Of a stretch of 64,000 nucleotides of DNA, positions 1 through 64,000 are shown one piece after another. Source of the stretch: Lingula anatina (Eukaryota; Animalia; Brachiopoda); the NCBI GenBank assembly GCA_051362555.1, contig CM120649.1, positions 1,054,001-1,118,000 on the forward strand. The letters are read 5' to 3'. Under the pieces are notes generated by a model that did no database searches, was not told the DNA's origin, and was given only the letters and a program-made list of their open reading frames with translations. Position 1 is the stretch's first letter. The number at the start of each line of letters is the position of its first letter. Made by a program: the position numbers and the translations under genes.

Positions 1-764
1 GGTTGACAGTGGACATTTCAGTGAGTCCATACAGGGAGTATGTTACTACCCATGGCCAGAGGAACAAGGTGAAGGTTTTTAGTTCAGATGGTACATCAAG
101 GCAAGAGATCACACGTGTCTCAGACACACAGTTGAAATGTACAGTAGGAATCTGTCACTTTCCTGACGGAAGGATGATTCTATCTGGTATGATCAATAAC
201 AAACTGTTCATCCTGTCACCACAGTGGGAAGTACAGCAAACTGTAGATGTCAACAACCCATGTGGTGTGGCTCTCAATAATAGCTGCACTAAGATTGCTG
301 TGGCACAGGGTGGTGAAAAGTCTGTGAGTGTGTTCAGTATTGATATAAAAGGGAAAATAACTTTAACTGATGTGATAAAGGACAAAGATGGGAAACAGTT
401 GTTCAATGAACCATATAAAGTAGCATATATGAGCAATGGGTGCCTTGTTGTTAGTGATATATCACAAAAGAAACTTCACATCCTAACCCCATCTAGTGAC
501 CCACTGTATCAGTACACAGGACCTGATAACAAGTTAGGTCGTCCCTTTGGTGTTTGTGTTGATGCATATGACAACATACTGGTTACAGACTGTAATAACC
601 ACTGCATACACCTTGTATCCCCAGATGGGAAGTTCATCAAGTACATAGCAACCCAAGCTGATGGACTAGCTAATCCACTGGGATGTACCATCAACCAGGA
701 TAGAGATGTGGTTGTGACTCAAGGGAATGGGAAAGTGAAAGTATTCCAATACTTAGAAAAATGA
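1..764 (+). CDS. TRIM-NHL copy A, 3' part (NHL domain); 5' end lies outside the window
   Basis: Matches 22327-23090 (offset 22326) with two amino-acid differences; the frame is open at the window edge. Confidence 0.92.
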   Translation, partial: LTVDISVSPYREYVTTHGQRNKVKVFSSDGTSRQEITRVSDTQLKCTVGICHFPDGRMILSGMINNKLFILSPQWEVQQTVDVNNPCGVALNNSCTKIAVAQGGEKSVSVFSIDIKGKITLTDVIKDKDGKQLFNEPYKVAYMSNGCLVVSDISQKKLHILTPSSDPLYQYTGPDNKLGRPFGVCVDAYDNILVTDCNNHCIHLVSPDGKFIKYIATQADGLANPLGCTINQDRDVVVTQGNGKVKVFQYLEK

Positions 765-868
765 CATCCTTTACAATGATAAGAGACTGAACAATATGTA
801 CTTTTCTGACATATCTCAATGATGTAGTATACAAGATGACAAAGCATCCAAATGTAAAGATACAAAGC

Positions 869-2852
869 AAACAAGACAGCAAAGCTGTCAAATGTACTGA
901 CAAAAAGCAGAAAAGAATAATGGACAGAATAGGATATGGTCCATTCTGGTGCAATAATATGTTACACTTAACTGTAAAATCAACATCATAATTTAATTAT
1001 GCCCAACGGATAATACCAATTAAAGAATAAGCATGGGTTGTTTCCCTGGTACTTATTAATGAATAGATTTTCTTTTATTTCCCTTTCTGTTTGGGTTGAA
1101 TAGATAAAAGCATTGGTAAAAGTAACAATTAAACACTCATTGATAAAGACGTCACATTTAAGCCTTTATGACATCACCTAGTAACAAATAAACAAAACCC
1201 CCTGAAGAAAGAAAGAAACCGGTCGGGGCAAGAAAGTTGAAAGAAAGTTTATTATATATATATATATATATATATAGTAAATTTTAATTAGTTATTTGTC
1301 TATGCCATATTGTTTGTTTAAATGTCATGTTAAAGAATTATATAGATTAAGTATTTTTTAAGAACTTTTATACGTTTGTTACACTACTAAACAATGTTTA
1401 CAAATGTAGTTAATTATAAATTTATTGTTAAGAACTTAATGAACTAATTAATGTAATAACTAGCACGTTCTTATAATTTATCTATATATCTTTGCATGCA
1501 TCTTGATCTGTATGTCTATACATATAAATTCTATTATTTTTTGTTTGTTTGCAACAGGAATCATAAAAAATGTTAATGAAATGGGAAGTAAGTATTATTA
1601 TAGTAACTATCCTTGGTCAATAACATAATATATATTAAAGGGTTTAATTTAACATTATCAACTTAAAATGCTTAAGTTTTACTAATAAAATGAGAAGAGT
1701 CTAACTGATAGTTTTATTGTATGATAGGGATATATAGGTAAACAAATTATAAACATCTGTTTTAGTAAAATATATTTTGTTGCTTCATACAACATATAAA
1801 TGATTATTTGTGCCTAATTTTTGACTGAATGGCAATTTATATATGTATGCTTAAACATATTAAATGGATTCATAAATTTGTACTTTAAAATAAGGTAATG
1901 ATTACAAGATGGATGTAATCACATTTGATTAACCATTATTAATATTTTCAGATAGATGTATTTAAAGGACAGAAAGAGTATTAATTGTCAATTACTAGCC
2001 AGTTAATTCACAAATATATCATTTTAAATTCTAGTTATATTTACTGGAAGGAAGGAATATTATGTAATTTGACTTTATATTTCATTAATCAATTATTTTT
2101 CTTTACATATACCTGTAATGAGTACTTTCATATAAACAGAATATGAAATGATCAAACTAGAAAATCACAAACATCCGCCAAGGCAGGAGTTTTTCGATTA
2201 TTATTGATTATTGATATATTATTGATCCTGATCACCACCAAAAACTAATAATCTGTTTCTTGGCCCACTTCTAACAGTTCCTGAAAATTTTATTAAAATC
2301 AGTCCATAACTTTTTGAATTATGTTGATGACAAACAAACAGACAAACAGGTGAAAACATTACATGTACCTCCTTGCTGGAGGTAATAACTCATCTTTGGG
2401 TAAATTTAATTAAGCATGATTTAAATAAAATGGTTTTAACTTTTGTGATATAGAATTTATTTGGTAATAGATTATTAAATTTTATTTGTGAAAGGTTTGA
2501 GGCTCAAAACTTATTTCAGCAGGAGATTAATTATGATAAGGTTTATTTCAGTTCAAAGCTGAGTGACTGTGGAAGTATTTTATTCACAGGTACTTGAATG
2601 AAGTCAAAAGTGATGTGTTGGCATTCATTAGGTGTGTGTGAAAGTTATCTTGAGTTTCTCAGTGGAAAGTTATTTTAACTACCATCATGTAATAAATATG
2701 ATTGAAATTGAATAAAGCAACCTTTTTGATTTTGAAAATGAGACAGCAGTTCTGTTGTTTTTGACACCGGCATCGCTCGGTGAAAGTACACAGCAACAAC
2801 AGATGCAGGTGACAGCTATATGTGCAGACACAACTGTGTCTGTACATAAAAA
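869..2852 (+). mobile_element. Old HINE-like element (same termini as 7434-9613) downstream of the TRIM stop, with a nested ~230-bp HINE-like MITE at 2155-2387; repeated at 23195-25178 and 39243-41207
   Basis: AACAAGACAGCAAAGCTGTCAAATGTACTGACA at ~870; TGTGCAGACACAACTGTGTCTGTACATAAAAA at ~2820-2852; the nested element has CCGCCAAGG, (ACAA)n and a TACCTCC..GGAGGTA hairpin. Confidence 0.55.
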
Positions 2853-3022
2853 AGGTAATCTTGACACATTCCTGTTACCTCAACTTAAACCATATCCAAA
2901 TCTTTCACTGATGAGAAAATTACAACCTATAAATTATTTTTTCATTAATAAAATTCGAGTCGTTTAAATGATGGAGATTGGGACCACTGAATTTCTTAAA
3001 TAATGTTTAAGAAAGCACTTAC

Positions 3023-4240
3023 AATCCAGTTGCTGAGCACAGACAGAGGACAGACAATTAGAGTTGTTCTTGGGCCAACACAATTAGTGCGACCATCACT
3101 ACTGAGGTTGTTGGCACCTGTAATAGTAAATATCATTTACAATAAGCTAAAAACTTATCTGTAACAGATTTGAAGCATTCCTTACATTAGGCTAAAAACT
3201 TATCTGTAACAGATTTTAAGCATTCCTTACATAAGGCTAAAAAAATTTAAAGGCGTACAATGCAGATAAAACAATTATATTATAGCACAGACTGCTTAAA
3301 CAGCTTAGATGTCTGGCACACCTACTGAAGCTGCTAAACAAAAGTTAATTACCCCTAGCAGCTTCAGTGGGCGTGACAGACATCTAAGCTGCTTAAGCTG
3401 AAAGCAATTTAGCAAGGAACCCCTCAGAGATAGATCGATCCATAGTTAGTACAATCACTGAAAGTAACATTTGAACATATGTCTTAAAACTATTCACCAT
3501 GTCAAAATTCAACACCCAGTTTAACAGATGACAATCAAGCCAGGACATTTATCATATCAAAACAGAACAATAAGGCCACTTTCTCTGTCCAATATTTAAT
3601 TTTTATTCTTTTTTAAGGGGATGGTGGGAATTTCATTGACCATCAATTACCTATGGGAGCAGACACTGTGCCTTTCCTCTTCTTTCCACTGGAGACGTCA
3701 GCATCAAGATCTGGCAACTCAAGATTTGGCAGTGGTGGCAATTTTGGCAAAAGATGGACTGAAATAAAGCACATATCATATAGGTAAAGCATTATATATA
3801 GGATACAAAAGTGTACATCAAGCACTCAACAAGGTGGAAATGCACTTACAATCAATTTGGCTTTAAAAGAGTGGTGCTTACAACTTGATCATTCTATTCT
3901 ATACTCTACAATCAGTGATAAGCAGCTTTGGCTTCAAAAAAGTCCAAAATCTGCCATAAAAGTCTCATTACTGTTGTAAGCACCCAAACCACCGTAAAAA
4001 GTCAATAACCTGCTGATAATTAAAAAAAAATCTCATCCCTGTACCATACCTTTGGCACCAGGTATAAAAGGGGCACTCTTCCTCTTCCGCGACTTCTTTA
4101 AGCTGAATTCCTGCTTCACTAAGGGAGAGTTACATGGTTTTTCCTCCTTCAGGGAGTGTGGGGCTGTGGCAACTTCAGTCTCCATTCCAACACATGGATG
4201 CATATGAGATTCTGTGGACTTGAATCTCACCCTTCTCCTG
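3023..4240 (-). pseudogene. Third, deleted copy of HLTF exons 9-14 (exon 14'' 3023-3117, 12'' 3651-3758, 11'' remnant 4050-~4197)
   Basis: Homologous to 25349-27830 with a ~1.2 kb deletion through exons 9-11 and most of exon 13 deleted near 3452. Confidence 0.8.
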
Positions 4241-5389
4241 GACAGCAGGCTATGTAGAGCTGACTTCCTGCACTATTGGTCTAAGAGTTTTTACCACTCA
4301 GTAGGATGTTCAAAATTTAAGAAATTATGACTTAAAAAATACAGTATCTGTAAAATTTACATTTTATCCCCATTGAAAAGATTAATTACTGTATACAGTG
4401 GTGGTAAATGGTTAAAATTTCCAGGAAATTAAGTTCTTGATGAAAGTGAAATGCAATAAATATCATGATCATGAAGCCAAAAAAGTAGACAAGTTGTTCA
4501 AAATATTTTAATCCATTTTGAAGTTCTTGTACAATGTTACTTTTCATGTTTTGGTACAAATCTCTTGTTAATAAAATGTCCTAAATTTACATTAACCAAG
4601 TAAAATTAGAGAAATTATTTTTAATATCTTCAAAACATTACCAAATGCTCTATAACTGAATATTTCGTAAATGGCAAAAATACTATTGTCCAAAAATATT
4701 ACAGTAAATTAAACCTTCAATCTATTTAATCAGTTCTTTAATTATAATAATTTTTGGACAGACAAATTCAAAAGGGTAAAAGTAGTTTTGATTAAAAAAA
4801 AATTTTCTTCATCTATTTGCTATTATGTATTTTAGAACATTTCTAAAGGGGTAACTCGTAATACATTTTAAATTTTCTATTGCTACAAATAAAATGACTG
4901 AATCTCGTCTAATATCATCATCACATAATTTGAGGCAGAAATATGTTAGAACAACACTTTGTGTGTCACCCACTTTTAAATATCATATAAACTTGTGTCA
5001 CCAACCAAGCACCTCTCAAACTGAATCAGCTGTACCTAAAAATGTTCTCAAAAATACAAACTTTAAAAAAATAGAAACTGCACAAGCAGTAAACTTTGGG
5101 ATAATTTGATTCTAATAGTGTGAAGAAATAAAACTGGAGATTAAAAGTAATTTGTGGTTTCAAATAATAGAAAAAATAATCTAAATCTACTAAAATTTTA
5201 TCTCAAGCACCATATACCTGAAGGCTAAATTGCATCATTACAAAAATGTTTTTGCACTGTTCTTTCCAAACTTCTCTCTCTTCCTTGACCAGGCACCTTA
5301 AAAATCAGAACTTAAGATATAAGAAAACCAAACTTTCTGCAGCTGAGCTCTGTTTGACAAATTTGAAAGGCTGTCTTAAGTTTCCAGTT

Positions 5390-8300
5390 CTATGAAAACA
5401 AAGTTTTGATATCTGCAATGCGTGTTTCTCTTCGTTGCTCGGCCGTCTGCTTCTTCCCAAATGCTCCCTGCATCAGTTTGCGTTTCTTCTCCTGCAGTTC
5501 CAACATGCGCTCTTCCACTGAATCCTTCACAACGTACTGAAATGTACAAATGAAAAAATTCTAAGACCCCAGGCTGGTACTGACATCTGCTGGTACAGAT
5601 CTACTTTGGCTGCAGTTCAGATATTTCTTTATATCTATTTATCTAAATTATTGAATCCATGGTGTTATTTCAACTCTAAAAGATTGAGAATATTCAATTA
5701 TTATCTTACAATATAAATTATTGTTACATGGTAATAAATGACAGTAAATTACTTCTACTTCTGAGCACAAGGGGGTAACCTTTGCTCTCTCCAATTTCAC
5801 ATTGCCTTTCTATAATCTTAAAGGGAGATTAGCTCTGTTATTTAACAGACTAAGTAGGGTGGAATTCATACCACTCCTCCAGGTCATTCCTCAGGAATTA
5901 CATTTATCATTGAATCGAATATGGCTGACCCACTTGAATGCTTGGCGCGTTATCCCCATGGGGAATCTATTCAGTGTCTATTAGGGGATTATGCGGCAAG
6001 TATTTAAGTGGGCTGGCCATATTTGATCTGCTGAGATCTGTTAGTTCGCTGTTGTGAATGTGGCCCATATCTTACCTTTGTAATGATGACGTCCTTGGTT
6101 TGCCCGAGACGGTGACATCTGTCAAAACATTGCTCCTCGGATGCTGGGTTCCAGGCCTGCGGGAAAATAAATAAATGAATAAATAAATAAGAGGGTAGGC
6201 TACTGTGAAATAACCAACTTTTTTAACCTTTCGTGACCAAATCACTGCATGTCACACATGGACCCAATTATTACAAATTTATTACTATATTAAGGCCACA
6301 CTTTTTTATTTTTATGGATGACATCCTGCGCGCGCACCGATTTTTGTCTGTTCTCAAACCCCCCCCCCCCCCAAGGTAGTCAGTTGTCGCTAACGTCGTT
6401 ATTGATTTGCCAGAAAATGCAATCTGCAATCCTCGGCTCATTCCGCAAGCTCCATACTGTCATTGTCGACTGCAGAGACATCCGAGTACTTCCGAGTGCG
6501 GATAATGAGCTTTCTACGCATGCGTATTATCACCACGTGGAAATATGGCCGCTTTGCTGTCAAATTCATCTCTAGCATTAATTTCAAAATACACGCCAAT
6601 AAAAGTCATAAAGAGAACGGGGGCCATCGTTTTGGATTGGTTTGCCATTGATATTAGACATGGAGATATCACCCTTTTACAATTATACGAAAGGCTGGCG
6701 GCGACCAGCGATCATCGCCCGGAAAATTTCAGTGACATTCTGTCCAAAGCAGCACATACCAGGGTTTTTTTTGTAGCAAAAAAGGGTCGACAAGAGCGTC
6801 GTGATATTTGGTGGACTGAAGGTCAGACAGGCCACCCGATAGTTGGCTGCTACATGTGAGTCGAAGTAGACAAAATGGTATCGACCGAAATTACCTTTTT
6901 TAGATTTGGTAGTAGGAAGCATTGGCCTATCTTTGCTTCATTTTTTTAAACAATTCTGTGAAGTGTTTACAATGCTTTAATTTTCTGAGAGTACAAATAA
7001 AGATACGCTGTTTATTTGATATTTGTTTTATTGATTGCTATACCGACAAAATGCATGAAATAACCTTAAATAGATTTCCAGCTGTGTACTGAAAACATAA
7101 CTTTTCTTAAACATTTTTTTTTTGGACTGTTTTTTTTTTTTTTTTCGCCCGCTCGCCCCGATGTTGGGGTCCCCAGAGGATGTCATCCATAAAAATAAAA
7201 AAGTGTGGCCTAACTTAACTGAAATTAAGTCTACATGTATCATTGTAGTTGAAAGATATACTGCTTGGATGTTGTTAACAAATGTGAATACATGTTTTAA
7301 ATTGCTGCTGGATGCAAACAATACAGAAAATATTAGCATAGCCATGTTGCAGAACTAATTAAATTTCTGTTTTTCTTAAAATCTTAAACCTGAGGAAACA
7401 AATTTAGCATTTAGTCTTAAGGAGAAGGAAGTAAAACAAGGCAGCAAAGCTGTCAAATGTACAGACAAAAAAACAGAAAATAAAGATGCAAATAAGTGAA
7501 AAATTAAATTTTCACAAAAAACTGTTAAATTGCCAGAAAAATTTACCAAACAGACTGCGTTGCCTACTGAAGCTGTATGTTAGACCCATGTTTCTTTCCT
7601 GTAAGTTTGAGAACAGTAAGTGACATGATTTCCCTTAAATGGTCATCATAGGAGCAGTGCACAAAATAGGGGTTTCTTCAAATTTTGATGCAACATTACA
7701 TAATGTTTAACAGCATAATGACAATCAAATGTTATTAATAAAATATTAGTAACATGGACATTCAGAAAATGTGACAAGCAAAAGTCTTCAGGATCACGGA
7801 ACTTTAAAGTCACACCTTGAAAATGCCAATATGTGAAAAATTAAATTTTCACAAAAAACTGTTTAACTGCAAAAAAAAAAAAAAAAAAAAAAAACAGACT
7901 GCATTGCCTACTGAAGCTGTATTTTAGTCCCATGTTTCTTTCCTGTAAGTTTGAGAACAGTAAGTGACATGATTTTCCTTAAATGGTCATCATGGAAGCA
8001 GTGCCCAAAATAGGGGTTTCTTCAAATTTTGATGCAATATTACATAATGTTTAACAGCTTAATGACCATCAATTTTTAATTATAAAATATTTGTATCACA
8101 GATATTCAGAAAATGTGACTAGCAAAGGTCTTCAGGCCCATGGAACTTCAAAGTCACACCTTGAAAATGCCAAAATGTAAACAAGACAGCACTGTTCTGA
8201 AATGGGTTTATTTCCATTTTTAACACTTTTTTAACATAAAACAAAATAAACATTTTACTGCCATTTTTATATGACCAACTAAGAAAATTGATGAGATGGG

Positions 8301-10217
8301 AAAAGTATCAATAGAACAGTGTTAAATGTCCAATTTCCTCCATTCTGAGATTCTGAACATAGTGGATGATTGAATCTGACAAACTGCAATGATATGAGTT
8401 TATTTCCATTTTTGACACTTAATTACACAATACATGATAACAAGTTTACCATGTTTTTTACATATTCAACTAACAATGTTGTAAAGATGCAGGAAATATC
8501 AAACAAACACTTTTAGGCATCTTATTAGTTAAATAATGAGACTGTTAACATGCCTAATAATTGAATCTGAGGAAATGTGAAAAAACAGTATAACTTCTAA
8601 AATAATGGCTCGATTATGCTGATTTTTGAACTTGACCTGCGTTTTAGTAAGATTGACCACTCCTGTGAGTATAATTACAATTGGCCAATCCGTTTTCCTT
8701 ATATTGTGTTATCAGTGTTGCATTTATATTGAAAATAGTGAAAAAACAGCATAAATTCCCTAAAAATGGCCCAATCATGCTGATTTTCGAACTTGACCTG
8801 CGTATTATGAATATTCATCAGTTCTGTAAGTTTCAAGTCAAAAGGTAAAATGGTTTTCCACTTATCGTGTTATCGGTGCTGCATATATGCTGAAAAAAGT
8901 GAAAAAACAGCATAAATTCCCTAAAAGTGACCCGATCATGCTGATTTTCGAACTTGACCTGCGTATTATGAATATTCATCAGTTCTGTAAGTTTCAAGTC
9001 AAAAGGTAAAATGGTTTTCCACTTATCGTGTTATCGGTGCTGCATATATGCTGAAAAAAGTGAAAAAACAGCATTAATTCCCTAAAAGTGACCCGATCAT
9101 GCTGATTTTCGAACTTGACCTGCGTATTATGAATATTCATCAGTTCTGTGAGTTTCAAGTCAAAAGGTAAAATGGTTTTCCACTTATCGTGTTATCGGTG
9201 CTGCATATATGCTGAAAAAAGTGAAAAAACAGCATTAATTCCCTAAAAGTGACCCGATCATGCTGATTTTCGAACTTGACCTGCGTATTATGAATATTCA
9301 TCAGTTCTGTAAGTTTCAAGTCAAAAGGTAAAATGGTTTTCCACTTATCGTGTTATCGGTGCTGCATATATGCTGAAAAAAGTGAAAAAACAGCATTAAT
9401 TCCCTAAAAGTGACCCGATCATGCTGATTTTCGAACTTGACCTGCGTATTATGAATATTCATCAGTTCTGTAAGTTTCAAGTCTAAAGGTAAAATGGTTT
9501 TCCACTTATTGTGTTATCGGTAAAAGTGCACGGCGACGACGGCGACGGCGACGGCGACGACAGACGCAGATGATGGCTATATGTACAGACACATCTGTGT
9601 CTGTACATAAAAAGAAAAAACTTACCGGATCCATTAAGAAAACTCTGGAGGCAGCAGTAAGGTTCAGTCCCATACCTCCAGCCTTCAGGGAGAGGAGGAA
9701 TATGGTAGGAGCACGGGGGTCAAGATCAGAGAACTGCTCGATGGCTTTTGTTCTCTTTGCAGCTGTCATGGTGCCATCCAGACGAGCAAACTTGAACCCA
9801 GCAGCTCTGTGGGGAAAAATGTAAGTGGTCATCTTTAAATTCCTTTATGTATTTACAGTGTCTTCAACTTATAAATTTTGAGTCGAGGCAATACTACCCT
9901 TGTAGACGTACTACTACATGAATTTAAACATGCTGTACAAAAAAGAAATTGCTGGATTACAAAACAAGTTACTGGTTTCTCTTAAAACAACACATTCATT
10001 GAGTGGTTATAACAAATAATAGACAAATAGATAATATTTGTCTGATAAACTAAAAATAAGATAAAGAAATGCACACATTCAACTTTGACCCCACATCGAC
10101 TTACTTGAGTGGAGTCTCTAGGACAGTGAGGAAGGAAGTGAATTGCGATACAACAATACTCTTAATGGTTGGGTCATCCTTCCTCTGCTGAATCAGGGCC
10201 TTCATCAAGGCATCCAC
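5390..10217 (-). CDS. HLTF: HLTF exons 22-25 (helicase C domain, stop)
   Basis: [12 protein letters not shown]; FARLDGTM; [25 protein letters not shown]|[19 protein letters not shown]; [21 protein letters not shown]. Confidence 0.92.
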
Positions 10218-11308
10218 CTGAAATCACACTGATAGTTGACACACAAATATACAGCTGAACATCTTAGTAATATTTTACAGACCAACAATTGCTTAATTCA
10301 CTTAAAATGATGCTATTTGTAATATCATTTTCCCCTTTTACATACACCTTTATCAAAAATATACTAACTTGTGTACACATATCACGACAGAAAAACATAA
10401 ACCTACAATACGTCTTCCAGTAAAAACACTGGGAAGGTTCTACAAAATGGCAGTTTCTACACATTGGCACTGGACTGCCATGGTCCTTCTATTGTGATAA
10501 CACTTACCTTGACAATGGACTGCCATGGTCCTTCTATTGTGATAACACTTACCTTGACACTGGTCTGCCATGGTCCTTCTATTGTGATAACACTCATCTT
10601 GGCACTGGACTGCCATGGTCCTTCTATTGTGATAACACTTACCTTGGCACTGGACTGCCATGGTCCTTCTATTGTGATAACACTCACCTTGACACTGGAC
10701 TGCCATGGTCCTTCTTTTGTGATAACACTTACTTTGACACTGGACTGCCATGGTCCTTCTATTGTGATAACACTCACCTTGGCACTGGACTGCCATGGTC
10801 CTTCTATTGTGAACTCCTCCTCTGTATTCTCTGGGACTGGGATCAGCTCATTTCTCTCAAGTTTACCACGACACAATGGACAATTGGCACCTTCCTGCAA
10901 TGTTTGGGAGAGAGAGGTTTTTATGCAATTAATAAACACATATATCTTTCAGGGTCAGGAGGTTTGAAGTCCTGGAAAATGGTTCATCTATTAAATATGA
11001 AGAAATAAGATAATGTTCAGGAGTCATTTATATCACTTCTGAGGGCATTTTTTTACACTACAGATCCAGACACTTAAGTAATTCATCAGTAATGAAAGAT
11101 CAACAGGTGCTTCCTACATAACAAGTGTGTACGGTCACCTAACTTTGTCCTCCACTCCACTTATCTGTTAGAAATATAATGTCTCATCACCAAGTCAAAA
11201 GAAATATAAGACTGGAGTTCAGTGTGTGCGTGTGTGTACTCACCCCCTTAGTCTGTATCACCCCCTTAGTGTGTGTGTGTACTCACCCCCTCGGTCTGTA
11301 TCACCCTC

Positions 11309-11356
<48 letters not shown>

Positions 11357-11381
11357 CACCCCCTTAGTCTGTATCACCCTC

Positions 11382-11449
<68 letters not shown>

Positions 11450-11655
11450 CACCCCCTCAGTCTGTATCACTCTCTCAATACAGGGTTTACAGAACACATG
11501 GACACACCTGGTGATAACAGGAGTGTTCAGAGGATCCAGACATATGGAACACTCCTCATCTGATCCTGAGTTTAACACTTGGAGAAGACTCTGGACTAAC
11601 TTCTCCCTCAGCTCTGCTGGCAGACTGCTGTCCATCTGACCACTTAGCTCTGGAA

Positions 11656-11686
<31 letters not shown>

Positions 11687-11889
11687 AGACTCTGGACTAA
11701 ATTCTCTCTCAGCTCTGCTGAATGACTTCTGTCCATCTGACCACTTAGCTCTGGAATAAATAAATGAATGAATGAATGAATGAATGAATAAATAAATAAA
11801 TAAATAAAGACTCTGCACTAACTTCTCCCTCAGCTCTGCTGGAAGACTGCTGTCCATCTGACCACTTAGCCCTGGAATGAATGAAGGAA

Positions 11890-11920
<31 letters not shown>

Positions 11921-13266
11921 AGACTCTGCACTATCTTCTCCCTCAGCTCTGCTGACAGACTGCTGTCCATCTGACCACTTAGCTCTGGAATAAATAAATA
12001 AATAAAATAAATAAGTAAAGGATAAAAGGACGACAGAACCAAGTAAGCTCATAAGGGTAAAAATTCCTGTCATTGGAAATAGATAACTATTAACAGGGGC
12101 AACAGAAACATTTTTTTTCAAATTATTAAGTGACTAGGATTAGACTAAGTGAATTTTCTATTAATTATTAATTCTATTAATCTTACATTAATCAGGGATG
12201 AGACTGTCATTTAGTGAAAAAGTTGAAAATAGGGGGCGTCTAGGCCAATTATATTTTTGTCTCCCATTAAGTTGGAATTCTGCTGATAGTCAGACAAATC
12301 CCATCGCTGATTAACATAGATCATTTACCTTGTGACTGTACAGCCAACTTGGCAGCATTGGCGATAAGAAACGGGTGGCAGCAAAGCTGGCGCAGCCTCA
12401 TCAAAATGGCCAACACTTCACCGTAATGATGAAGCAGGGTGCCCTGCCTGAAGTACCTTATACAGAGAACAGTGGGATTGAAAATTATCAGCGTGTAAAA
12501 GAAACTCCCTTTATTATCAACTTTCTGAACTTGATATAAGATTGAGCTTTTGATTTTCTGCACTAAAGTTGTACCTTACAGAGCTTTCAGTCACTATGCC
12601 ATCTTCCTCAGTACAGGTTACTATGAGACGGAGCACTCTTCACTAACCTCTCATTATTGCTGTCCCATGTCAATTTTATAACATGATCATATAACATGAT
12701 CTTATAACATGATCAAGAGACTACACAGATGAATTTCTAACTGAATAATATTTGAACTGATAAATTTAACTTAACTTAAGCAAAACAATCCCCAGGTTAA
12801 AGTATCTTTTGGCCTAAAGCTAAAATAATAGTCCCAAAGAGCCAGTGGGCTAAAAGTTTTTGGCCCAGTCTGTACCCTACCTGCTAATAATCAGTTTCCC
12901 CTCCTGTGCCATGGTGTCATATGTCCTCCTCTCATCCTCTGACAACTGGAGAGTTTCCAGGTAGACATTTCTGGCAGGTAGCTGGACTAGAGGCTTTCCT
13001 CCCACAACCTGTGTCTTCATACGCCGTAGGGCAATGTGACCCATCAAATGTTGGACACGTCTGAGAAATAAAAGTAGATGGAAGAGTTTTTGCACTGTCT
13101 GTTAATTGTGTAATGGTGATAAAAGTAATCAAGAATCAAAACATGCCTGACACATACACAATGTCTCTTTAAAAACAATTTGTTTTTATTAATTTATAAT
13201 TAAAATGTATGAAGAAAATAATGGATAAGTTTCAAGGAACACATCTTAAGTTGTATAAAAGACCTA

Positions 13267-13313
<47 letters not shown>

Positions 13314-16300
13314 ACAATGTCCTCCACCACATTTGATCTGTCAAAGAGGTACAAGTTGAAATAGAAACAAAAACATCTTATTATCAGCCAAAAGGTATTC
13401 AAAAGAACAAAAAAAATCTTCCTTACTTGAGAGCATATTCACTGCCGCCAGACAGAGGTCTTTCAATGGCACGTTGCCAGATATCGCGGGCAGTGAAGGG
13501 ATCGATCTTCAGAAACAGCACTAGCGTCCACAGGTCTCGAAGAGAGTTTTGGATAGGCGTGCCTGGAATTGTAAAAATTAGGAGAATTAAACATAGTTTG
13601 TTGTATGAACATCCAGATAAAGTCTGGGCTGGTTTAAACAAAAAAGAGCTTAAGTCTTTAGTTAATATTAAGACAATTTTAAACAGTCTATTTTGACTAC
13701 GTTAGCAGTACAACTCTTAAAGGTACATAGGAACCGAGCATCGTCGGAGCGTGGATTCCCAGTAACCACTTCTACTAGATTCTTATATGACTCAAATAAA
13801 TTTGGCATGCCAAGGGATAAACTGAATAGATCACTCGATCAGCCATAAAAGACCTTTAGAGTGCTCCTTTCTTTAAATTTATGGTTGTAAATTTAACCTA
13901 CTTCCGTGACCTACTTTCCTGCCCCATTGACATACAACTTAGAATGCCAGCAGAAAAATCTGTTCAAACATCATTTACGGGTAAAATTAAACAATGCCTT
14001 TTGGTAATTCTCTTAGTTATACTACTTGAAACTATATGCTGGCATTTGGTTGGTTTTTGTGACAAAAAATTGACTTTGTATGTATCTTTCAGTAAGTGTT
14101 TTGTGCCAGTCTTGAAAAAGTGTGAAAATAAAACTAAAACCATGTGTACCACCAGCGCTTACGCTGGTGGTACAATTAAATCATGATATGCTACTAACAG
14201 TCTGGTTCCCTCAGCATTGGAGTAAAATAAGGATTGAAATTTAGTTTCAAGGAACCATTCCCTGACCTGTCAAGACCTACTTCCTCTATGTCTGTAGTTC
14301 AAGAATAGCCTTGGTCATCTGTACAGTACATTAACTAACTAACTAAAAATTAAAATAAACGAGAGTATCAGAGAGGCGATAGCGCCTCAGGATATTGTAC
14401 CACCAGCTGGAGTTAGCGCATTCGAACGGAAAACCAAAAACAAACGGGAATAACTACCAGTGTTGTGTTTGACAAGCTCTTCAAAATGCAATAAACAAGA
14501 CAAGAAATATAAAAAAACAGCACAACTTTTTTAAAAATCGTCTGATCAAGCCGATTTTCAAGACAATAGGCTTGTCAGTTTTCTTTAAAATGCATTATCA
14601 GTGTTGCACATATATTGAAAGAAAAAAATAGGTCTATCTCTGCCAGTTTTGAAAATATAAGGAATAGAAAATTTGCAAAGTTCAGTACATGGTGAAAAGA
14701 AGGTCAAAGGTCAATTTAAATGTGACAGTTAGATGTCCAGCATATGACTTCCTATTCAAGTTCAAAAGTAACTATGGGTTTATCTCTGCTAGTTTTGGAG
14801 ATATAAGAGATAGAAAAATTGCAAAGTTCAGTTCATGGTGAAAAGTAGGTTGAAGGTCAATTTCAAGGTCACAGTTAGATTGCCAGTATATGACTTCCTA
14901 TTCAAGTTCAATAGTAACTATGGGTGTATCTCGGCTTCTTATGGAGTATTTCACATTTTATTTTCACCACTAAATATTGCTCAGTTGTGCTTCTTTATAT
15001 AGCGCAATTCCTTGACCGTATCGCAACCAAAAAATGGACACCACCTCCAGTAATGCACTTGACAAGCTCTACATAATGCAAAAAACAAGAGTTCTCTAGC
15101 ATTTACGGTTCCAGAATTACGGAAAGATTTCAGTTTCGGCATCTTATGGCCGTTTCTCCCATGAAAATGCACCGATTGACCCCAAACATGAAAGGAGTCC
15201 CTAATTGCATCCACTTACTATAATATGAGTGCTAAACTCTGTGTAGTTTCTGAAATTTGGCACAAATAAAAGTTTTTTTCTTTTGCAAAAAAATCCCATT
15301 TTTAGAAAATTTTGGCCTGTTTGACCTTGAAAAAAGGTCAAAGGTCAAATAAAAAGGCATATTTGAAATCCTCATATATGACTTTCGGTGAGACTTCTAT
15401 ACTAATTTTTCCCATAATTCCTTCCGTTTAGGAGATATATAGCATTGAATTTACAAAAAATTTGACAAGGGTGCATTTCATTGAGTGTCACGCCCAAGCG
15501 AATGCAGCGACTGAGACAAAAAAACCAGGGGGTTCAGGTTGAGATTATATGTGACCTAAATTCAAGAGATGGGGACACAGGTCCATGCGGTATAGGAGGA
15601 AAAGCAGTAACGGTGACTTGTATCCCACGCCACCTTGCGGAGCCGCTGGAGCTCATGGAGCCACGATACGAGTCAGGACTAAAACCATGAGTACCACCAG
15701 CGTACTCATAAACAAGGAACTGCTCCCAGACATCACCTGTCAAGACCCACTTCCTCTGTGTCTGCAAGGCGAGGATAGCCTTGGTCATCTGTGTGTTAGG
15801 ATTCCTGATGGTGTGACCTTCATCTAATACCACCCTCAACCACTTCACTTTACCCAGAATATTCTTCCCCTAGAAATATACAAATAGTTAATACCCAATT
15901 ATGGACAAAAGTACAGAAAAAAAAAAAAAAAACAAATGATCTGTAAATTTAAACACTATAATTTTTAAATCCTTCAATTGCTTCTAAACTGCAGATTTTG
16001 TGTATTTAATGTGGTGTATACATATTTCTTAATCCTTTCTTTCTTCTGTATAGTCTGTTACAAGCTTGTGTCAAGATAGTCTTATAATGTTAAGTCTTCT
16101 TTTTTTAATGTTAGTACAAAATAAAATATTTTATTACTATTAATTTAAATGCACGAAATATGCAATATTTATCAGATCAAAACTGTAATTTCTATTATCT
16201 TAGGATCAAACCTGAATTGCCACCATCACAAAATTGGAAAAGTGTCGTTTTATTATATGTTTTTCCTGAGCACTATTTCATATCTTTCTATCAGTGTTTT

Positions 16301-19300
16301 ATTTATTTATTTAGTTTAGTTTAAATCCATACCTTACTATCTGTAGTAACAGTCTGATATGTAGTCAACACAATATCTTGTTGTTGTATATTATTATATT
16401 ATTTATTTATTTTAGTTTAAATCCATACCTTACTATCTGTAGTAACAGTCTGATATGTAGTCAACACAATATCCTGTTGTTGTATATTATTATATTATTT
16501 ATTTATTTTAGTTTAAATCCATACCTATCTGTAGTAACAGTCTGATATGTAGTCAACACAATATCCTGTTGTTGTATATTATTATATTATTTATTTATTT
16601 TAGTTTAAATCCATACCTTACTATCTGTAGTAACAGTCTGATATGTAGTCAACACAATATCTTGTTGTTGTATATTATTATATTATTTATTTATTTTAGT
16701 TTAAATCCATACCTTACTATCTGTAGTAACAGTCTGATATGTAGTCAACACAATATCCTGTTGTTGTATATTATTATATTATTTATTTATTTTAGTTTAA
16801 ATCCATACCTTACTATCTGTAGTAACAGTCTGATATGTAGTCAACACAATATCCTGTTGTTGTATATTATTATATTATTTATTTATTTTAGTTTAAATCC
16901 ATACCTTACTATCTGTAGTAACAGTCTGATATGTAGTCAACACAATATCTTGTTGTTGTATATTATTATATTATATTATTTATTTTAGTTTAAATCCATA
17001 CCTTACTATCTGTAGTAACAGTCTGATATGTAGTCAACACAATATCTTGTTGTTGTATATTATTATATTATTTATTTATTTTAGTTTAAATCCATACCTT
17101 ACTATCTGTAGTAACAGTCTGATATGTAGTCAACACAATATCCTGTTGTTGTATATTATTATATTATTTATTTATTTTAGTTTAAATCCATACCTTACTA
17201 TCTGTAGTAACAGTCTGATATGTAGTCAACACAATATCCAGTTGTTGTATATTATTATATTATTTATTTATTTATTTTAGTTTAAATCCATACCTTACTA
17301 TCTGTAGTAACAGTCTGATATGTAGTCAACACAATATCTTGTTGTTGTATATTATTATATTATTTACTTATTTTAGTTGAAATCCCTACCTTACTATCTG
17401 TAGTAACAGTCTGATATGTAGTCAACACAATATCCTGTTGTTGTATATTATTATATTATATTATTTATTTTAGTTTAAATCCATACCTTACTATCTGTAG
17501 TAACAGTCTGATATGTAGTCAACACAATATCTTGTTGTTGTATATTATTATATTATATTATTTATTTTAGTTTAAATCCATATCTTACTATCTGTAGTAA
17601 CAGTCTGATATGTAGTCAACACAATATCCTGTTGTTGTATATTATTATATTATTTATTTTAGTTTAAATCCATACCTTACTATCTGTAGTAACAGTCTGA
17701 TATGTAGTCAACACAATATCCTGTTGTTGTATATTATTATATTATTTTAGTTTAAATCCATACCTTACTATCTGTAGTAACAGTCTGATATGTAGTCAAC
17801 ACAATATCGTTGTTGTATATTATTATATTATATTATATTATTTTAATTTAAATCCATACCTTACTATCTGTAGTAACAGTCTGATATGTAGTCAACACAA
17901 TATCTTGTTGTTGTATATTATTATATTATATTATTTATTTTAGTTTAAATCCATACCTTACTATCTGTAGTAACAGTCTGATATGTAGTCAACACAATAT
18001 CCTGTTGTTGTATATTATTATATTATTTATTTATTTTAGTTTAAATCCATACCTTACTATCTGTAGTAACAGTCTGATATGTAGTCAACACAATATCTTG
18101 TTGTTGTATATTATTATATTATATTATTTATTTTAGTTTAAATCCATATCTTACTATCTGTAGTAACAGTCTGATATGTAGTCAACACAATATCCTGTTG
18201 TTGTATATTATTATATTATTTATTTTAGTTTAAATCCATACCTTACTATCTGTAGTAACAGTCTGATATGTAGTCAACACAATATCCTGTTGTTGTATAT
18301 TATTATATTATTTATTTATTTTACTTTAAATCCATACCTTACTATCTGTAGTAACAGTCTGATATGTAGTCAACACAATATCTTGTTGTTGTATATTATT
18401 ATATTATATTATTTATTTTAGTTTAAATCCATACCTTACTATCTGTAGTAACAGTCTGATATGTAGTCAACACAATATCTTGTTGTTGTATATTATTATA
18501 TTATATTATTTATTTTAGTTTAAATCCATACCTTACTATCTGTAGTAACAGTCTGATATGTAGTCAACACAATATCCTGTTGTTGTATATTATTATATTA
18601 TTTATTTATTTTAGTTTAAATCCATACCTTACTATCTGTAGTAACAGTCTGATATGTAGTCAACACAATATCTTGTTGTTGTATATTATTATATTATATT
18701 ATTTATTTTAGTTTAAATCCATATCTTACTATCTGTAGTAACAGTCTGATATGTAGTCAACACAATATCCTGTTGTTGTATATTATTATATTATTTATTT
18801 TAGTTTAAATCCATACCTTACTATCTGTAGTAACAGTCTGATATGTAGTCAACACAATATCCTGTTGTTGTATATTATTATATTATTTATTTATTTTAGT
18901 TTAAATCCATACCTTACTATCTGTAGTAACAGTCTGATATGTAGTCAACACAATATCTTGTTGTTGTATATTATTATATTATATTATTTATTTTAGTTTA
19001 AATCCATATCTTACTATCTGTAGTAACAGTCTGATATGTAGTCAACACAATATCCTGTTGTTGTATATTATTATATTATTTATTTATTTATTTTAGTTTA
19101 AATCCATACCTTACTATCTGTAGTAACAGTCTGATATGTAGTCAACACAATATCCTGTTGTTGTATATTATTATATTATTTATTTATTTTAGTTTAAATC
19201 CATACCTTACTATCTGTAGTAACAGTCTGATATGTAGTCAACACAATATCCTGTTGTTGTATATTATTATATTATTTATTTATTTTAGTTTAAATCCATA

Positions 19301-22300
19301 CCTTACTATCTGTAGTAACAGTCTGATATGTAGTCAACACAATATCTTGTTGTTGTATATTATTATATTATTTATTTATTTATTTTAGTTTAAATCCATA
19401 CCTTACTATCTGTAGTAACAGTCTGATATGTAGTCAACACAATATCTTGTTGTTGTATATTATTATATTATTTATTTACTTTAGTTTAAATCCATACCTT
19501 ACTATCTGTAGTAACAGTCTGATATGTAGTCAACACAATATCCTGTTGTTGTATATTATTATATTATTTATTTATTTTAGTTTAAATCCATACCTTACTA
19601 TCTGTAGTAACAGTCTGATATGTAGTCAACACAATATCCTGTTGTTGTATATTATTATATTATTTATTTATTTTAGTTTAAATCCATACCTTACTATCTG
19701 TAGTAACAGTCTGATATGTAGTCAACACAATATCCTGTTGTTGTATATTATTATATTATTTATTTATTTTAGTTTAAATCCATACCTTACTATCTGTAGT
19801 AACAGTCTGATATGTAGTCAACACAATATCCTGTTGTTGTATATTATTATATTATTTATTTATTTTAGTTTAAATCCATACCTTACTATCTGTAGTAACA
19901 GTCTGATATGTAGTCAACACAATATCTTGTTGTTGTAGAACTTGAGCACTCTTACATCTAGAAGGTCCATAGAATACATTGATGGCAAGATGGACTCTCT
20001 CATCTACGTGGTCTTCTAGTTGGTCCTAAAGTATAAAATAGACAAATGTTTGGTGAGAAATATCTGTCTGCTGAAGAAAGTAAACACACAAAATGAGTGT
20101 AAGAACTCAAAAGGATAATAACTGTTCGTTTTGGCCAAAAAATAAATTTTCCTGGACTAAACAACAATTTTCCCATGCCAATTGTTACTGAATCCATTTC
20201 TACATTTAAAGTCAGTCCCTGATTTTTTACTAAAAGGTTTTTTTTTTGTAATAATCTCTTAAGATTGAAGTACTTAAGATTAAGAGATTATTACAGATTA
20301 TGACCATCTAGGTCACGTGGTCTGATGACAAGCTCAGATATCAGAATAATAGCTATAACTGCCATTTCTGTGAATTATTTACGTTTTTATAATTACACTA
20401 TATCTAGTGAACAATGTTTTTTCCCTGTTCCATTTTGATGCAATTTTACATAAAACTCAACAGCGAAATCACCAACAAATTTTCATTTATAGTACTGGTA
20501 ATATGGACATACAGAATATGGATAATGTGTGTGTGTGTGTGTGGGGGGGGGGGGGGGGTAATAATTACTTGATCACTTTACTAGAAATCAGTCCAATAAT
20601 AGTATTACTCCTCCAGAGTAAGATCAATTTTGATCTTAAAAGCAGAATAAGTCCCTGTTAAGACCATTTCTATTACAGTTAAGGCCACTTAAAATCATTT
20701 GTGATCTGAAATTATGGATTCAGACCATTTCAGGCACACCATGACAGCGCACCTAGAGATGGGGTGAGTTGGGTTTAAAGTTCAAGTAGTGACTTCACAA
20801 AATAACGAGCAAGCCCTACCATACCTGTGTCTTCACTGCAAGATATCTACACTGTAGTTACAGCTCTCACTGAATCCATCAACCTGAACTGACTACCTAC
20901 TCCAGAGCCTAACATCTTCACTGGTGAAAATAAAACTAAACACATTCTTAATTCATAATACATAGTGAAATGCAAAAACAAACTGCTGTGGGCTCACACG
21001 AGATGGCAACTGGGTCACTGATAAGATAACTGTTATAACTCTACTGAACACACATTCATAGTTCATTCTCTCCCACCAGTTTACTGCTGAAAAGAGATAA
21101 CTGCTCTACATAGAACAGTTCGGTACAAGCCCCCAAGATGGCTACAGCTCGCGATGACAGAGATGAAGAAGAAAGCCTACGAGCCAAAATAACTGAAAAT
21201 TTTGTCAGCTGTCCATTATGCCTTGAGGAGTACAAAGATCCGACAGATTTACCATGTAGGCATACATTTTGTAAGTGTTGTCTGAAAGACTATACTCCTG
21301 ACTTAACACCAGGAAGTAAATTCAGATGTCCTGTGTGTCAGAAAGAGACTGAAGTTCCTAAAGATGGACTTGAGGGCTTCACTCACAATTTCTACATTGA
21401 AAGCTTGCAGGACACTGTACTTCAGTCAACACATAAGAAAAAGTGCAGCTCTTGTGTTTTGTTGTCCCAAACTGAAACAGTGGCAACTTCAAAATGCATC
21501 ACCTGTCATGACTACCTATGTGACAAATGTTCTCCATTCCACTGTGGTAGCAGACTCACTAAAGATCACAGGGTACTCACTTTTCAACAACTTCACAGTA
21601 GTGAGTATCAAAAAGTAATCCAAGAACAGCAAAAGATTATCTGCCCAGAGCACAAAGGTGAGATGATACGATACTTTTGTTCACATTGCAATGTCCCCAT
21701 TTGTCGTGACTGCAAAGATCTACACCATGATGGCCACAAACTTATCTCACTTGAAAAAGCTGCAGAGATGGTAAAACCACAACTTCAAGTCAAATTCTGT
21801 GGCATGGAGAAAAAATTTGAAAAGGGTGAGAAAACAATAGATATAATTGATGAAATATTGACAACCCTCCAAGAAAATGAAACCTTAGTTCAGCAGAAGA
21901 TCAAAACTCGTGCAGCTCATCTACGTCAACTGGTAGATCAACGAGAGAAAACCTTACTACAGGAGCTTCACCAAACCACCAGCACTCTCAGAAATAATTT
22001 ACAAATTTCCCGCAAAAACTACAGTGCCACTTGCTCCTCTATCAAAACCACAACAGATGTAGTAAAGAACATCCTTCAACATGGTGCCCCCATAGATGTC
22101 CTCATGTTACAACACCAACTTGGACAGAGACTAGATGAGCTACAGTCCACTTCAGCTGTGGATGATATTCCAGAGGAACTAAAACTCACACTCACCACCA
22201 ACACAGAAGTGGACCAAGAGATATCCAGTGGGGCTGGCCTGGGGGATGTGCAGATATCTAGACAGTCAGCTTTGCCCAAGTTCAAACCACAGGCTGAATG

Positions 22301-25300
22301 TATGCTGGAGTTTGACACTGGCTGTGGGTTGACAGTGGACATTTCAGTGAGTCCATACAGGGAGTATGTTACTACCCATGGCCAGAGGAACAAGGTGAAG
22401 GTTTTTAGTTCAGATGGTACATCAAGGCAAGAGATCACACGTGTCTCAGACACACAGTTGAAATGTACAGTAGGAATCTGTCACTCTCCTGACGGAAGGA
22501 TGATTCTATCTGGTATGATCAATAACAAACTGTTCATCCTGTCACCACAGTGGGAAGTACAGCAAACTGTAGATGTCAACAACCCATGTGGTGTGGCTCT
22601 CAATAATAGCTGCACTAAGATTGCTGTGGCACAGGGTGGTGAAAAGTCTGTGAGTGTGTTCAGTATTGATATAAAAGGGAAAATAACTTTAACTGATGTG
22701 ATAAAGGACAAAGATGGGAAACAGTTGTTCAATGAACCATATAAAGTAGCATATATGAGCAATGGGTGCCTTGTTGTTAGTGATATATCACAAAAGAAAC
22801 TTCACATCCTAACCCCATCTGGTGACCCACTGTATCAGTACACAGGACCTGATAACAAGTTAGGTCGTCCCTTTGGTGTTTGTGTTGATGCATATGACAA
22901 CATACTGGTTACAGACTGTAATAACCACTGCATACACCTTGTATCCCCAGATGGGAAGTTCATCAAGTACATAGCAACCCAAGCTGATGGACTAGCTAAT
23001 CCACTGGGATGTACCATCAACCAGGATAGAGATGTGGTTGTGACTCAAGGGAATGGGAAAGTGAAAGTATTCCAATACTTAGAAAAATGACATCCTTTAC
23101 AATGATAAGAGACTGAACAATATGTACTTTTCTGACATATCTCAATGATGTAGTATACAAGATGACAAAGCATCCAAATGTAAAGATACAAAGCAAACAA
23201 GACAGCAAAGCTGTCAAATGTACTGACAAAAAGCAGAAAAGAATAATGGACAGAATAGGATATGGTCCATTCTGGTGCAATAATATGTTACACTTAACTG
23301 TAAAATCAACATCATAATTTAATTATGCCCAACGGATAATACCAATTAAAGAATAAGCATGGGTTGTTTCCCTGGTACTTATTAATGAATAGATTTTCTT
23401 TTATTTCCCTTTCCGTTTGGGTTGAATAGATAAAAGCATTGGTAAAAGTAACAATTAAACACTCATTGTTAAAGACGTCACATTTAAGCCTTTATGACAT
23501 CACCTAGTAACAAATAAACAAAACCCCCTGAAGAAAGAAAGAAACCGGTCGGGGCAAGAAAGTTGAAAGAAAGTTTATTATATATATATATATATATATA
23601 TAGTAAATTTTAATTAGTTATTTGTCTATGCCATATTGTTTGTTTAAATGTCATGTTAAAGAATTATATAGATTAAGTATTTTTTAAGAACTTTTATACG
23701 TTTGTTACACTACTAAACAATGTTTACAAATGTAGTTAATTATAAATTTATTGTTAAGAACTTAATGAACTAATTAATGTAATAACTAGCACGTTCTTAT
23801 AATTTATCTATATATCTTTGCATGCATCTTGATCTGTATGTCTATACATATAAATTCTATTATTTTTTGTTTGTTTGCAACAGGAATCATAAAAAATGTT
23901 AATGAAATGGGAAGTAAGTATTATTATAGTAACTATCCTTGGTCAATAACATAATATATATTAAAGGGTTTAATTTAACATTATCAACTTAAAATGCTTA
24001 AGTTTTACTAATAAAATGAGAAGAGTCTAACTGATAGTTTTATTGTATGATAGGGATATATAGGTAAACAAATTATAAACATCTGTTTTAGTAAAATATA
24101 TTTTGTTGCTTCATACAACATATAAATGATTATTTGTGCCTAATTTTTGACTGAATGGCAATTTATATATGTATGCTTAAACATATTAAATGGATTCATA
24201 AATTTGTACTTTAAAATAAGGTAATGATTACAAGATGGATGTAATCACATTTGATTAACCATTATTAATATTTTCAGATAGATGTATTTAAAGGACAGAA
24301 AGAGTATTAATTGTAAATTACTAGCCAGTTAATTCACAAATATATCATTTTAAATTCTAGTTATATTTACTGGAAGGAAGGAATATTATGTAATTTGACT
24401 TTATATTTCATTAATCAATTATTTTTCTTTACATATACCTGTAATGAGTACTTTCATATAAACAGAATATGAAATGATCAAACTAGAAAATCACAAACAT
24501 CCGCCAAGGCAGGAGTTTTTCGATTATTATTGATTATTGATATATTATTGATCCTGATCACCACCAAAAACTAATAATCTGTTTCTTGGCCCACTTCTAA
24601 CAGTTCCTGAAAATTTTATTAAAATCAGTCCATAACTTTTTGAATTATGTTGATGACAAACAAACAGACAAACAGGTGAAAACATTACATGTACCTCCTT
24701 GCTGGAGGTAATAACTCATCTTTGGGTAAATTTAATTAAGCATGATTTAAATAAAATGGTTTTAACTTTTGTGTTATAGAATTTATTTGGTAATAGATTA
24801 TTAAATTTTATTTGTGAAAGGTTTGAGGCTCAAAACTTATTTCAGCAGGAGATTAATTATGATAAGGTTTATTTCAGTTCAAAGCTGAGTGACTGTGGAA
24901 GTATTTTATTCACACGTACTTGAATGAAGTCAAAAGTGATGTGTTGGCATTCATTAGGTGTGTGTGAAAGTTATCTTGAGTTTCTCAGTGGAAAGTTATT
25001 TTAACTACCATCATGTAATAAATATGATTGAAATTGAATAAAGCAACCTTTTTGATTTTGAAAATGAGACAGCAGTTCTGTTGTTTTTGACACCGGCATC
25101 GCTCGGTGAAAGTACACAGCAACAACAGATGCAGGTGACAGCTATATGTGCAGACACAACTGTGTCTGTACATAAAAAAGGTAATCTTGACACATTCCTG
25201 TTACCTCAACTTAAACCATATCCAAATCTTTCACTGATGAGAAAATTACAACCTATAAATTATTTTTTCATTAATAAAATTCGAGTCGTTTAAATGATGG

Positions 25301-28300
25301 AGATTGGGACCACTGAATTTCTTAAATAATGTTTAAGAAAGCACTTACAATCCAGTTGCTGAGCACAGACAGAGGACAGACAATTAGAGTTGTTCTTGGG
25401 CCAACACAATTAGTGCGACCATCACTACTGAGGTTGTTGGCACCTGTAATAGTAAATATCATTTACAATAAGCTAAAAACTTATCTGTAACAGATTTGAA
25501 GCATTCCTTACATTAGGCTAAAAACTTATCTGTAACAGATTTTAAGCATTCCTTACATAAGGCTAAAAAAATTTAAAGGCGTACAATGCAGATAAAACAA
25601 TTATATTATAGCACAGACTGCTTAAACAGCTTAGATGTCTGGCACACCTACTGAAACTGCTAAACAAAAGTTAATTACCCCCTAGCAGTTTCATCTAAGC
25701 TGCTTAAGCTGAAAGCAATTTAGCAAGGAACCCCTCAGAGATAGATCAATCCATAGTTAGTACAACAGGGTCTGGGAATGGTCCCATATTGTCACTTACC
25801 TGGACTTTTATTTTGAATGTTCTCTTTCACGTCCACATCTGGTAGAGAATCTTCATCAATCACTGAAAGTAACATTTGAACATATGTCTTAAAACTATTC
25901 ACCATGTCAAAATTCAACACCCAGTTTAACAGATGACAATCAAGCCAGGACATTTATCATATCAAAACAGAACAATAAGGCCACTTTCTCTGTCCAATAT
26001 TTCATTTTTATTCTTTTTAAAGGGGGTGGGTGGGTTTTTCATTGACCATCAATTACCTATGGGAGCAGACACTGTGCCTTTCCTCTTCTTACCACTGGAG
26101 ACGTCAGCATCAAGATCTGGCAACTCAAGACTTGGCAGGGGTGGTAAATTTGGCAAAGGATGGACTGAAATAATGCACATATCATATAAGTAAAGCATTA
26201 TATATAGGATACATAAGTAGATCAAGCACTCAACAAGGTGGAAATGCACTTACATTCAATTTGGCTTTAAAAGAGTGGTTCTTACAACTTGGTTCATTCT
26301 ATTCTATACTCTACAATCAGCGATGAGCAGCTTTGGCTCCAAAAAAAGTCCAAAATCTGCCAGAAAACTCTCATTACCGTTGTAAGCACCCAAACCAACC
26401 GAAAAAGTCAATAACCCGCTGATAGTTTAAAAAATCTCATCCCTCTACCATACCTTTGGCACCAGGTATAAAAGGGGCACTCTTCCTCTTCCGTGACTTC
26501 TTCAAGCTGAATTCCTGCTTCACTAAGGGAGAGTTACGTGGTTTTTCCTCCTTCAGGGGGTGTGGGGATGTGGCAACTTCAGTCTCCATTCCAACACATG
26601 GGGGCACAGGAGATTCTGGTATGGCTGGTTCTGTCTTTGGCCACTTGGACTGGTCAGTTACATTGGTGGTGTGTCCACTGGACATCTCCACAGGACCTGT
26701 ACCATGCTTAATAAGTCTGGATTTGTCACCTGTGATTGTTTTGGACACACTGGACAACTGAGGCAGTGGCTGTGGTTGACCAGAAGCAATTTTCTCTGGA
26801 CGCCAGCTTGGCAGGATGGTTCTCTTGAAGGTGGTGTTGGTCAGCTGGAGGTCTGTGGACACACCTGGCTGGTTCTGGACAATGGTACCTTGACCGTTAA
26901 TGACAGGAGTGGAGTGTGTGGCCAGAGGGGCCTCGGATCTCACCCTCATATTCTCCAGTCTCACTGTTAATATAGGACCTCTGCCCTGGTGTCCAACAGG
27001 CACCAGATTCTGAGATATTACATCTGGTTTATGAACTTGTTTATTTTTCTCAGATGATGAGTCTGCCTGGCCCAGAATGGTACCGTGTTGTGGTGGTACC
27101 TTGCACTGGACATTTACTGTCAATTTTTCTGGGTCTTGGCACTCTGAATTACCATCCAAGACAGTGGTTGACTTCCTCCCACACTTGGCTACAAGAGAAT
27201 TGAAATATATTTATAAAATTGCTCAAGTTGGAGTATAATTTAGCCTAAAAAAAAAACAGTGTAAACATGTATGTTTTATTAAATGCTTTAAAATATACTG
27301 AAAGTCATTCACTATTTCACCATTGTTCTTTTCCTGACAAGTAGAAAACTTGTATGTTCCCCCAAGTTTACCTGACTTGGTAAGTATCTGACAGTGATTG
27401 TCCTTTTGTTCCACCCCTGAGTCAGTCTGGTGAAGTAGTTTCCTTATATAAGCTGTCACAAATATCTCTTCTTCATCATATCTGGCAGGCTTCTTGACGT
27501 TCAACATGAATTACATAATATTTTGTCTTTAAAATGTTTAACAAAGGAACAATTGGGTGTCATATTACTTGAAATAGAGATAATTACTGAACAAAATGTT
27601 AACCTGTAATTAAGTTTTAAAGTACAACTTGTTTCATACACATTTGCACACAATGATTACATATTTGAGTTATGCATGCAATGTACAAATTCAAATAAAC
27701 AAACAAATATATGTAATTAAAATTCAAACAATATATAAATAATTAAAATCACCTCTTGGGTCTGCTCCTGACATTATGGAATGGTGGTTTAGGTGTTGGT
27801 GCAGACTTGAATCTTCCCCTTCTCCTGGACAGCAGGCTATGTAGAGCTGACTTCCTGGACAGCAGGCTATGTAGAGCTGACTTCCTGGACAGCAGGCTAT
27901 GTAGAGCTGACTTCCTGGACAGCAGGCTATATAGAGCGGACTTCCTGCACTATTGGTCTAAGAGTTTTTACCACTCAGTAGGATGTTCAAAATTTAAGAA
28001 ATTATGACTTAAAAAATACAGTATCTGTAAAATTTACATTTTATCCCCATTGAAAAGATTATGTAATTACTGTATACAGAGGTGGTAAAGTGTTGTTAAA
28101 TTTTCCAGGAAATTTAACTTCTTGATGTAAGTGAAATGCACTTAATATCATGATCATGAAGCCAAAAAAGTACACAAGCTGTTCAAAATACTTTAATACA
28201 TTTCTAAAGTTCTTGTACAATGTTACTTTTCAAGTTTGGTACAAATCTCTTGTAAACAAAATGACCTAAATTTCCATTAACAAAGTCGAATTAGAAAAAC

Positions 28301-31300
28301 TATGTTTAATATCTTCAAAAAAATTACCAAATAATCTTTAATTGAATGTTTTATAAATGGCAAAAGTGCTATTGTCCAAAATATTAAAGCAGATGAAATT
28401 CCAAAAAACGTTGAATCCACTAAAGAAGTTCTGTTTTAATTTAATTAATTACTTTGGACATGCTTAAATTAAAAGGTAAAAGTAGTTTCGAATCCAACAA
28501 AAAACGGTATTAAAAAGTTGCAAATTTCTTAATCTATTTGCTATTATGTATTTTAAGAATTATCTAATGGGTAGCTGGTAATACATTTTAAAATTTTCTA
28601 TTGCCACGAATAAAATGACTGAATCTCACCTACTATAACCACTAAATTTTATGAGGCAAAAACAACAATTTGGCACTTTGAGTGACACCCACTTTTAAAT
28701 ATCTTATACACCTGCATCACCAACCAAGCACCTCTCAAACTGAATCAGCTGTATCATTAATGTTCTCAAAAATACAAACTTAAAAAAATAGAAAATGGAA
28801 TAATTTGATTCTAATAGTGTGAAGAAATAAAACTGGAGAATAAAACTAGAGGATCAGAGAGGCGATACCGCCTCCGAATATTGTACCACCAGCTGGAGCA
28901 AGCGCATTCGTATAGACCCCCACATACACAAAATAAGGGACACAGCCACCAGTTTTGTGCTTGACAAGCTGTAAAAATGCAATCAACAAGAATTTTTAAA
29001 CTATTGCAAAAAATATATATGGTACAATCAAATTTAAGTTCTTCATAAGGTAGGTCAAGGGTCAATTTCAAGGTCACAGTAAATTGCCAGTATATGACTT
29101 CCTATTCAAGTTCAAGAGTAACTATGGACCTATCTCTGTCAAGTTTGAAGTTAAAAGAGAAAGAAATTAGCAGAGTTCAGTTCATGATAAAAAGTAAGTC
29201 AAAGGTCAATTTCAAGGTCACACTTAGATTGCCAGTATAGGACTTCCTATTCAACTTCAATAGTAACTATGGACCTATCTCAGCCAGTTTTGGAGATAAA
29301 AGGGAAGCAAAATTTGCAAAGTTCAGTTCATGGTGAAAAGTAGGTCAAAGGTCAATTTCAAGGTCACATATAGATTGCCAGTATATGACTTCCCATTCAA
29401 GTTCAATAGTAACTATGGACCTATCTCAGCCAGTTTTGGAGATAAAAGGGAAGCAAAATTTGCAAAATTCAGTTCATGGTGAAAAGTAGGTCAAAGGTCA
29501 ATTTCAAGGTCACATTTAGATTGCCAGTATATGACTTCCTATTCAAGTTCAATAGTAACTACGGACCTATCTCTGCCAGTTTTGGAGATAAAAGGGAAGC
29601 AAAATTTGCAAAGTTCAGTTTATGGTGAAAAGTAGGTCAAAGGTCAATTTTGAGGTCACATTTAGATTGCCAGTATATGACTTCCTATTCAAGTTCAATA
29701 GTAACTACGGACCTATCTCAGCCAGTTTTGGAGATAAAAGGAAAGCAAAATTTGCAAAATTCAGTTCATGGTGTAAAGTAGGTCAAAGGTCAATTTTAAG
29801 GTCACATTTAGATTGCCAGTATATGACTTCCTTTTCAAGTTCAATAGTAACTATGGACCTATCTCTGCCAGTTTTGGAGAAAAAAGGGAAGAAAAGTTTG
29901 CAAAGTTCAGTTCATGGTGAAAAGTAGGTCAAAGGTCAATTTCAAGGTCACATTTAGATTGCCAGTATATGACTTCCTATTCAAGTTCAATAGTAACTAT
30001 GGACCTATCTCTGCCAGTTTTGGAGATAAAAGGGAAGCAAAATTTGCAAAGTTCAGTTCATGGTGAAAAGTAGGTCAAAGGTCAATTTTAAGGTCACATT
30101 TAGATTGCCAGTATATGACTTCCTATTCAACTTCAATAGTAACTATGGACCTATCTCAGCCAGTTTTGGAGATAAAAGGAAAGCAAAATTTGCAAAATTC
30201 AGTTCATGGTGTAAAGTAGGTCAAAGGTCAATTTTAAGGTCACATTTAGATTGCCAGTATATGACTTCCTATTCAAGTTCAATAGTAACTATGGACCTAT
30301 CTCTGCCAGTTTTGGAGATAAAAGGGAAGCAAAATTTGCAAAGTTCAGTTCATAGTGAAAAGTAGGTCAAAGGTCAATTTTAAGGTCACATTTAGATTGC
30401 CAGTATATGACTTCCTATTCAACTTCAATAGTAACTATGGACCTATCTCTGTCAAGTTTGAAGTTAAAAGAGAAAGAAATTAGCAGAGTTCAGTTCATGA
30501 TAAAAAGTAAGTCAAAGGTCAATTTCAAGGTCACACTTAGATTGCCAGTATAGGACTTCCTATTCAACTTCAATAGTAACTATGGACCTATCTCAGCCAG
30601 TTTTGGAGATAAAAGGGAAGCAAAATTTGCAAAGTTCAGTTCATGGTGAAAAGTAGGTCAAAGGTCAATTTCAAGGTCACATATAGATTGCCAGTATATG
30701 ACTTCCCATTCAAGTTCAATAGTAACTATGGACCTATCTCAGCCAGTTTTGGAGATAAAAGGGAAGCAAAATTTGCAAAATTCAGTTCATGGTGAAAAGT
30801 AGGTCAAAGGTCAATTTCAAGGTCACATTTAGATTGCCAGTATATGACTTCCTATTCAAGTTCAATAGTAACTACGGACCTATCTCTGCCAGTTTTGGAG
30901 ATAAAAGGGAAGCAAAATTTGCAAAGTTCAGTTTATGGTGAAAAGTAGGTCAAAGGTCAATTTTGAGGTCACATTTAGATTGCCAGTATATGACTTCCTA
31001 TTCAAGTTCAATAGTAACTACGGACCTATCTCAGCCAGTTTTGGAGATAAAAGGAAAGCAAAATTTGCAAAATTCAGTTCATGGTGTAAAGTAGGTCAAA
31101 GGTCAATTTTAAGGTCACATTTAGATTGCCAGTATATGACTTCCTTTTCAAGTTCAATAGTAACTATGGACCTATCTCTGCCAGTTTTGGAGAAAAAAGG
31201 GAAGAAAAGTTTGCAAAGTTCAGTTCATGGTGAAAAGTAGGTCAAAGGTCAATTTCAAGGTCACATTTAGATTGCCAGTATATGACTTCCTATTCAAGTT

Positions 31301-34300
31301 CAATAGTAACTATGGACCTATCTCTGCCAGTTTTGGAGATAAAAGGGAAGCAAAATTTGCAAAGTTCAGTTCATGGTGAAAAGTAGGTCAAAGGTCAATT
31401 TTAAGGTCACATTTAGATTGCCAGTATATGACTTCCTATTCAACTTCAATAGTAACTATGGACCTATCTCAGCCAGTTTTGGAGATAAAAGGAAAGCAAA
31501 ATTTGCAAAATTCAGTTCATGGTGTAAAGTAGGTCAAAGGTCAATTTTAAGGTCACATTTAGATTGCCAGTATATGACTTCCTATTCAAGTTCAATAGTA
31601 ACTATGGACCTATCTCTGCCAGTTTTGGAGATAAAAGGGAAGCAAAATTTGCAAAGTTCAGTTCATAGTGAAAAGTAGGTCAAAGGTCAATTTTAAGGTC
31701 ACATTTAGATTGCCAGTATATGACTTCCTATTCAACTTCAATAGTAACTATGGACCTATCTCTGCCAGTTTTGGAGATAAAAGGGAAGCAAATTTTGCAA
31801 AGTTCAGTTTATGGTGAAAAGTAGGTCAAAGGTCAATTTTAAGGTCACATTTAGATTGCCAGTATATGACTTCCTATTCAACTTCAATAGTAACTACGGA
31901 CCTATCTCAGCCAGTTTTGGAGATAAAAGGAAAGCAAAATTTGCAAAATTCAGTTCATGGTGAAAAGTAGGTCAAAGGTCAATTTTAATGTCACATATAG
32001 ATTGCCATTATATGACTTCCTATTCAAGTTCAATAGTAACTATGGACCTATCTCTGCCAGTTTTGGAGATAAAAAGGAAGAAAAATTTGCAAAGTTCAGT
32101 TCATGGTGAAAAGTAGGTCAAAGGTCAATTTCAAGGTCATAGTAAGATTGCCAGTATATGACTTCCTATTCAACTTCAATAGTAACTATGGACCTATCTC
32201 TGCCAGTTTTGGAGATATAAGGGACTAAATGTTATAATTTTGGAGTTACCATAATGTGCCTTAAATTTCGTACAGAAAAAATTAATTAAAATAAAGAAAA
32301 TGTCATTTTGGTCAAAATTCTTGAAATAGGAGGTGCTCTGAAGTTTCAGAAGTTCAAATTTGATGAAATAATGTCATTTTTGAACACAAGTTGTCTGCTT
32401 TGCCAAGCCTTATGTTTTATTTTTCCAGAGTTCAAAATTTATTATCCATTACCGTACTGCACATTTTGCTTTTACCACCAATATGTGCTTTTTGATACAG
32501 CGTAACTCGAAAACCGTATGGAATACAAAAAAACCGAGACCACCTTCAGTGTTGGGCTTTACATGCTCTACAAAATGCAAAAAAGAATGGGTTTCTAGCA
32601 TTAACGGTTCCCGAATTAGAGACAGTTTTCAGTTTCGGTATCTCATGGCTGCTACTCCCGTGAAAATGCACCGATTGACCCCAAATTCATGGAGATGAAA
32701 GATGACCTGAAGGGTAACACTTTCCAATAATATTATTGGTTAAGTCTGTGTGGTGTCTGAATAACAGGGCAAAAAATTTTTTTTTCGTAAAAAATTTCAT
32801 TTTTTTGAAAATTTTGGCCCATTTGACCTTGAGGTAAAGGTCAAAGGTCAAATCCAAGGGTATATTTGAAATCTACACATATGACTTTTGGAAAGTCGTC
32901 TATAGAAATTTTTCCCATAACCCCTTCCGTAGGGTAGATAATTAGCATTTAATTTTGCCATTTTTAGACAAGGGTGCATTGCAATGAGTGCCACACCCAG
33001 ACCCCAATACCGACAAAGCCCAAATTTTACGTGGAACGAGTTGAGATTATAGGTGACCTAAATCCATGAGATGGGTACGGGGGCCCTTACCGTCTAGGAG
33101 GAGAAGCGGTAACGGTAGCCATCCGGCGGAGCCAACGGAGCCGGCGGAACGATCCGGACGGGACCGAAACCATGTGTACCGCCAGCGCTAACGCTGGTGG
33201 TACAATTAATTTTGGTACTGCATTACAGACAAGGGGCTTCACAGAACCGAAAAAAATATTCTTAATGCACTACAAATTTATGTCAAGCACCATATACCTG
33301 AAGCCTAAATTGCATCATTACAAAAATGTTTTTGCACTGTTCTTTCCAAACATCTCTTTTATAACCATGCACCTAAAAACTCGGAACTTAACATAGAATA
33401 AAACCAAACTTTCTGCATGACACATTTGAAAAGCTGTCTTAAGTTTTCAGTTCTATGAAAACAAAGTTTTGATATCCGCAATGCGTGTTTCTCTTCGTTG
33501 CTCTGCTGTCTGCTTCTTCCCAAACGCTCCCTGCATCAATTTGCGTTTCTTCTCCTGCAGCTCCAACATGCGCTCTTCCACTGAATCCTTCACAACATAC
33601 TGAAATGTACGAATCAAACAAATTCTGAGACTCCATACTGGTAAGGATCTGTTGTAACAAATCTACTTTGGCTGCAGTTCAGACATTTCTTTACACTTAT
33701 TCACCAAAATTATTAAATCCATGGTGTAATCTCAACTCTATAAGATTAAGAAAATATTCAGTAATTATTTTTACAATATAAAATTTTGTTACATGGCAGT
33801 ACACTGGGAACACGTGGCCTTATGTCCCACGCGGGACGAAGAGCAATGATGATGATGACACTGGGAACACACATATTTCCATATTTTGTCACCCCTTTCT
33901 ACTATTAAGCACTTTCTCCAATTTCACACTGCCTTTCTATACTCTAAGAGGAATATAGCTCTGTTATTCAACAGACTAAGTGGAGTGGAATTCATACCAC
34001 TCCAAGTCCTTCCTCAGGAATTACACATTGTCAATGTCACCTAGCTCTGTGTCATTCTTGAGAATATTGACAGATGACATAGCCCTATCCCTGCGTAAAC
34101 TTGGTTGTAACTGGCTGTGGATGCAATCAGAACACGAGACCAACAGATCCATGGATCAAAGTGGCAGACCCACTTGAATGCTTGGCAAATAATCCCCATG
34201 AGAAATCTATTCAGTGTCTATTAGGAAATTATAGGGCAAGTGTTTAAGTGAGTCAGCCATACTTGATCTGCTGAGATCTGTTGATCACTGTTGTGAATGT

Positions 34301-37300
34301 GGCCCATTATCTTACCTTTGTGATGACGACGTCCTTGGTTTGTCCAAGACGGTGACATCTGTCAAAACATTGCTCCTCGGATGCTGGGTTCCAGGCCTGT
34401 GGAGAAATAAATAAATAAATAAATAAATAAATAAATAGATAAGAGGGTAGGCTACTGTAAAATAACCAACTTTTTAAACCTTTGTGACAGAATCACTCCA
34501 CGTCACACAGGTTTTATTATACTCCACAGAGCTAAATTATTCTGCTGAAAAAGTCTACTTGTACCATTGCAAGTGAATAATATACTGCTTGGATGTTGTA
34601 AACAAATCTTTGGCTAATATGTTTTGAACTGTTGCTGGCTACAAACACTACAGAAAATATTAACACAAGCCATATTTAAGTGTTCATTAGATGTACAGCT
34701 AATGGTAAATAGCAAAAATGTTTAAAAACTAATAACGAATAAATAATTTTTTGTGGCAAGTACTGGCCTCCTGTTTCTGTTAAAATCTGAATTTCAGAAA
34801 AAAAATAGCATTTAGTCTTAAGGAGAAGGAAGTAAAAAAAAAAAAAAACTTACCGGATCCATCAAGAAAACCCTGGAGGCAGCAGTAAGGTTAAGCCCCA
34901 TACCTCCAGCCTTCAGTGAGAGGAGGAATATTGTAGGGGCACGGGGGTCAAGGTCAGAGAACTGCTCAATGGCCTGTGTTCTCTTCGCAGCTGTCATGGT
35001 GCCATCGAGACGAGCAAACTTGAACCCAGCAGCTCTGTGGGGGAATAGTGAAATTTCTTTATGTAATTACAGTGTTTGTAAATTATAATCCTACTGGGCC
35101 CTAAGGGCAACAGGGACTGAGAATCTACTGGTCCAAAGGAAAAGTGGTTACAAACTGAACAAATTTGGAGCAAAGGCAGTATTACCCTTATTGTACATTG
35201 CATTATACAGTTGAAACAAATGACAAACAAATAGACAATATTTGTCCGATAAATTATAATAATTTTAATAAGATAAAGAAAAGTAAACATTTAACTTTGG
35301 CCCCACCCAACTTACTTGAGTGGAGTCTCTAGTACAGTGAGGAAGGAAGTGAACTGTGATACAACAATACTCTTAATGGTTGGGTCATCCTTCCTCTGCT
35401 GAATCAGGGCCTTCATCAAGGCATCCACCTATCCCTGTGTACACCTATCCCTGTGAATACCTATCCCTGTGTACACCTATCCCTGTGTACACCTATCCCT
35501 GTGTATACCTATCCCTGTGTACACCTATCCCTGTGTACACCTATCCCTGCATAGACCTATCCCTGTGTACACCTATCCCTGTGTACACCTATCCCTGTGT
35601 ACACCTATCCCTGTATACATCTATCCCTGTGTATACCTATCCCTGTGTACACCTATCCCTGTGTACATCTATCCCTGTGTATACCTATCCCTGTGTACAC
35701 CTATCTCTGTGTGTACCTATCCCTGTGTACACCTATCCCTGTGTACACCTATCCCTGTGTACACCTGATTGTAACTGTCTGTGGACGCATTCAGAACAGG
35801 GAACCAACAGAATTTCTATTACAATTAAGACCATGTAAGATCATAAGTGATATGAAATTACAGATTTAGACCATTTCAGGTACATTAGTCAGAGGCTGAC
35901 CCTGAGCTATTTTCTGACAGTCTGCCAAATTATCTTTGTTGATTCACCCTCTAATTTTGACCGTCTTCCAACATGAAAAATTGGATACCCGTCAATGAAA
36001 ACTTTTAAACCTGTCTTCGGGAAGACCCAGAAGACGGCTTAAATCCGCCCCTGTTAGTAAACATCCATGACAGCACACCTAGAGATGGTGTGAGTTAATG
36101 TTGTGTTTACAGTTTAAGTCCCTGTTTTTTTTTCTAAAAAGTTTTTTTTTTAATAATCTCTTAAGAGATTATAACAGAGTATAGCCATCTATGGAGATCA
36201 CGTGGTCTGACAAGCTCAGGTATCAGAATAATAGCTACAACTGCCGTTTTTGTGGTAAAACAGAAAATATTATATTTCTATGAGTGGTTTACAATGTTTT
36301 TTTTTTTTTTTTTTGAAACACAGATCTCACACGAAGAGTTATTATCCCTGTAATATTGCAAACAAGGCAGCAAAGCTCTCAAATATATAGACACAAGGCA
36401 GTAAATAATTATAATAGTGAACAATATTTTTTTTCTGTTTTGTTTGATGCAATTTTACATAATGCTCAACAGCAAAATCACCCACAATTTTTTATTGTGT
36501 AGTACTGGTAACAGAATATGCAACCAGGACTTAAGGAAATATGAGGAAATATGTGTGTGTGTGTGTGTGTGTTGGGGGGGGGGGGGGGGATAACTGCTTG
36601 GCCACTTTTCTAGAAATCAGTCCAATACTAGTAATAGTATTACTCCTCCAGGGTAAGATCAATTTTGATCTTAAAAGCAGAATAAGTCCATGTTAAGACC
36701 ATTTCTATTACAATTAAGGCCATGTAAGATCATTTGTGATCAGAAGTTACAAATTTAGACCATTTCTGGCATACTAGTGAACAACCATGACAGCACACCT
36801 AGAGATGGTGTGAGTTGTGTTTACAGTTCAAGTAGAGACTTCACAAGATAAAGAGCAAGTCCCACCATACCTGTGTCTTCACTGCGAGATATCTACACTG
36901 TAGTTACAGCTCTCACTGAATTCATCAACCTGAACTGACTACCTACTCCAGAGCCTAACATCTTCCCTGTGAAAATAAAACTAAACACATTCTTAATTCA
37001 TAATACATAGTAAAATGCAAAAACAAACTGCTGTGGGCTCAGACGAGATGGCAACTGGGCCACTGATAAGATAATCGTTATAACTCTGCTGAACACCCGT
37101 TCATAGTCCATTCTCTCCCACCAGTTTACTGCTGAAAAGAGATAACTGCTCTACATAGAACAGTTCGCTACATGCCCCTAAGATGGCTACAGCTCGCAAT
37201 GACAGAGATGAAGAAGAAAGCCTACGAGCCAAAATAACTGAAAATTTTGTCAGCTGTCCATTATGCCTTGAGGAGTACAAAGATCCAACAGATTTACCAT

Positions 37301-40300
37301 ATAGGCATACATTTTGTAAGTGTTGTCTGAAGACTTATATTTCAAACTCAACACCAGGAAGTAAATTCCGGTGTCCTGTGTGTCGGAAAGAGACTGAAGT
37401 TCCTAAAGATGGACTTGAGGGCTTCATTCACAATTTCTACATTGAAAGTTTGCAGGACACTGTACTTCAGTCAACACATAAGAAAAAGTGCAGATCTTGT
37501 GTTTTGTTGTCCCAAACTGAAACAGTGGCTACTTCAAAATGCATCACCTGCCATGACTACCTATGTGAGAAGTGTTCTTCATTTCACTGTGCTACCACCC
37601 TTACTAAAGATCACAGGGTACTCACTTTTCAACAACTTCACAGCAGTGAGTATCAAAAAGAAATCCAAGAGCAGCAGAAGATTATCTGCCCAGAGCACAA
37701 AGGTGAGATGATACGATACTTTTGTTCAGACTGCAATGTCCCCATTTGTCGTGACTGCAGAGATCTACACCATGATGGTCACAAACTTATCTCCCTTGAA
37801 AAAGCTGCAGAGATGGTAAAGCCACAACTTCAAGTCAAATTCTGTGGTATGGAGAAAAAAATTGAAACAGGTGAGAAAACAATAGCTAAAATTGATGAAA
37901 TATTGGCAACCTTCCAAGAAAATGAAAGCTTTGTTCAGCAGAAGATCAAAACTCGTGCAGCTCATCTACGTCAACTGGTAGATCAACGAGAGAAAATCTT
38001 ACTACAGGAGCTTCATCAAACCACCAGCACTCATAGAAATAATTTACAAATTTCCCACAAAAACTGCAGTGCCACTTGCTCCTCTATCAAAACCACAACA
38101 GATGTAGTAAAGAACATTCTTCAACATGGTGCCCCCATAGATGTCCTCATGTTACAACATCAACTTGGACAGAAACTAGATGAGCTACAGTCCACTTCAG
38201 CTGTGGATGATATTCCAGAGGAACTAAATCTCACACTCACCACCAACACAGAAGTGGACCAAGAGATATCCAGTGGGGCTGGCCTGGGGAATGTGCAGAT
38301 ATCTACACTACCAGCTTTGCCCAAGATGAAACCACAGGCTGTATGTATACTAGAGTTTGACACTGGCTGTTGGGTGCCAGGGGACATTTCAGTGAGTCCA
38401 AACAGGGAGTATGTTACTACACATGGTTGGAAGAACAAGATCAAGGTTTGTAGTTCAGATGGTACATCAAGGCAAGAGATCAGAAGTGTCTCACACACAC
38501 AGTTGAAATATCCAGCAGGGATCTGTCACTTCCCTGATGGAAGGATGGTTCTTTCTGATAGAGACAATAACAAACTGTTCATCCTGTCACCACAGTGGGA
38601 AGTACACCAAACTGTAGATGTCAACAACCCATGTGGTGTGGCTCTCAATAACAACTGCACTAAGATTGCTGTGGCACAGGGTAGCAGAGAGAAGTCTGTG
38701 AGTGTGTTCAGTATTGATATCAAAGGGGAAATAACTTTAACTGATGTGATAAAGAACAAAGATGGCAAGCAGTTGTTCAATTATCCATATAAAGTGGCAT
38801 ATATGAGCAACGGGTGTCTTGTTGTTAGTGATGAAACTCCAAACAAACTTCACATCCTAACCCCATCTGGTGACCCACTGTATCAGTACACAGGACCTGA
38901 TAACAAGTTAGGTGAACCTCGTGATGTTTGTGTTGATGCATATGACAACATACTGGTTACAGACCGTGATAACCACTGCATACACCTTGTATCCCCAGAT
39001 GGGAAGTTCATCCAGTACATAGCAACCAGAGCTGATGGACTAGCTAATCCACTGGGATGTACCATCAACCAGGATAGAGATGTGGTTGTGACTCAAGGGA
39101 ATGGGAAAGTGAAAGTATTCCAATACTTAGAAAAATGACATCCTTTACAATGATAAGAGACTGAACAATATGTACTTTTCTGACATATCTCAATGATGTA
39201 GTATACAAGATGACAAAGCATCCAAATGTAAAGATACAAAGCAAACAAGACAGCAAAGCTGTCAAATGTACTGACAAAAAGCAGAAAAGAATAATGGACA
39301 GAATAGGATATGGTCCATTCTGGTGCAATAATATGTTACACTTAACTGTAAAATCAACATCATAATTTAATTATGCCCAACGGATAATACCAATTAAAGA
39401 ATAAGCATGGGTTGTTTCCCTGGTACTTATTAATGAATAGATTTTCTTTTATTTCCCTTTCTGTTTGGGTTGAATAGATAAAAGCATTGGTAAAAGTAAC
39501 AATTAAACACTCATTGTTAAAGACGTCACATTTAAGCCTTTATGACATCACCTAGTAACAAATAAACAAAACCCCCTGAAGAAAGAAAGAAACCGGTCGG
39601 GGCAAGAAAGTTGAAAGAAAGTTTATTATATATATATATATATATATAGTAAATTTTAATTAGTTATTTGTCTATGCCATATTGTTTGTTTAAATGTCAT
39701 GTTAAAGAATTATATAGATTAAGTATTTTTTAAGAACTTTTATACGTTTGTTACACTACTAAACAATGTTTACAAATGTAGTTAATTATAAATTTATTGT
39801 TAAGAACTTAATGAACTAATTAATGTAATAACTAGCACGTTCTTATAATTTATCTATATATCTTTGCATGCATCTTGATCTGTATGTCTATACATATAAA
39901 TTCTATTATTTTTTGTTTGTTTGCAACAGGAATCATAAAAAATGTTAATGAAATGGGAAGTAAGTATTATTATAGTAACTATCCTTGGTCAATAACATAA
40001 TATATATTAAAGGGTTTAATTTAACATTATCAACTTAAAATGCTTAAGTTTTACTAATAAAATGAGAAGAGTCTAACTGATAGTTTTATTGTATGATAGG
40101 GATATATAGGTAAACAAATTATAAACATCTGTTTTAGTAAAATATATTTTGTTGCTTCATACAACATATAAATGATTATTTGTGCCTAATTTTTGACTGA
40201 ATGGCAATTTATATATGTATGCTTAAACATATTAAATGGATTCATAAATTTGTACTTTAAAATAAGGTAATGATTACAAGATGGATGTAATCACATTTGA

Positions 40301-43300
40301 TTAACCATTATTAATATTTTCAGATAGATGTATTTAAAGGACAGAAAGAGTATTAATTGTAAATTACTAGCCAGTTAATTCACAAATATATCATTTTAAA
40401 TTCTAGTTATATTTACTGGAAGGAAGGAATATTATGTAATTTGACTTTATATTTCATTAATCAATTATTTTTCTTTACATATACCTGTAATGAGTACTTT
40501 CATATAAACAGAATATGAAATGATCAAACTAGAAAATCACAAACATCCGCCAAGGCAGGAGTTTTTCGATTATTATTGATTATTGATATATTATTGATCC
40601 TGATCACCACCAAAAACTAATAATCTGTTTCTTGGCCCACTTCTAACAGTTCCTGAAAATTTTATTAAAATCAGTCCATAACTTTTTGAATTATGTTGAT
40701 GACAAACAAACAGACAAACAGGTGAAAACATTACATGTACCTCCTTGCTGGAGGTAATAACTCATCTTTGGGTAAATTTAATTAAGCATGATTTAAATAA
40801 AATGGTTTTAACTTTTGTGATATAGAATTTATTTGGTAATAGATTATTAAATTTTATTTGTGAAAGGTTTGAGGCTCAAAACTTATTTCAGCAGGAGATT
40901 AATTATGATAAGGTTTATTTCAGTTCAAAGCTGAGTGACTGTGGAAGTATTTTATTCACACGTACTTGAATGAAGTCAAAAGTGATGTGTTGGCATTCAT
41001 TAGGTGTGTGTGAAAGTTATCTTGAGTTTCTCAGTGGAAAGTTATTTTAACTACCATCATGTAATAAATATGATTGAAATTGAATAAAGCAACCTTTTTG
41101 ATTTTGAAAATGAGACAGCAGTTCTGTTGTTTTTGACACCGGCATCGCTCGGTGAAAGTACACAGCAACAACAGATGCAGGTGACAGCTATATGTGCAGA
41201 CACAACTGATGAGAAAATTACAACCTATAAATTATTTTTTCATTAATAAAATTCGAGTCGTTTAAATGATGGAGATTGGGACCACTGAATTTCTTAAATA
41301 ATGTTTAAGAAAGCACTTACAATCCAGTTGCTGAGCACAGACAGAGGACAGACAATTAGAGTTGTTCTTGGGCCAACACAATTAGTGCGACCATCACTAC
41401 TGAGGTTGTTGGCACCTGTAATAGTAAATATCATTTACAATAAGCTAAAAACTTATCTGTAACAGATTTGAAGCATTCCTTACATTAGGCTAAAAAAATT
41501 TAAAGGCGTACAATGCAGATAAAACAATTATATTATAGCACAGACTGCTTAAACAGCTTAGATGTCTGGCACACCTACTGAAACTGCTAAACAAAAGTTA
41601 ATTACCCCCTAGCAGTTTCATCTAAGCTGCTTAAGCTGAAAGCAATTTAGCAAGGAACCCCTCAGAGATAGATCGAACCATAGTTAGTACAACAGGGTCT
41701 GGGAATGGTCCCATAGTGTCACTTACCTGGACTTTTATTTTGAATGTTCTCTTTCACGTCCACATCTGGTAGAGAGTCTTCATCAATCACTGAAAGTAAC
41801 ATTTGAACATATGTCTTAAAACTATTCACCATGTCAAAATTCAACACCCAGTTTAACAGATGACAATCAAGCCAGGACATTTATCATATCAAAACAGAAC
41901 AATAAGGCCACTTTCTCTGTCCAATATTTCATTTTTATTCTTTTTAAAGGGGGTGGGTGGGTTTTTCATTGACCATCAATTACCTATGGGAGCAGACACT
42001 GTGCCTTTCCTCTTCTTACCACTGGAGACGTCAGCATCAAGATCTGGCAACTCAAGACTTGGCAGGGGTGGTAAATTTGGCAAAGGATGGACTGAAATAA
42101 TGCACATATCATGTAAGTAAAGCATTATATATAGGATACATAAGTAGATCAAGCACTCAACAAGGTGGAAATGCACTTACATTCAATTTGGCTTTAAAAG
42201 AGTGGTTCTTACAACTTGGTTCATTCTATTCTATACTCTACAATCAGCGATGAGCAGCTTTGGCTCCAAAAAAAGTCCAAAATCTGCCAGAAAACTCTCA
42301 TTACTGTTGTAAGCACCCAAACCACCCGAAAAAGTCAATAACCCGCTAATAGTTATAAAAATCTCATCCCTCTACCATACCTTTGGCACCAGGTATAAAA
42401 GGGGCACTCTTCCTCTTCCGTGACTTCTTCAAGCTGAATTCCTGCTTCACTAAGGGAGAGTTACAGGGTTTTTCCTTCTTCAAGGAGTATGGGGTTGTGG
42501 CAACTTCAGTCTCCACTCCAACACATGGGGGCACAGGAGATTCTGGTGTGGCTGGTTCTGTCTTTGGCCACTTGGACTGGTCAGTTACATTGGTGGTTTG
42601 TCCACTGGACATCTCCACAGGACCTGTACCATGCTTAATATGTCTGAATTGGTCACCTGTGATTGTTTTGGACACACTGGACAACGGAGGCAGTGGCTGT
42701 GGTTGACCAGAAGCAATTTTCTCTGGACGCCAGCTCGGCAGGACGGTTCTCTTGAAGGTGGTGTTGGTCAGCTGGAGGGTGGACACACCTGGCTGGTTCT
42801 GGATGATGGTACCTTGACCGTTAGTGACAGGGGTGGAGTGTGTGGCCACAGGGTCCTCGGATCTCACCCTGATATTCTCCAGTCTCACTGTTAATACTGG
42901 ACCTGTGCCAGGGCTTCCAACAGGCACCAGAGCCTGAGATACCAGATCTGGTTTATGAACTTCTTTATTTTTCTCAGATGATGCGTCTGCCTGGGTTGGA
43001 ATAGTACCATCTTGCCGTGGTTCCTTGAATTGGATGTTTAAAGTTGATTCTTCTGGGTCTTGGCACTCTGTATTACCTTCCAAGACAGTGGTTGACTTTC
43101 TCCCATGTTTGGCTACAAGAGAATTCAAATATGTGTTATGTGCTGTATAATTTAGGCTAATAAAAAGTGTAAACATCTATTTTTTCTATTATATGCCTTA
43201 AAACATACTTACAGTCATAAACTATTTCACTACTGTTTTTTTTTCTTGACAAATAGAAAGTTTAAATATTTCCAACAAGTTTACCTTTCTTGGTAAGTAT

Positions 43301-46300
43301 CTGACAGTGGTAATCCTTTTGTTCCACCCCTGGGTCAGTCTGGTGAATTAGTTTCCTTATATTAGCTGGCACAAATATCTCTTCTTCATCATATCTGGCA
43401 GGCTTCTTGATGTTTCTTTAAACATGAATTATATAATATTTAGTCTTATCAATGTTTAACAAAGGGACACTTGGGTGTCATATTGCTTAAATTAGAGATA
43501 ATTACTGAACAAAATGTTAACCTGTAAAAAGTTTTAAAATACAATTTGTTTCATATACATTTGAACACAGTGATTCCACATCTGAGTTACTCATGCAATG
43601 TAAAAAATCAAACAAACTAACAAATAGGTAAAATTTAAATAAATAAATAAATAAAATAACCTTTTGGGTCTGCTCTTGACATTTGGGGATGATGGTTTTG
43701 GTGCTGGTGCAGACTTGGATCTTCCTCTTCTCCCCCTGGGTTGGGCAGGCTCACGATGAGATCCACTTGATCCCTGCCCTTCAATGACATCACTATCTGC
43801 AGCCTGCATTGGTGCCAGTTTGGGGTCATCTGGTGCACAATCTGGCCTTTCTTGCACATCGGCTTCTTGCTCAGTTTCAGCAATAACCTCACCTACAGTG
43901 TCTGCTAGGCCCCCTTGTACAGGGTTTGTAGAAATTTCAGGCACAGACTGTGAGAGGCCTTCACGTACAGGGTCTGTAACAACTTTGCCATCAGGAAGTG
44001 GAACAGTTTCAGCACAGATTTCAGTGCCACCTGCAACGACTGTGCTGCTATTGCCACTGGAACCGTTCCCAGAGGTGGTAGTGCCACCAAGAGTAACTGT
44101 AGCATCCTTCACAGTGACTATATCACTACCTAAAGTAACTGAAGCACCATTTAAAGAGACAGTAGCAGTGTCCAAAGAGAAAGTATCAGCATGTGTTACA
44201 GAAGCACCATTCGAGGTTTGGGCACCATTTGAGACAGGGGCGCCATCCAAAGACACAGAAGCACCATCAAGAATGACTGCAGTGCCATTCAGGGAGACTG
44301 TAGCACCAGTAAGAGAGACTGTAGCACCAGTAAGAGAGACTGTAGCACCAGTAAGAGAGACTGTAGCACCAGTAAGAGAGACTGTAGCACCAGTAAGAGA
44401 GACGGTGGCATCTAAAGTCCGAGGTAGAGTATTACACTGCTTGTCATTATGTATTGCAACTGTGTTCATTTCAGGCGATGAGTTTTCAGAAGGCGAGTTT
44501 GAAAAAGGTTCCACATTCACCGAAGGACTGCTCTTTTTGCCTTTGCCTTTATTCTTTGATGCTGAAAAACAAAGGTTCATTTGAAATAAATTGCTGAGAG
44601 CAAGAGTCAAATATGAGAAGTCATTTAGTTTTTAACTATTTTAGCAAAAATTCATCATCACTTACATAACATAACTTATAATATCCGTCTTTTTCTTGAC
44701 AAAAGGTCACAATCTGTAAAATTCCTGATACATGACTGTTTTTATTCACTAGTTTCCAAATTATAATGAAACCGAAGACTAACAATAAGGTAGAAATATT
44801 CTTAAAATTTGTCTCATTGCATTATAAAGTGGCAGCATACCTTTGGTATTCTTTGTGCTCTCAGTGGAACTGTCGGAGAGGTACATTATTTTATCCTCAC
44901 TGTCTGATGTGTACTTCACAGGTTTACCTACATTTCTGAAATATATCATTTTATTAGGATACAAAATTAAAGAAACAATTTGAGACACACTGTCAAATTT
45001 AAACTCCAAATGTTTACCAACAAATTCAAATAACAAAGGATAGCTATCTCAGAAATCATTTGAGTACAAAACACTTCAATGATTTCTAAATCAACACTAT
45101 TGACATCACCATATATCATATAGCCATTTTACCTGGATTAAAACATAAAATCAAAACTACCTTCTTGGTCGTGACCTCGCATTAGAAGTGCCCTGTGGTT
45201 GGACGGAACCTTTCGGTTTAAACTCAGGGTCCTCTTTTAGTATCATCACTGTACTGGACGCCTTCTGACTCTCCTCTTCTATTAGGGCACAAAAACAAAA
45301 AAATCTTCTCATCAACTTTTTCTTTCACCATTAAAGACTTTTTAAGGTATACACTTTTTTAAATTTGGCCTATTTATCTTTTTAAAAGTTAAAAAATCTA
45401 ACTTGTGACTGTAACTTATAAGATTTTGTTGAAATGTCAGAAAGTACATTGTTGTGAGTGCCTGCAACCCTTAAATCTTGAAAAGAAAAAAAAAGAGGAG
45501 CTTGAAATTTTCAAGTAATAACCTTATGTACAGGTGTTACTGTGTCTGTACATAAAAAGTGTCTGGTATACCTGAGCTGTCTTCATCAGACACACAATCA
45601 TCAGAGAGAATCTCCTCATCCTCAGAACTTCCCTCAGGTACCAGAGTCACTTCATCAGTTTTACTAGAACTGGTGGCCATGCCACGCATCTTCAGCTTTT
45701 TCTTGATTGTATTCTTCTCTGTCTTGTACCCCTTGCTCCTGTTGGCTTGGATTCTGGCATCTTTTTCAAGCTGGGGAGATAATTACAGACTTAAGATCAG
45801 CCGACCCAAAAGACATCTACACAGATAAGAATTTAAGATACAATGTAAAACATTGAAAGAAATTCACCTATTGTCTTTAAACAAGTTTCAGAACCTACTG
45901 GTCATCTGTGATCTGTCAATCCAGCATTTTCACAGGATCACAACTCAAAAATGAGCCTCATACATTAAGAGATTGAAGATATAAGCGTAATTTGCACAGA
46001 ACCTAGGCTAAGAAATAAACACTACATGTGAACTCAATATTTTATTCTATATAAATGAGAAATTTCAAAGATGTTAACATCACCACAGAAAAATAAACAG
46101 TAAATGCCTCAAAACAATTTTTAGAGCAATTTACTAGGGAATTATACATGAAATATAACAATATATATCTTCTATTAAGTGAAAAAAATTAAGCTGATTG
46201 CATTTTAAAGGGCTTAAAGAAACTGCCAAAGCAGTCTTGGCAAGTTGCCAACAGATTGGCCGAGTTGGCAGATTTAAAGAGTGATATAAAACAGACTATG

Positions 46301-49300
46301 AAAAGAGAAGACCTACCAGATATGTTATCCAGAATAGCCCAAGGACTAGTAAAGACAATATAAGATGGGTTGAAAAAAAAACACGACAGAAGTGGAAAGC
46401 AAATTTAAAAATAAGCCGAACAGCCTAGTTGTAAGATACCAGGCTAGCCTCAGTGTAATGTTCTATGTCTAGAAAATGAGAACATCAACTAAAGTCACAG
46501 GAAAAAAATCTAATATATAATTTCTTTATGTTGTTAGATTTTCCAAGCAAGGGAATGATAATGGTTGAGAAGAAAAATTGACAAAATCATCTCCCAAACA
46601 GGTACAAACCTCCCAAGGAAAAAATGGTGCAAGCCTGTTACAAATATGCAATACCGTAACGAGTGGTATCATGGATCCTGCGTCAATGTCACTTCAACTG
46701 AAGCACTTAACATTGATAAATACAAGTGTGTACAATGTCAAATCTAATTGTTATTTTTCATTGTTATTACAGATATGACCAACAACATTAAAGAAGAAGC
46801 ACCAGTAGTGAAGGATACTTCGCTAAGATTGTAACATGGTTCCCCAATTGATGTCCATGGTACCCAGTTTATCCAGGATTTGGCCCAGGCTCTGCCTGGG
46901 GAAGATCAAAGCCTATATTTCAAAACACTGCTGGCAGGGATTGCTACCATCTATAAAAATGAGCTTCATGCTCCGGGTAGGTATGCCATGTCTTTGGCAT
47001 GGTTGCAGCAGGTGGCCTACCAATTACAATCCAGGGGGCTTGCGTCAAAAAACTGGATTGAGAAGAATGTTTGGCGCCTTCCCAAGAATTACACACCTCC
47101 TGCACGAGTCTTGAAATCTGCTCCCTCCGTGGAGTATGGTGGACCAAAAACTTGTGATTTCAGGCTTGGGAAAGACCCAAACATAACCCTCATTACCCAG
47201 GTAGAATCACAATTGGGTGAGGCCAAACTTGGTGTGGGGTCAAAAAATTAAGACCCCAACTCCAGTCTTGACTCCAGTGAGGAGGATAGACTTCTTGGAG
47301 TCCCAAGGGAGGCTGAAACCAGCGTGAAACCTCCAGCTGTTCCAGAAACTTCTATACCAGGCATAACCATGCTGCAAAATACCATCATCCCTAATAACTT
47401 TTTCATCTCTTTTTCAGGATCACACCTCCCTGAAGCTGCTGTCCCAGCATGGATTCATGCTCTTGCACCACTTGGCCCATGTGAGGGTGGGGGGGTGGGG
47501 GGAGGAGTAAGCAAAAAGGGAAATGAGGGCTCCTTGGTGGAGGCGTGGTAAGAAACCCCGAAAGGGGTTGGTTGCTGCTAAGTCCAAGGTGGATGAGGGG
47601 GCAGAGGAGGGCGGCACCTCACCAGACAACACACCTGAGGGGTGACAGTTGATAATACCTATCACAGCCCTCATTTTCCTGAAGAAGTCTGACTGTCAGC
47701 AGATGAAACATTGCCTGGTACATATCAGTTACTTCTTCCTTTAAAGCTATTGACAGAGGAATCTTGATTGGTTTTCATCTGAGGAGACATTTCCCTTACC
47801 CGAGAACTTCTGATATTTCCTGGTACACGCTCCGCTAGCGGCTTATCATCTACAAAATTGGTCACGATCAGCGCAATCATCTGCAGCGTTTTCCCAAGGC
47901 CCATATCATCAGCTAGAATTCCTCCGCGTACGCTTTGAGGTCTCTGCTCCTTGGCGTAATTTGTCACCGAATTAAAGTATCTGCCATCTTTGGTTTTCTT
48001 CCAGAATGGTGGCAGCTCGGTCGCACTTTCTCTTTGTATCATCCAATGAAGAGCTTGTTTCTGGTGTGGGAAGAGTGGTGTAGAAATGGCCTGAAATTGA
48101 AGTTACTCACTGTTCTATTGGTCATCTTTTAATAGAAGTATATTACTAATACTGATGGTAATGATAAAGACTACTTGCAGATCATGCTCCATATGCCTAT
48201 GTGTGGGACATATATAGATTAACAGCACAATTTCTAAACATACTTTTAACCATCGACTGTGCATATACATTTCACAATTACACATTCTAAAACATTCCCA
48301 GTGAATAACATCAGCATACATTCAACATTTTCTTGCATTGACTAAACTTGCAATTTATCAAAGAATCATTTACTGTAACAGCCCATTGCCAGCAATTTCA
48401 AGGGGGGGGGGGGGACTTTTGAACATGAAAACTTGCAAAAAATGCAGTTCATTGACTATGGGCCTTCTGTACAACTTAATGGACTCACTTTTGTCCAGTT
48501 TATTTCAGACTAATAGCTAATATTATTTTCATAATTGGGGGTGAGGTGGGGGGGGGGGGAGTTACCAACCTTGGCTGGTTCAGCAGTTTTTGTTGTATCA
48601 TACTGCTTTAAATCTTCAAATAATTTGTCCAACTGTCCCTTCATCTGAAATACGAAAACAATTTATTTGAATTGCTTAAACACAGCACACCACACAATTG
48701 CATAATCAATTTGAAAAAAAGTATTAAAAAAAGCAAAGTGTTAATGCAAAAATTTCAATTTTTCAGAAAAATAAAAAAAAGCCATGTGGCAAGATACAAA
48801 ATAGGACTTCCAACCAACAAATTTATGTGAGCTAAACTCATCATGAAATGCTGATACTGCCGTCACATACCTCAGCCTGGGTCAAGCAGACCCTAGTGGA
48901 CAGTGGACTCCCCAGGGTCAGTCCAGCTCCTACCCCCGTCTTGGATGTCCCGGGGGTCTCCTTCAAGTAGTGACCATAGTATCTAAGCTTGTTAACACAA
49001 CCCAGTCTGTTCTCTGGGAGTCCCCAGAAGCTCAGCTCTAGCGGCATGCTGTACATGTTTTTACTACCATATGGTACAACACTGGATAAGAAGAGAATAA
49101 CTGCAGGACTTGAGAGCAAGGTACAGCAGAAAAAAACTGATTGACAGTTTGGTATTATTTCAAACAAACTTAAATATAATTGCCAAAAAGAAGGAATATT
49201 ACATATCACAATGCAGTCCAATCAATGAGGGATTGTGTGAACCTGAAGAAAAGGAAATAGAAAAGTTAGTAGGGATGGCAGTATGCTGCAGCATGGTTAC

Positions 49301-51138
49301 TCCTGGCATAGAAGTTTCCGATATAGCTGGAGGTTTCTCGCTAGGTTCAGCCTCTCTTGGGACTCCTGAGAGCTTATCCTCCTCGCTGGAATCAAGAGTG
49401 GAGTTGGGGTCTGTATTTTTTTTTTTTTTTGACCCCACACAAGTTCGGTGTCACCAGAACGCAGTTCCACCTCCATAGGGTGAACCAATCCACTCCCATC
49501 TATCACCTGGTTAATGAGAGTGATGTATGGGTCTTTCCCAAGCCTGGATTTATGAGCCATTGATCCAACATACCCTGCATAGGATGCAGACTTCACGACT
49601 CGCGCAGGTGGTTTATAATTCTTAGGAAGGTGCCAGATGTTTTTTAGACACAAGCTCTCTAGATTGTAATTGGTAGGCCACCTGCTGCAGCCATACCAAA
49701 GACATGGCAAACCTACCAGGAACACGAAGCTCTTTTTAATAAACAGTAGCCATCCTTGCTATCTAAGTTCTAAAAGAAAGTTGCTGATCCCCTGCAGGTA
49801 TGCCTGAACTAAATCCTGAACAAATAGGGTTCCAGGGACTTCTATAAGAAACCCATGCTGCAGCTGAAGATTCACGTCATTTATAATAGGTGCTTCTTCA
49901 GTGCTAGTGCTGGCCATATATACCCATGCTGCAACATTTTCTGTGACAAATCTTTGACACACTGGTGAAGACAAAGCACCCACCAAGTGTGTTCTATTCA
50001 ACAATATTATTATATATCTTTAAAAGTAAAATATAATTTCACATGAAATGGGGGCAGAGAGACAGAGAGAGAACAAAACAGAAACAGAAGAATAAACTTG
50101 TCACATGGTTTTAAGACATAGGAGATGAGGCAGGCAAATAAATGGGGGGGGGGGAAGAGAGGAGAAGGGGGTCAGCCAAACAGAATCCATTTATTATAAG
50201 GTTTTAAGACATAGGAGATGAGATAAGGCAGATAAATTAAGGGGGGTGGGGTGGGGGTGGTGTTAGGGGAAGAGGTGGAGGTCAGCTAAATCATCCACAC
50301 CTACCCTTCCACTCTGGCTATCCCCTGGTCCATGATGGGTGCGAGAGCTGCGGCCAGTTCCCTCTTGATGTGCCCCACCTGGACACTGCCCACATTGTCC
50401 ACTCTCACCGCGTTAACGTCATACCTGTTGTGGGGCTCACAGACCAAAGAGACCATTTCACCTGTGTTCACCTGGAAAAGTTCTCATGTGTATAAAAAAA
50501 GGGATTAAAAAGCAAGTTGTTTTGTCATTTGGACTGCCTATTAGAGCAGAGGACGAACTACTGGTGGGACAGCTAATATTTTTGTTAAAAAATATAATTT
50601 AAAAATAAATAAATAAATGAATACAAATTAAAATTAGTGCTGATCCTGTTATTACTTGCATTTAGTATATGTGAAGGCCCTTGCTATCTGTAATATATTA
50701 TTATGTGCATGCTTTGAAATAAATAATTTTCTTATGTCAATACTAGTACTAGTAGACTAAATTTTCATCTCAAAGTTTACACCAGCTTGAGAAATCCCCA
50801 CTGGAGTCACTTACTGTGCCTCTATAATACTGCAGTCCTACCACTGTTCCCTTCATAGTGCCAAATAGTACTTCATTGTCCAAGTAATCATCGGGCTCCA
50901 CTGCTTCAACCATATCGTCAACATGATTGACCATGTGTCCTATGACATCACCGCTGCCCAATGGAGATGGTCCACGAATGAAGGATAGGTCGAGATTCCG
51001 CATGTACGCATTTGACGCAGAGTAATGCGATGTGCCTTTTCGACTTTTCTTTTTGCTTTTTCTCCAGCCATATTCGCGGTCTTCTCTGTCCCATCCGCCA
51101 TAACTGTGCCACCTTCGTTTTTTCCACCACCTCCCCAT
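5390..51138 (-). CDS. HLTF: Helicase-like transcription factor (HLTF/SMARCA3, Rad5 family), spliced; HIRAN + SNF2 ATPase + RING + helicase C
   Basis: GT-AG exons with consistent phases: 50815-51138, 50305-50471, 48871-49081, 48570-48644, 47800-48090, 45572-45770, 45161-45278, 44841-44935, 43661-44561, 43285-43415, 42381-43112, 41984-42091, 41727-41789, 41321-41415, 19882-20025, 15737-15869, 13427-13562, 12881-13060, 12329-12456, 11453-11649, 10778-10894, 10105-10217, 9626-9806, 6076-6156, 5390-5536 (sum 5067 nt). Motifs: HIRAN ([35 protein letters not shown]), motif [14 protein letters not shown], Ia [84 protein letters not shown]. The exon 14 to 15 join spans a duplication boundary. Confidence 0.88.
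6294..7210. mobile_element. PIF/Harbinger-type non-autonomous element
   Basis: 34-bp perfect TIR GGCCACACTTTTTTATTTTTATGGATGACATCCT; TAA target duplication at 6291-6293 and 7211-7213; absent from the paralogous intron near 34520. Confidence 0.88.
7434..9613 (+). mobile_element. Non-autonomous Helentron/HINE (pearl/DINE-like) element with internal 161-bp satellite (~8580-9520, ~6 copies) and a ~340-bp duplication
   Basis: 5' AACAAGGCAGCAAAGCTGTCAAATGTACAGACA; (CGGCGA)n microsatellite ~9530-9565; 3' hairpin TGTACAGACACA-TC-TGTGTCTGTACA then TAAAAA; the paralogous intron at ~34830-34850 is an empty A-run. Confidence 0.8.
10460..10812. repeat. 45-bp tandem repeat (8 copies) of the HLTF exon 21 end plus donor
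   Basis: Junction copies at 10777, 10732, 10687, 10642, 10597, 10552, 10507, 10462; encodes [13 protein letters not shown](A/V)K. Confidence 0.97.
10778..20025 (-). CDS. HLTF: HLTF exons 15-21 (motifs II/III, RING), present only in the second duplication unit
   Basis: [17 protein letters not shown]; [14 protein letters not shown]; [12 protein letters not shown]; LRRMKTQ..PLVQLP; [11 protein letters not shown]; C3HC4 RING split over exons 20-21. Confidence 0.9.
11221..11470. repeat. Repeat of the HLTF exon 20 end plus donor, interspersed with (CA)n (4 copies)
   Basis: GTGATACAGAC..GGGG|GTGAGTA(CA)n on the minus strand; donors at 11452, 11359, 11286, 11243. Confidence 0.92.
11585..12012. repeat. 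Repeat of the HLTF exon 20 acceptor plus exon start, with (TTTA)n (4 copies, ~100-120 bp)
   Basis: (TTTA)nTTCCAG|AGCTAAGTGGTCAGATGGACAG.. with the AG at 11650, 11751, 11872, 11985. Confidence 0.95.
14248..14322 (-). pseudogene. Degenerate duplicate of the HLTF exon 16 3' end plus donor
   Basis: Similar to 15713-15792; reads [17 protein letters not shown]|GTCAGG. Confidence 0.8.
14357..15712 (+). mobile_element. Same family as 28843-33209 but with only ~2 core units; a separate 3' end of the family lies at 14136-14180
   Basis: Shared 5' end (ATCAGAGAGGCGAT..TGTACCACCAGCTGGAG), core units ~14630-14930, shared 3' body. Confidence 0.75.
16300..19936. repeat. ~96-bp tandem array (~37-38 copies) built from the 3' end of HLTF exon 15 plus its donor site
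   Basis: The unit on the minus strand reads CAACAACA(G/A)GATATTGTGTTGACTACATATCAGACTGTTACTACAGATAGTAAG|GTATGG plus an A-rich spacer; the last copy is continuous with the real exon. Confidence 0.97.
20300..21137 (+). promoter_or_regulatory. Upstream region of TRIM copy B with E-box and possible 5'UTR intron (20764-21079); conserved upstream of copy C (~36190-37182)
   Basis: TCACGTGG near 20312 and 36198; GTGAGT donor and ttctctcccaccag acceptor conserved in both copies. Confidence 0.35.
21138..23090 (+). CDS. Intronless TRIM-NHL E3 ligase (RING, 2 B-boxes, coiled coil, NHL propeller; TRIM2/3/56-like), copy B
   Basis: 650 aa ORF: [23 protein letters not shown]; [19 protein letters not shown]-box1; [22 protein letters not shown]-box2; NHL repeats such as [16 protein letters not shown]. 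Confidence 0.95.
   Translation: MATARDDRDEEESLRAKITENFVSCPLCLEEYKDPTDLPCRHTFCKCCLKDYTPDLTPGSKFRCPVCQKETEVPKDGLEGFTHNFYIESLQDTVLQSTHKKKCSSCVLLSQTETVATSKCITCHDYLCDKCSPFHCGSRLTKDHRVLTFQQLHSSEYQKVIQEQQKIICPEHKGEMIRYFCSHCNVPICRDCKDLHHDGHKLISLEKAAEMVKPQLQVKFCGMEKKFEKGEKTIDIIDEILTTLQENETLVQQKIKTRAAHLRQLVDQREKTLLQELHQTTSTLRNNLQISRKNYSATCSSIKTTTDVVKNILQHGAPIDVLMLQHQLGQRLDELQSTSAVDDIPEELKLTLTTNTEVDQEISSGAGLGDVQISRQSALPKFKPQAECMLEFDTGCGLTVDISVSPYREYVTTHGQRNKVKVFSSDGTSRQEITRVSDTQLKCTVGICHSPDGRMILSGMINNKLFILSPQWEVQQTVDVNNPCGVALNNSCTKIAVAQGGEKSVSVFSIDIKGKITLTDVIKDKDGKQLFNEPYKVAYMSNGCLVVSDISQKKLHILTPSGDPLYQYTGPDNKLGRPFGVCVDAYDNILVTDCNNHCIHLVSPDGKFIKYIATQADGLANPLGCTINQDRDVVVTQGNGKVKVFQYLEK
25349..27830 (-). 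pseudogene. Duplicate of HLTF exons 9 (3' end) to 14: 27753-~27830, ~27372-27502, 26454-27188, 26057-26164, 25800-25862, 25349-25443
   Basis: Homologous to 41321-43740. Exon 9' is 5'-truncated at the duplication junction and exon 10' has lost its acceptor AG. Exons 11'-14' keep open frames and splice sites, so they may be usable. Confidence 0.75.
27822..27948. repeat. 30-bp repeat x4 at the duplication-unit junction
   Basis: CTTCCTGGACAGCAGGCTATGTAGAGCTGA; single copy at the equivalent junction 4236-4270. Confidence 0.9.
28843..33209 (+). mobile_element. HINE/Helentron-like element with expanded 146-bp satellite (~29050-32220, ~22 copies)
   Basis: 5' AACTAGAGGATCAGAGAGGCGAT..TGTACCACCAGC; 3' hairpin TGTACCGCCAGCG-CTAA-CGCTGGTGGTACA; absent from the paralogous site at ~5145. 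Confidence 0.8.
33453..35428 (-). CDS. HLTF: Second, intact set of HLTF terminal exons 22'-25' (35316-35428, 34854-35034, 34316-34396, 33453-33599)
   Basis: Same lengths and phases as 10105-10217, 9626-9806, 6076-6156, 5390-5536; open frame, GT donors and AG acceptors kept, same stop. Whether they are used is unknown. Confidence 0.75.
33814..33857 (+). mobile_element. 44-bp 5'-truncated LINE 3' end (RTE-like) with (ATG)n tail
   Basis: 13-bp target duplication ACACTGGGAACAC at 33801-33813 and 33858-33870; GTGGCCTTATGTCCCACGCGGGACGAAGAG plus microsatellite tail. Confidence 0.7.
35427..35766. repeat. 16-bp minisatellite (CCTATCCCTGTGTACA, ~21 copies) abutting the exon 22' acceptor
   Basis: Direct reading; on the minus strand most units contain TAG|GTG. 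Confidence 0.95.
35890..36053. mobile_element. Short TIR element with a 5-bp target duplication (TTAGT)
   Basis: CAGAGGC..GCCCCTG ends; TTAGT at 35885-35889 and 36054-36058; empty site in the duplicated segment near 36775. Confidence 0.7.
37183..39138 (+). CDS. Intronless TRIM-NHL E3 ligase, copy C (RING Cys40 replaced by Tyr)
   Basis: 651 aa ORF colinear with copy B, same domain order. Confidence 0.93.
   Translation: MATARNDRDEEESLRAKITENFVSCPLCLEEYKDPTDLPYRHTFCKCCLKTYISNSTPGSKFRCPVCRKETEVPKDGLEGFIHNFYIESLQDTVLQSTHKKKCRSCVLLSQTETVATSKCITCHDYLCEKCSSFHCATTLTKDHRVLTFQQLHSSEYQKEIQEQQKIICPEHKGEMIRYFCSDCNVPICRDCRDLHHDGHKLISLEKAAEMVKPQLQVKFCGMEKKIETGEKTIAKIDEILATFQENESFVQQKIKTRAAHLRQLVDQREKILLQELHQTTSTHRNNLQISHKNCSATCSSIKTTTDVVKNILQHGAPIDVLMLQHQLGQKLDELQSTSAVDDIPEELNLTLTTNTEVDQEISSGAGLGNVQISTLPALPKMKPQAVCILEFDTGCWVPGDISVSPNREYVTTHGWKNKIKVCSSDGTSRQEIRSVSHTQLKYPAGICHFPDGRMVLSDRDNNKLFILSPQWEVHQTVDVNNPCGVALNNNCTKIAVAQGSREKSVSVFSIDIKGEITLTDVIKNKDGKQLFNYPYKVAYMSNGCLVVSDETPNKLHILTPSGDPLYQYTGPDNKLGEPRDVCVDAYDNILVTDRDNHCIHLVSPDGKFIQYIATRADGLANPLGCTINQDRDVVVTQGNGKVKVFQYLEK
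44290..44410 (-). repeat. Coding 21-bp repeat (ATVSLTG)n in HLTF exon 9
   Basis: GAGAGACTGTAGCACCAGTAA x5-6, with degenerate units continuing to ~44080. Confidence 0.9.
46600..47425 (+). pseudogene. Decayed coding remnant of an unidentified element, with a degenerate PHD finger at ~46620-46745
   Basis: [26 protein letters not shown] matches the C-terminal half of a PHD finger; stops and frameshifts downstream; homologous to 49235-49905 in inverted orientation. Confidence 0.55.
47800..48090 (-). CDS. HLTF: HLTF exon 5 (SNF2 Q motif and Walker A)
   Basis: [43 protein letters not shown]; flanked by ttcag and gtaag. Confidence 0.92.
48871..51138 (-). CDS. HLTF: HLTF coding exons 1-3 (start codon, HIRAN domain)
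   Basis: ATG 51138; [18 protein letters not shown]|[52 protein letters not shown]|[20 protein letters not shown]; canonical splice sites. Confidence 0.9.
49235..49905 (-). pseudogene. Second decayed copy of the same unidentified coding element, inverted
   Basis: [30 protein letters not shown] vs [29 protein letters not shown]; [16 protein letters not shown] vs [16 protein letters not shown]; [17 protein letters not shown] vs [17 protein letters not shown]. Confidence 0.6.
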
Positions 51139-52118
51139 TGCTTTGTGCTGCCACCCTTCTTTTCACAACCCTGAAATAACGAAACAGCAGCTCTAAAACA
51201 ATTACAAAACTGCAGAATTAATGTAAATATCACTGGTTTCTTGTGCCTGGATTAGGCCACATGAAAAAGTTTTTAGCCTGGTATAGCATTGCTTAGCTGT
51301 CGCAAGACTGAGAGAGAAAGAGTACTTTGTTTCAGCGTCAGTGTCTGTACAACCTCTCTGCTCTGCTTGCTATATTGCTCCCTACAAAACTAAATCTCTA
51401 CTCTGTAATGTTTTCTGTAAGACCACAACCCATTTTACACTGGTCATTTCACTTATAGTAACTCAATGTTTAACAGGAGTGTTCTATTATCTGTCATCAG
51501 CTTATACTTGGCAGCATTGTTCAACTTCCAAGTCATTAATCTTTTTCATTAGTCTTTCAACCCAGTCTGTGTATTAATTAATTAATACTTTCTCTTTATA
51601 AACACTTGTCCTTACAAAACCCATTTGGACACGTAAATATTTCTACTTAAAGACGTGTTATAATCTTTACAACTAAATTTGGACACAGATATAGCGAGCA
51701 AAATTCACACAGACCTAAATTCTGAAACTGTCAAAATGGCCACCGTGAACACATATCAAGTCTGGGCCGGTTCACATATCTCAATATCACTCATGCATAC
51801 AGGGGCTGCTTTCTTCGACTTTATCCCTCGTGGAACTGTTTCAAAAACTACACGAATATCACTGACAAAGCAAACAGGAAGACGCAAACAATTTTCACAA
51901 CCACTTTCATTTTTTACCCATCTTTAAATGCCCTGCCCAACATTTCGTGTCTTACGAAAGAGATTTCATTCGCTCGATTTGAAAAGTTTTACTTGACATT
52001 CTTTCAGCAGCAACATTTGCCTCAAATCACTTATGAACCCCAAGATGCAACGATGAATTTGAATTTCAAAGCAAAAGACCTACGGTAAATGTAGTACGTA
52101 CCACTTTCATTTACTTAC

Positions 52119-52272
52119 CCAGCTCGAAACACGTCTTTCTTCCCGCTAACTCTGGCTGGCGAGATCCAGGGACAGATCTCGCGAGATTGGCGTGTTCTAT
52201 AAATAGCCACACTGTCAACCACGTGATCCTACTTTCGAAGAAGACCTCAACAAGGAGAGCTGTGTTGTAAGT
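52119..52272. promoter_or_regulatory. Candidate bidirectional promoter with a non-coding first exon on each strand
   Basis: Locally CpG-rich; palindrome ATCTCGCGAGAT 52176-52187; ATTGG (CCAAT) 52186-52190; TATAAATA 52198-52205; CACGTG 52220-52225. Minus-strand donor GTAAGTAA at 52111-52118 could pair with the HLTF acceptor at 51171; plus-strand donor GTAAGT at 52267. Confidence 0.6.
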
Positions 52273-55200
52273 GCGTTTTAAACTTCATAGACGCTTTTAG
52301 AACTTATAATTTAAGATGTGTATGGTCGTGTTATTGTTTTGCGTTCATGTATGTGTGCAAGTCAGGCGCTGCCATGTCGCAAGGAGTGAAAAAGATGTGA
52401 TTGAGCGATGAATGAACAAAAGTGTTTTGATACCGATTTCAATTTGTAAACATTGTGAAGCACGTGTTTTACGAAGGTGGCTCTTTTGTGAATATATTTT
52501 TTTGTTGTTTTTGCCTTTGCGTTCATTGTAATACGGCTATATAAGAATGTCACAATTTCAAGTTCTAGTGATAACGAAAGAGTATATCTGAACAAAAGTT
52601 ATCAGGTGTTCCAGCTCGTTTCCATTTTATATTTTATTCGACTGTTTCCATTTCATTGTTGTCTAATTGAAACTGATCGTCTCGAGTATAAACGTACCCT
52701 AATACATATAATATCTGGTAAGTGCACGCTAAGCTGTATAATTGCAGGTGTGACTCATCTGCTTTTGTCTGGAAAGAACAGATGTGTGGTTAGTTTATAC
52801 AATCACATGCTTGGATCATGAATGCTGAAAAAATCCTGGATTTTGAAAAATAGTTTTTTTACTAGATCAGAATATAAGAGCTGTTGGTATTTCCACCCCC
52901 CCCCCCCTCCTCCAACACATTCCTCCCTTTAAAGGCTTTCATAATGCATCAAATGAATTGCACAATAAATATATATATTTTAAAAAATCATGTTGGACGT
53001 CTTGAACAACATTGAAAGGAATTCAAAAATAAAGATGACATGCAAATTTATGACGGAGAAAAGATTTGTTCATAAATGGAAGCGGTGATATAAATGTCCC
53101 ATCTTTGTGTGTCATCCACTTCTCCGTCAGATAACCCCCCCTTCCCCCCCCCCCCTCACTGCCATTAGTCAGCATCCTAAATTTCTGAACATTTAAGGGA
53201 GATGGCAGATATAAATATGTTGGTTGTTGTATTTAAGAAGAGTTGAGCATGGATGCCATGGTATAGATAGCTGTCAAATATCAATAGTTGTTAAAAAATA
53301 AAAAAATTATGGCATTTTAAATGGTTGGTCTGATTAGGCCTGTTTAAAGGAGTTTGAATTTTTCCTCTGGACAATGCCATGGATTCTCCCCCCGGGGGGG
53401 GGGGGGGGGGGGAGGCAGAAAAGAACCGATTTACATGTAAACAGAAAACATACTGTATTTTCATTTGTACTTTTGTGTTATTATCTCAGATTGCACCAAA
53501 TGAAGACATGAAAATGAATTTCTGCTAAGTACTCGAGAGATTTATGACTTCTATTGAATAATGTAGACATAATAATTAAGTCGCGCCGGCAGATGTGACC
53601 TTAGATTGGCGTCTATGAATTGATTGATATTTATTAAAACGCACATGTCATGCTGCTCATGTTTTGCTTAAGTTCAAATTTGATTTTGGATATTTTTTTT
53701 TGAAAAACATTACAGATTATTTTTTCTTTGTCTAATAAATATTGAAAAATTTTAACTCAGATCATGCTTCATATATAGTGTTGCATTTTTGAGGACAAAA
53801 AATGACAAAAAAAACCATCAATTTTTTATGAAATTGTAAATTTGCCATAACAAAAGAAAAAAGAAAGAAAGGAAAAGAAAAAATAGAATTTTTGATAATG
53901 GTCTTTTTCAGGTCATATTATCTCCCATTCAAGTTCAAATTGTCTCGGACAGCTCAGATAAAGTGATACATTATTCTGAGGTTAAGCCACAAAAGTTCTG
54001 ATAAGGTTATGATGGGCACCATTGATCAATGAAAAACTAGTTATCTATCTGTCAAGATAAGCACCAAATGATAGAACGAACAATTACATTCAGAATGCAA
54101 TGTCTGAATTTTTGCAGCACCCTGAGTTTCAGTGACTTCAATGTGGTATTACTTAGATGATAAAATTCCATTCTCTCTCTCTCTCTCCCCCCTCCCCCCA
54201 ATGAACATTGGAGTGACCCATTATGTACACAGGGAGGATTACAAAGAAATATCATATAGACTGTATCATTGCTTTTACATCTCACATTTGTATCATTTGC
54301 TGCTTTCTAAAAGAAAAAAGATAAAAAAAATTGCTAGTGTACGTATGTAAGTCTGAACTTAAAGGAAGCCCCACAAGAATTAGTGCTCTCTTCAGTGATT
54401 CAATTTCCAAGTATTACATACAGTTTCACCAAACACTCTTAGTCATAGGCCACTCGAGAGAGAAGAGAAAATGAGAAATTGTGACTGATCTCTTTATTTA
54501 TCGATATGATAATTAGAGAAACCCTGAGTATCATGCCTTTGGTATGAAACTGTTTGATTATGAAGTTAAACATTTGCCCTGAGAGTCAGGGGGCCTAAAT
54601 TGACTATATAATTAGTCATAATGGAAAAGTGCACTCATTTGTTTATTTTTCATAAAGATTGATTCTGTGTAAATAAACAGAAGAGTATAGATCCAATAAG
54701 TCAGTGAGAATATTTACCTAAATAAGATATTGATAGCTACGTGAAGCTAGAGTTAATGATAGAAATGGTTATATGGAGCCAGAAGATTAGTGAATATCAC
54801 TTTATGCCAAATGTAATATTAAAACAGAAAAAGAAAAACTGAAAGTAAAAGACAGTGGATAGAAAAAATAATAATAGAGGATTAAAATGGCTCAATCACC
54901 AATAACAATTATATATTCAGGCCAATCACCATGAGTTCCTGAATCACGTTTCACACAGAATATTGAGCTCAAATAATGCATCATACTCGGAAAATAAATC
55001 CAATCACATGGAATGTGAAAGGTACATATTCCCTACCCTCAATCTTCCACCCCACACTTTTGTCACTATATGTACACATACTTCACTACTGGTACTATAC
55101 ATTTATATGTTGTTTTGTTCCTAGTTTTGTAGAACCACATTTAAGAGCAACATGCTATAAGCAGAATTTTTTTAAAGATGTCATGAGATTTACCAGCCAC

Positions 55201-57128
55201 CATGATAGTCTATATTCTGTTAACAGTGAGTCATCTCTGAAAACACATCTAGCTAGTTTGACTCTTTAGGGGGAAATTGCTCATCTAATCTGAACCAGCA
55301 TGGATGATGTTGTTGTTGTTGTTGTTGATGATGATGATGATTTGGATGGTATTGTGTATTTGTGATTTGAGATTGGCATGGATTTAGGACAGGGCAAGAT
55401 GGTTTTGATGTCAAAAGCATGACCCAGTTAAGCAAACAAGTATGTAATTAAATGATAAATGAAATAAAAAAACATCATAAAAATGGAAGCAATGAATGTA
55501 TTAATAATAAATAGATGTACATAAAAGATAAGACAAATAAATGAAAAAAAATGGTGCATAGATCCTAAGATATTGCAAGACCGTCTCCATTTTTGATCGA
55601 TGCTCTCACAGGTGAGAATTTGGACCAACTTGTTGTTTTATAATTGAAACAGGTGGCCTGCATTCCTTAGATTCTAAAATATATTAGACATCGCAAACCT
55701 GTATTGTTGCACGACGGCTATCCCGGCAGCAGGTAGTGAGATGTAAATGAGTCTGCACATTTTTGTTCTCACAAGTTAAAAGTTAAAAAAAACTCCCCAG
55801 CCAGATCGCATGCATTCTTTGTCTGTTTTTTCTCCCTTTTGTCAATTTTTTTCTTTAATGAGTGTTTCATAAGCAGATGGTCTCACCAAAAAATGTGGTG
55901 GTTTATTTTTCAAAAGTGTTATATTTGCTGCAGGACTTGGTGTTAATCAATGCTCGATAGATCTTTGTTTCAGTTTCAGATTATTTGATGTCGGGGAGGC
56001 TGACGGTATTTTTTAAATATAATATGTAAAGTTGCAGTTTTAGTTTGTGGCTTTTGTTGTTATTGCTGAATTTACAGTCATTAGTTAACTTTTGTCTAGG
56101 ACACATAATTCACATCTTTTGTCCTAACTTTTATCTGGAGATCCACTTTCAACTTATCTTAGACCTCATTCCCATACCTACATTGTAGATCGATCTGGCA
56201 GGATCGACCCATCTCCAAGGGGTTTCTTGTTAAATTGCTTTCAGCTTAAGCAGCTTGGATGTCTGGTAGGCCTACTTAAGCTGCTAAGCGATAGGTAATT
56301 ACCCCTCTAGCCTTACAACATTGCAATACAATCAGTGTGATAAAGAGCACTTTTCAGTTAAAATACCATCACTATGATCTGTTAAAAAAATAAACCTGAA
56401 TGTTTAACCTTGACTTGGTCAAATATACAGAATTGAAATTATAGTTGTGTGTGGTCTCCATTACAGTTATTTAAATCACAGAGTTCATTCCTTCATGGAC
56501 ACTAACTATACTCTGTATCCTGTTAGGAGCGTGACTGGTGTATCTATGATGCAATGGTATTTATTTGTCAAAGAAAAAAGTTGATTGCAGTGGGTCATAC
56601 AGAGAATACATTGGTTGGCAACGTGATATCCTTATGCAGGCACGCGAGTGTGTAATGTACGTGAGTGTGCAATGTGCGTGCATGCACAAGGATATCAAGT
56701 GCAAACTTGCGTACATCCATGGTTTTGTAGTTGAGTCCCAAATACAGAATTTAACAAAATTTTCATGAGTTTGCTACAAGTCTTCACCCCTTCAAAAACA
56801 CAAGGTATGTGCTTGATTGACAGTGCATGTGGAGAGGAATGGCCACTGTTGAAATTGTAGAAACCTCACATTTTGGTACTTATGCAGATTTGGGTGTGGC
56901 TGTTAGGTTTGTTTTAAGTGGAAGTATTCAAGGGGGGCTTTTAAACTGTGTCCTGTTACATCTGGGAATATTTGTGGGGGCGATATTTGTTTGAATGCCT
57001 CAGCAAGGGACACAGATCTGGACTGCATGGAAAGTGTCAGAGAGTTAAATGGTGGTAGACATCTTGCCTGCACCTTTTGATGCAGCACTTACCACTTCAG
57101 TGTCATTTTTATCAGTGTATACGTATTA

Positions 57129-57303
57129 GGCCACATTCAGAACAGTGCACTAACTAGTCCACGGGTCAAATATGGCCGAGCCACTTCAATACTTCCCCAC
57201 GAGATATCTATTCAGTGCCTATTAGCAGATTAGACAACAAGCTTTGTAGTGGATCGCCATATTTGACCCGTAGACTAGTTAGTCCACTGTTCTGAATGTG
57301 GCC
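57129..57303. mobile_element. PIF/Harbinger-type MITE; degenerate relatives at ~5915-6065 and ~34150-34303
   Basis: Long imperfect TIR GGCCACATTCAGAACAGTG..; TTA on both sides. Confidence 0.8.
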
Positions 57304-58927
57304 TTAAATTCTATATCTGTAATTATATAGAGGAGAGTTTGCATATTGGTACTGCATGTCTCATTTACACCCTGAGTGTAAAGCCCCAGGTGGAGCCTAG
57401 GTCCAACACACAATCCAAGCAATGGAAAAGGCACTGATTTGCAGGGTGTTAGCCATGCAGTGTCCTATACTTTTATGTATTAGATTGATATATATTTGCT
57501 TTCAGATGAGAAAAGATGATAACAAAATTTATAGACGGCCATTCTAGGATTTTATGGCACTAAGGGCTTACAAGTGGAGATAACTAAATCAAAACTGGTT
57601 TTACTTCATCTTGGCACATGTAAATTCAAATGAAATAATTTAAGCAGGGAAAAGGAGAAGGGGGTGTTTGACTCCTCCCCCCTCCCTCTCCCCCACCAAT
57701 CTCCCCTTTAACATTTGTTTATCATATCTATGTCCTATGGTATTTTATAAAGATCTGGCCAAATTGTGCCACTTTGAATGAGTAAGGATTCACAAATGCC
57801 TTTTCTTTCCCCACCTCTCCTTAGCTTCATATAAAACATTATTTACATTATGAATGCCAAGCAAAGCAAAGCACACTTTTTTTCAATTCTTGTGCCCCTC
57901 CCCCTTTCAACACAGCATTGGACCCCAGAATGTTGTGTTCTGGCACATTTTAGTATAGGGTTTTTTTTGTTTTTTTTTTTTTTTTGCTAAAACAGTTTAA
58001 AAATTGCATTTAATGTCATGTGGTTAGTCACAATGTGTAAACAGATTGGTCTGCTCTGTCTCAAAGTTTACAAAGTGTCACTTTTGTGGGGATGTTAATG
58101 ATTTGAACAGATGACGCTCACAATGTCACTTAATTCCTGGGTTAACAAAGCTTTTGGTCAGGGTTCTGTTTCACAAAAGAATCTGTCCGGTCAAAAGTTG
58201 GTCTTGAAATTTTGAGAGGGAAATATTTTGCTGCACTTTGATCCTGAGTAAAATAGTAGTTCTGAATGATGAGAATGTGGGGTTTGTTTCAGGGTTGAAA
58301 AATAGAAAATGAAATGGTCTCCTGTTTAAGATCAGTATAAACATTTTTTACCAATGCGAGATTTAGCTTTTGACTGTTTTAGTTGAAAGTTAATCTATAA
58401 CCTTTAAGAGGAAAAAAATGTTAGCCTTCTTTGAATGAAGATAAAACAGTAGTGAACTTCTTAGGAAATATTGTGCCCCTTTTGCAAAAAGTTAGTAATG
58501 GCTACTGTTTTAAATATAAGTTGTTGTATTTTTTATGACAGTGTAAATTGAAATCAAATTACACAAATTTAAGGATCAACTGTATACAACCTTAGCACCA
58601 TCTGTTACGGCGAACCAGGATCCCATAAAATAATGTGTAAAGGGGCCTTTCTCTTCCTGATCCCATTAGTATATCAATTTAATCAGATAAGTAGATCTTT
58701 TGTTCTCTTAATGGCAGATTAACTGTGTCATACAGTTAATTGAAAAGTGGAGAGCTGGAGATATAAAGGAGCCAGAGGGAGAAGGGGGGCATCTGTCACT
58801 TCACTTCTCTTTCTCTCTCATTGGTGATTCAAAGGTTTTGTTTTGGGGAAGAACCAATTAATTAGGTACATTTTTTCATTTGAAATGAATTAAGGGAAGT
58901 TGAAGGTAGATTTTTTGTTGCAACTTA

Positions 58928-59141
58928 GACCCCATTCCCAGAGATTAGATCGATCCAACTAGATCGACCTAACTCCCTGGGGCTTCCCGCTAAATAGCTG
59001 TCAGCCGAGCGGGCACAAGAGTTAATTACCCCCTTACAGCTTGTAGTAGGCGGGACGGAAATTTAGGCCGGATTATCTGACAGTAATCTAGTGAGACTCC
59101 CCACGGGGATAGATTGATCTAAAATCTATGGGAATGTGCCC
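58928..59141. mobile_element. Palindromic MITE with TTA flanks; relatives at ~56160-56306, 3290-3450, 25620-25785, 41545-41712
   Basis: GACCCCATTCCCA..TAGATCGATC / GATTGATCTA..TGGGAATGTGCCC ends; shared TAATTACCCC core. Confidence 0.6.
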
Positions 59142-59314
59142 TTAGACACCAGTATGTACTGCATGGACAAAAAGTGCAGTTTGACAGGTGTTTTAAAAAT
59201 ACAAGATAATCACTAGACTACAATAAAATTATATAAAAAATGTATGCCTGTCTTTTTCGCCTTTCTCCTTTTCAAGTCACATACACACACATGCACACAT
59301 ATACACAAACATAT

Positions 59315-59355
<41 letters not shown>

Positions 59356-59399
59356 CATACTAGTACACATACGCATACATATACACAAACATATAAACA

Positions 59400-59567
59400 C
59401 AGGCCCAGGGCAGCAGGGGGGTTCTTTTTCTGAAAAAGTAGACCTTTGTCCATAAAAACTTCATGAACCTTCATCAAATTTTATCCAGAGTGGACCTTTT
59501 CCCACCAAAAGGGGCGTTTCTTTCGAACCCCCTGACCCCCCCTCCCCCCCACCCGGCTACGGGCCTG
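59400..59567. mobile_element. Short TIR element (CAGGCCC..GGGCCTG) inserted in a CA microsatellite
   Basis: Terminal inverted 7-mer; AAACA on both sides. Confidence 0.6.
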
Positions 59568-62500
59568 AAACACATACACACACACGCACACACACATTGT
59601 ACCCATTCACTGCCAGCTATTGGTCTTGATTACCTGTGACATCTACCACTTTGTACTGAAATTTGTAAAATGTGTGTATATGTGTGTGCGTGTGTGAGTG
59701 TGTGTGTGTGAATCCAAGAATAGTAAGACATTTGTGTAAAAGTATTGCAAATTTAGCTAAGGTCAAGTTGGAAGACAGAAAAGTCATAGGATCTTAATTA
59801 TTTGTGACTCACAGTCACCCGGGATTTCTCAGGTGGAACAAAGTGGTTATATAGATCATCTCAGCTGATTGAAAATTAGTTTGAACTCTCCTCTATCTTT
59901 CTGTTTATATCTGTCTGCTTATCCTAAGATCTTTGCAATCAAAATAAATATTGGGTCGTGTTGAGACTTTGTTGTTATTTATTTATTTTATTTATTAATT
60001 TTTTTTGAGAATTAATTTTGTAATAAAAGATCTATTTTAGAAGTCAATTTGTCTAAACAGTAGTACTAGTAAAAATATAGATCCTGAAGAACCCTGTGTG
60101 TATCACAAGATTATGGGGGGGGGTTGTATTAGAATGGGTCAGTGAAGAGGAATGTATGTAGCTAAATGACTGTCACTTCACGTGATAAAATCTAACTATT
60201 GATTTCACTGCCACACACTATCATCCACGCCATGTGACGTTTTCTCAGGTCTTTCATGTTGTCCCCTGGGATAGGTCGTTAATCACTTACCACCCAAGAA
60301 AATGATTGTATTTCTTCCGTTTTTGGTCTTCAAAAGAACAACATGGTGGCCTGAATCAATCATCAATTTTTTTTTTTTGATGAACTTGCTGTTGCTTGTT
60401 ATCCTTCTTCATGATTCATAAATCAATTTTGACATTTTTCTTTGTGCAAGTGCAGCATAATACAGCTTTTTTCATAGAAATAAAAAAGTCAAATTTAACA
60501 ATTTCAAATACTTAAGAAATTACCTGTGAAGCACAAAAAAGTGTAAAATAAACCAACTGCAACTTGCGCCCTGAATTACATATCATCTTATTACTGCTAT
60601 CACCCTGATTTTCTAGTTAGGACTGGAATCTCACAGCTCTACTCTCAATATACATCTCTGTTGTAAAAAATCACACTATCATAGTCAAGTTTTGTATTTG
60701 TACAGAGCTTTCAGATGAGCTGCATGGTTGAATGAAACCACTGGTGCGACTAGTAGCTAGTAGTATATAGTGAATAGAGAAGAAGACGTGACATAGTAGT
60801 GATAGTTGTGAGTCATGTTTATTTGCCTCTTGATCTCTAGGAAAAGGTTACTGTAATATTATTAGATCAATATTATGACATATGATCTTAGATCAGAAGT
60901 ACAACATGGCCAGAGTAGGGACTGATAGCACAGAGCCAACATATCTAGTTGGGGCTGGGAATCTTCATTTTAATTATTTTTGTGCTAATAATTAAGAATT
61001 ATGAAGAAAAAAGCTCACAGTCTTTTTGAAGAAATACCTAAAGTTTTGTCTTTAAATGTACAAAAATTAATTAAATTAAAAAGTGATTTACATGCTACTG
61101 CTGATTAATTAACAACATTATTATTATTATTATTTTACCAAGAATGGTAGTCAGGAAAAGGATTAATGACCAGTAGATTGTAGACAGTGGGAATGGAAAA
61201 GACAACTTAAAAAAAAAGACAACAGGAAAAGGAAGATAATTGATGTGTCAGTTAAAATGGATGCCTAGTGAATCATCTGGAGTGATGGATCCTTTCTATT
61301 ATAGAACAGATAGTAAATCAAGGATTTCTGGAGGATTTTGATGTCTTTGTTGCTACTGTATTTTTCCTTGTCTTTTATTGATATGACTGATTTTTGAGGA
61401 GTTTTGTAACACTAATTTGATAATAAAAAAATGATTTTTATTTTTAATTATTAAATTTGGTAAGAATTTTCTAATTTTTCTCTTCATGTTTATACAGTTT
61501 GCAAAAATAATGAAAAAAAAAATTACTTTTTTATGAAACATAATTGGAGAAATGGAGCTTTTCTGTCTACCATTTTACTGCCTAATTTACTTAATATAAA
61601 CAATTCATGTTATCACTGGCAAATTGTTATGTTTTATAAACATATTTGGTCATCATTATCATTATCAAGTAATTGTGTTTGTTGGTAACTTGAGACAAAT
61701 TTGTCATAGAAATGCCAATTACACCTTTTGGGGAAATATAATTGTTTATCCTTGGCTTGGCAGAGTGATCGGCTTCTTTTGAAGAAGATTAAGACTAAAC
61801 ACAAATGGTTTTTGTTCCATTAAAGAGAACAGACATTCACCTCAGTTGGTTTTTGTCAACAATTTAGCTAATAATTGCAAACTACGTGACTAGTTAAACA
61901 ATTAGCTTGCTAATGTAAAATAATCGTTTTGCGATCACTCAGTAATGTTAGACACTTATTTACTTGCCCCACCCCTATGCAAAAACCTGAATCGGTCACA
62001 CTTTAAAAAAAGTTCATCTTAAGGAGAAAAATTGATTGACCTCTGCCCAAAGACATCTGTATTCCATTGCAGGCACTGGGGGCCTGAAATAACAAATTTA
62101 AGTAAAGATAAGAGGTGGACTTTCTCCTTTCCCTGGATGAGGTACTGCAACTTTCCCGCACCCAGCAGTGTTTTGTCAAAGACATTTGACATTGACTACG
62201 AGAATTTAAACACATGTAAATTAAATATTTAATTAAATGTCTAATTATATATTTTGAGGTTTAAAAGTTTAGAAAACTGTTAATACCCAATAATTATTGA
62301 CAGAATAGAAAAAAAATCATAAAACTAGTTTTTATAGCAAGAACTGTTGGGGTAGAAAAAAAAATCGCCAGGATAAAAAAGTATCAGAAAATTGGTAAAC
62401 CCTAGTTTGTAATAATTGACAAGGTAAAAAAAAAGTACCATTAAATTATTCATAAATAGTAGTAAATTCATAGAAAAACTATTAAACTCAAGTAATAATT

Positions 62501-63655
62501 TCCAGGATAAAAAGTTTATGTTATGAAAGTGTTGTACTGGTAATGATTATTGGAGGGTGGGGGTGGGGGGGGGAGAATCATAAAACAGTAATTTTCTATG
62601 AGTACTTGTCACAGAAGAGGAAGCATGTAACAGATCTGCAGCCTGCTGAAGGCAGAAGCAAAGGACAGTAAATCTCTCAGTTTCAGAGATCTGACAGATA
62701 ATATAATTGAGGAAGACCACTGGCTGTAGTCTGATATCTGAGAGATTTTGTTTCCACATTTTATTAAAGACATATCGGGTCAAGTTCCCTTCTAAGATTT
62801 ATTAGAGGTCATTTAAGGAATGGCACCTAGGCATTTTGTTCTCTTGGATGGAACTGGGGTAAGATAAGACCAATATAGGACTGATAGGTCTGTAATTGTG
62901 TGTGTGTGTGGGGGGGGGGGGGGGGGGGGGTGCACAGTATTAAGTGGGCTTGTATTCATGCTTCTTTATAAACCTAAAGCAGTGGATAAGAAAAAGGCAT
63001 TTTTTACCAACATAGTATTCAGAAAGTATGTACAAGTAATCTTGAGATTTAAGATGTTATTGAGTTATATTGCCTTAAGACAAGCTCTTTCTTTTCTTCT
63101 TCTGTGTCCTTCTCCTGGTTTGGAAGCACGCATACATGCATGCACAAACTAACACGGACACATACACACACATGCAGGCACACATACTCGGCTAGAAGTC
63201 TGAAATCAAGAACAGTTCACCTAGTGGGCAATGTGAATCATGGTTTTGCAGCTATTGTTATAATACAGATGCAAGCCAATCCCTGAGGCTAGTATCACCT
63301 ATCACTATAAATGTCACAGTTTAATAAAATGTGATCTATTTTAGGAGGTCCACTTTGTTATCTGGGGTTAAAGGAGAGCGAGCTGTTTAGATTTCAATTG
63401 ATTTTCTACTTTTATCTTTTATTGGGGGAATTGGATTTGGGGTGAGATTGAGTTTTATCTTTGAATCACTGAATGCTTGAAAATCTACTTTAAAATTTAT
63501 GGTATTTTTTTTCGCTGTTATGTACCTCTAACTTCCTTTTTTATTAACATTTTACTTTTTTGTCATCCCTCTCTTCTTCATCCGTCTTGTTCATGATTCA
63601 TGCATACAAGATGGATCCTCATCCCATCATATTACCTCTGTCCTCTCCCCATCAG

Positions 63656-63822
63656 ATCATGACCATTCCCATACCAAACTTCAAATTATCCTCGGTGTCT
63701 CCCTTAAATCAACCAGGATCATCTCGGGAGGGCATTCCATAGTAAATACCGCAGACATCATGTTCTCATACACCACTGTGGAGCCTACTGTCACTGGAGG
63801 AGCACACAGAGAGAGAAACTCT

Positions 63823-63824
<2 letters not shown>
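63656..63824 (+). other. Possible exon of the divergent plus-strand transcript
   Basis: tcctctccccatcag acceptor, GG|GTAAAT donor, one open frame; no recognisable domain. Confidence 0.3.
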
Positions 63825-63828
<4 letters not shown>

Positions 63829-63888
<60 letters not shown>

Positions 63889-63905
63889 ATATATATATAT
63901 ATATA
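63829..63905. repeat. (TA)n microsatellite
   Basis: Direct reading. Confidence 0.95.
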
Positions 63906-64000
63906 ATAAAATATAGTGGTGTAGGTTTTACCCAGTATATACGAGCTGGGAAAATTATTTGCGAGCTGAAAAAATTAGTGGCAAATTTCAAGATATGAGA

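Follow-up and report, generated by a model that had tools for sequence, protein, structure and literature searches.

Three tandem partial HLTF units around nested TRIM genes in Lingula anatina, read as a possible recombinant haplotype

HLTF of Lingula anatina lies on the minus strand of the DNA analyzed here in three tandem partial units, each arranged around a nested TRIM gene, as determined by mapping with the Lingula 5′ model and five full-length homologues (Table 1). The window is the whole stretch of 64,000 nt that was analyzed (GCA_051362555.1, CM120649.1:1,054,001-1,118,000, forward strand). With moderate confidence, we read the window as a recombinant haplotype from a module of variable copy number, formed when unequal crossover put a broken 3′ half of HLTF by the promoter and an intact one behind it.

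Organization of the Locus and the Composite HLTF

The promoter-proximal unit (unit 1) consists of exons 1–14, TRIM C and exons 22′–25′, and the next (unit 2) begins inside exon 9 and continues through exons 10′–14′, TRIM B and exons 15–25. Both arrangements had been described in an earlier note on this DNA, and they are borne out by mapping with AG/GT boundaries. The two duplication units of that note are therefore confirmed; a third, which begins at about position 4236 and in which a 92-nt deletion removes most of exon 13″, had been overlooked. As the note stated, exons 15–21 are missing from unit 1, where about 10.0 kb of unit 2 (exons 15–21) is swapped for about 0.7 kb that includes a local duplicate and a 16-mer array. 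With all five full-length homologues, tblastn finds no second copy of exons 16–21 within the window. The segment that joins the flank of unit 1 to exon 9 of unit 2 contains 4.2 copies of a 30-mer. Upstream of exon 1 (51200-64000), there is no long ORF, and 74 stop-to-stop frames of 50–120 aa are present.

Table 1. Features of the HLTF–TRIM locus, in positions of the window
Feature	Position	Strand	Basis
HLTF exons 1–14 (HIRAN, Walker A, long linker); only 5′ half	41321..51138	-	homologue mapping
Near-identical tract, unit 1 copy: exons 12–14 and intron up to TRIM 3′ end	39050..42300	.	comparison of units
TRIM C, single-ORF RING/B-box/NHL, 651 aa, antisense in intron 14	37183..39138	+	ORF, Pfam
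Deletion junction, unit 1	35429..36117	.	unit comparison, repeat scan
Exons 22′–25′, open frame	33453..35428	-	mapping
4.4-kb insertion, splits flank behind exon 25′	28851..33240	-	unit comparison
Remaining 3′ flank and junction into last 71 nt of exon 9 (27823)	27753..28850	-	unit comparison
Partial exon 9 of unit 2	27823-27753	-	mapping
Exons 10′–14′ of unit 2	about 27501-25349	-	mapping
TRIM B, 650 aa	21138..23090	+	ORF, Pfam
HLTF exons 15–25 (DEGH box, RING, second helicase lobe); type expressed in RNA run X11	5390..20025	-	mapping, RNA
96-bp array, 37.9 copies, of exon 15 3′ end and donor	16299..19937	-	repeat scan
Third unit: flank-to-exon-9 junction as in unit 2, deletion into exon 11, exons 12″, 13″, 14″	3023..4236	-	unit comparison
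TRIM A, 3′ part, gene cut by window edge	1..764	+	ORF

Exons 1–14 followed by exons 15–25 form an open frame of 1,688 aa, in which all 25 exons are mapped and all 24 introns are GT-AG. Exons 15–25 of unit 2 contain neither a stop nor a frameshift. The matching phases reported previously are found (phase 0 at the end of exon 14 and at the starts of exons 15 and 22′), and an earlier jump into the exons of unit 2, which had also been proposed, leaves the frame open whether the switch is made after exon 10, 11, 12 or 13; the five switch points after exons 10–14 give frames of 1,688–1,689 aa. Exons 1–14 joined to exons 22′–25′ also form an open frame, of 1,343 aa and without the DEGH box and RING, and direct joining of exon 14 to exon 23′, 24′ or 25′ gives products of 1,192, 1,245 or 1,218 aa, respectively. 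The skip needed to produce the composite is 21,295 nt from exon 14 to exon 15, in agreement with the ~21 kb given in the earlier note, or about 16 kb (e.g., from exon 11 to exon 12′). The longest other intron of HLTF is 4,012 nt.

Exon 2 matches five solved HIRAN chains of human HLTF (E about 1e-13). The SNF2 motifs with an inserted RING (Walker A in exon 5, DEGH box in exon 16, C3HC4 in exons 20–21) are complete only when units 1 and 2 are combined. The composite resembles HLTF and Rad5, a family marked by ATPase, ubiquitin ligase and fork-reversal activity, in having HIRAN, Walker A, DEGH box, RING and the second helicase lobe, and its C-terminal part is 55–60% identical to three animal HLTFs. 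It differs from them in its linker, which is about 800 aa long, and in that its halves are parted by a broken duplicate on this chromosome. A 21-bp coding repeat (5.6 copies; 44294-44410) in exon 9 extends the linker. Residue 119 of the 5′ half in the window is Cys; the public model P0001 and 103 of 109 homologues have Arg there. In the comparison with HIRAN chains, Cys119 sits three residues before the position of the NN90,91 pair of human HLTF, which is described as needed for HIRAN function (PMC4666394).

Divergence, Damage and Expression of the 3′ Halves

Divergence between units 1 and 2 is 9–17% around exons 9–11, 0–1.2% from about 42300 to about 39050 (start in unit 2 near 26370) and 4–10% across TRIM. 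Within this region, a tract of ~3 kb is near-identical in all three units, with divergence down to 0–0.4% from about 42300/26370 and up again at 39030; its unit 1 copy equals unit 2 all along and unit 3 from about 41580. Variants are shared by blocks: unit 1 equals unit 2 over 42300 to about 41600, all three units are equal from about 41600 to 39050, and past 39050 unit 2 equals unit 3. Unit 1 also has private indels of 45, 74 and 2 nt inside the shared tract. Such sharp-edged identity tracts with changing partners are footprints of unequal crossover or conversion, which assembly collapse could mimic.

Exons 10′ and 11′ are near-neutral relative to exons 10 and 11 (dN/dS 0.99 and 0.75, respectively), exons 12′ and 14′ are identical to exons 12 and 14, and exon 13′ has one synonymous change. 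Exons 22–25 and 22′–25′ differ by 25 synonymous and 2 nonsynonymous changes (dN/dS 0.02), whereas neutrality of one copy over the whole period predicts about 42 nonsynonymous changes. This implies that both 3′ halves were translated in a working helicase until recently, and rules out that exons 22′–25′ are a long-dead pseudogene. The deletion of exons 15′–21′ is probably young, judging from the sequence. The intron and synonymous divergence between the two 3′ halves is 10–25%, compared with a heterozygosity of 1.6% given for the Lingula genome (PMC4595640), and ordinary allelic divergence is therefore rejected as the source of the difference between the B and C types.

The terminal exon set that would have to be skipped had been considered intact, which is not the case. 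A purine-rich 16-mer array at 35426-35766, whose unit is part of a high-depth dispersed repeat, runs up to the edge of exon 22′, and the only AG available to the 22′ acceptor comes from this array. On an acceptor matrix built from the acceptors of HLTF itself (a small training set), this AG scores -7.6, whereas all 24 true acceptors of the gene score at least -0.6; the acceptors of exons 23′, 24′ and 25′ are normal (8.1, 9.1 and 4.7, respectively). The nearest exit is thus damaged, yet three normal acceptors remain. In unit 2, exon 10′ has lost its acceptor, as there is no AG at its expected start. About 210 nt past the stop codon in exon 25′, the flank is interrupted by the 4.4-kb insertion, which has a 146-bp array, subterminal inverted repeats and a 3′ hairpin. 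Another element, at 14357-15702, is 72–74% alike to this insertion (28851-33240), and both have the 146-bp internal array, the subterminal inverted repeats and the 3′ hairpin before CTAG. We take the two to resemble non-autonomous Helentron-type elements.

Raw RNA runs were mapped for 3 of 9 over the first stretch and for 1 of 9 over the second, and X11, a run probably from another animal than the window source and of which about 6/100 was read, is the only one that informs on HLTF (X14 has no depth on HLTF exons 10′–13′, and X17 has 1–3 reads per HLTF joint). In X11, joints 11–12, 12–13, 13–14 and 14–15 are covered by 56, 69, 72 and 69 reads, respectively. Its exon 11 has the unit-1 letter at 17 of 18 listed sites, the remaining site being private, and its exons 22–24 have the unit-2 letter in 94–100% of reads at 16 of the 17 listed sites (20 diagnostic sites in all). 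There is therefore an mRNA whose 5′ part has the letters of unit 1 and whose 3′ part has those of unit 2. The earlier note had proposed RNA-seq as a check of joint 14–15 against joint 14–22′: 150 reads run from exon 21 into exon 22, and no exon-14 loose end is present at exon 22′ among the five listed rows, so that 14–22′ is rejected as the main product in X11. Joints 23–24 and 14–24′ fall outside this count because reads are cut at a skipped repeat (34398-34447). At three diagnostic sites, the exon 23′ letters of the window are absent from all reads (0 of 211, 0 of 155 and 0 of 164; for the 155 reads, the 95% upper bound is 1.9%). About 2–5% of X11 reads represent one more spliced 3′ type, which is different from exon 23′ of the window.

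The private alleles of X11 indicate another animal or haplotype. On the chromosome of the window, the composite mRNA could arise only by skipping 16–21 kb; the X11 reads fit the mRNA of a 21-kb splice and that of an ordinary contiguous gene equally well. Of the proposal that HLTF is rebuilt by splicing across partial duplicates, one part stands, in that mRNA of composite type is present in one RNA run, but a contiguous gene predicts the same reads and the deletion is not fixed. Rebuilding by a splice across complementary duplicates is therefore possible and is not needed to explain the data.

The best match of exon 5 is the Lingula anatina model P0001 (98% identical), which spans exons 1–13 and ends there, and which is followed among the matches by mollusc and other animal HLTFs. 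P0001 is named ‘flocculation protein FLO11-like, partial’ despite its HIRAN and SNF2 domains, and is located on a separate 98-kb contig. The public annotation includes this one 5′ half and two 3′ halves with complete exons 16–25, each of which differs from that of the window at 8 alignment columns; one of them carries both amino-acid marks of exons 22′–25′. Because both keep exons 16–25, the deletion is not fixed, and the tandem 3′ halves are real and shared. The two annotated 3′ halves and the closest TRIM model are all listed on a 696,231-nt contig, which suggests one scaffold.

Each of the DNA runs X1, X3 and X4 contains two or three types of exons 22–24 with mosaic letters, and letters of exon 23 are mosaic across copies and runs. 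The copy types differ among the three runs, for which contig depths are not copy numbers and a filter drops records. The exact exon 22′ letters at 35354/35357 are found in one of the three runs (X1); no X3 or X4 contig has them, an absence that is weak as the filter drops some contigs, and a variant exon 22 joined to intron 21 occurs in X4. X1 contigs equal the C-type introns and exon ends of the window, with 0 differences over 441, 213, 192 and 97 nt, and differ from it at five sites in exon 23′; X1 and the window may not be independent. An X3 contig is like the flank of unit 1 (4 differences and 4 gaps in 475 nt). The depth of X3 is 5.4 over 27495-27796 versus about 56–78 on exon 11, where it has the unit-2 letter at only 4 of 17 diagnostic rows. 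None of the contigs listed in other DNA runs bridges either junction, 35428 being one of them.

Explanations for the Order of the Units

In the reading that we favor, a haplotype with exons 1–14 and a C-type 3′ half would have recombined out of register with a haplotype having a B-type half first. The crossover would lie near 26370, where unit 2 passes from 9–17% divergence to identity with unit 1. This single event could account for the constraint on both halves, each having been promoter-linked on its own haplotype, and also for the identity tract and the match of the unit-2 half to the expressed type. The C half would have lost exons 15′–21′ recently at the inserted repeat element, either before or after the crossover. 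Transcripts of this chromosome would mostly meet the strong acceptors of exons 23′, 24′ and 25′ first, and joining of exon 14 to them would yield a frameshifted product of 1,192 aa or truncated ones of 1,245 or 1,218 aa. This chromosome would then be a weak or null allele, to which Cys119 may add, and HLTF would be supplied by ordinary haplotypes, presumably contiguous, with a 5.3-kb TRIM-bearing intron 14. Several findings speak against such recombination: the public 5′ model, which is on its own 98-kb contig, goes no further than exon 13, the lost 22′ acceptor and split 3′ flank would favor skipping, and the 2–5% of a second 3′ type in X11 means that more than one 3′ half can be transcribed. 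In addition, the 10–25% divergence of the halves far exceeds 1.6% heterozygosity and would demand two haplotypes of great age. The deep B/C split, which gene conversion blurs, given the mosaic letters of exon 23, may stem from long-term balancing selection on the nested TRIM.

If the order is real, a splice of 16–21 kb past the broken half might instead yield full-length HLTF, with the loss of exons 15′–21′ tolerated as the second 3′ half took over, perhaps after both 3′ halves had for a time been served as alternatives by a single promoter. The matching phases with all five switch points open, the damage to the 22′ acceptor and 3′ flank, the undisturbed exons 15–25 of unit 2, the constraint on both 3′ halves though one 5′ half is found, and the X11 mRNA of the predicted make-up with its minor second 3′ type are in line with such a splice. 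It would, however, have to pass over three normal acceptors (23′–25′) and four more (11′–14′), the 23′ letters of the window are missing from X11 at all three sites, and the X3 and X4 contigs without the exact 22′ letters suggest that the form in the window is not fixed. We consider this course rather unlikely, and hold as only tentative the wider proposal that one HLTF promoter feeds tandem alternative 3′ halves, both under purifying selection, the gene surviving a seven-exon loss via a 16–21 kb splice that passes over two antisense TRIM genes and a dead unit with its terminal exon. An assembly artefact, by a haplotype crossing or a swap of two loops at the shared 3-kb tract, would make the true first unit 1–14/TRIM B/15–25. 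The tract, near-identical in three places, lets inner segments swap without altering short-word content, the swapped order is a complete gene that matches the X11 RNA, none of the listed contigs spans 35428, and coverage in X3 is low over 27495-27796. Against this, the window has no N and resolves tandem arrays of 3.2 and 3.6 kb with unit-level variation, which suggests reads longer than the tract; moreover, unit 1 has its private indels inside the tract, and C-type introns and flank are present in public DNA (X1 and X3 contigs). An artefact is accordingly judged unlikely. A decaying copy at this locus, with another complete HLTF at a different place in the genome, is highly improbable: the search with tblastn covered the window, which leaves room for such a gene, but exon 5 has one Lingula model among the best 120 of 394 matches, exon 23 has one cluster of two 3′ halves among the matches listed, and X11 carries unit-1 letters at nearly all listed exon-11 sites (17/18).

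The favored recombinant haplotype has a counterpart in the human RCCX module. Its tandem segments are described as holding an entire inner gene along with truncated fragments of the neighboring genes (STK19B, TNXA), and unequal crossover and gene conversion reshuffle them into chimeric loss-of-function haplotypes (PMC8362596). The likeness is in the way of working, no sequence homology being implied, and lies in the three tandem units with truncated gene pieces and in the footprints of unequal crossover or conversion. Two features of the layout set the Lingula locus apart from RCCX as described there: it is the host gene that supplies the truncated pieces, and one of its introns holds the inner gene in antisense orientation. 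The copied 3′ half also remained conserved at the protein level (dN/dS 0.02), unlike TNXA, a pseudogene with a frameshift. For dystrophin, it has been reported that skipping of duplicated exons, induced by antisense oligonucleotides, can restore the full frame (PMC1931584); skipping in HLTF would, by contrast, occur naturally and involve passing over a terminal exon. Within a search that left subscription literature largely outside, no paper was found that includes both HLTF and Lingula, and none on complementary partial duplicates joined in one transcript. If the recombinant reading is true, a conserved DNA-repair gene lies in an array that varies in structure, with a fast-changing nested TRIM as its driver or companion, broken alleles segregate, and very old 3′ halves are exchanged by recombination; this would also account for the public annotation having HLTF in pieces and wrongly named. 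If the long splice is true, the locus is a natural gene rescue by skipping of a terminal-exon cluster into a partial duplicate, and would open both the rules for skipping terminal exons and what first becomes of partial duplicates to direct tests.

Nested TRIM Genes and Tandem Arrays

RING, B-box and NHL of TRIM B and TRIM C are all above the Pfam cut-off. The two genes are 88.3% identical, and TRIM A and TRIM B have 2 differences in 759 nt. The third Cys of the RING is Tyr in TRIM C, and is Cys in TRIM B and in eight public paralogues. The dN/dS between TRIM copies is 0.48 and is highest in the NHL part (0.66). All 15 TRIM-NHL matches at E<=1e-60 are Lingula models, and 11 of them are 73–88% identical; TRIM A/B, TRIM C and the two closest public TRIM models are 10–12% apart from each other. 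The gene is a member of a species-specific expansion of single-ORF TRIM-NHL genes, listed on contigs of at least 13 different sizes. These genes have the same RING, B-box and NHL as TRIM2/3/56/71-like TRIM-NHL genes; the genes described here differ in being nested in HLTF intron 14 and in having been multiplied along with the host exons. At eight listed TRIM sites, C-type letters dominate in X17 RNA and X3 contigs.

Counting the true one, the exon-end/donor motif occurs 33 times without mismatch in the exon-15 array. It is one of four tandem arrays built from exon ends with splice sites (16299-19937, 11585-12019, 11226-11426 and 10464-10812), the others representing the start of exon 20 with its acceptor (about 113 bp), the end of exon 20 with its donor, and the end of exon 21 with its donor (45 bp, 7.8 copies). 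The public model P0122 starts with sequence like the unit of the exon-15 array, which may therefore be common to P0122.

Three small ORFs, at 46835-47251 and 49297-49758 (both intronic) and at 6509-6859, have no Pfam match, and an atlas search with the first gave scores all below 0.8 and no credible match. An inverted pair with 71% identity lies in introns 5 and 2 (46847-47425 and 49235-49845), with ORFs of 138–153 aa that have a common motif. Upstream of the gene, the segment 57134-57303 is ~70% like intron 24 of both 3′ halves.

Follow-up and report, generated by a model that had tools for sequence, protein, structure and literature searches.

Replacement change at the predicted top face of the NHL propeller in a multicopy RING-B-box TRIM family of Lingula anatina

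We analyzed a 64,000-nt stretch of the Lingula anatina genome (the window), and all coordinates given here are positions within it. TRIM B (21138..23090, plus strand) and TRIM C (37183..39138, plus strand) are single-exon ORFs of 650 and 651 amino acids that share a layout of a RING, two B-boxes, a spacer of coiled-coil length and an NHL domain. The NHL propeller spans 22284..23087 in B and 38329..39135 in C (both plus strand), and in C it was six-bladed according to AlphaFold2 (AF2) and Foldseek. Only the NHL part of TRIM A (3..764, plus strand) lies in the window, its 5' part falling beyond the window start, and it differs from B at 2 nucleotides in 762 nt. An HLTF/Rad5-type helicase is tandemly duplicated at this locus, with the TRIM genes antisense in its intron. 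TRIM B is inside a phase-0 intron (20026..25348, minus strand) between the exons ending LSNWI and beginning DQLEDH, and the HIRAN, motif I, motif Ia and helicase-C exons of an HLTF/Rad5-type copy (33456..51162, minus strand) surround TRIM C. The exons at 10251-20060 had no homolog within 33-42 kb except for one 43-nt match. A tract at 39030..41208 was 99.8% identical to 22982-25162 (B) and 656-2836 (A), from which we infer recent conversion or unequal crossover.

The closest relatives of B and C form a Lingula anatina family (16 RefSeq records, 69-90%), several members of which are automatically named TRIM56-like. The first-pass annotation had described a TRIM array; the genes are indeed multicopy, but the array is not purely local, as the RefSeq relatives are spread over at least 15 scaffolds that differ in length. 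Pfam zf-C3HC4 scored above the cut-off in both B and C. The zinc ligands of the B RING are complete (8/8), while in C a Tyr replaces the third zinc-ligand Cys (37300..37302, plus strand), which is Cys in B and in 9 of 9 RefSeq rows spanning the site; position 37301 was G in every read among those listed. The RING would give B/C-type proteins ubiquitin ligase activity, and C itself is likely ligase-impaired because of this Cys to Tyr replacement. The second B-box matched PF00643 (residues 164-204) and the first was recognized by eye as a Cys/His-rich stretch at about residues 100-145. For the coiled-coil region, the family profile aligned to the B-box/coiled-coil chains of TRIM3, TRIM28 and TRIM5. 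Filamin (PF00630) had no match in B, C or 13 Lingula hits (E 0.01 for B/C) and was found in P0014-P0021; the Pfam search of B and C gave no PRY-SPRY/B30.2 match.

AF2 folded the NHL of C as a six-bladed propeller with a pLDDT of 96.5, and Foldseek returned TM-scores of 0.85 to the TRIM2 NHL and 0.82 to LIN41. The folding alignment included six single-stretch hits (P0030, P0044, P0070, P0073, P0097 and P0123); a representative search returned chiefly long multi-NHL proteins. The top face of NHL domains is defined as the b-c and d-a loops in the relevant section of PMC4015489, and the AF2 model agrees with this definition in placing the variable loops there, as had been proposed. As contact positions we used P-2, P-1, P+1, D+1 and D+2 of each blade (five per blade, thirty in all), a set derived from the LIN41-RNA contacts described in part of PMC5908797. 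Among the LIN41 residues named, 11 of 14 were checked on chain 6fpt and the remaining 3 were placed by the 47-residue repeat period. The set was picked after the paralog alignment had been viewed, the definition itself coming from LIN41.

B and C differed at 77 amino acids, 37 in residues 1-381 and 40 in the NHL domain. Within the NHL, differences were found at 27 of 83 positions in top-face loops, 4 of 55 in bottom loops and 8 of 121 in strands, so that the strand cores are nearly identical, as first noted. Contact-type positions differed far more often than other NHL positions (16/25 vs 24/209; Fisher p=2e-8). The nine loop differences listed in the first-pass annotation were all present in the B/C alignment where stated, and on the AF2 propeller all fell in d-a or b-c loops or the adjoining strand end. 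Its statement that the paralogs differ mainly in NHL loops was right about the clustering but not about "mainly", as the top loops hold 27 of the 77 differences. Blade 1 carries a variable d-a loop (WVPG) and b-c loop (GWK) at 38368..38433, and blade 2 has YPA and DRD in the same two loops (38509..38565). In blade 3 (38632..38688) the P+1 site has 8 states among paralogs and is equal in B and C, and the b-c loop (GSR) includes a one-codon indel. Blade 4 varies at the P-1 site (Y/E) and in the b-c loop (ETPN; 38782..38844), and blade 5 in the d-a loop (EPRD) and b-c loop (RD; 38914..38970), where nucleotide variants were read directly in three runs. The blade 6 loops (39043..39102; all blades are on the plus strand) vary among paralogs and are equal in A, B and C; they lie inside the homogenized tract, and blade 6 lacks a loop change between B and C because identity is ~99.8% over a stretch that starts near codon 616 and continues for another 2.1 kb.

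Selection was judged by pairwise and simulation tests, using the full DNA of B, C and part of A. The NHL-wide dN/dS between B and C was 0.68; we did not take this as the deciding value, since a conserved frame dilutes the 30 fast sites in it. At the contact positions dN was 0.54-0.60 against a gene dS of 0.09-0.12, a ratio of 4.4-6.4 (p 9e-7 to 2e-9). When one event was counted per codon, the contact codons remained significant, with p=6e-5 at a dS of 0.124 and 1.4e-3 at its upper 95% limit of 0.166. A loop dN/dS at or below 1 had been proposed as evidence against selection, and on this point the outcome was mixed: the local ratio for whole top loops was 1.06-1.64 and not significant, while relative to gene-wide dS it was 1.9-2.8 (p 0.005 to 2e-5). 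The top-loop signal was concentrated in the five positions per blade. Local dN/dS in the non-top NHL and N-terminal parts was 0.33-0.59. The strictly local test of contact dN against contact dS gave p values of 0.07-0.30, not significant, and with 15-20 synonymous sites it is low-powered.

These values bear on two alternatives to selection. One is a mutational or technical artefact, arising from locally raised mutation, mutations that change several nucleotides at once, micro-conversion by distant donors or a faulty assembly. It would fit the 9 of 17 differing contact codons that carry 2-3 nucleotide changes, the contact-codon pS of 0.20-0.26, the homogenized tract and the fact that protein segments of family copies have different closest relatives, a mosaic pattern. 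We consider it highly improbable: synonymous divergence beside the loops was not raised (0.12 vs 0.09), the per-codon test was still significant, and the same codons vary in RefSeq proteins and, in three other runs, in both reads and contigs. In addition, the third position of R579 had no variant in the reads, whereas positions 1-2 had several. The other alternative is that constraint is relaxed and the top loops drift freely (omega ~1) in redundant young duplicates. The NHL-wide ratio, the non-significant local tests and the private changes of B and C at otherwise invariant sites, including the RING-ligand loss in C, speak for it. However, drift cannot exceed dS, and contact dN is 4-6 times the gene dS; bottom loops, which also connect strands, are conserved not only between B and C but also among paralogs (mean 1.6 states).

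Among 14 RefSeq paralogs, 23 of the 24 tested sites with at least five states were on the top face, with none on strands or bottom loops and one among 342 N-terminal sites tested. The variability counts omit P0011 and more distant paralogs, the trees omit P0025 (partial), and both omit P0013 and P0026. In neutral simulations with 15 sequences the observed mean was reached in 0 of 200 runs at dS(B,C) up to 0.16 and in at most 1 of 200 at 0.2. It was reached in 10-66 of 200 runs at 0.25, and in 29 of 100 with a framework dN/dS of 0.15; neutrality is thus not rejected on a family tree well beyond the calibrated length. A second Lingula subfamily, 36-38% identical to the NHL of C, varied at the same positions, with 17-22 of 30 contact positions differing as compared to 9-12% in the N-terminal part. 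The contact difference was 0.56-0.67 at any framework distance, also between copies just 10-20% apart. In blade-5 reads of three runs, diversity was 0.27-0.35 at contact-codon positions 1-2 and 0.05-0.14 at four-fold framework sites; against the four-fold sites alone this gave p values of 0.035-0.08 (10 vs 9 sites). Framework diversity of 0.001-0.02 relative to the same 0.05-0.14 suggests a low framework ratio there. The first read mapping (40 of 1182 variant rows, dominated by a 3' repeat) was kept out of the selection tests. Taken with the contact-position excess and the conserved bottom loops, the second subfamily leaves relaxed constraint improbable in our estimate. The diversifying selection first proposed for the loops is backed by several partly independent tests (codon, paralog, read, simulation and second subfamily).

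RNA reads over the ORF came from family members. In run X20 depth was 45-113 over the ORF and ~4 or less in the 400 bases upstream, and of 107 blade-5 reads none matched C at 99% or higher. The first mates that cover the ORF in run X14 were all on the plus strand, which would mean antisense RNA if the library follows the commonest stranded protocol (polarity uncalibrated).

The Brat/LIN41-like mode of RNA binding suggested in the first pass was not supported for this family. The LIN41 basic pocket (R564, R581, R611, K628, R676, R707, R752, R770) is not conserved; K/R occurred at its equivalents in 0-5 of 15-16 sequences per site, and in none of them at the R581, R707 and R770 equivalents. Top-loop charge (K+R minus D+E) ranged from -6 to +4 per copy with no consistent sign. 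Since the pocket is not conserved, one fixed RNA ligand for the family is unlikely, and a face without it is likelier to bind a protein or glycan than an RNA backbone. Selection could still be real with endogenous targets, such as proteins of transposons or retroelements, factors in germline conflict, self/non-self markers, or different sets of mRNAs, as for Brat and LIN41. These target types look alike in the sequence signal, aromatic residues are frequent (2-8 per copy among up to 30 contact sites), and a section of PMC5908797 describes unrelated RNA-reading surfaces evolved by NHL top faces between subfamilies. We nevertheless find endogenous targets rather unlikely, as saturating change among such close copies is expected of an arms race more than of stable regulation, and the missing basic pocket also counts against them.

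We compared the family with known systems. With TRIM-NHL proteins (TRIM2, TRIM3, TRIM71/LIN-41, TRIM32/Thin, Brat and Mei-P26; C-VII, Marin's subfamily C) it has in common the RING, the B-box, a C-terminal NHL domain of six blades and the same C-terminal ending, with NHL TM-scores of 0.81-0.87 to TRIM2, TRIM3, Thin, LIN41 and Brat. Unlike them, it has no filamin match, two B-boxes, a single exon, many copies, 15-24% NHL identity and a hypervariable top face. Part of PMC2533329 describes Group 1 TRIMs as conserved one-to-one genes with a mean Ka/Ks of 0.13, and for primate TRIM2 an excerpt of PMC3845644 gives two selected sites, both outside domains. TRIM56 is alike in its RING, its two B-boxes and its NHL-like domain, which its antiviral activity uses according to a section of PMC11768893, and it has a coiled coil where the Lingula family has a spacer of coiled-coil length. 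It differs in being one human gene with a disordered linker and RNA binding; the comparison is by layout, not orthology, and the literature searched gave no report of a hypervariable face in TRIM56. TRIM5-alpha and the fish finTRIM/btr/hltr proteins (RBCC-B30.2) likewise form multigene TRIM sets, and their C-terminal ligand-binding loops are hypervariable, recombine and evolve under positive selection (PMC3137616, in part); such an expansion with positive selection on ligand-binding loops was also present here by the pairwise and simulation tests. Their variable module is a PRY-SPRY beta-sandwich, a type described as absent from invertebrates in the cited portion of PMC2533329, whereas that of the Lingula family is an NHL propeller. 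Invertebrate Death/TRADD-N proteins show lineage-specific marine-invertebrate expansions with highly variable propellers and a proposed role in invader recognition, and the portion of PMC8195603 that describes them gives no codon- or face-level test; they carry WD40 propellers on DED/TRADD-N heads and are not RING-B-box TRIMs. The literature searched contained no paper on selection in TRIM-NHL propellers of invertebrates, and Lingula immune-gene work may describe the expansion. The main text of the Lingula genome paper (PMC4595640), in the part available, had no match for NHL or tripartite; its supplementary expanded-domain tables may list the family.

Change at the predicted binding face is far faster than neutral, and the family is therefore likely a variable, target-recognizing one. 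With a probability of roughly 0.6, we propose that Lingula-type multicopy RING-Bbox-Bbox-NHL genes undergo replacement beyond synonymous change at five top-face positions per blade, each copy likely gripping a different target and likely tagging it with ubiquitin, most likely in intracellular defence. By analogy with TRIM5 and finTRIMs, on which the immune role was modeled, the family probably has a defence role. In TRIM proteins the coiled coil dimerizes and the RING is activated by clustering. Two propellers could then bind a repetitive or multivalent target, clustering on it would activate the RING, and the bound target would be ubiquitylated and then degraded or made to signal. New specificities may arise from duplication, point mutation of contact positions and segment exchange between copies.

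It is possible, if somewhat doubtful, that lophotrochozoans, perhaps marine invertebrates broadly, keep a germline repertoire of intracellular "antibody-like" TRIM-NHL ubiquitin ligases, whose top face would act as twelve CDR-like loops, with positive selection and gene conversion that swaps blades as the sources of their diversity. Molluscs and echinoderms have clusters of similar layout with 50-111 members, a lead that could bring farmed bivalves within reach of the face-level test. With the thirty positions defined, ligand searches and loop swaps can be aimed directly at them, and these positions point to a natural scaffold on which E3 ligases could be re-targeted. Arms-race TRIM evolution has been described for vertebrate PRY-SPRY proteins, while TRIM-NHL genes have been treated as conserved developmental RNA regulators. 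If the proposal is true, the "antibody-like" set would be the invertebrate counterpart of the vertebrate TRIM5/finTRIM restriction factors, built on a different fold. Finding a hypervariable NHL face under selection in a brachiopod suggests that the strategy of TRIM5 was arrived at in invertebrates too, by way of another fold.

Three single-exon TRIM-NHL gene copies on the plus strand were compared: TRIM A (3-764, truncated because the window begins inside it), TRIM B (21138-23090) and TRIM C (37183-39138). Pfam matched RING, B-box and NHL domains in B and C, while filamin and SPRY domains had no match in either. The best 13 of 22 database matches each carried the name of a Lingula anatina protein, and 11 of the 13 showed 74-90% identity. 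Counting cluster members and two short proteins, 16 RefSeq records were found at 69-90% identity; these lay on no fewer than 15 scaffolds, differing in length, and some may be alleles. Over 762 nt, A and B showed 2 differences, and all three copies were 99.8% identical from about codon 616 on through the next 2.1 kb. We infer recent conversion or unequal crossover, and blade 6 was therefore excluded from the B/C rate tests. The third RING zinc ligand was Tyr in C, while its codon letter was that of Cys in B, in 9/9 RefSeq rows spanning the site and in all listed reads; the ligase function of C may be impaired, or this copy may serve as a decoy or be decaying. Change clusters were also seen in the RING loop (DYTPDL/TYISNS, B 21285-21305) and B-box 1 (GSR/ATT, GTK in other paralogs; B 21546-21554) and at the matching C sites. 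These variants turned up again in different paralogs, and no site there had five states.

We placed the variation on an AlphaFold2 model (31-row alignment) in which the NHL domain formed a six-bladed propeller with a pLDDT of 96.5, and took the loop and strand classes from its strand assignment. The nearest structures were the TRIM2/TRIM3 NHL domains (TM 0.84-0.87), followed by Thin, LIN41 and Brat. By definition, the top face consists of the b-c and d-a loops (PMC4015489). The contact set came from the RNA contacts of LIN41 (PMC5908797), of which 11/14 were located on chain 6fpt and the remaining 3 assigned by repeat period; all 14 mapped to P-2, P-1, P+1, D+1 or D+2 of a blade, giving 30 contact-type positions. 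The nine loop differences between B and C listed in the first-pass annotation were all present in the alignment. Its view that the two differ mainly in the NHL loops held by density and failed by count, since 37 of the 77 residue differences lay in residues 1-381 (numbered after Met) and 40 in the NHL domain. The variable sites were indeed clustered on the predicted structure rather than scattered, with B and C differing at 27/83 top-loop, 4/55 bottom-loop and 8/121 strand positions. Within blades 1-5, 16/25 contact positions were changed compared to 24/209 others (p=2e-8), the contact set having been fixed once the paralog alignment had already been inspected. Among 14 RefSeq paralogs, excluding B and C, sites with at least five states numbered 23 in the top loops (18 of these at contact positions), none in strands or bottom loops, and 1 of 342 tested N-terminal sites. 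Three genes from a second Lingula subfamily repeated the pattern: they differed at 17-22 of the 30 contact positions, compared with 29-31 of the 181 in the framework and 9-12% of the N-terminal part.

Between B and C, dN/dS (NG86) was 0.51 over the full gene length, compared with 0.68 within the NHL domain. Contact dN (0.54-0.60) exceeded gene dS (0.09-0.12) by a ratio of 4.4-6.4 (p 9e-7 to 2e-9), and two non-coding flanks diverged by 7% and 14%. Relative to gene dS, whole top loops reached 1.9-2.8 and bottom loops, strands and the N-terminus 0.28-0.53. When each changed codon was scored once to blunt multi-nucleotide mutations, p was 6e-5 at a dS of 0.124 and 1.4e-3 at its upper 95% limit. 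The excess of dN in the loops was significant against gene dS but not in a strictly local test of contact dN against contact dS (p 0.07-0.30); synonymous divergence was 0.12 within 3 codons of contact sites and 0.09 elsewhere. In neutral codon simulations on a 15-sequence tree, the observed mean of 5.2 states was reached in 0/200 runs at dS(B,C) up to 0.16, in at most 1/200 at 0.2 and in 10-66/200 at 0.25; with a framework ratio of 0.15 the paralog pattern was compatible with neutrality (29/100 runs). A complete 39-row variant table of blade 5 reads (99 bases, three runs from three studies) gave diversities of 0.27-0.35 at contact codon positions 1-2. In the framework, the values were 0.05-0.14 for four-fold sites and 0.001-0.02 for codon positions 1-2; contact against four-fold sites alone gave p 0.035-0.08. 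On balance, diversifying selection on the top face is likely, and we assign it a probability of roughly 0.85.

The closest relative of a given protein shifted along its length. The paralog P0003 was close to B and P0007 in the RING, to P0004 and P0024 in the putative coiled-coil region and to B and P0023 in blades 3-4, which suggests that segments were exchanged between family copies. Contact-site distance was saturated and barely tied to framework distance (Spearman 0.16, p=0.11). RNA runs from three studies contained TRIM family reads across the ORF, with no splice joints listed inside it. In run X20, depth was 45-113 across the ORF and fell to about 4 or below in the 400 bases upstream, a part present in DNA contigs. 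The reads derived from other family copies, as none of 107 over blade 5 in X20 matched C with at least 99% identity. First mates were all plus-strand in run X14 and of both strands in run X17, with library polarity uncalibrated, and antisense RNA from the ORF is a possibility.

An HLTF/Rad5-type helicase gene (HIRAN, SNF2, RING and helicase C domains) has a phase-0 intron at 20026-25348 in which TRIM B lies antisense, and the tandem unit consists of part of this helicase together with the TRIM nested in it. In the unit around C, the central helicase exons are missing. On the minus strand, 33456-51162 and 5393-27210 include the sole HLTF/Rad5 copy with a HIRAN 5' end, whose own unit has no motif Ia-to-RING exons. 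To encode a complete protein, this copy would have to splice over about 21 kb into exon 20025 of the following unit; otherwise the complete protein would lie outside the window. A tandem array at 16299-19937 (96-bp unit, 37.9 copies) repeats a helicase exon 3' end with its splice donor, yielding about 38 donor sites, and at 11269-12019 and 10464-10812 the pieces of helicase exon around its RING are tandemly repeated, in units of 101-113 bp and 45 bp. Between units, the large helicase exons of low complexity and their introns diverge by 9-18% (42367-44631 versus 26440-27800), and adjoining sequence is about 100% identical; the change near 26.4/42.4 kb is sharp and marks a tract boundary. Directly past the stop codon of C (39243-39330), and likewise downstream of A and B, is a short repeat of very high copy number. 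RNA runs contain it in abundance and next to many different flanks, and it may be a SINE or MITE residing in 3' UTRs. A 146-bp satellite (29050-32224, 21.8 copies) sits within an apparent inserted element, and a shorter copy at 14.4-15.7 kb, with its satellite at 14631-14936, has the same flanks. Within 46800-50020, the helicase introns also hold a 600-bp inverted repeat pair (46847-47425 and 49235-49845, 71% identical) and, at 49297-49758, an uncharacterised frame of 153 aa that is present on both strands.

The family shares the TRIM-NHL architecture. B and C fall outside the TRIM2/3 subfamily because they lack filamin, and outside the TRIM71 subfamily because they lack both filamin and the basic pocket. 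At each equivalent of a LIN41 basic residue, K/R was carried by 0-5 of the 15-16 sequences, so judged by these residues no conserved RNA-backbone pocket was present, and top-loop net charge ranged from -6 to +4 across copies. A protein or glycan target is therefore more likely, though the top face may still read bases as Brat does. The family evolves like TRIM5 and fish finTRIMs but without their B30.2 domain (PMC3137616). These domains are placed in subfamily C of Marin's classification (PMC3503706), conservation is the description given for Group 1 TRIMs (PMC2533329), the domains of primate TRIM2 contain none of its selected sites (PMC3845644), the NHL-like domain of TRIM56 can serve antiviral restriction (PMC11768893), and invertebrate immune expansions with variable propellers were proposed earlier (PMC8195603). 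No report of a hypervariable selected face in TRIM-NHL proteins was found in the openly accessible literature. Similar clusters in molluscs and echinoderms are a lead only. In line with TRIM biology, the propeller would grip the target, the putative coiled coil would dimerise and the RING would ubiquitylate the target. An E3 family of variable specificity is the best reading, and by analogy an immune role, as initially proposed, is plausible and somewhat favored.
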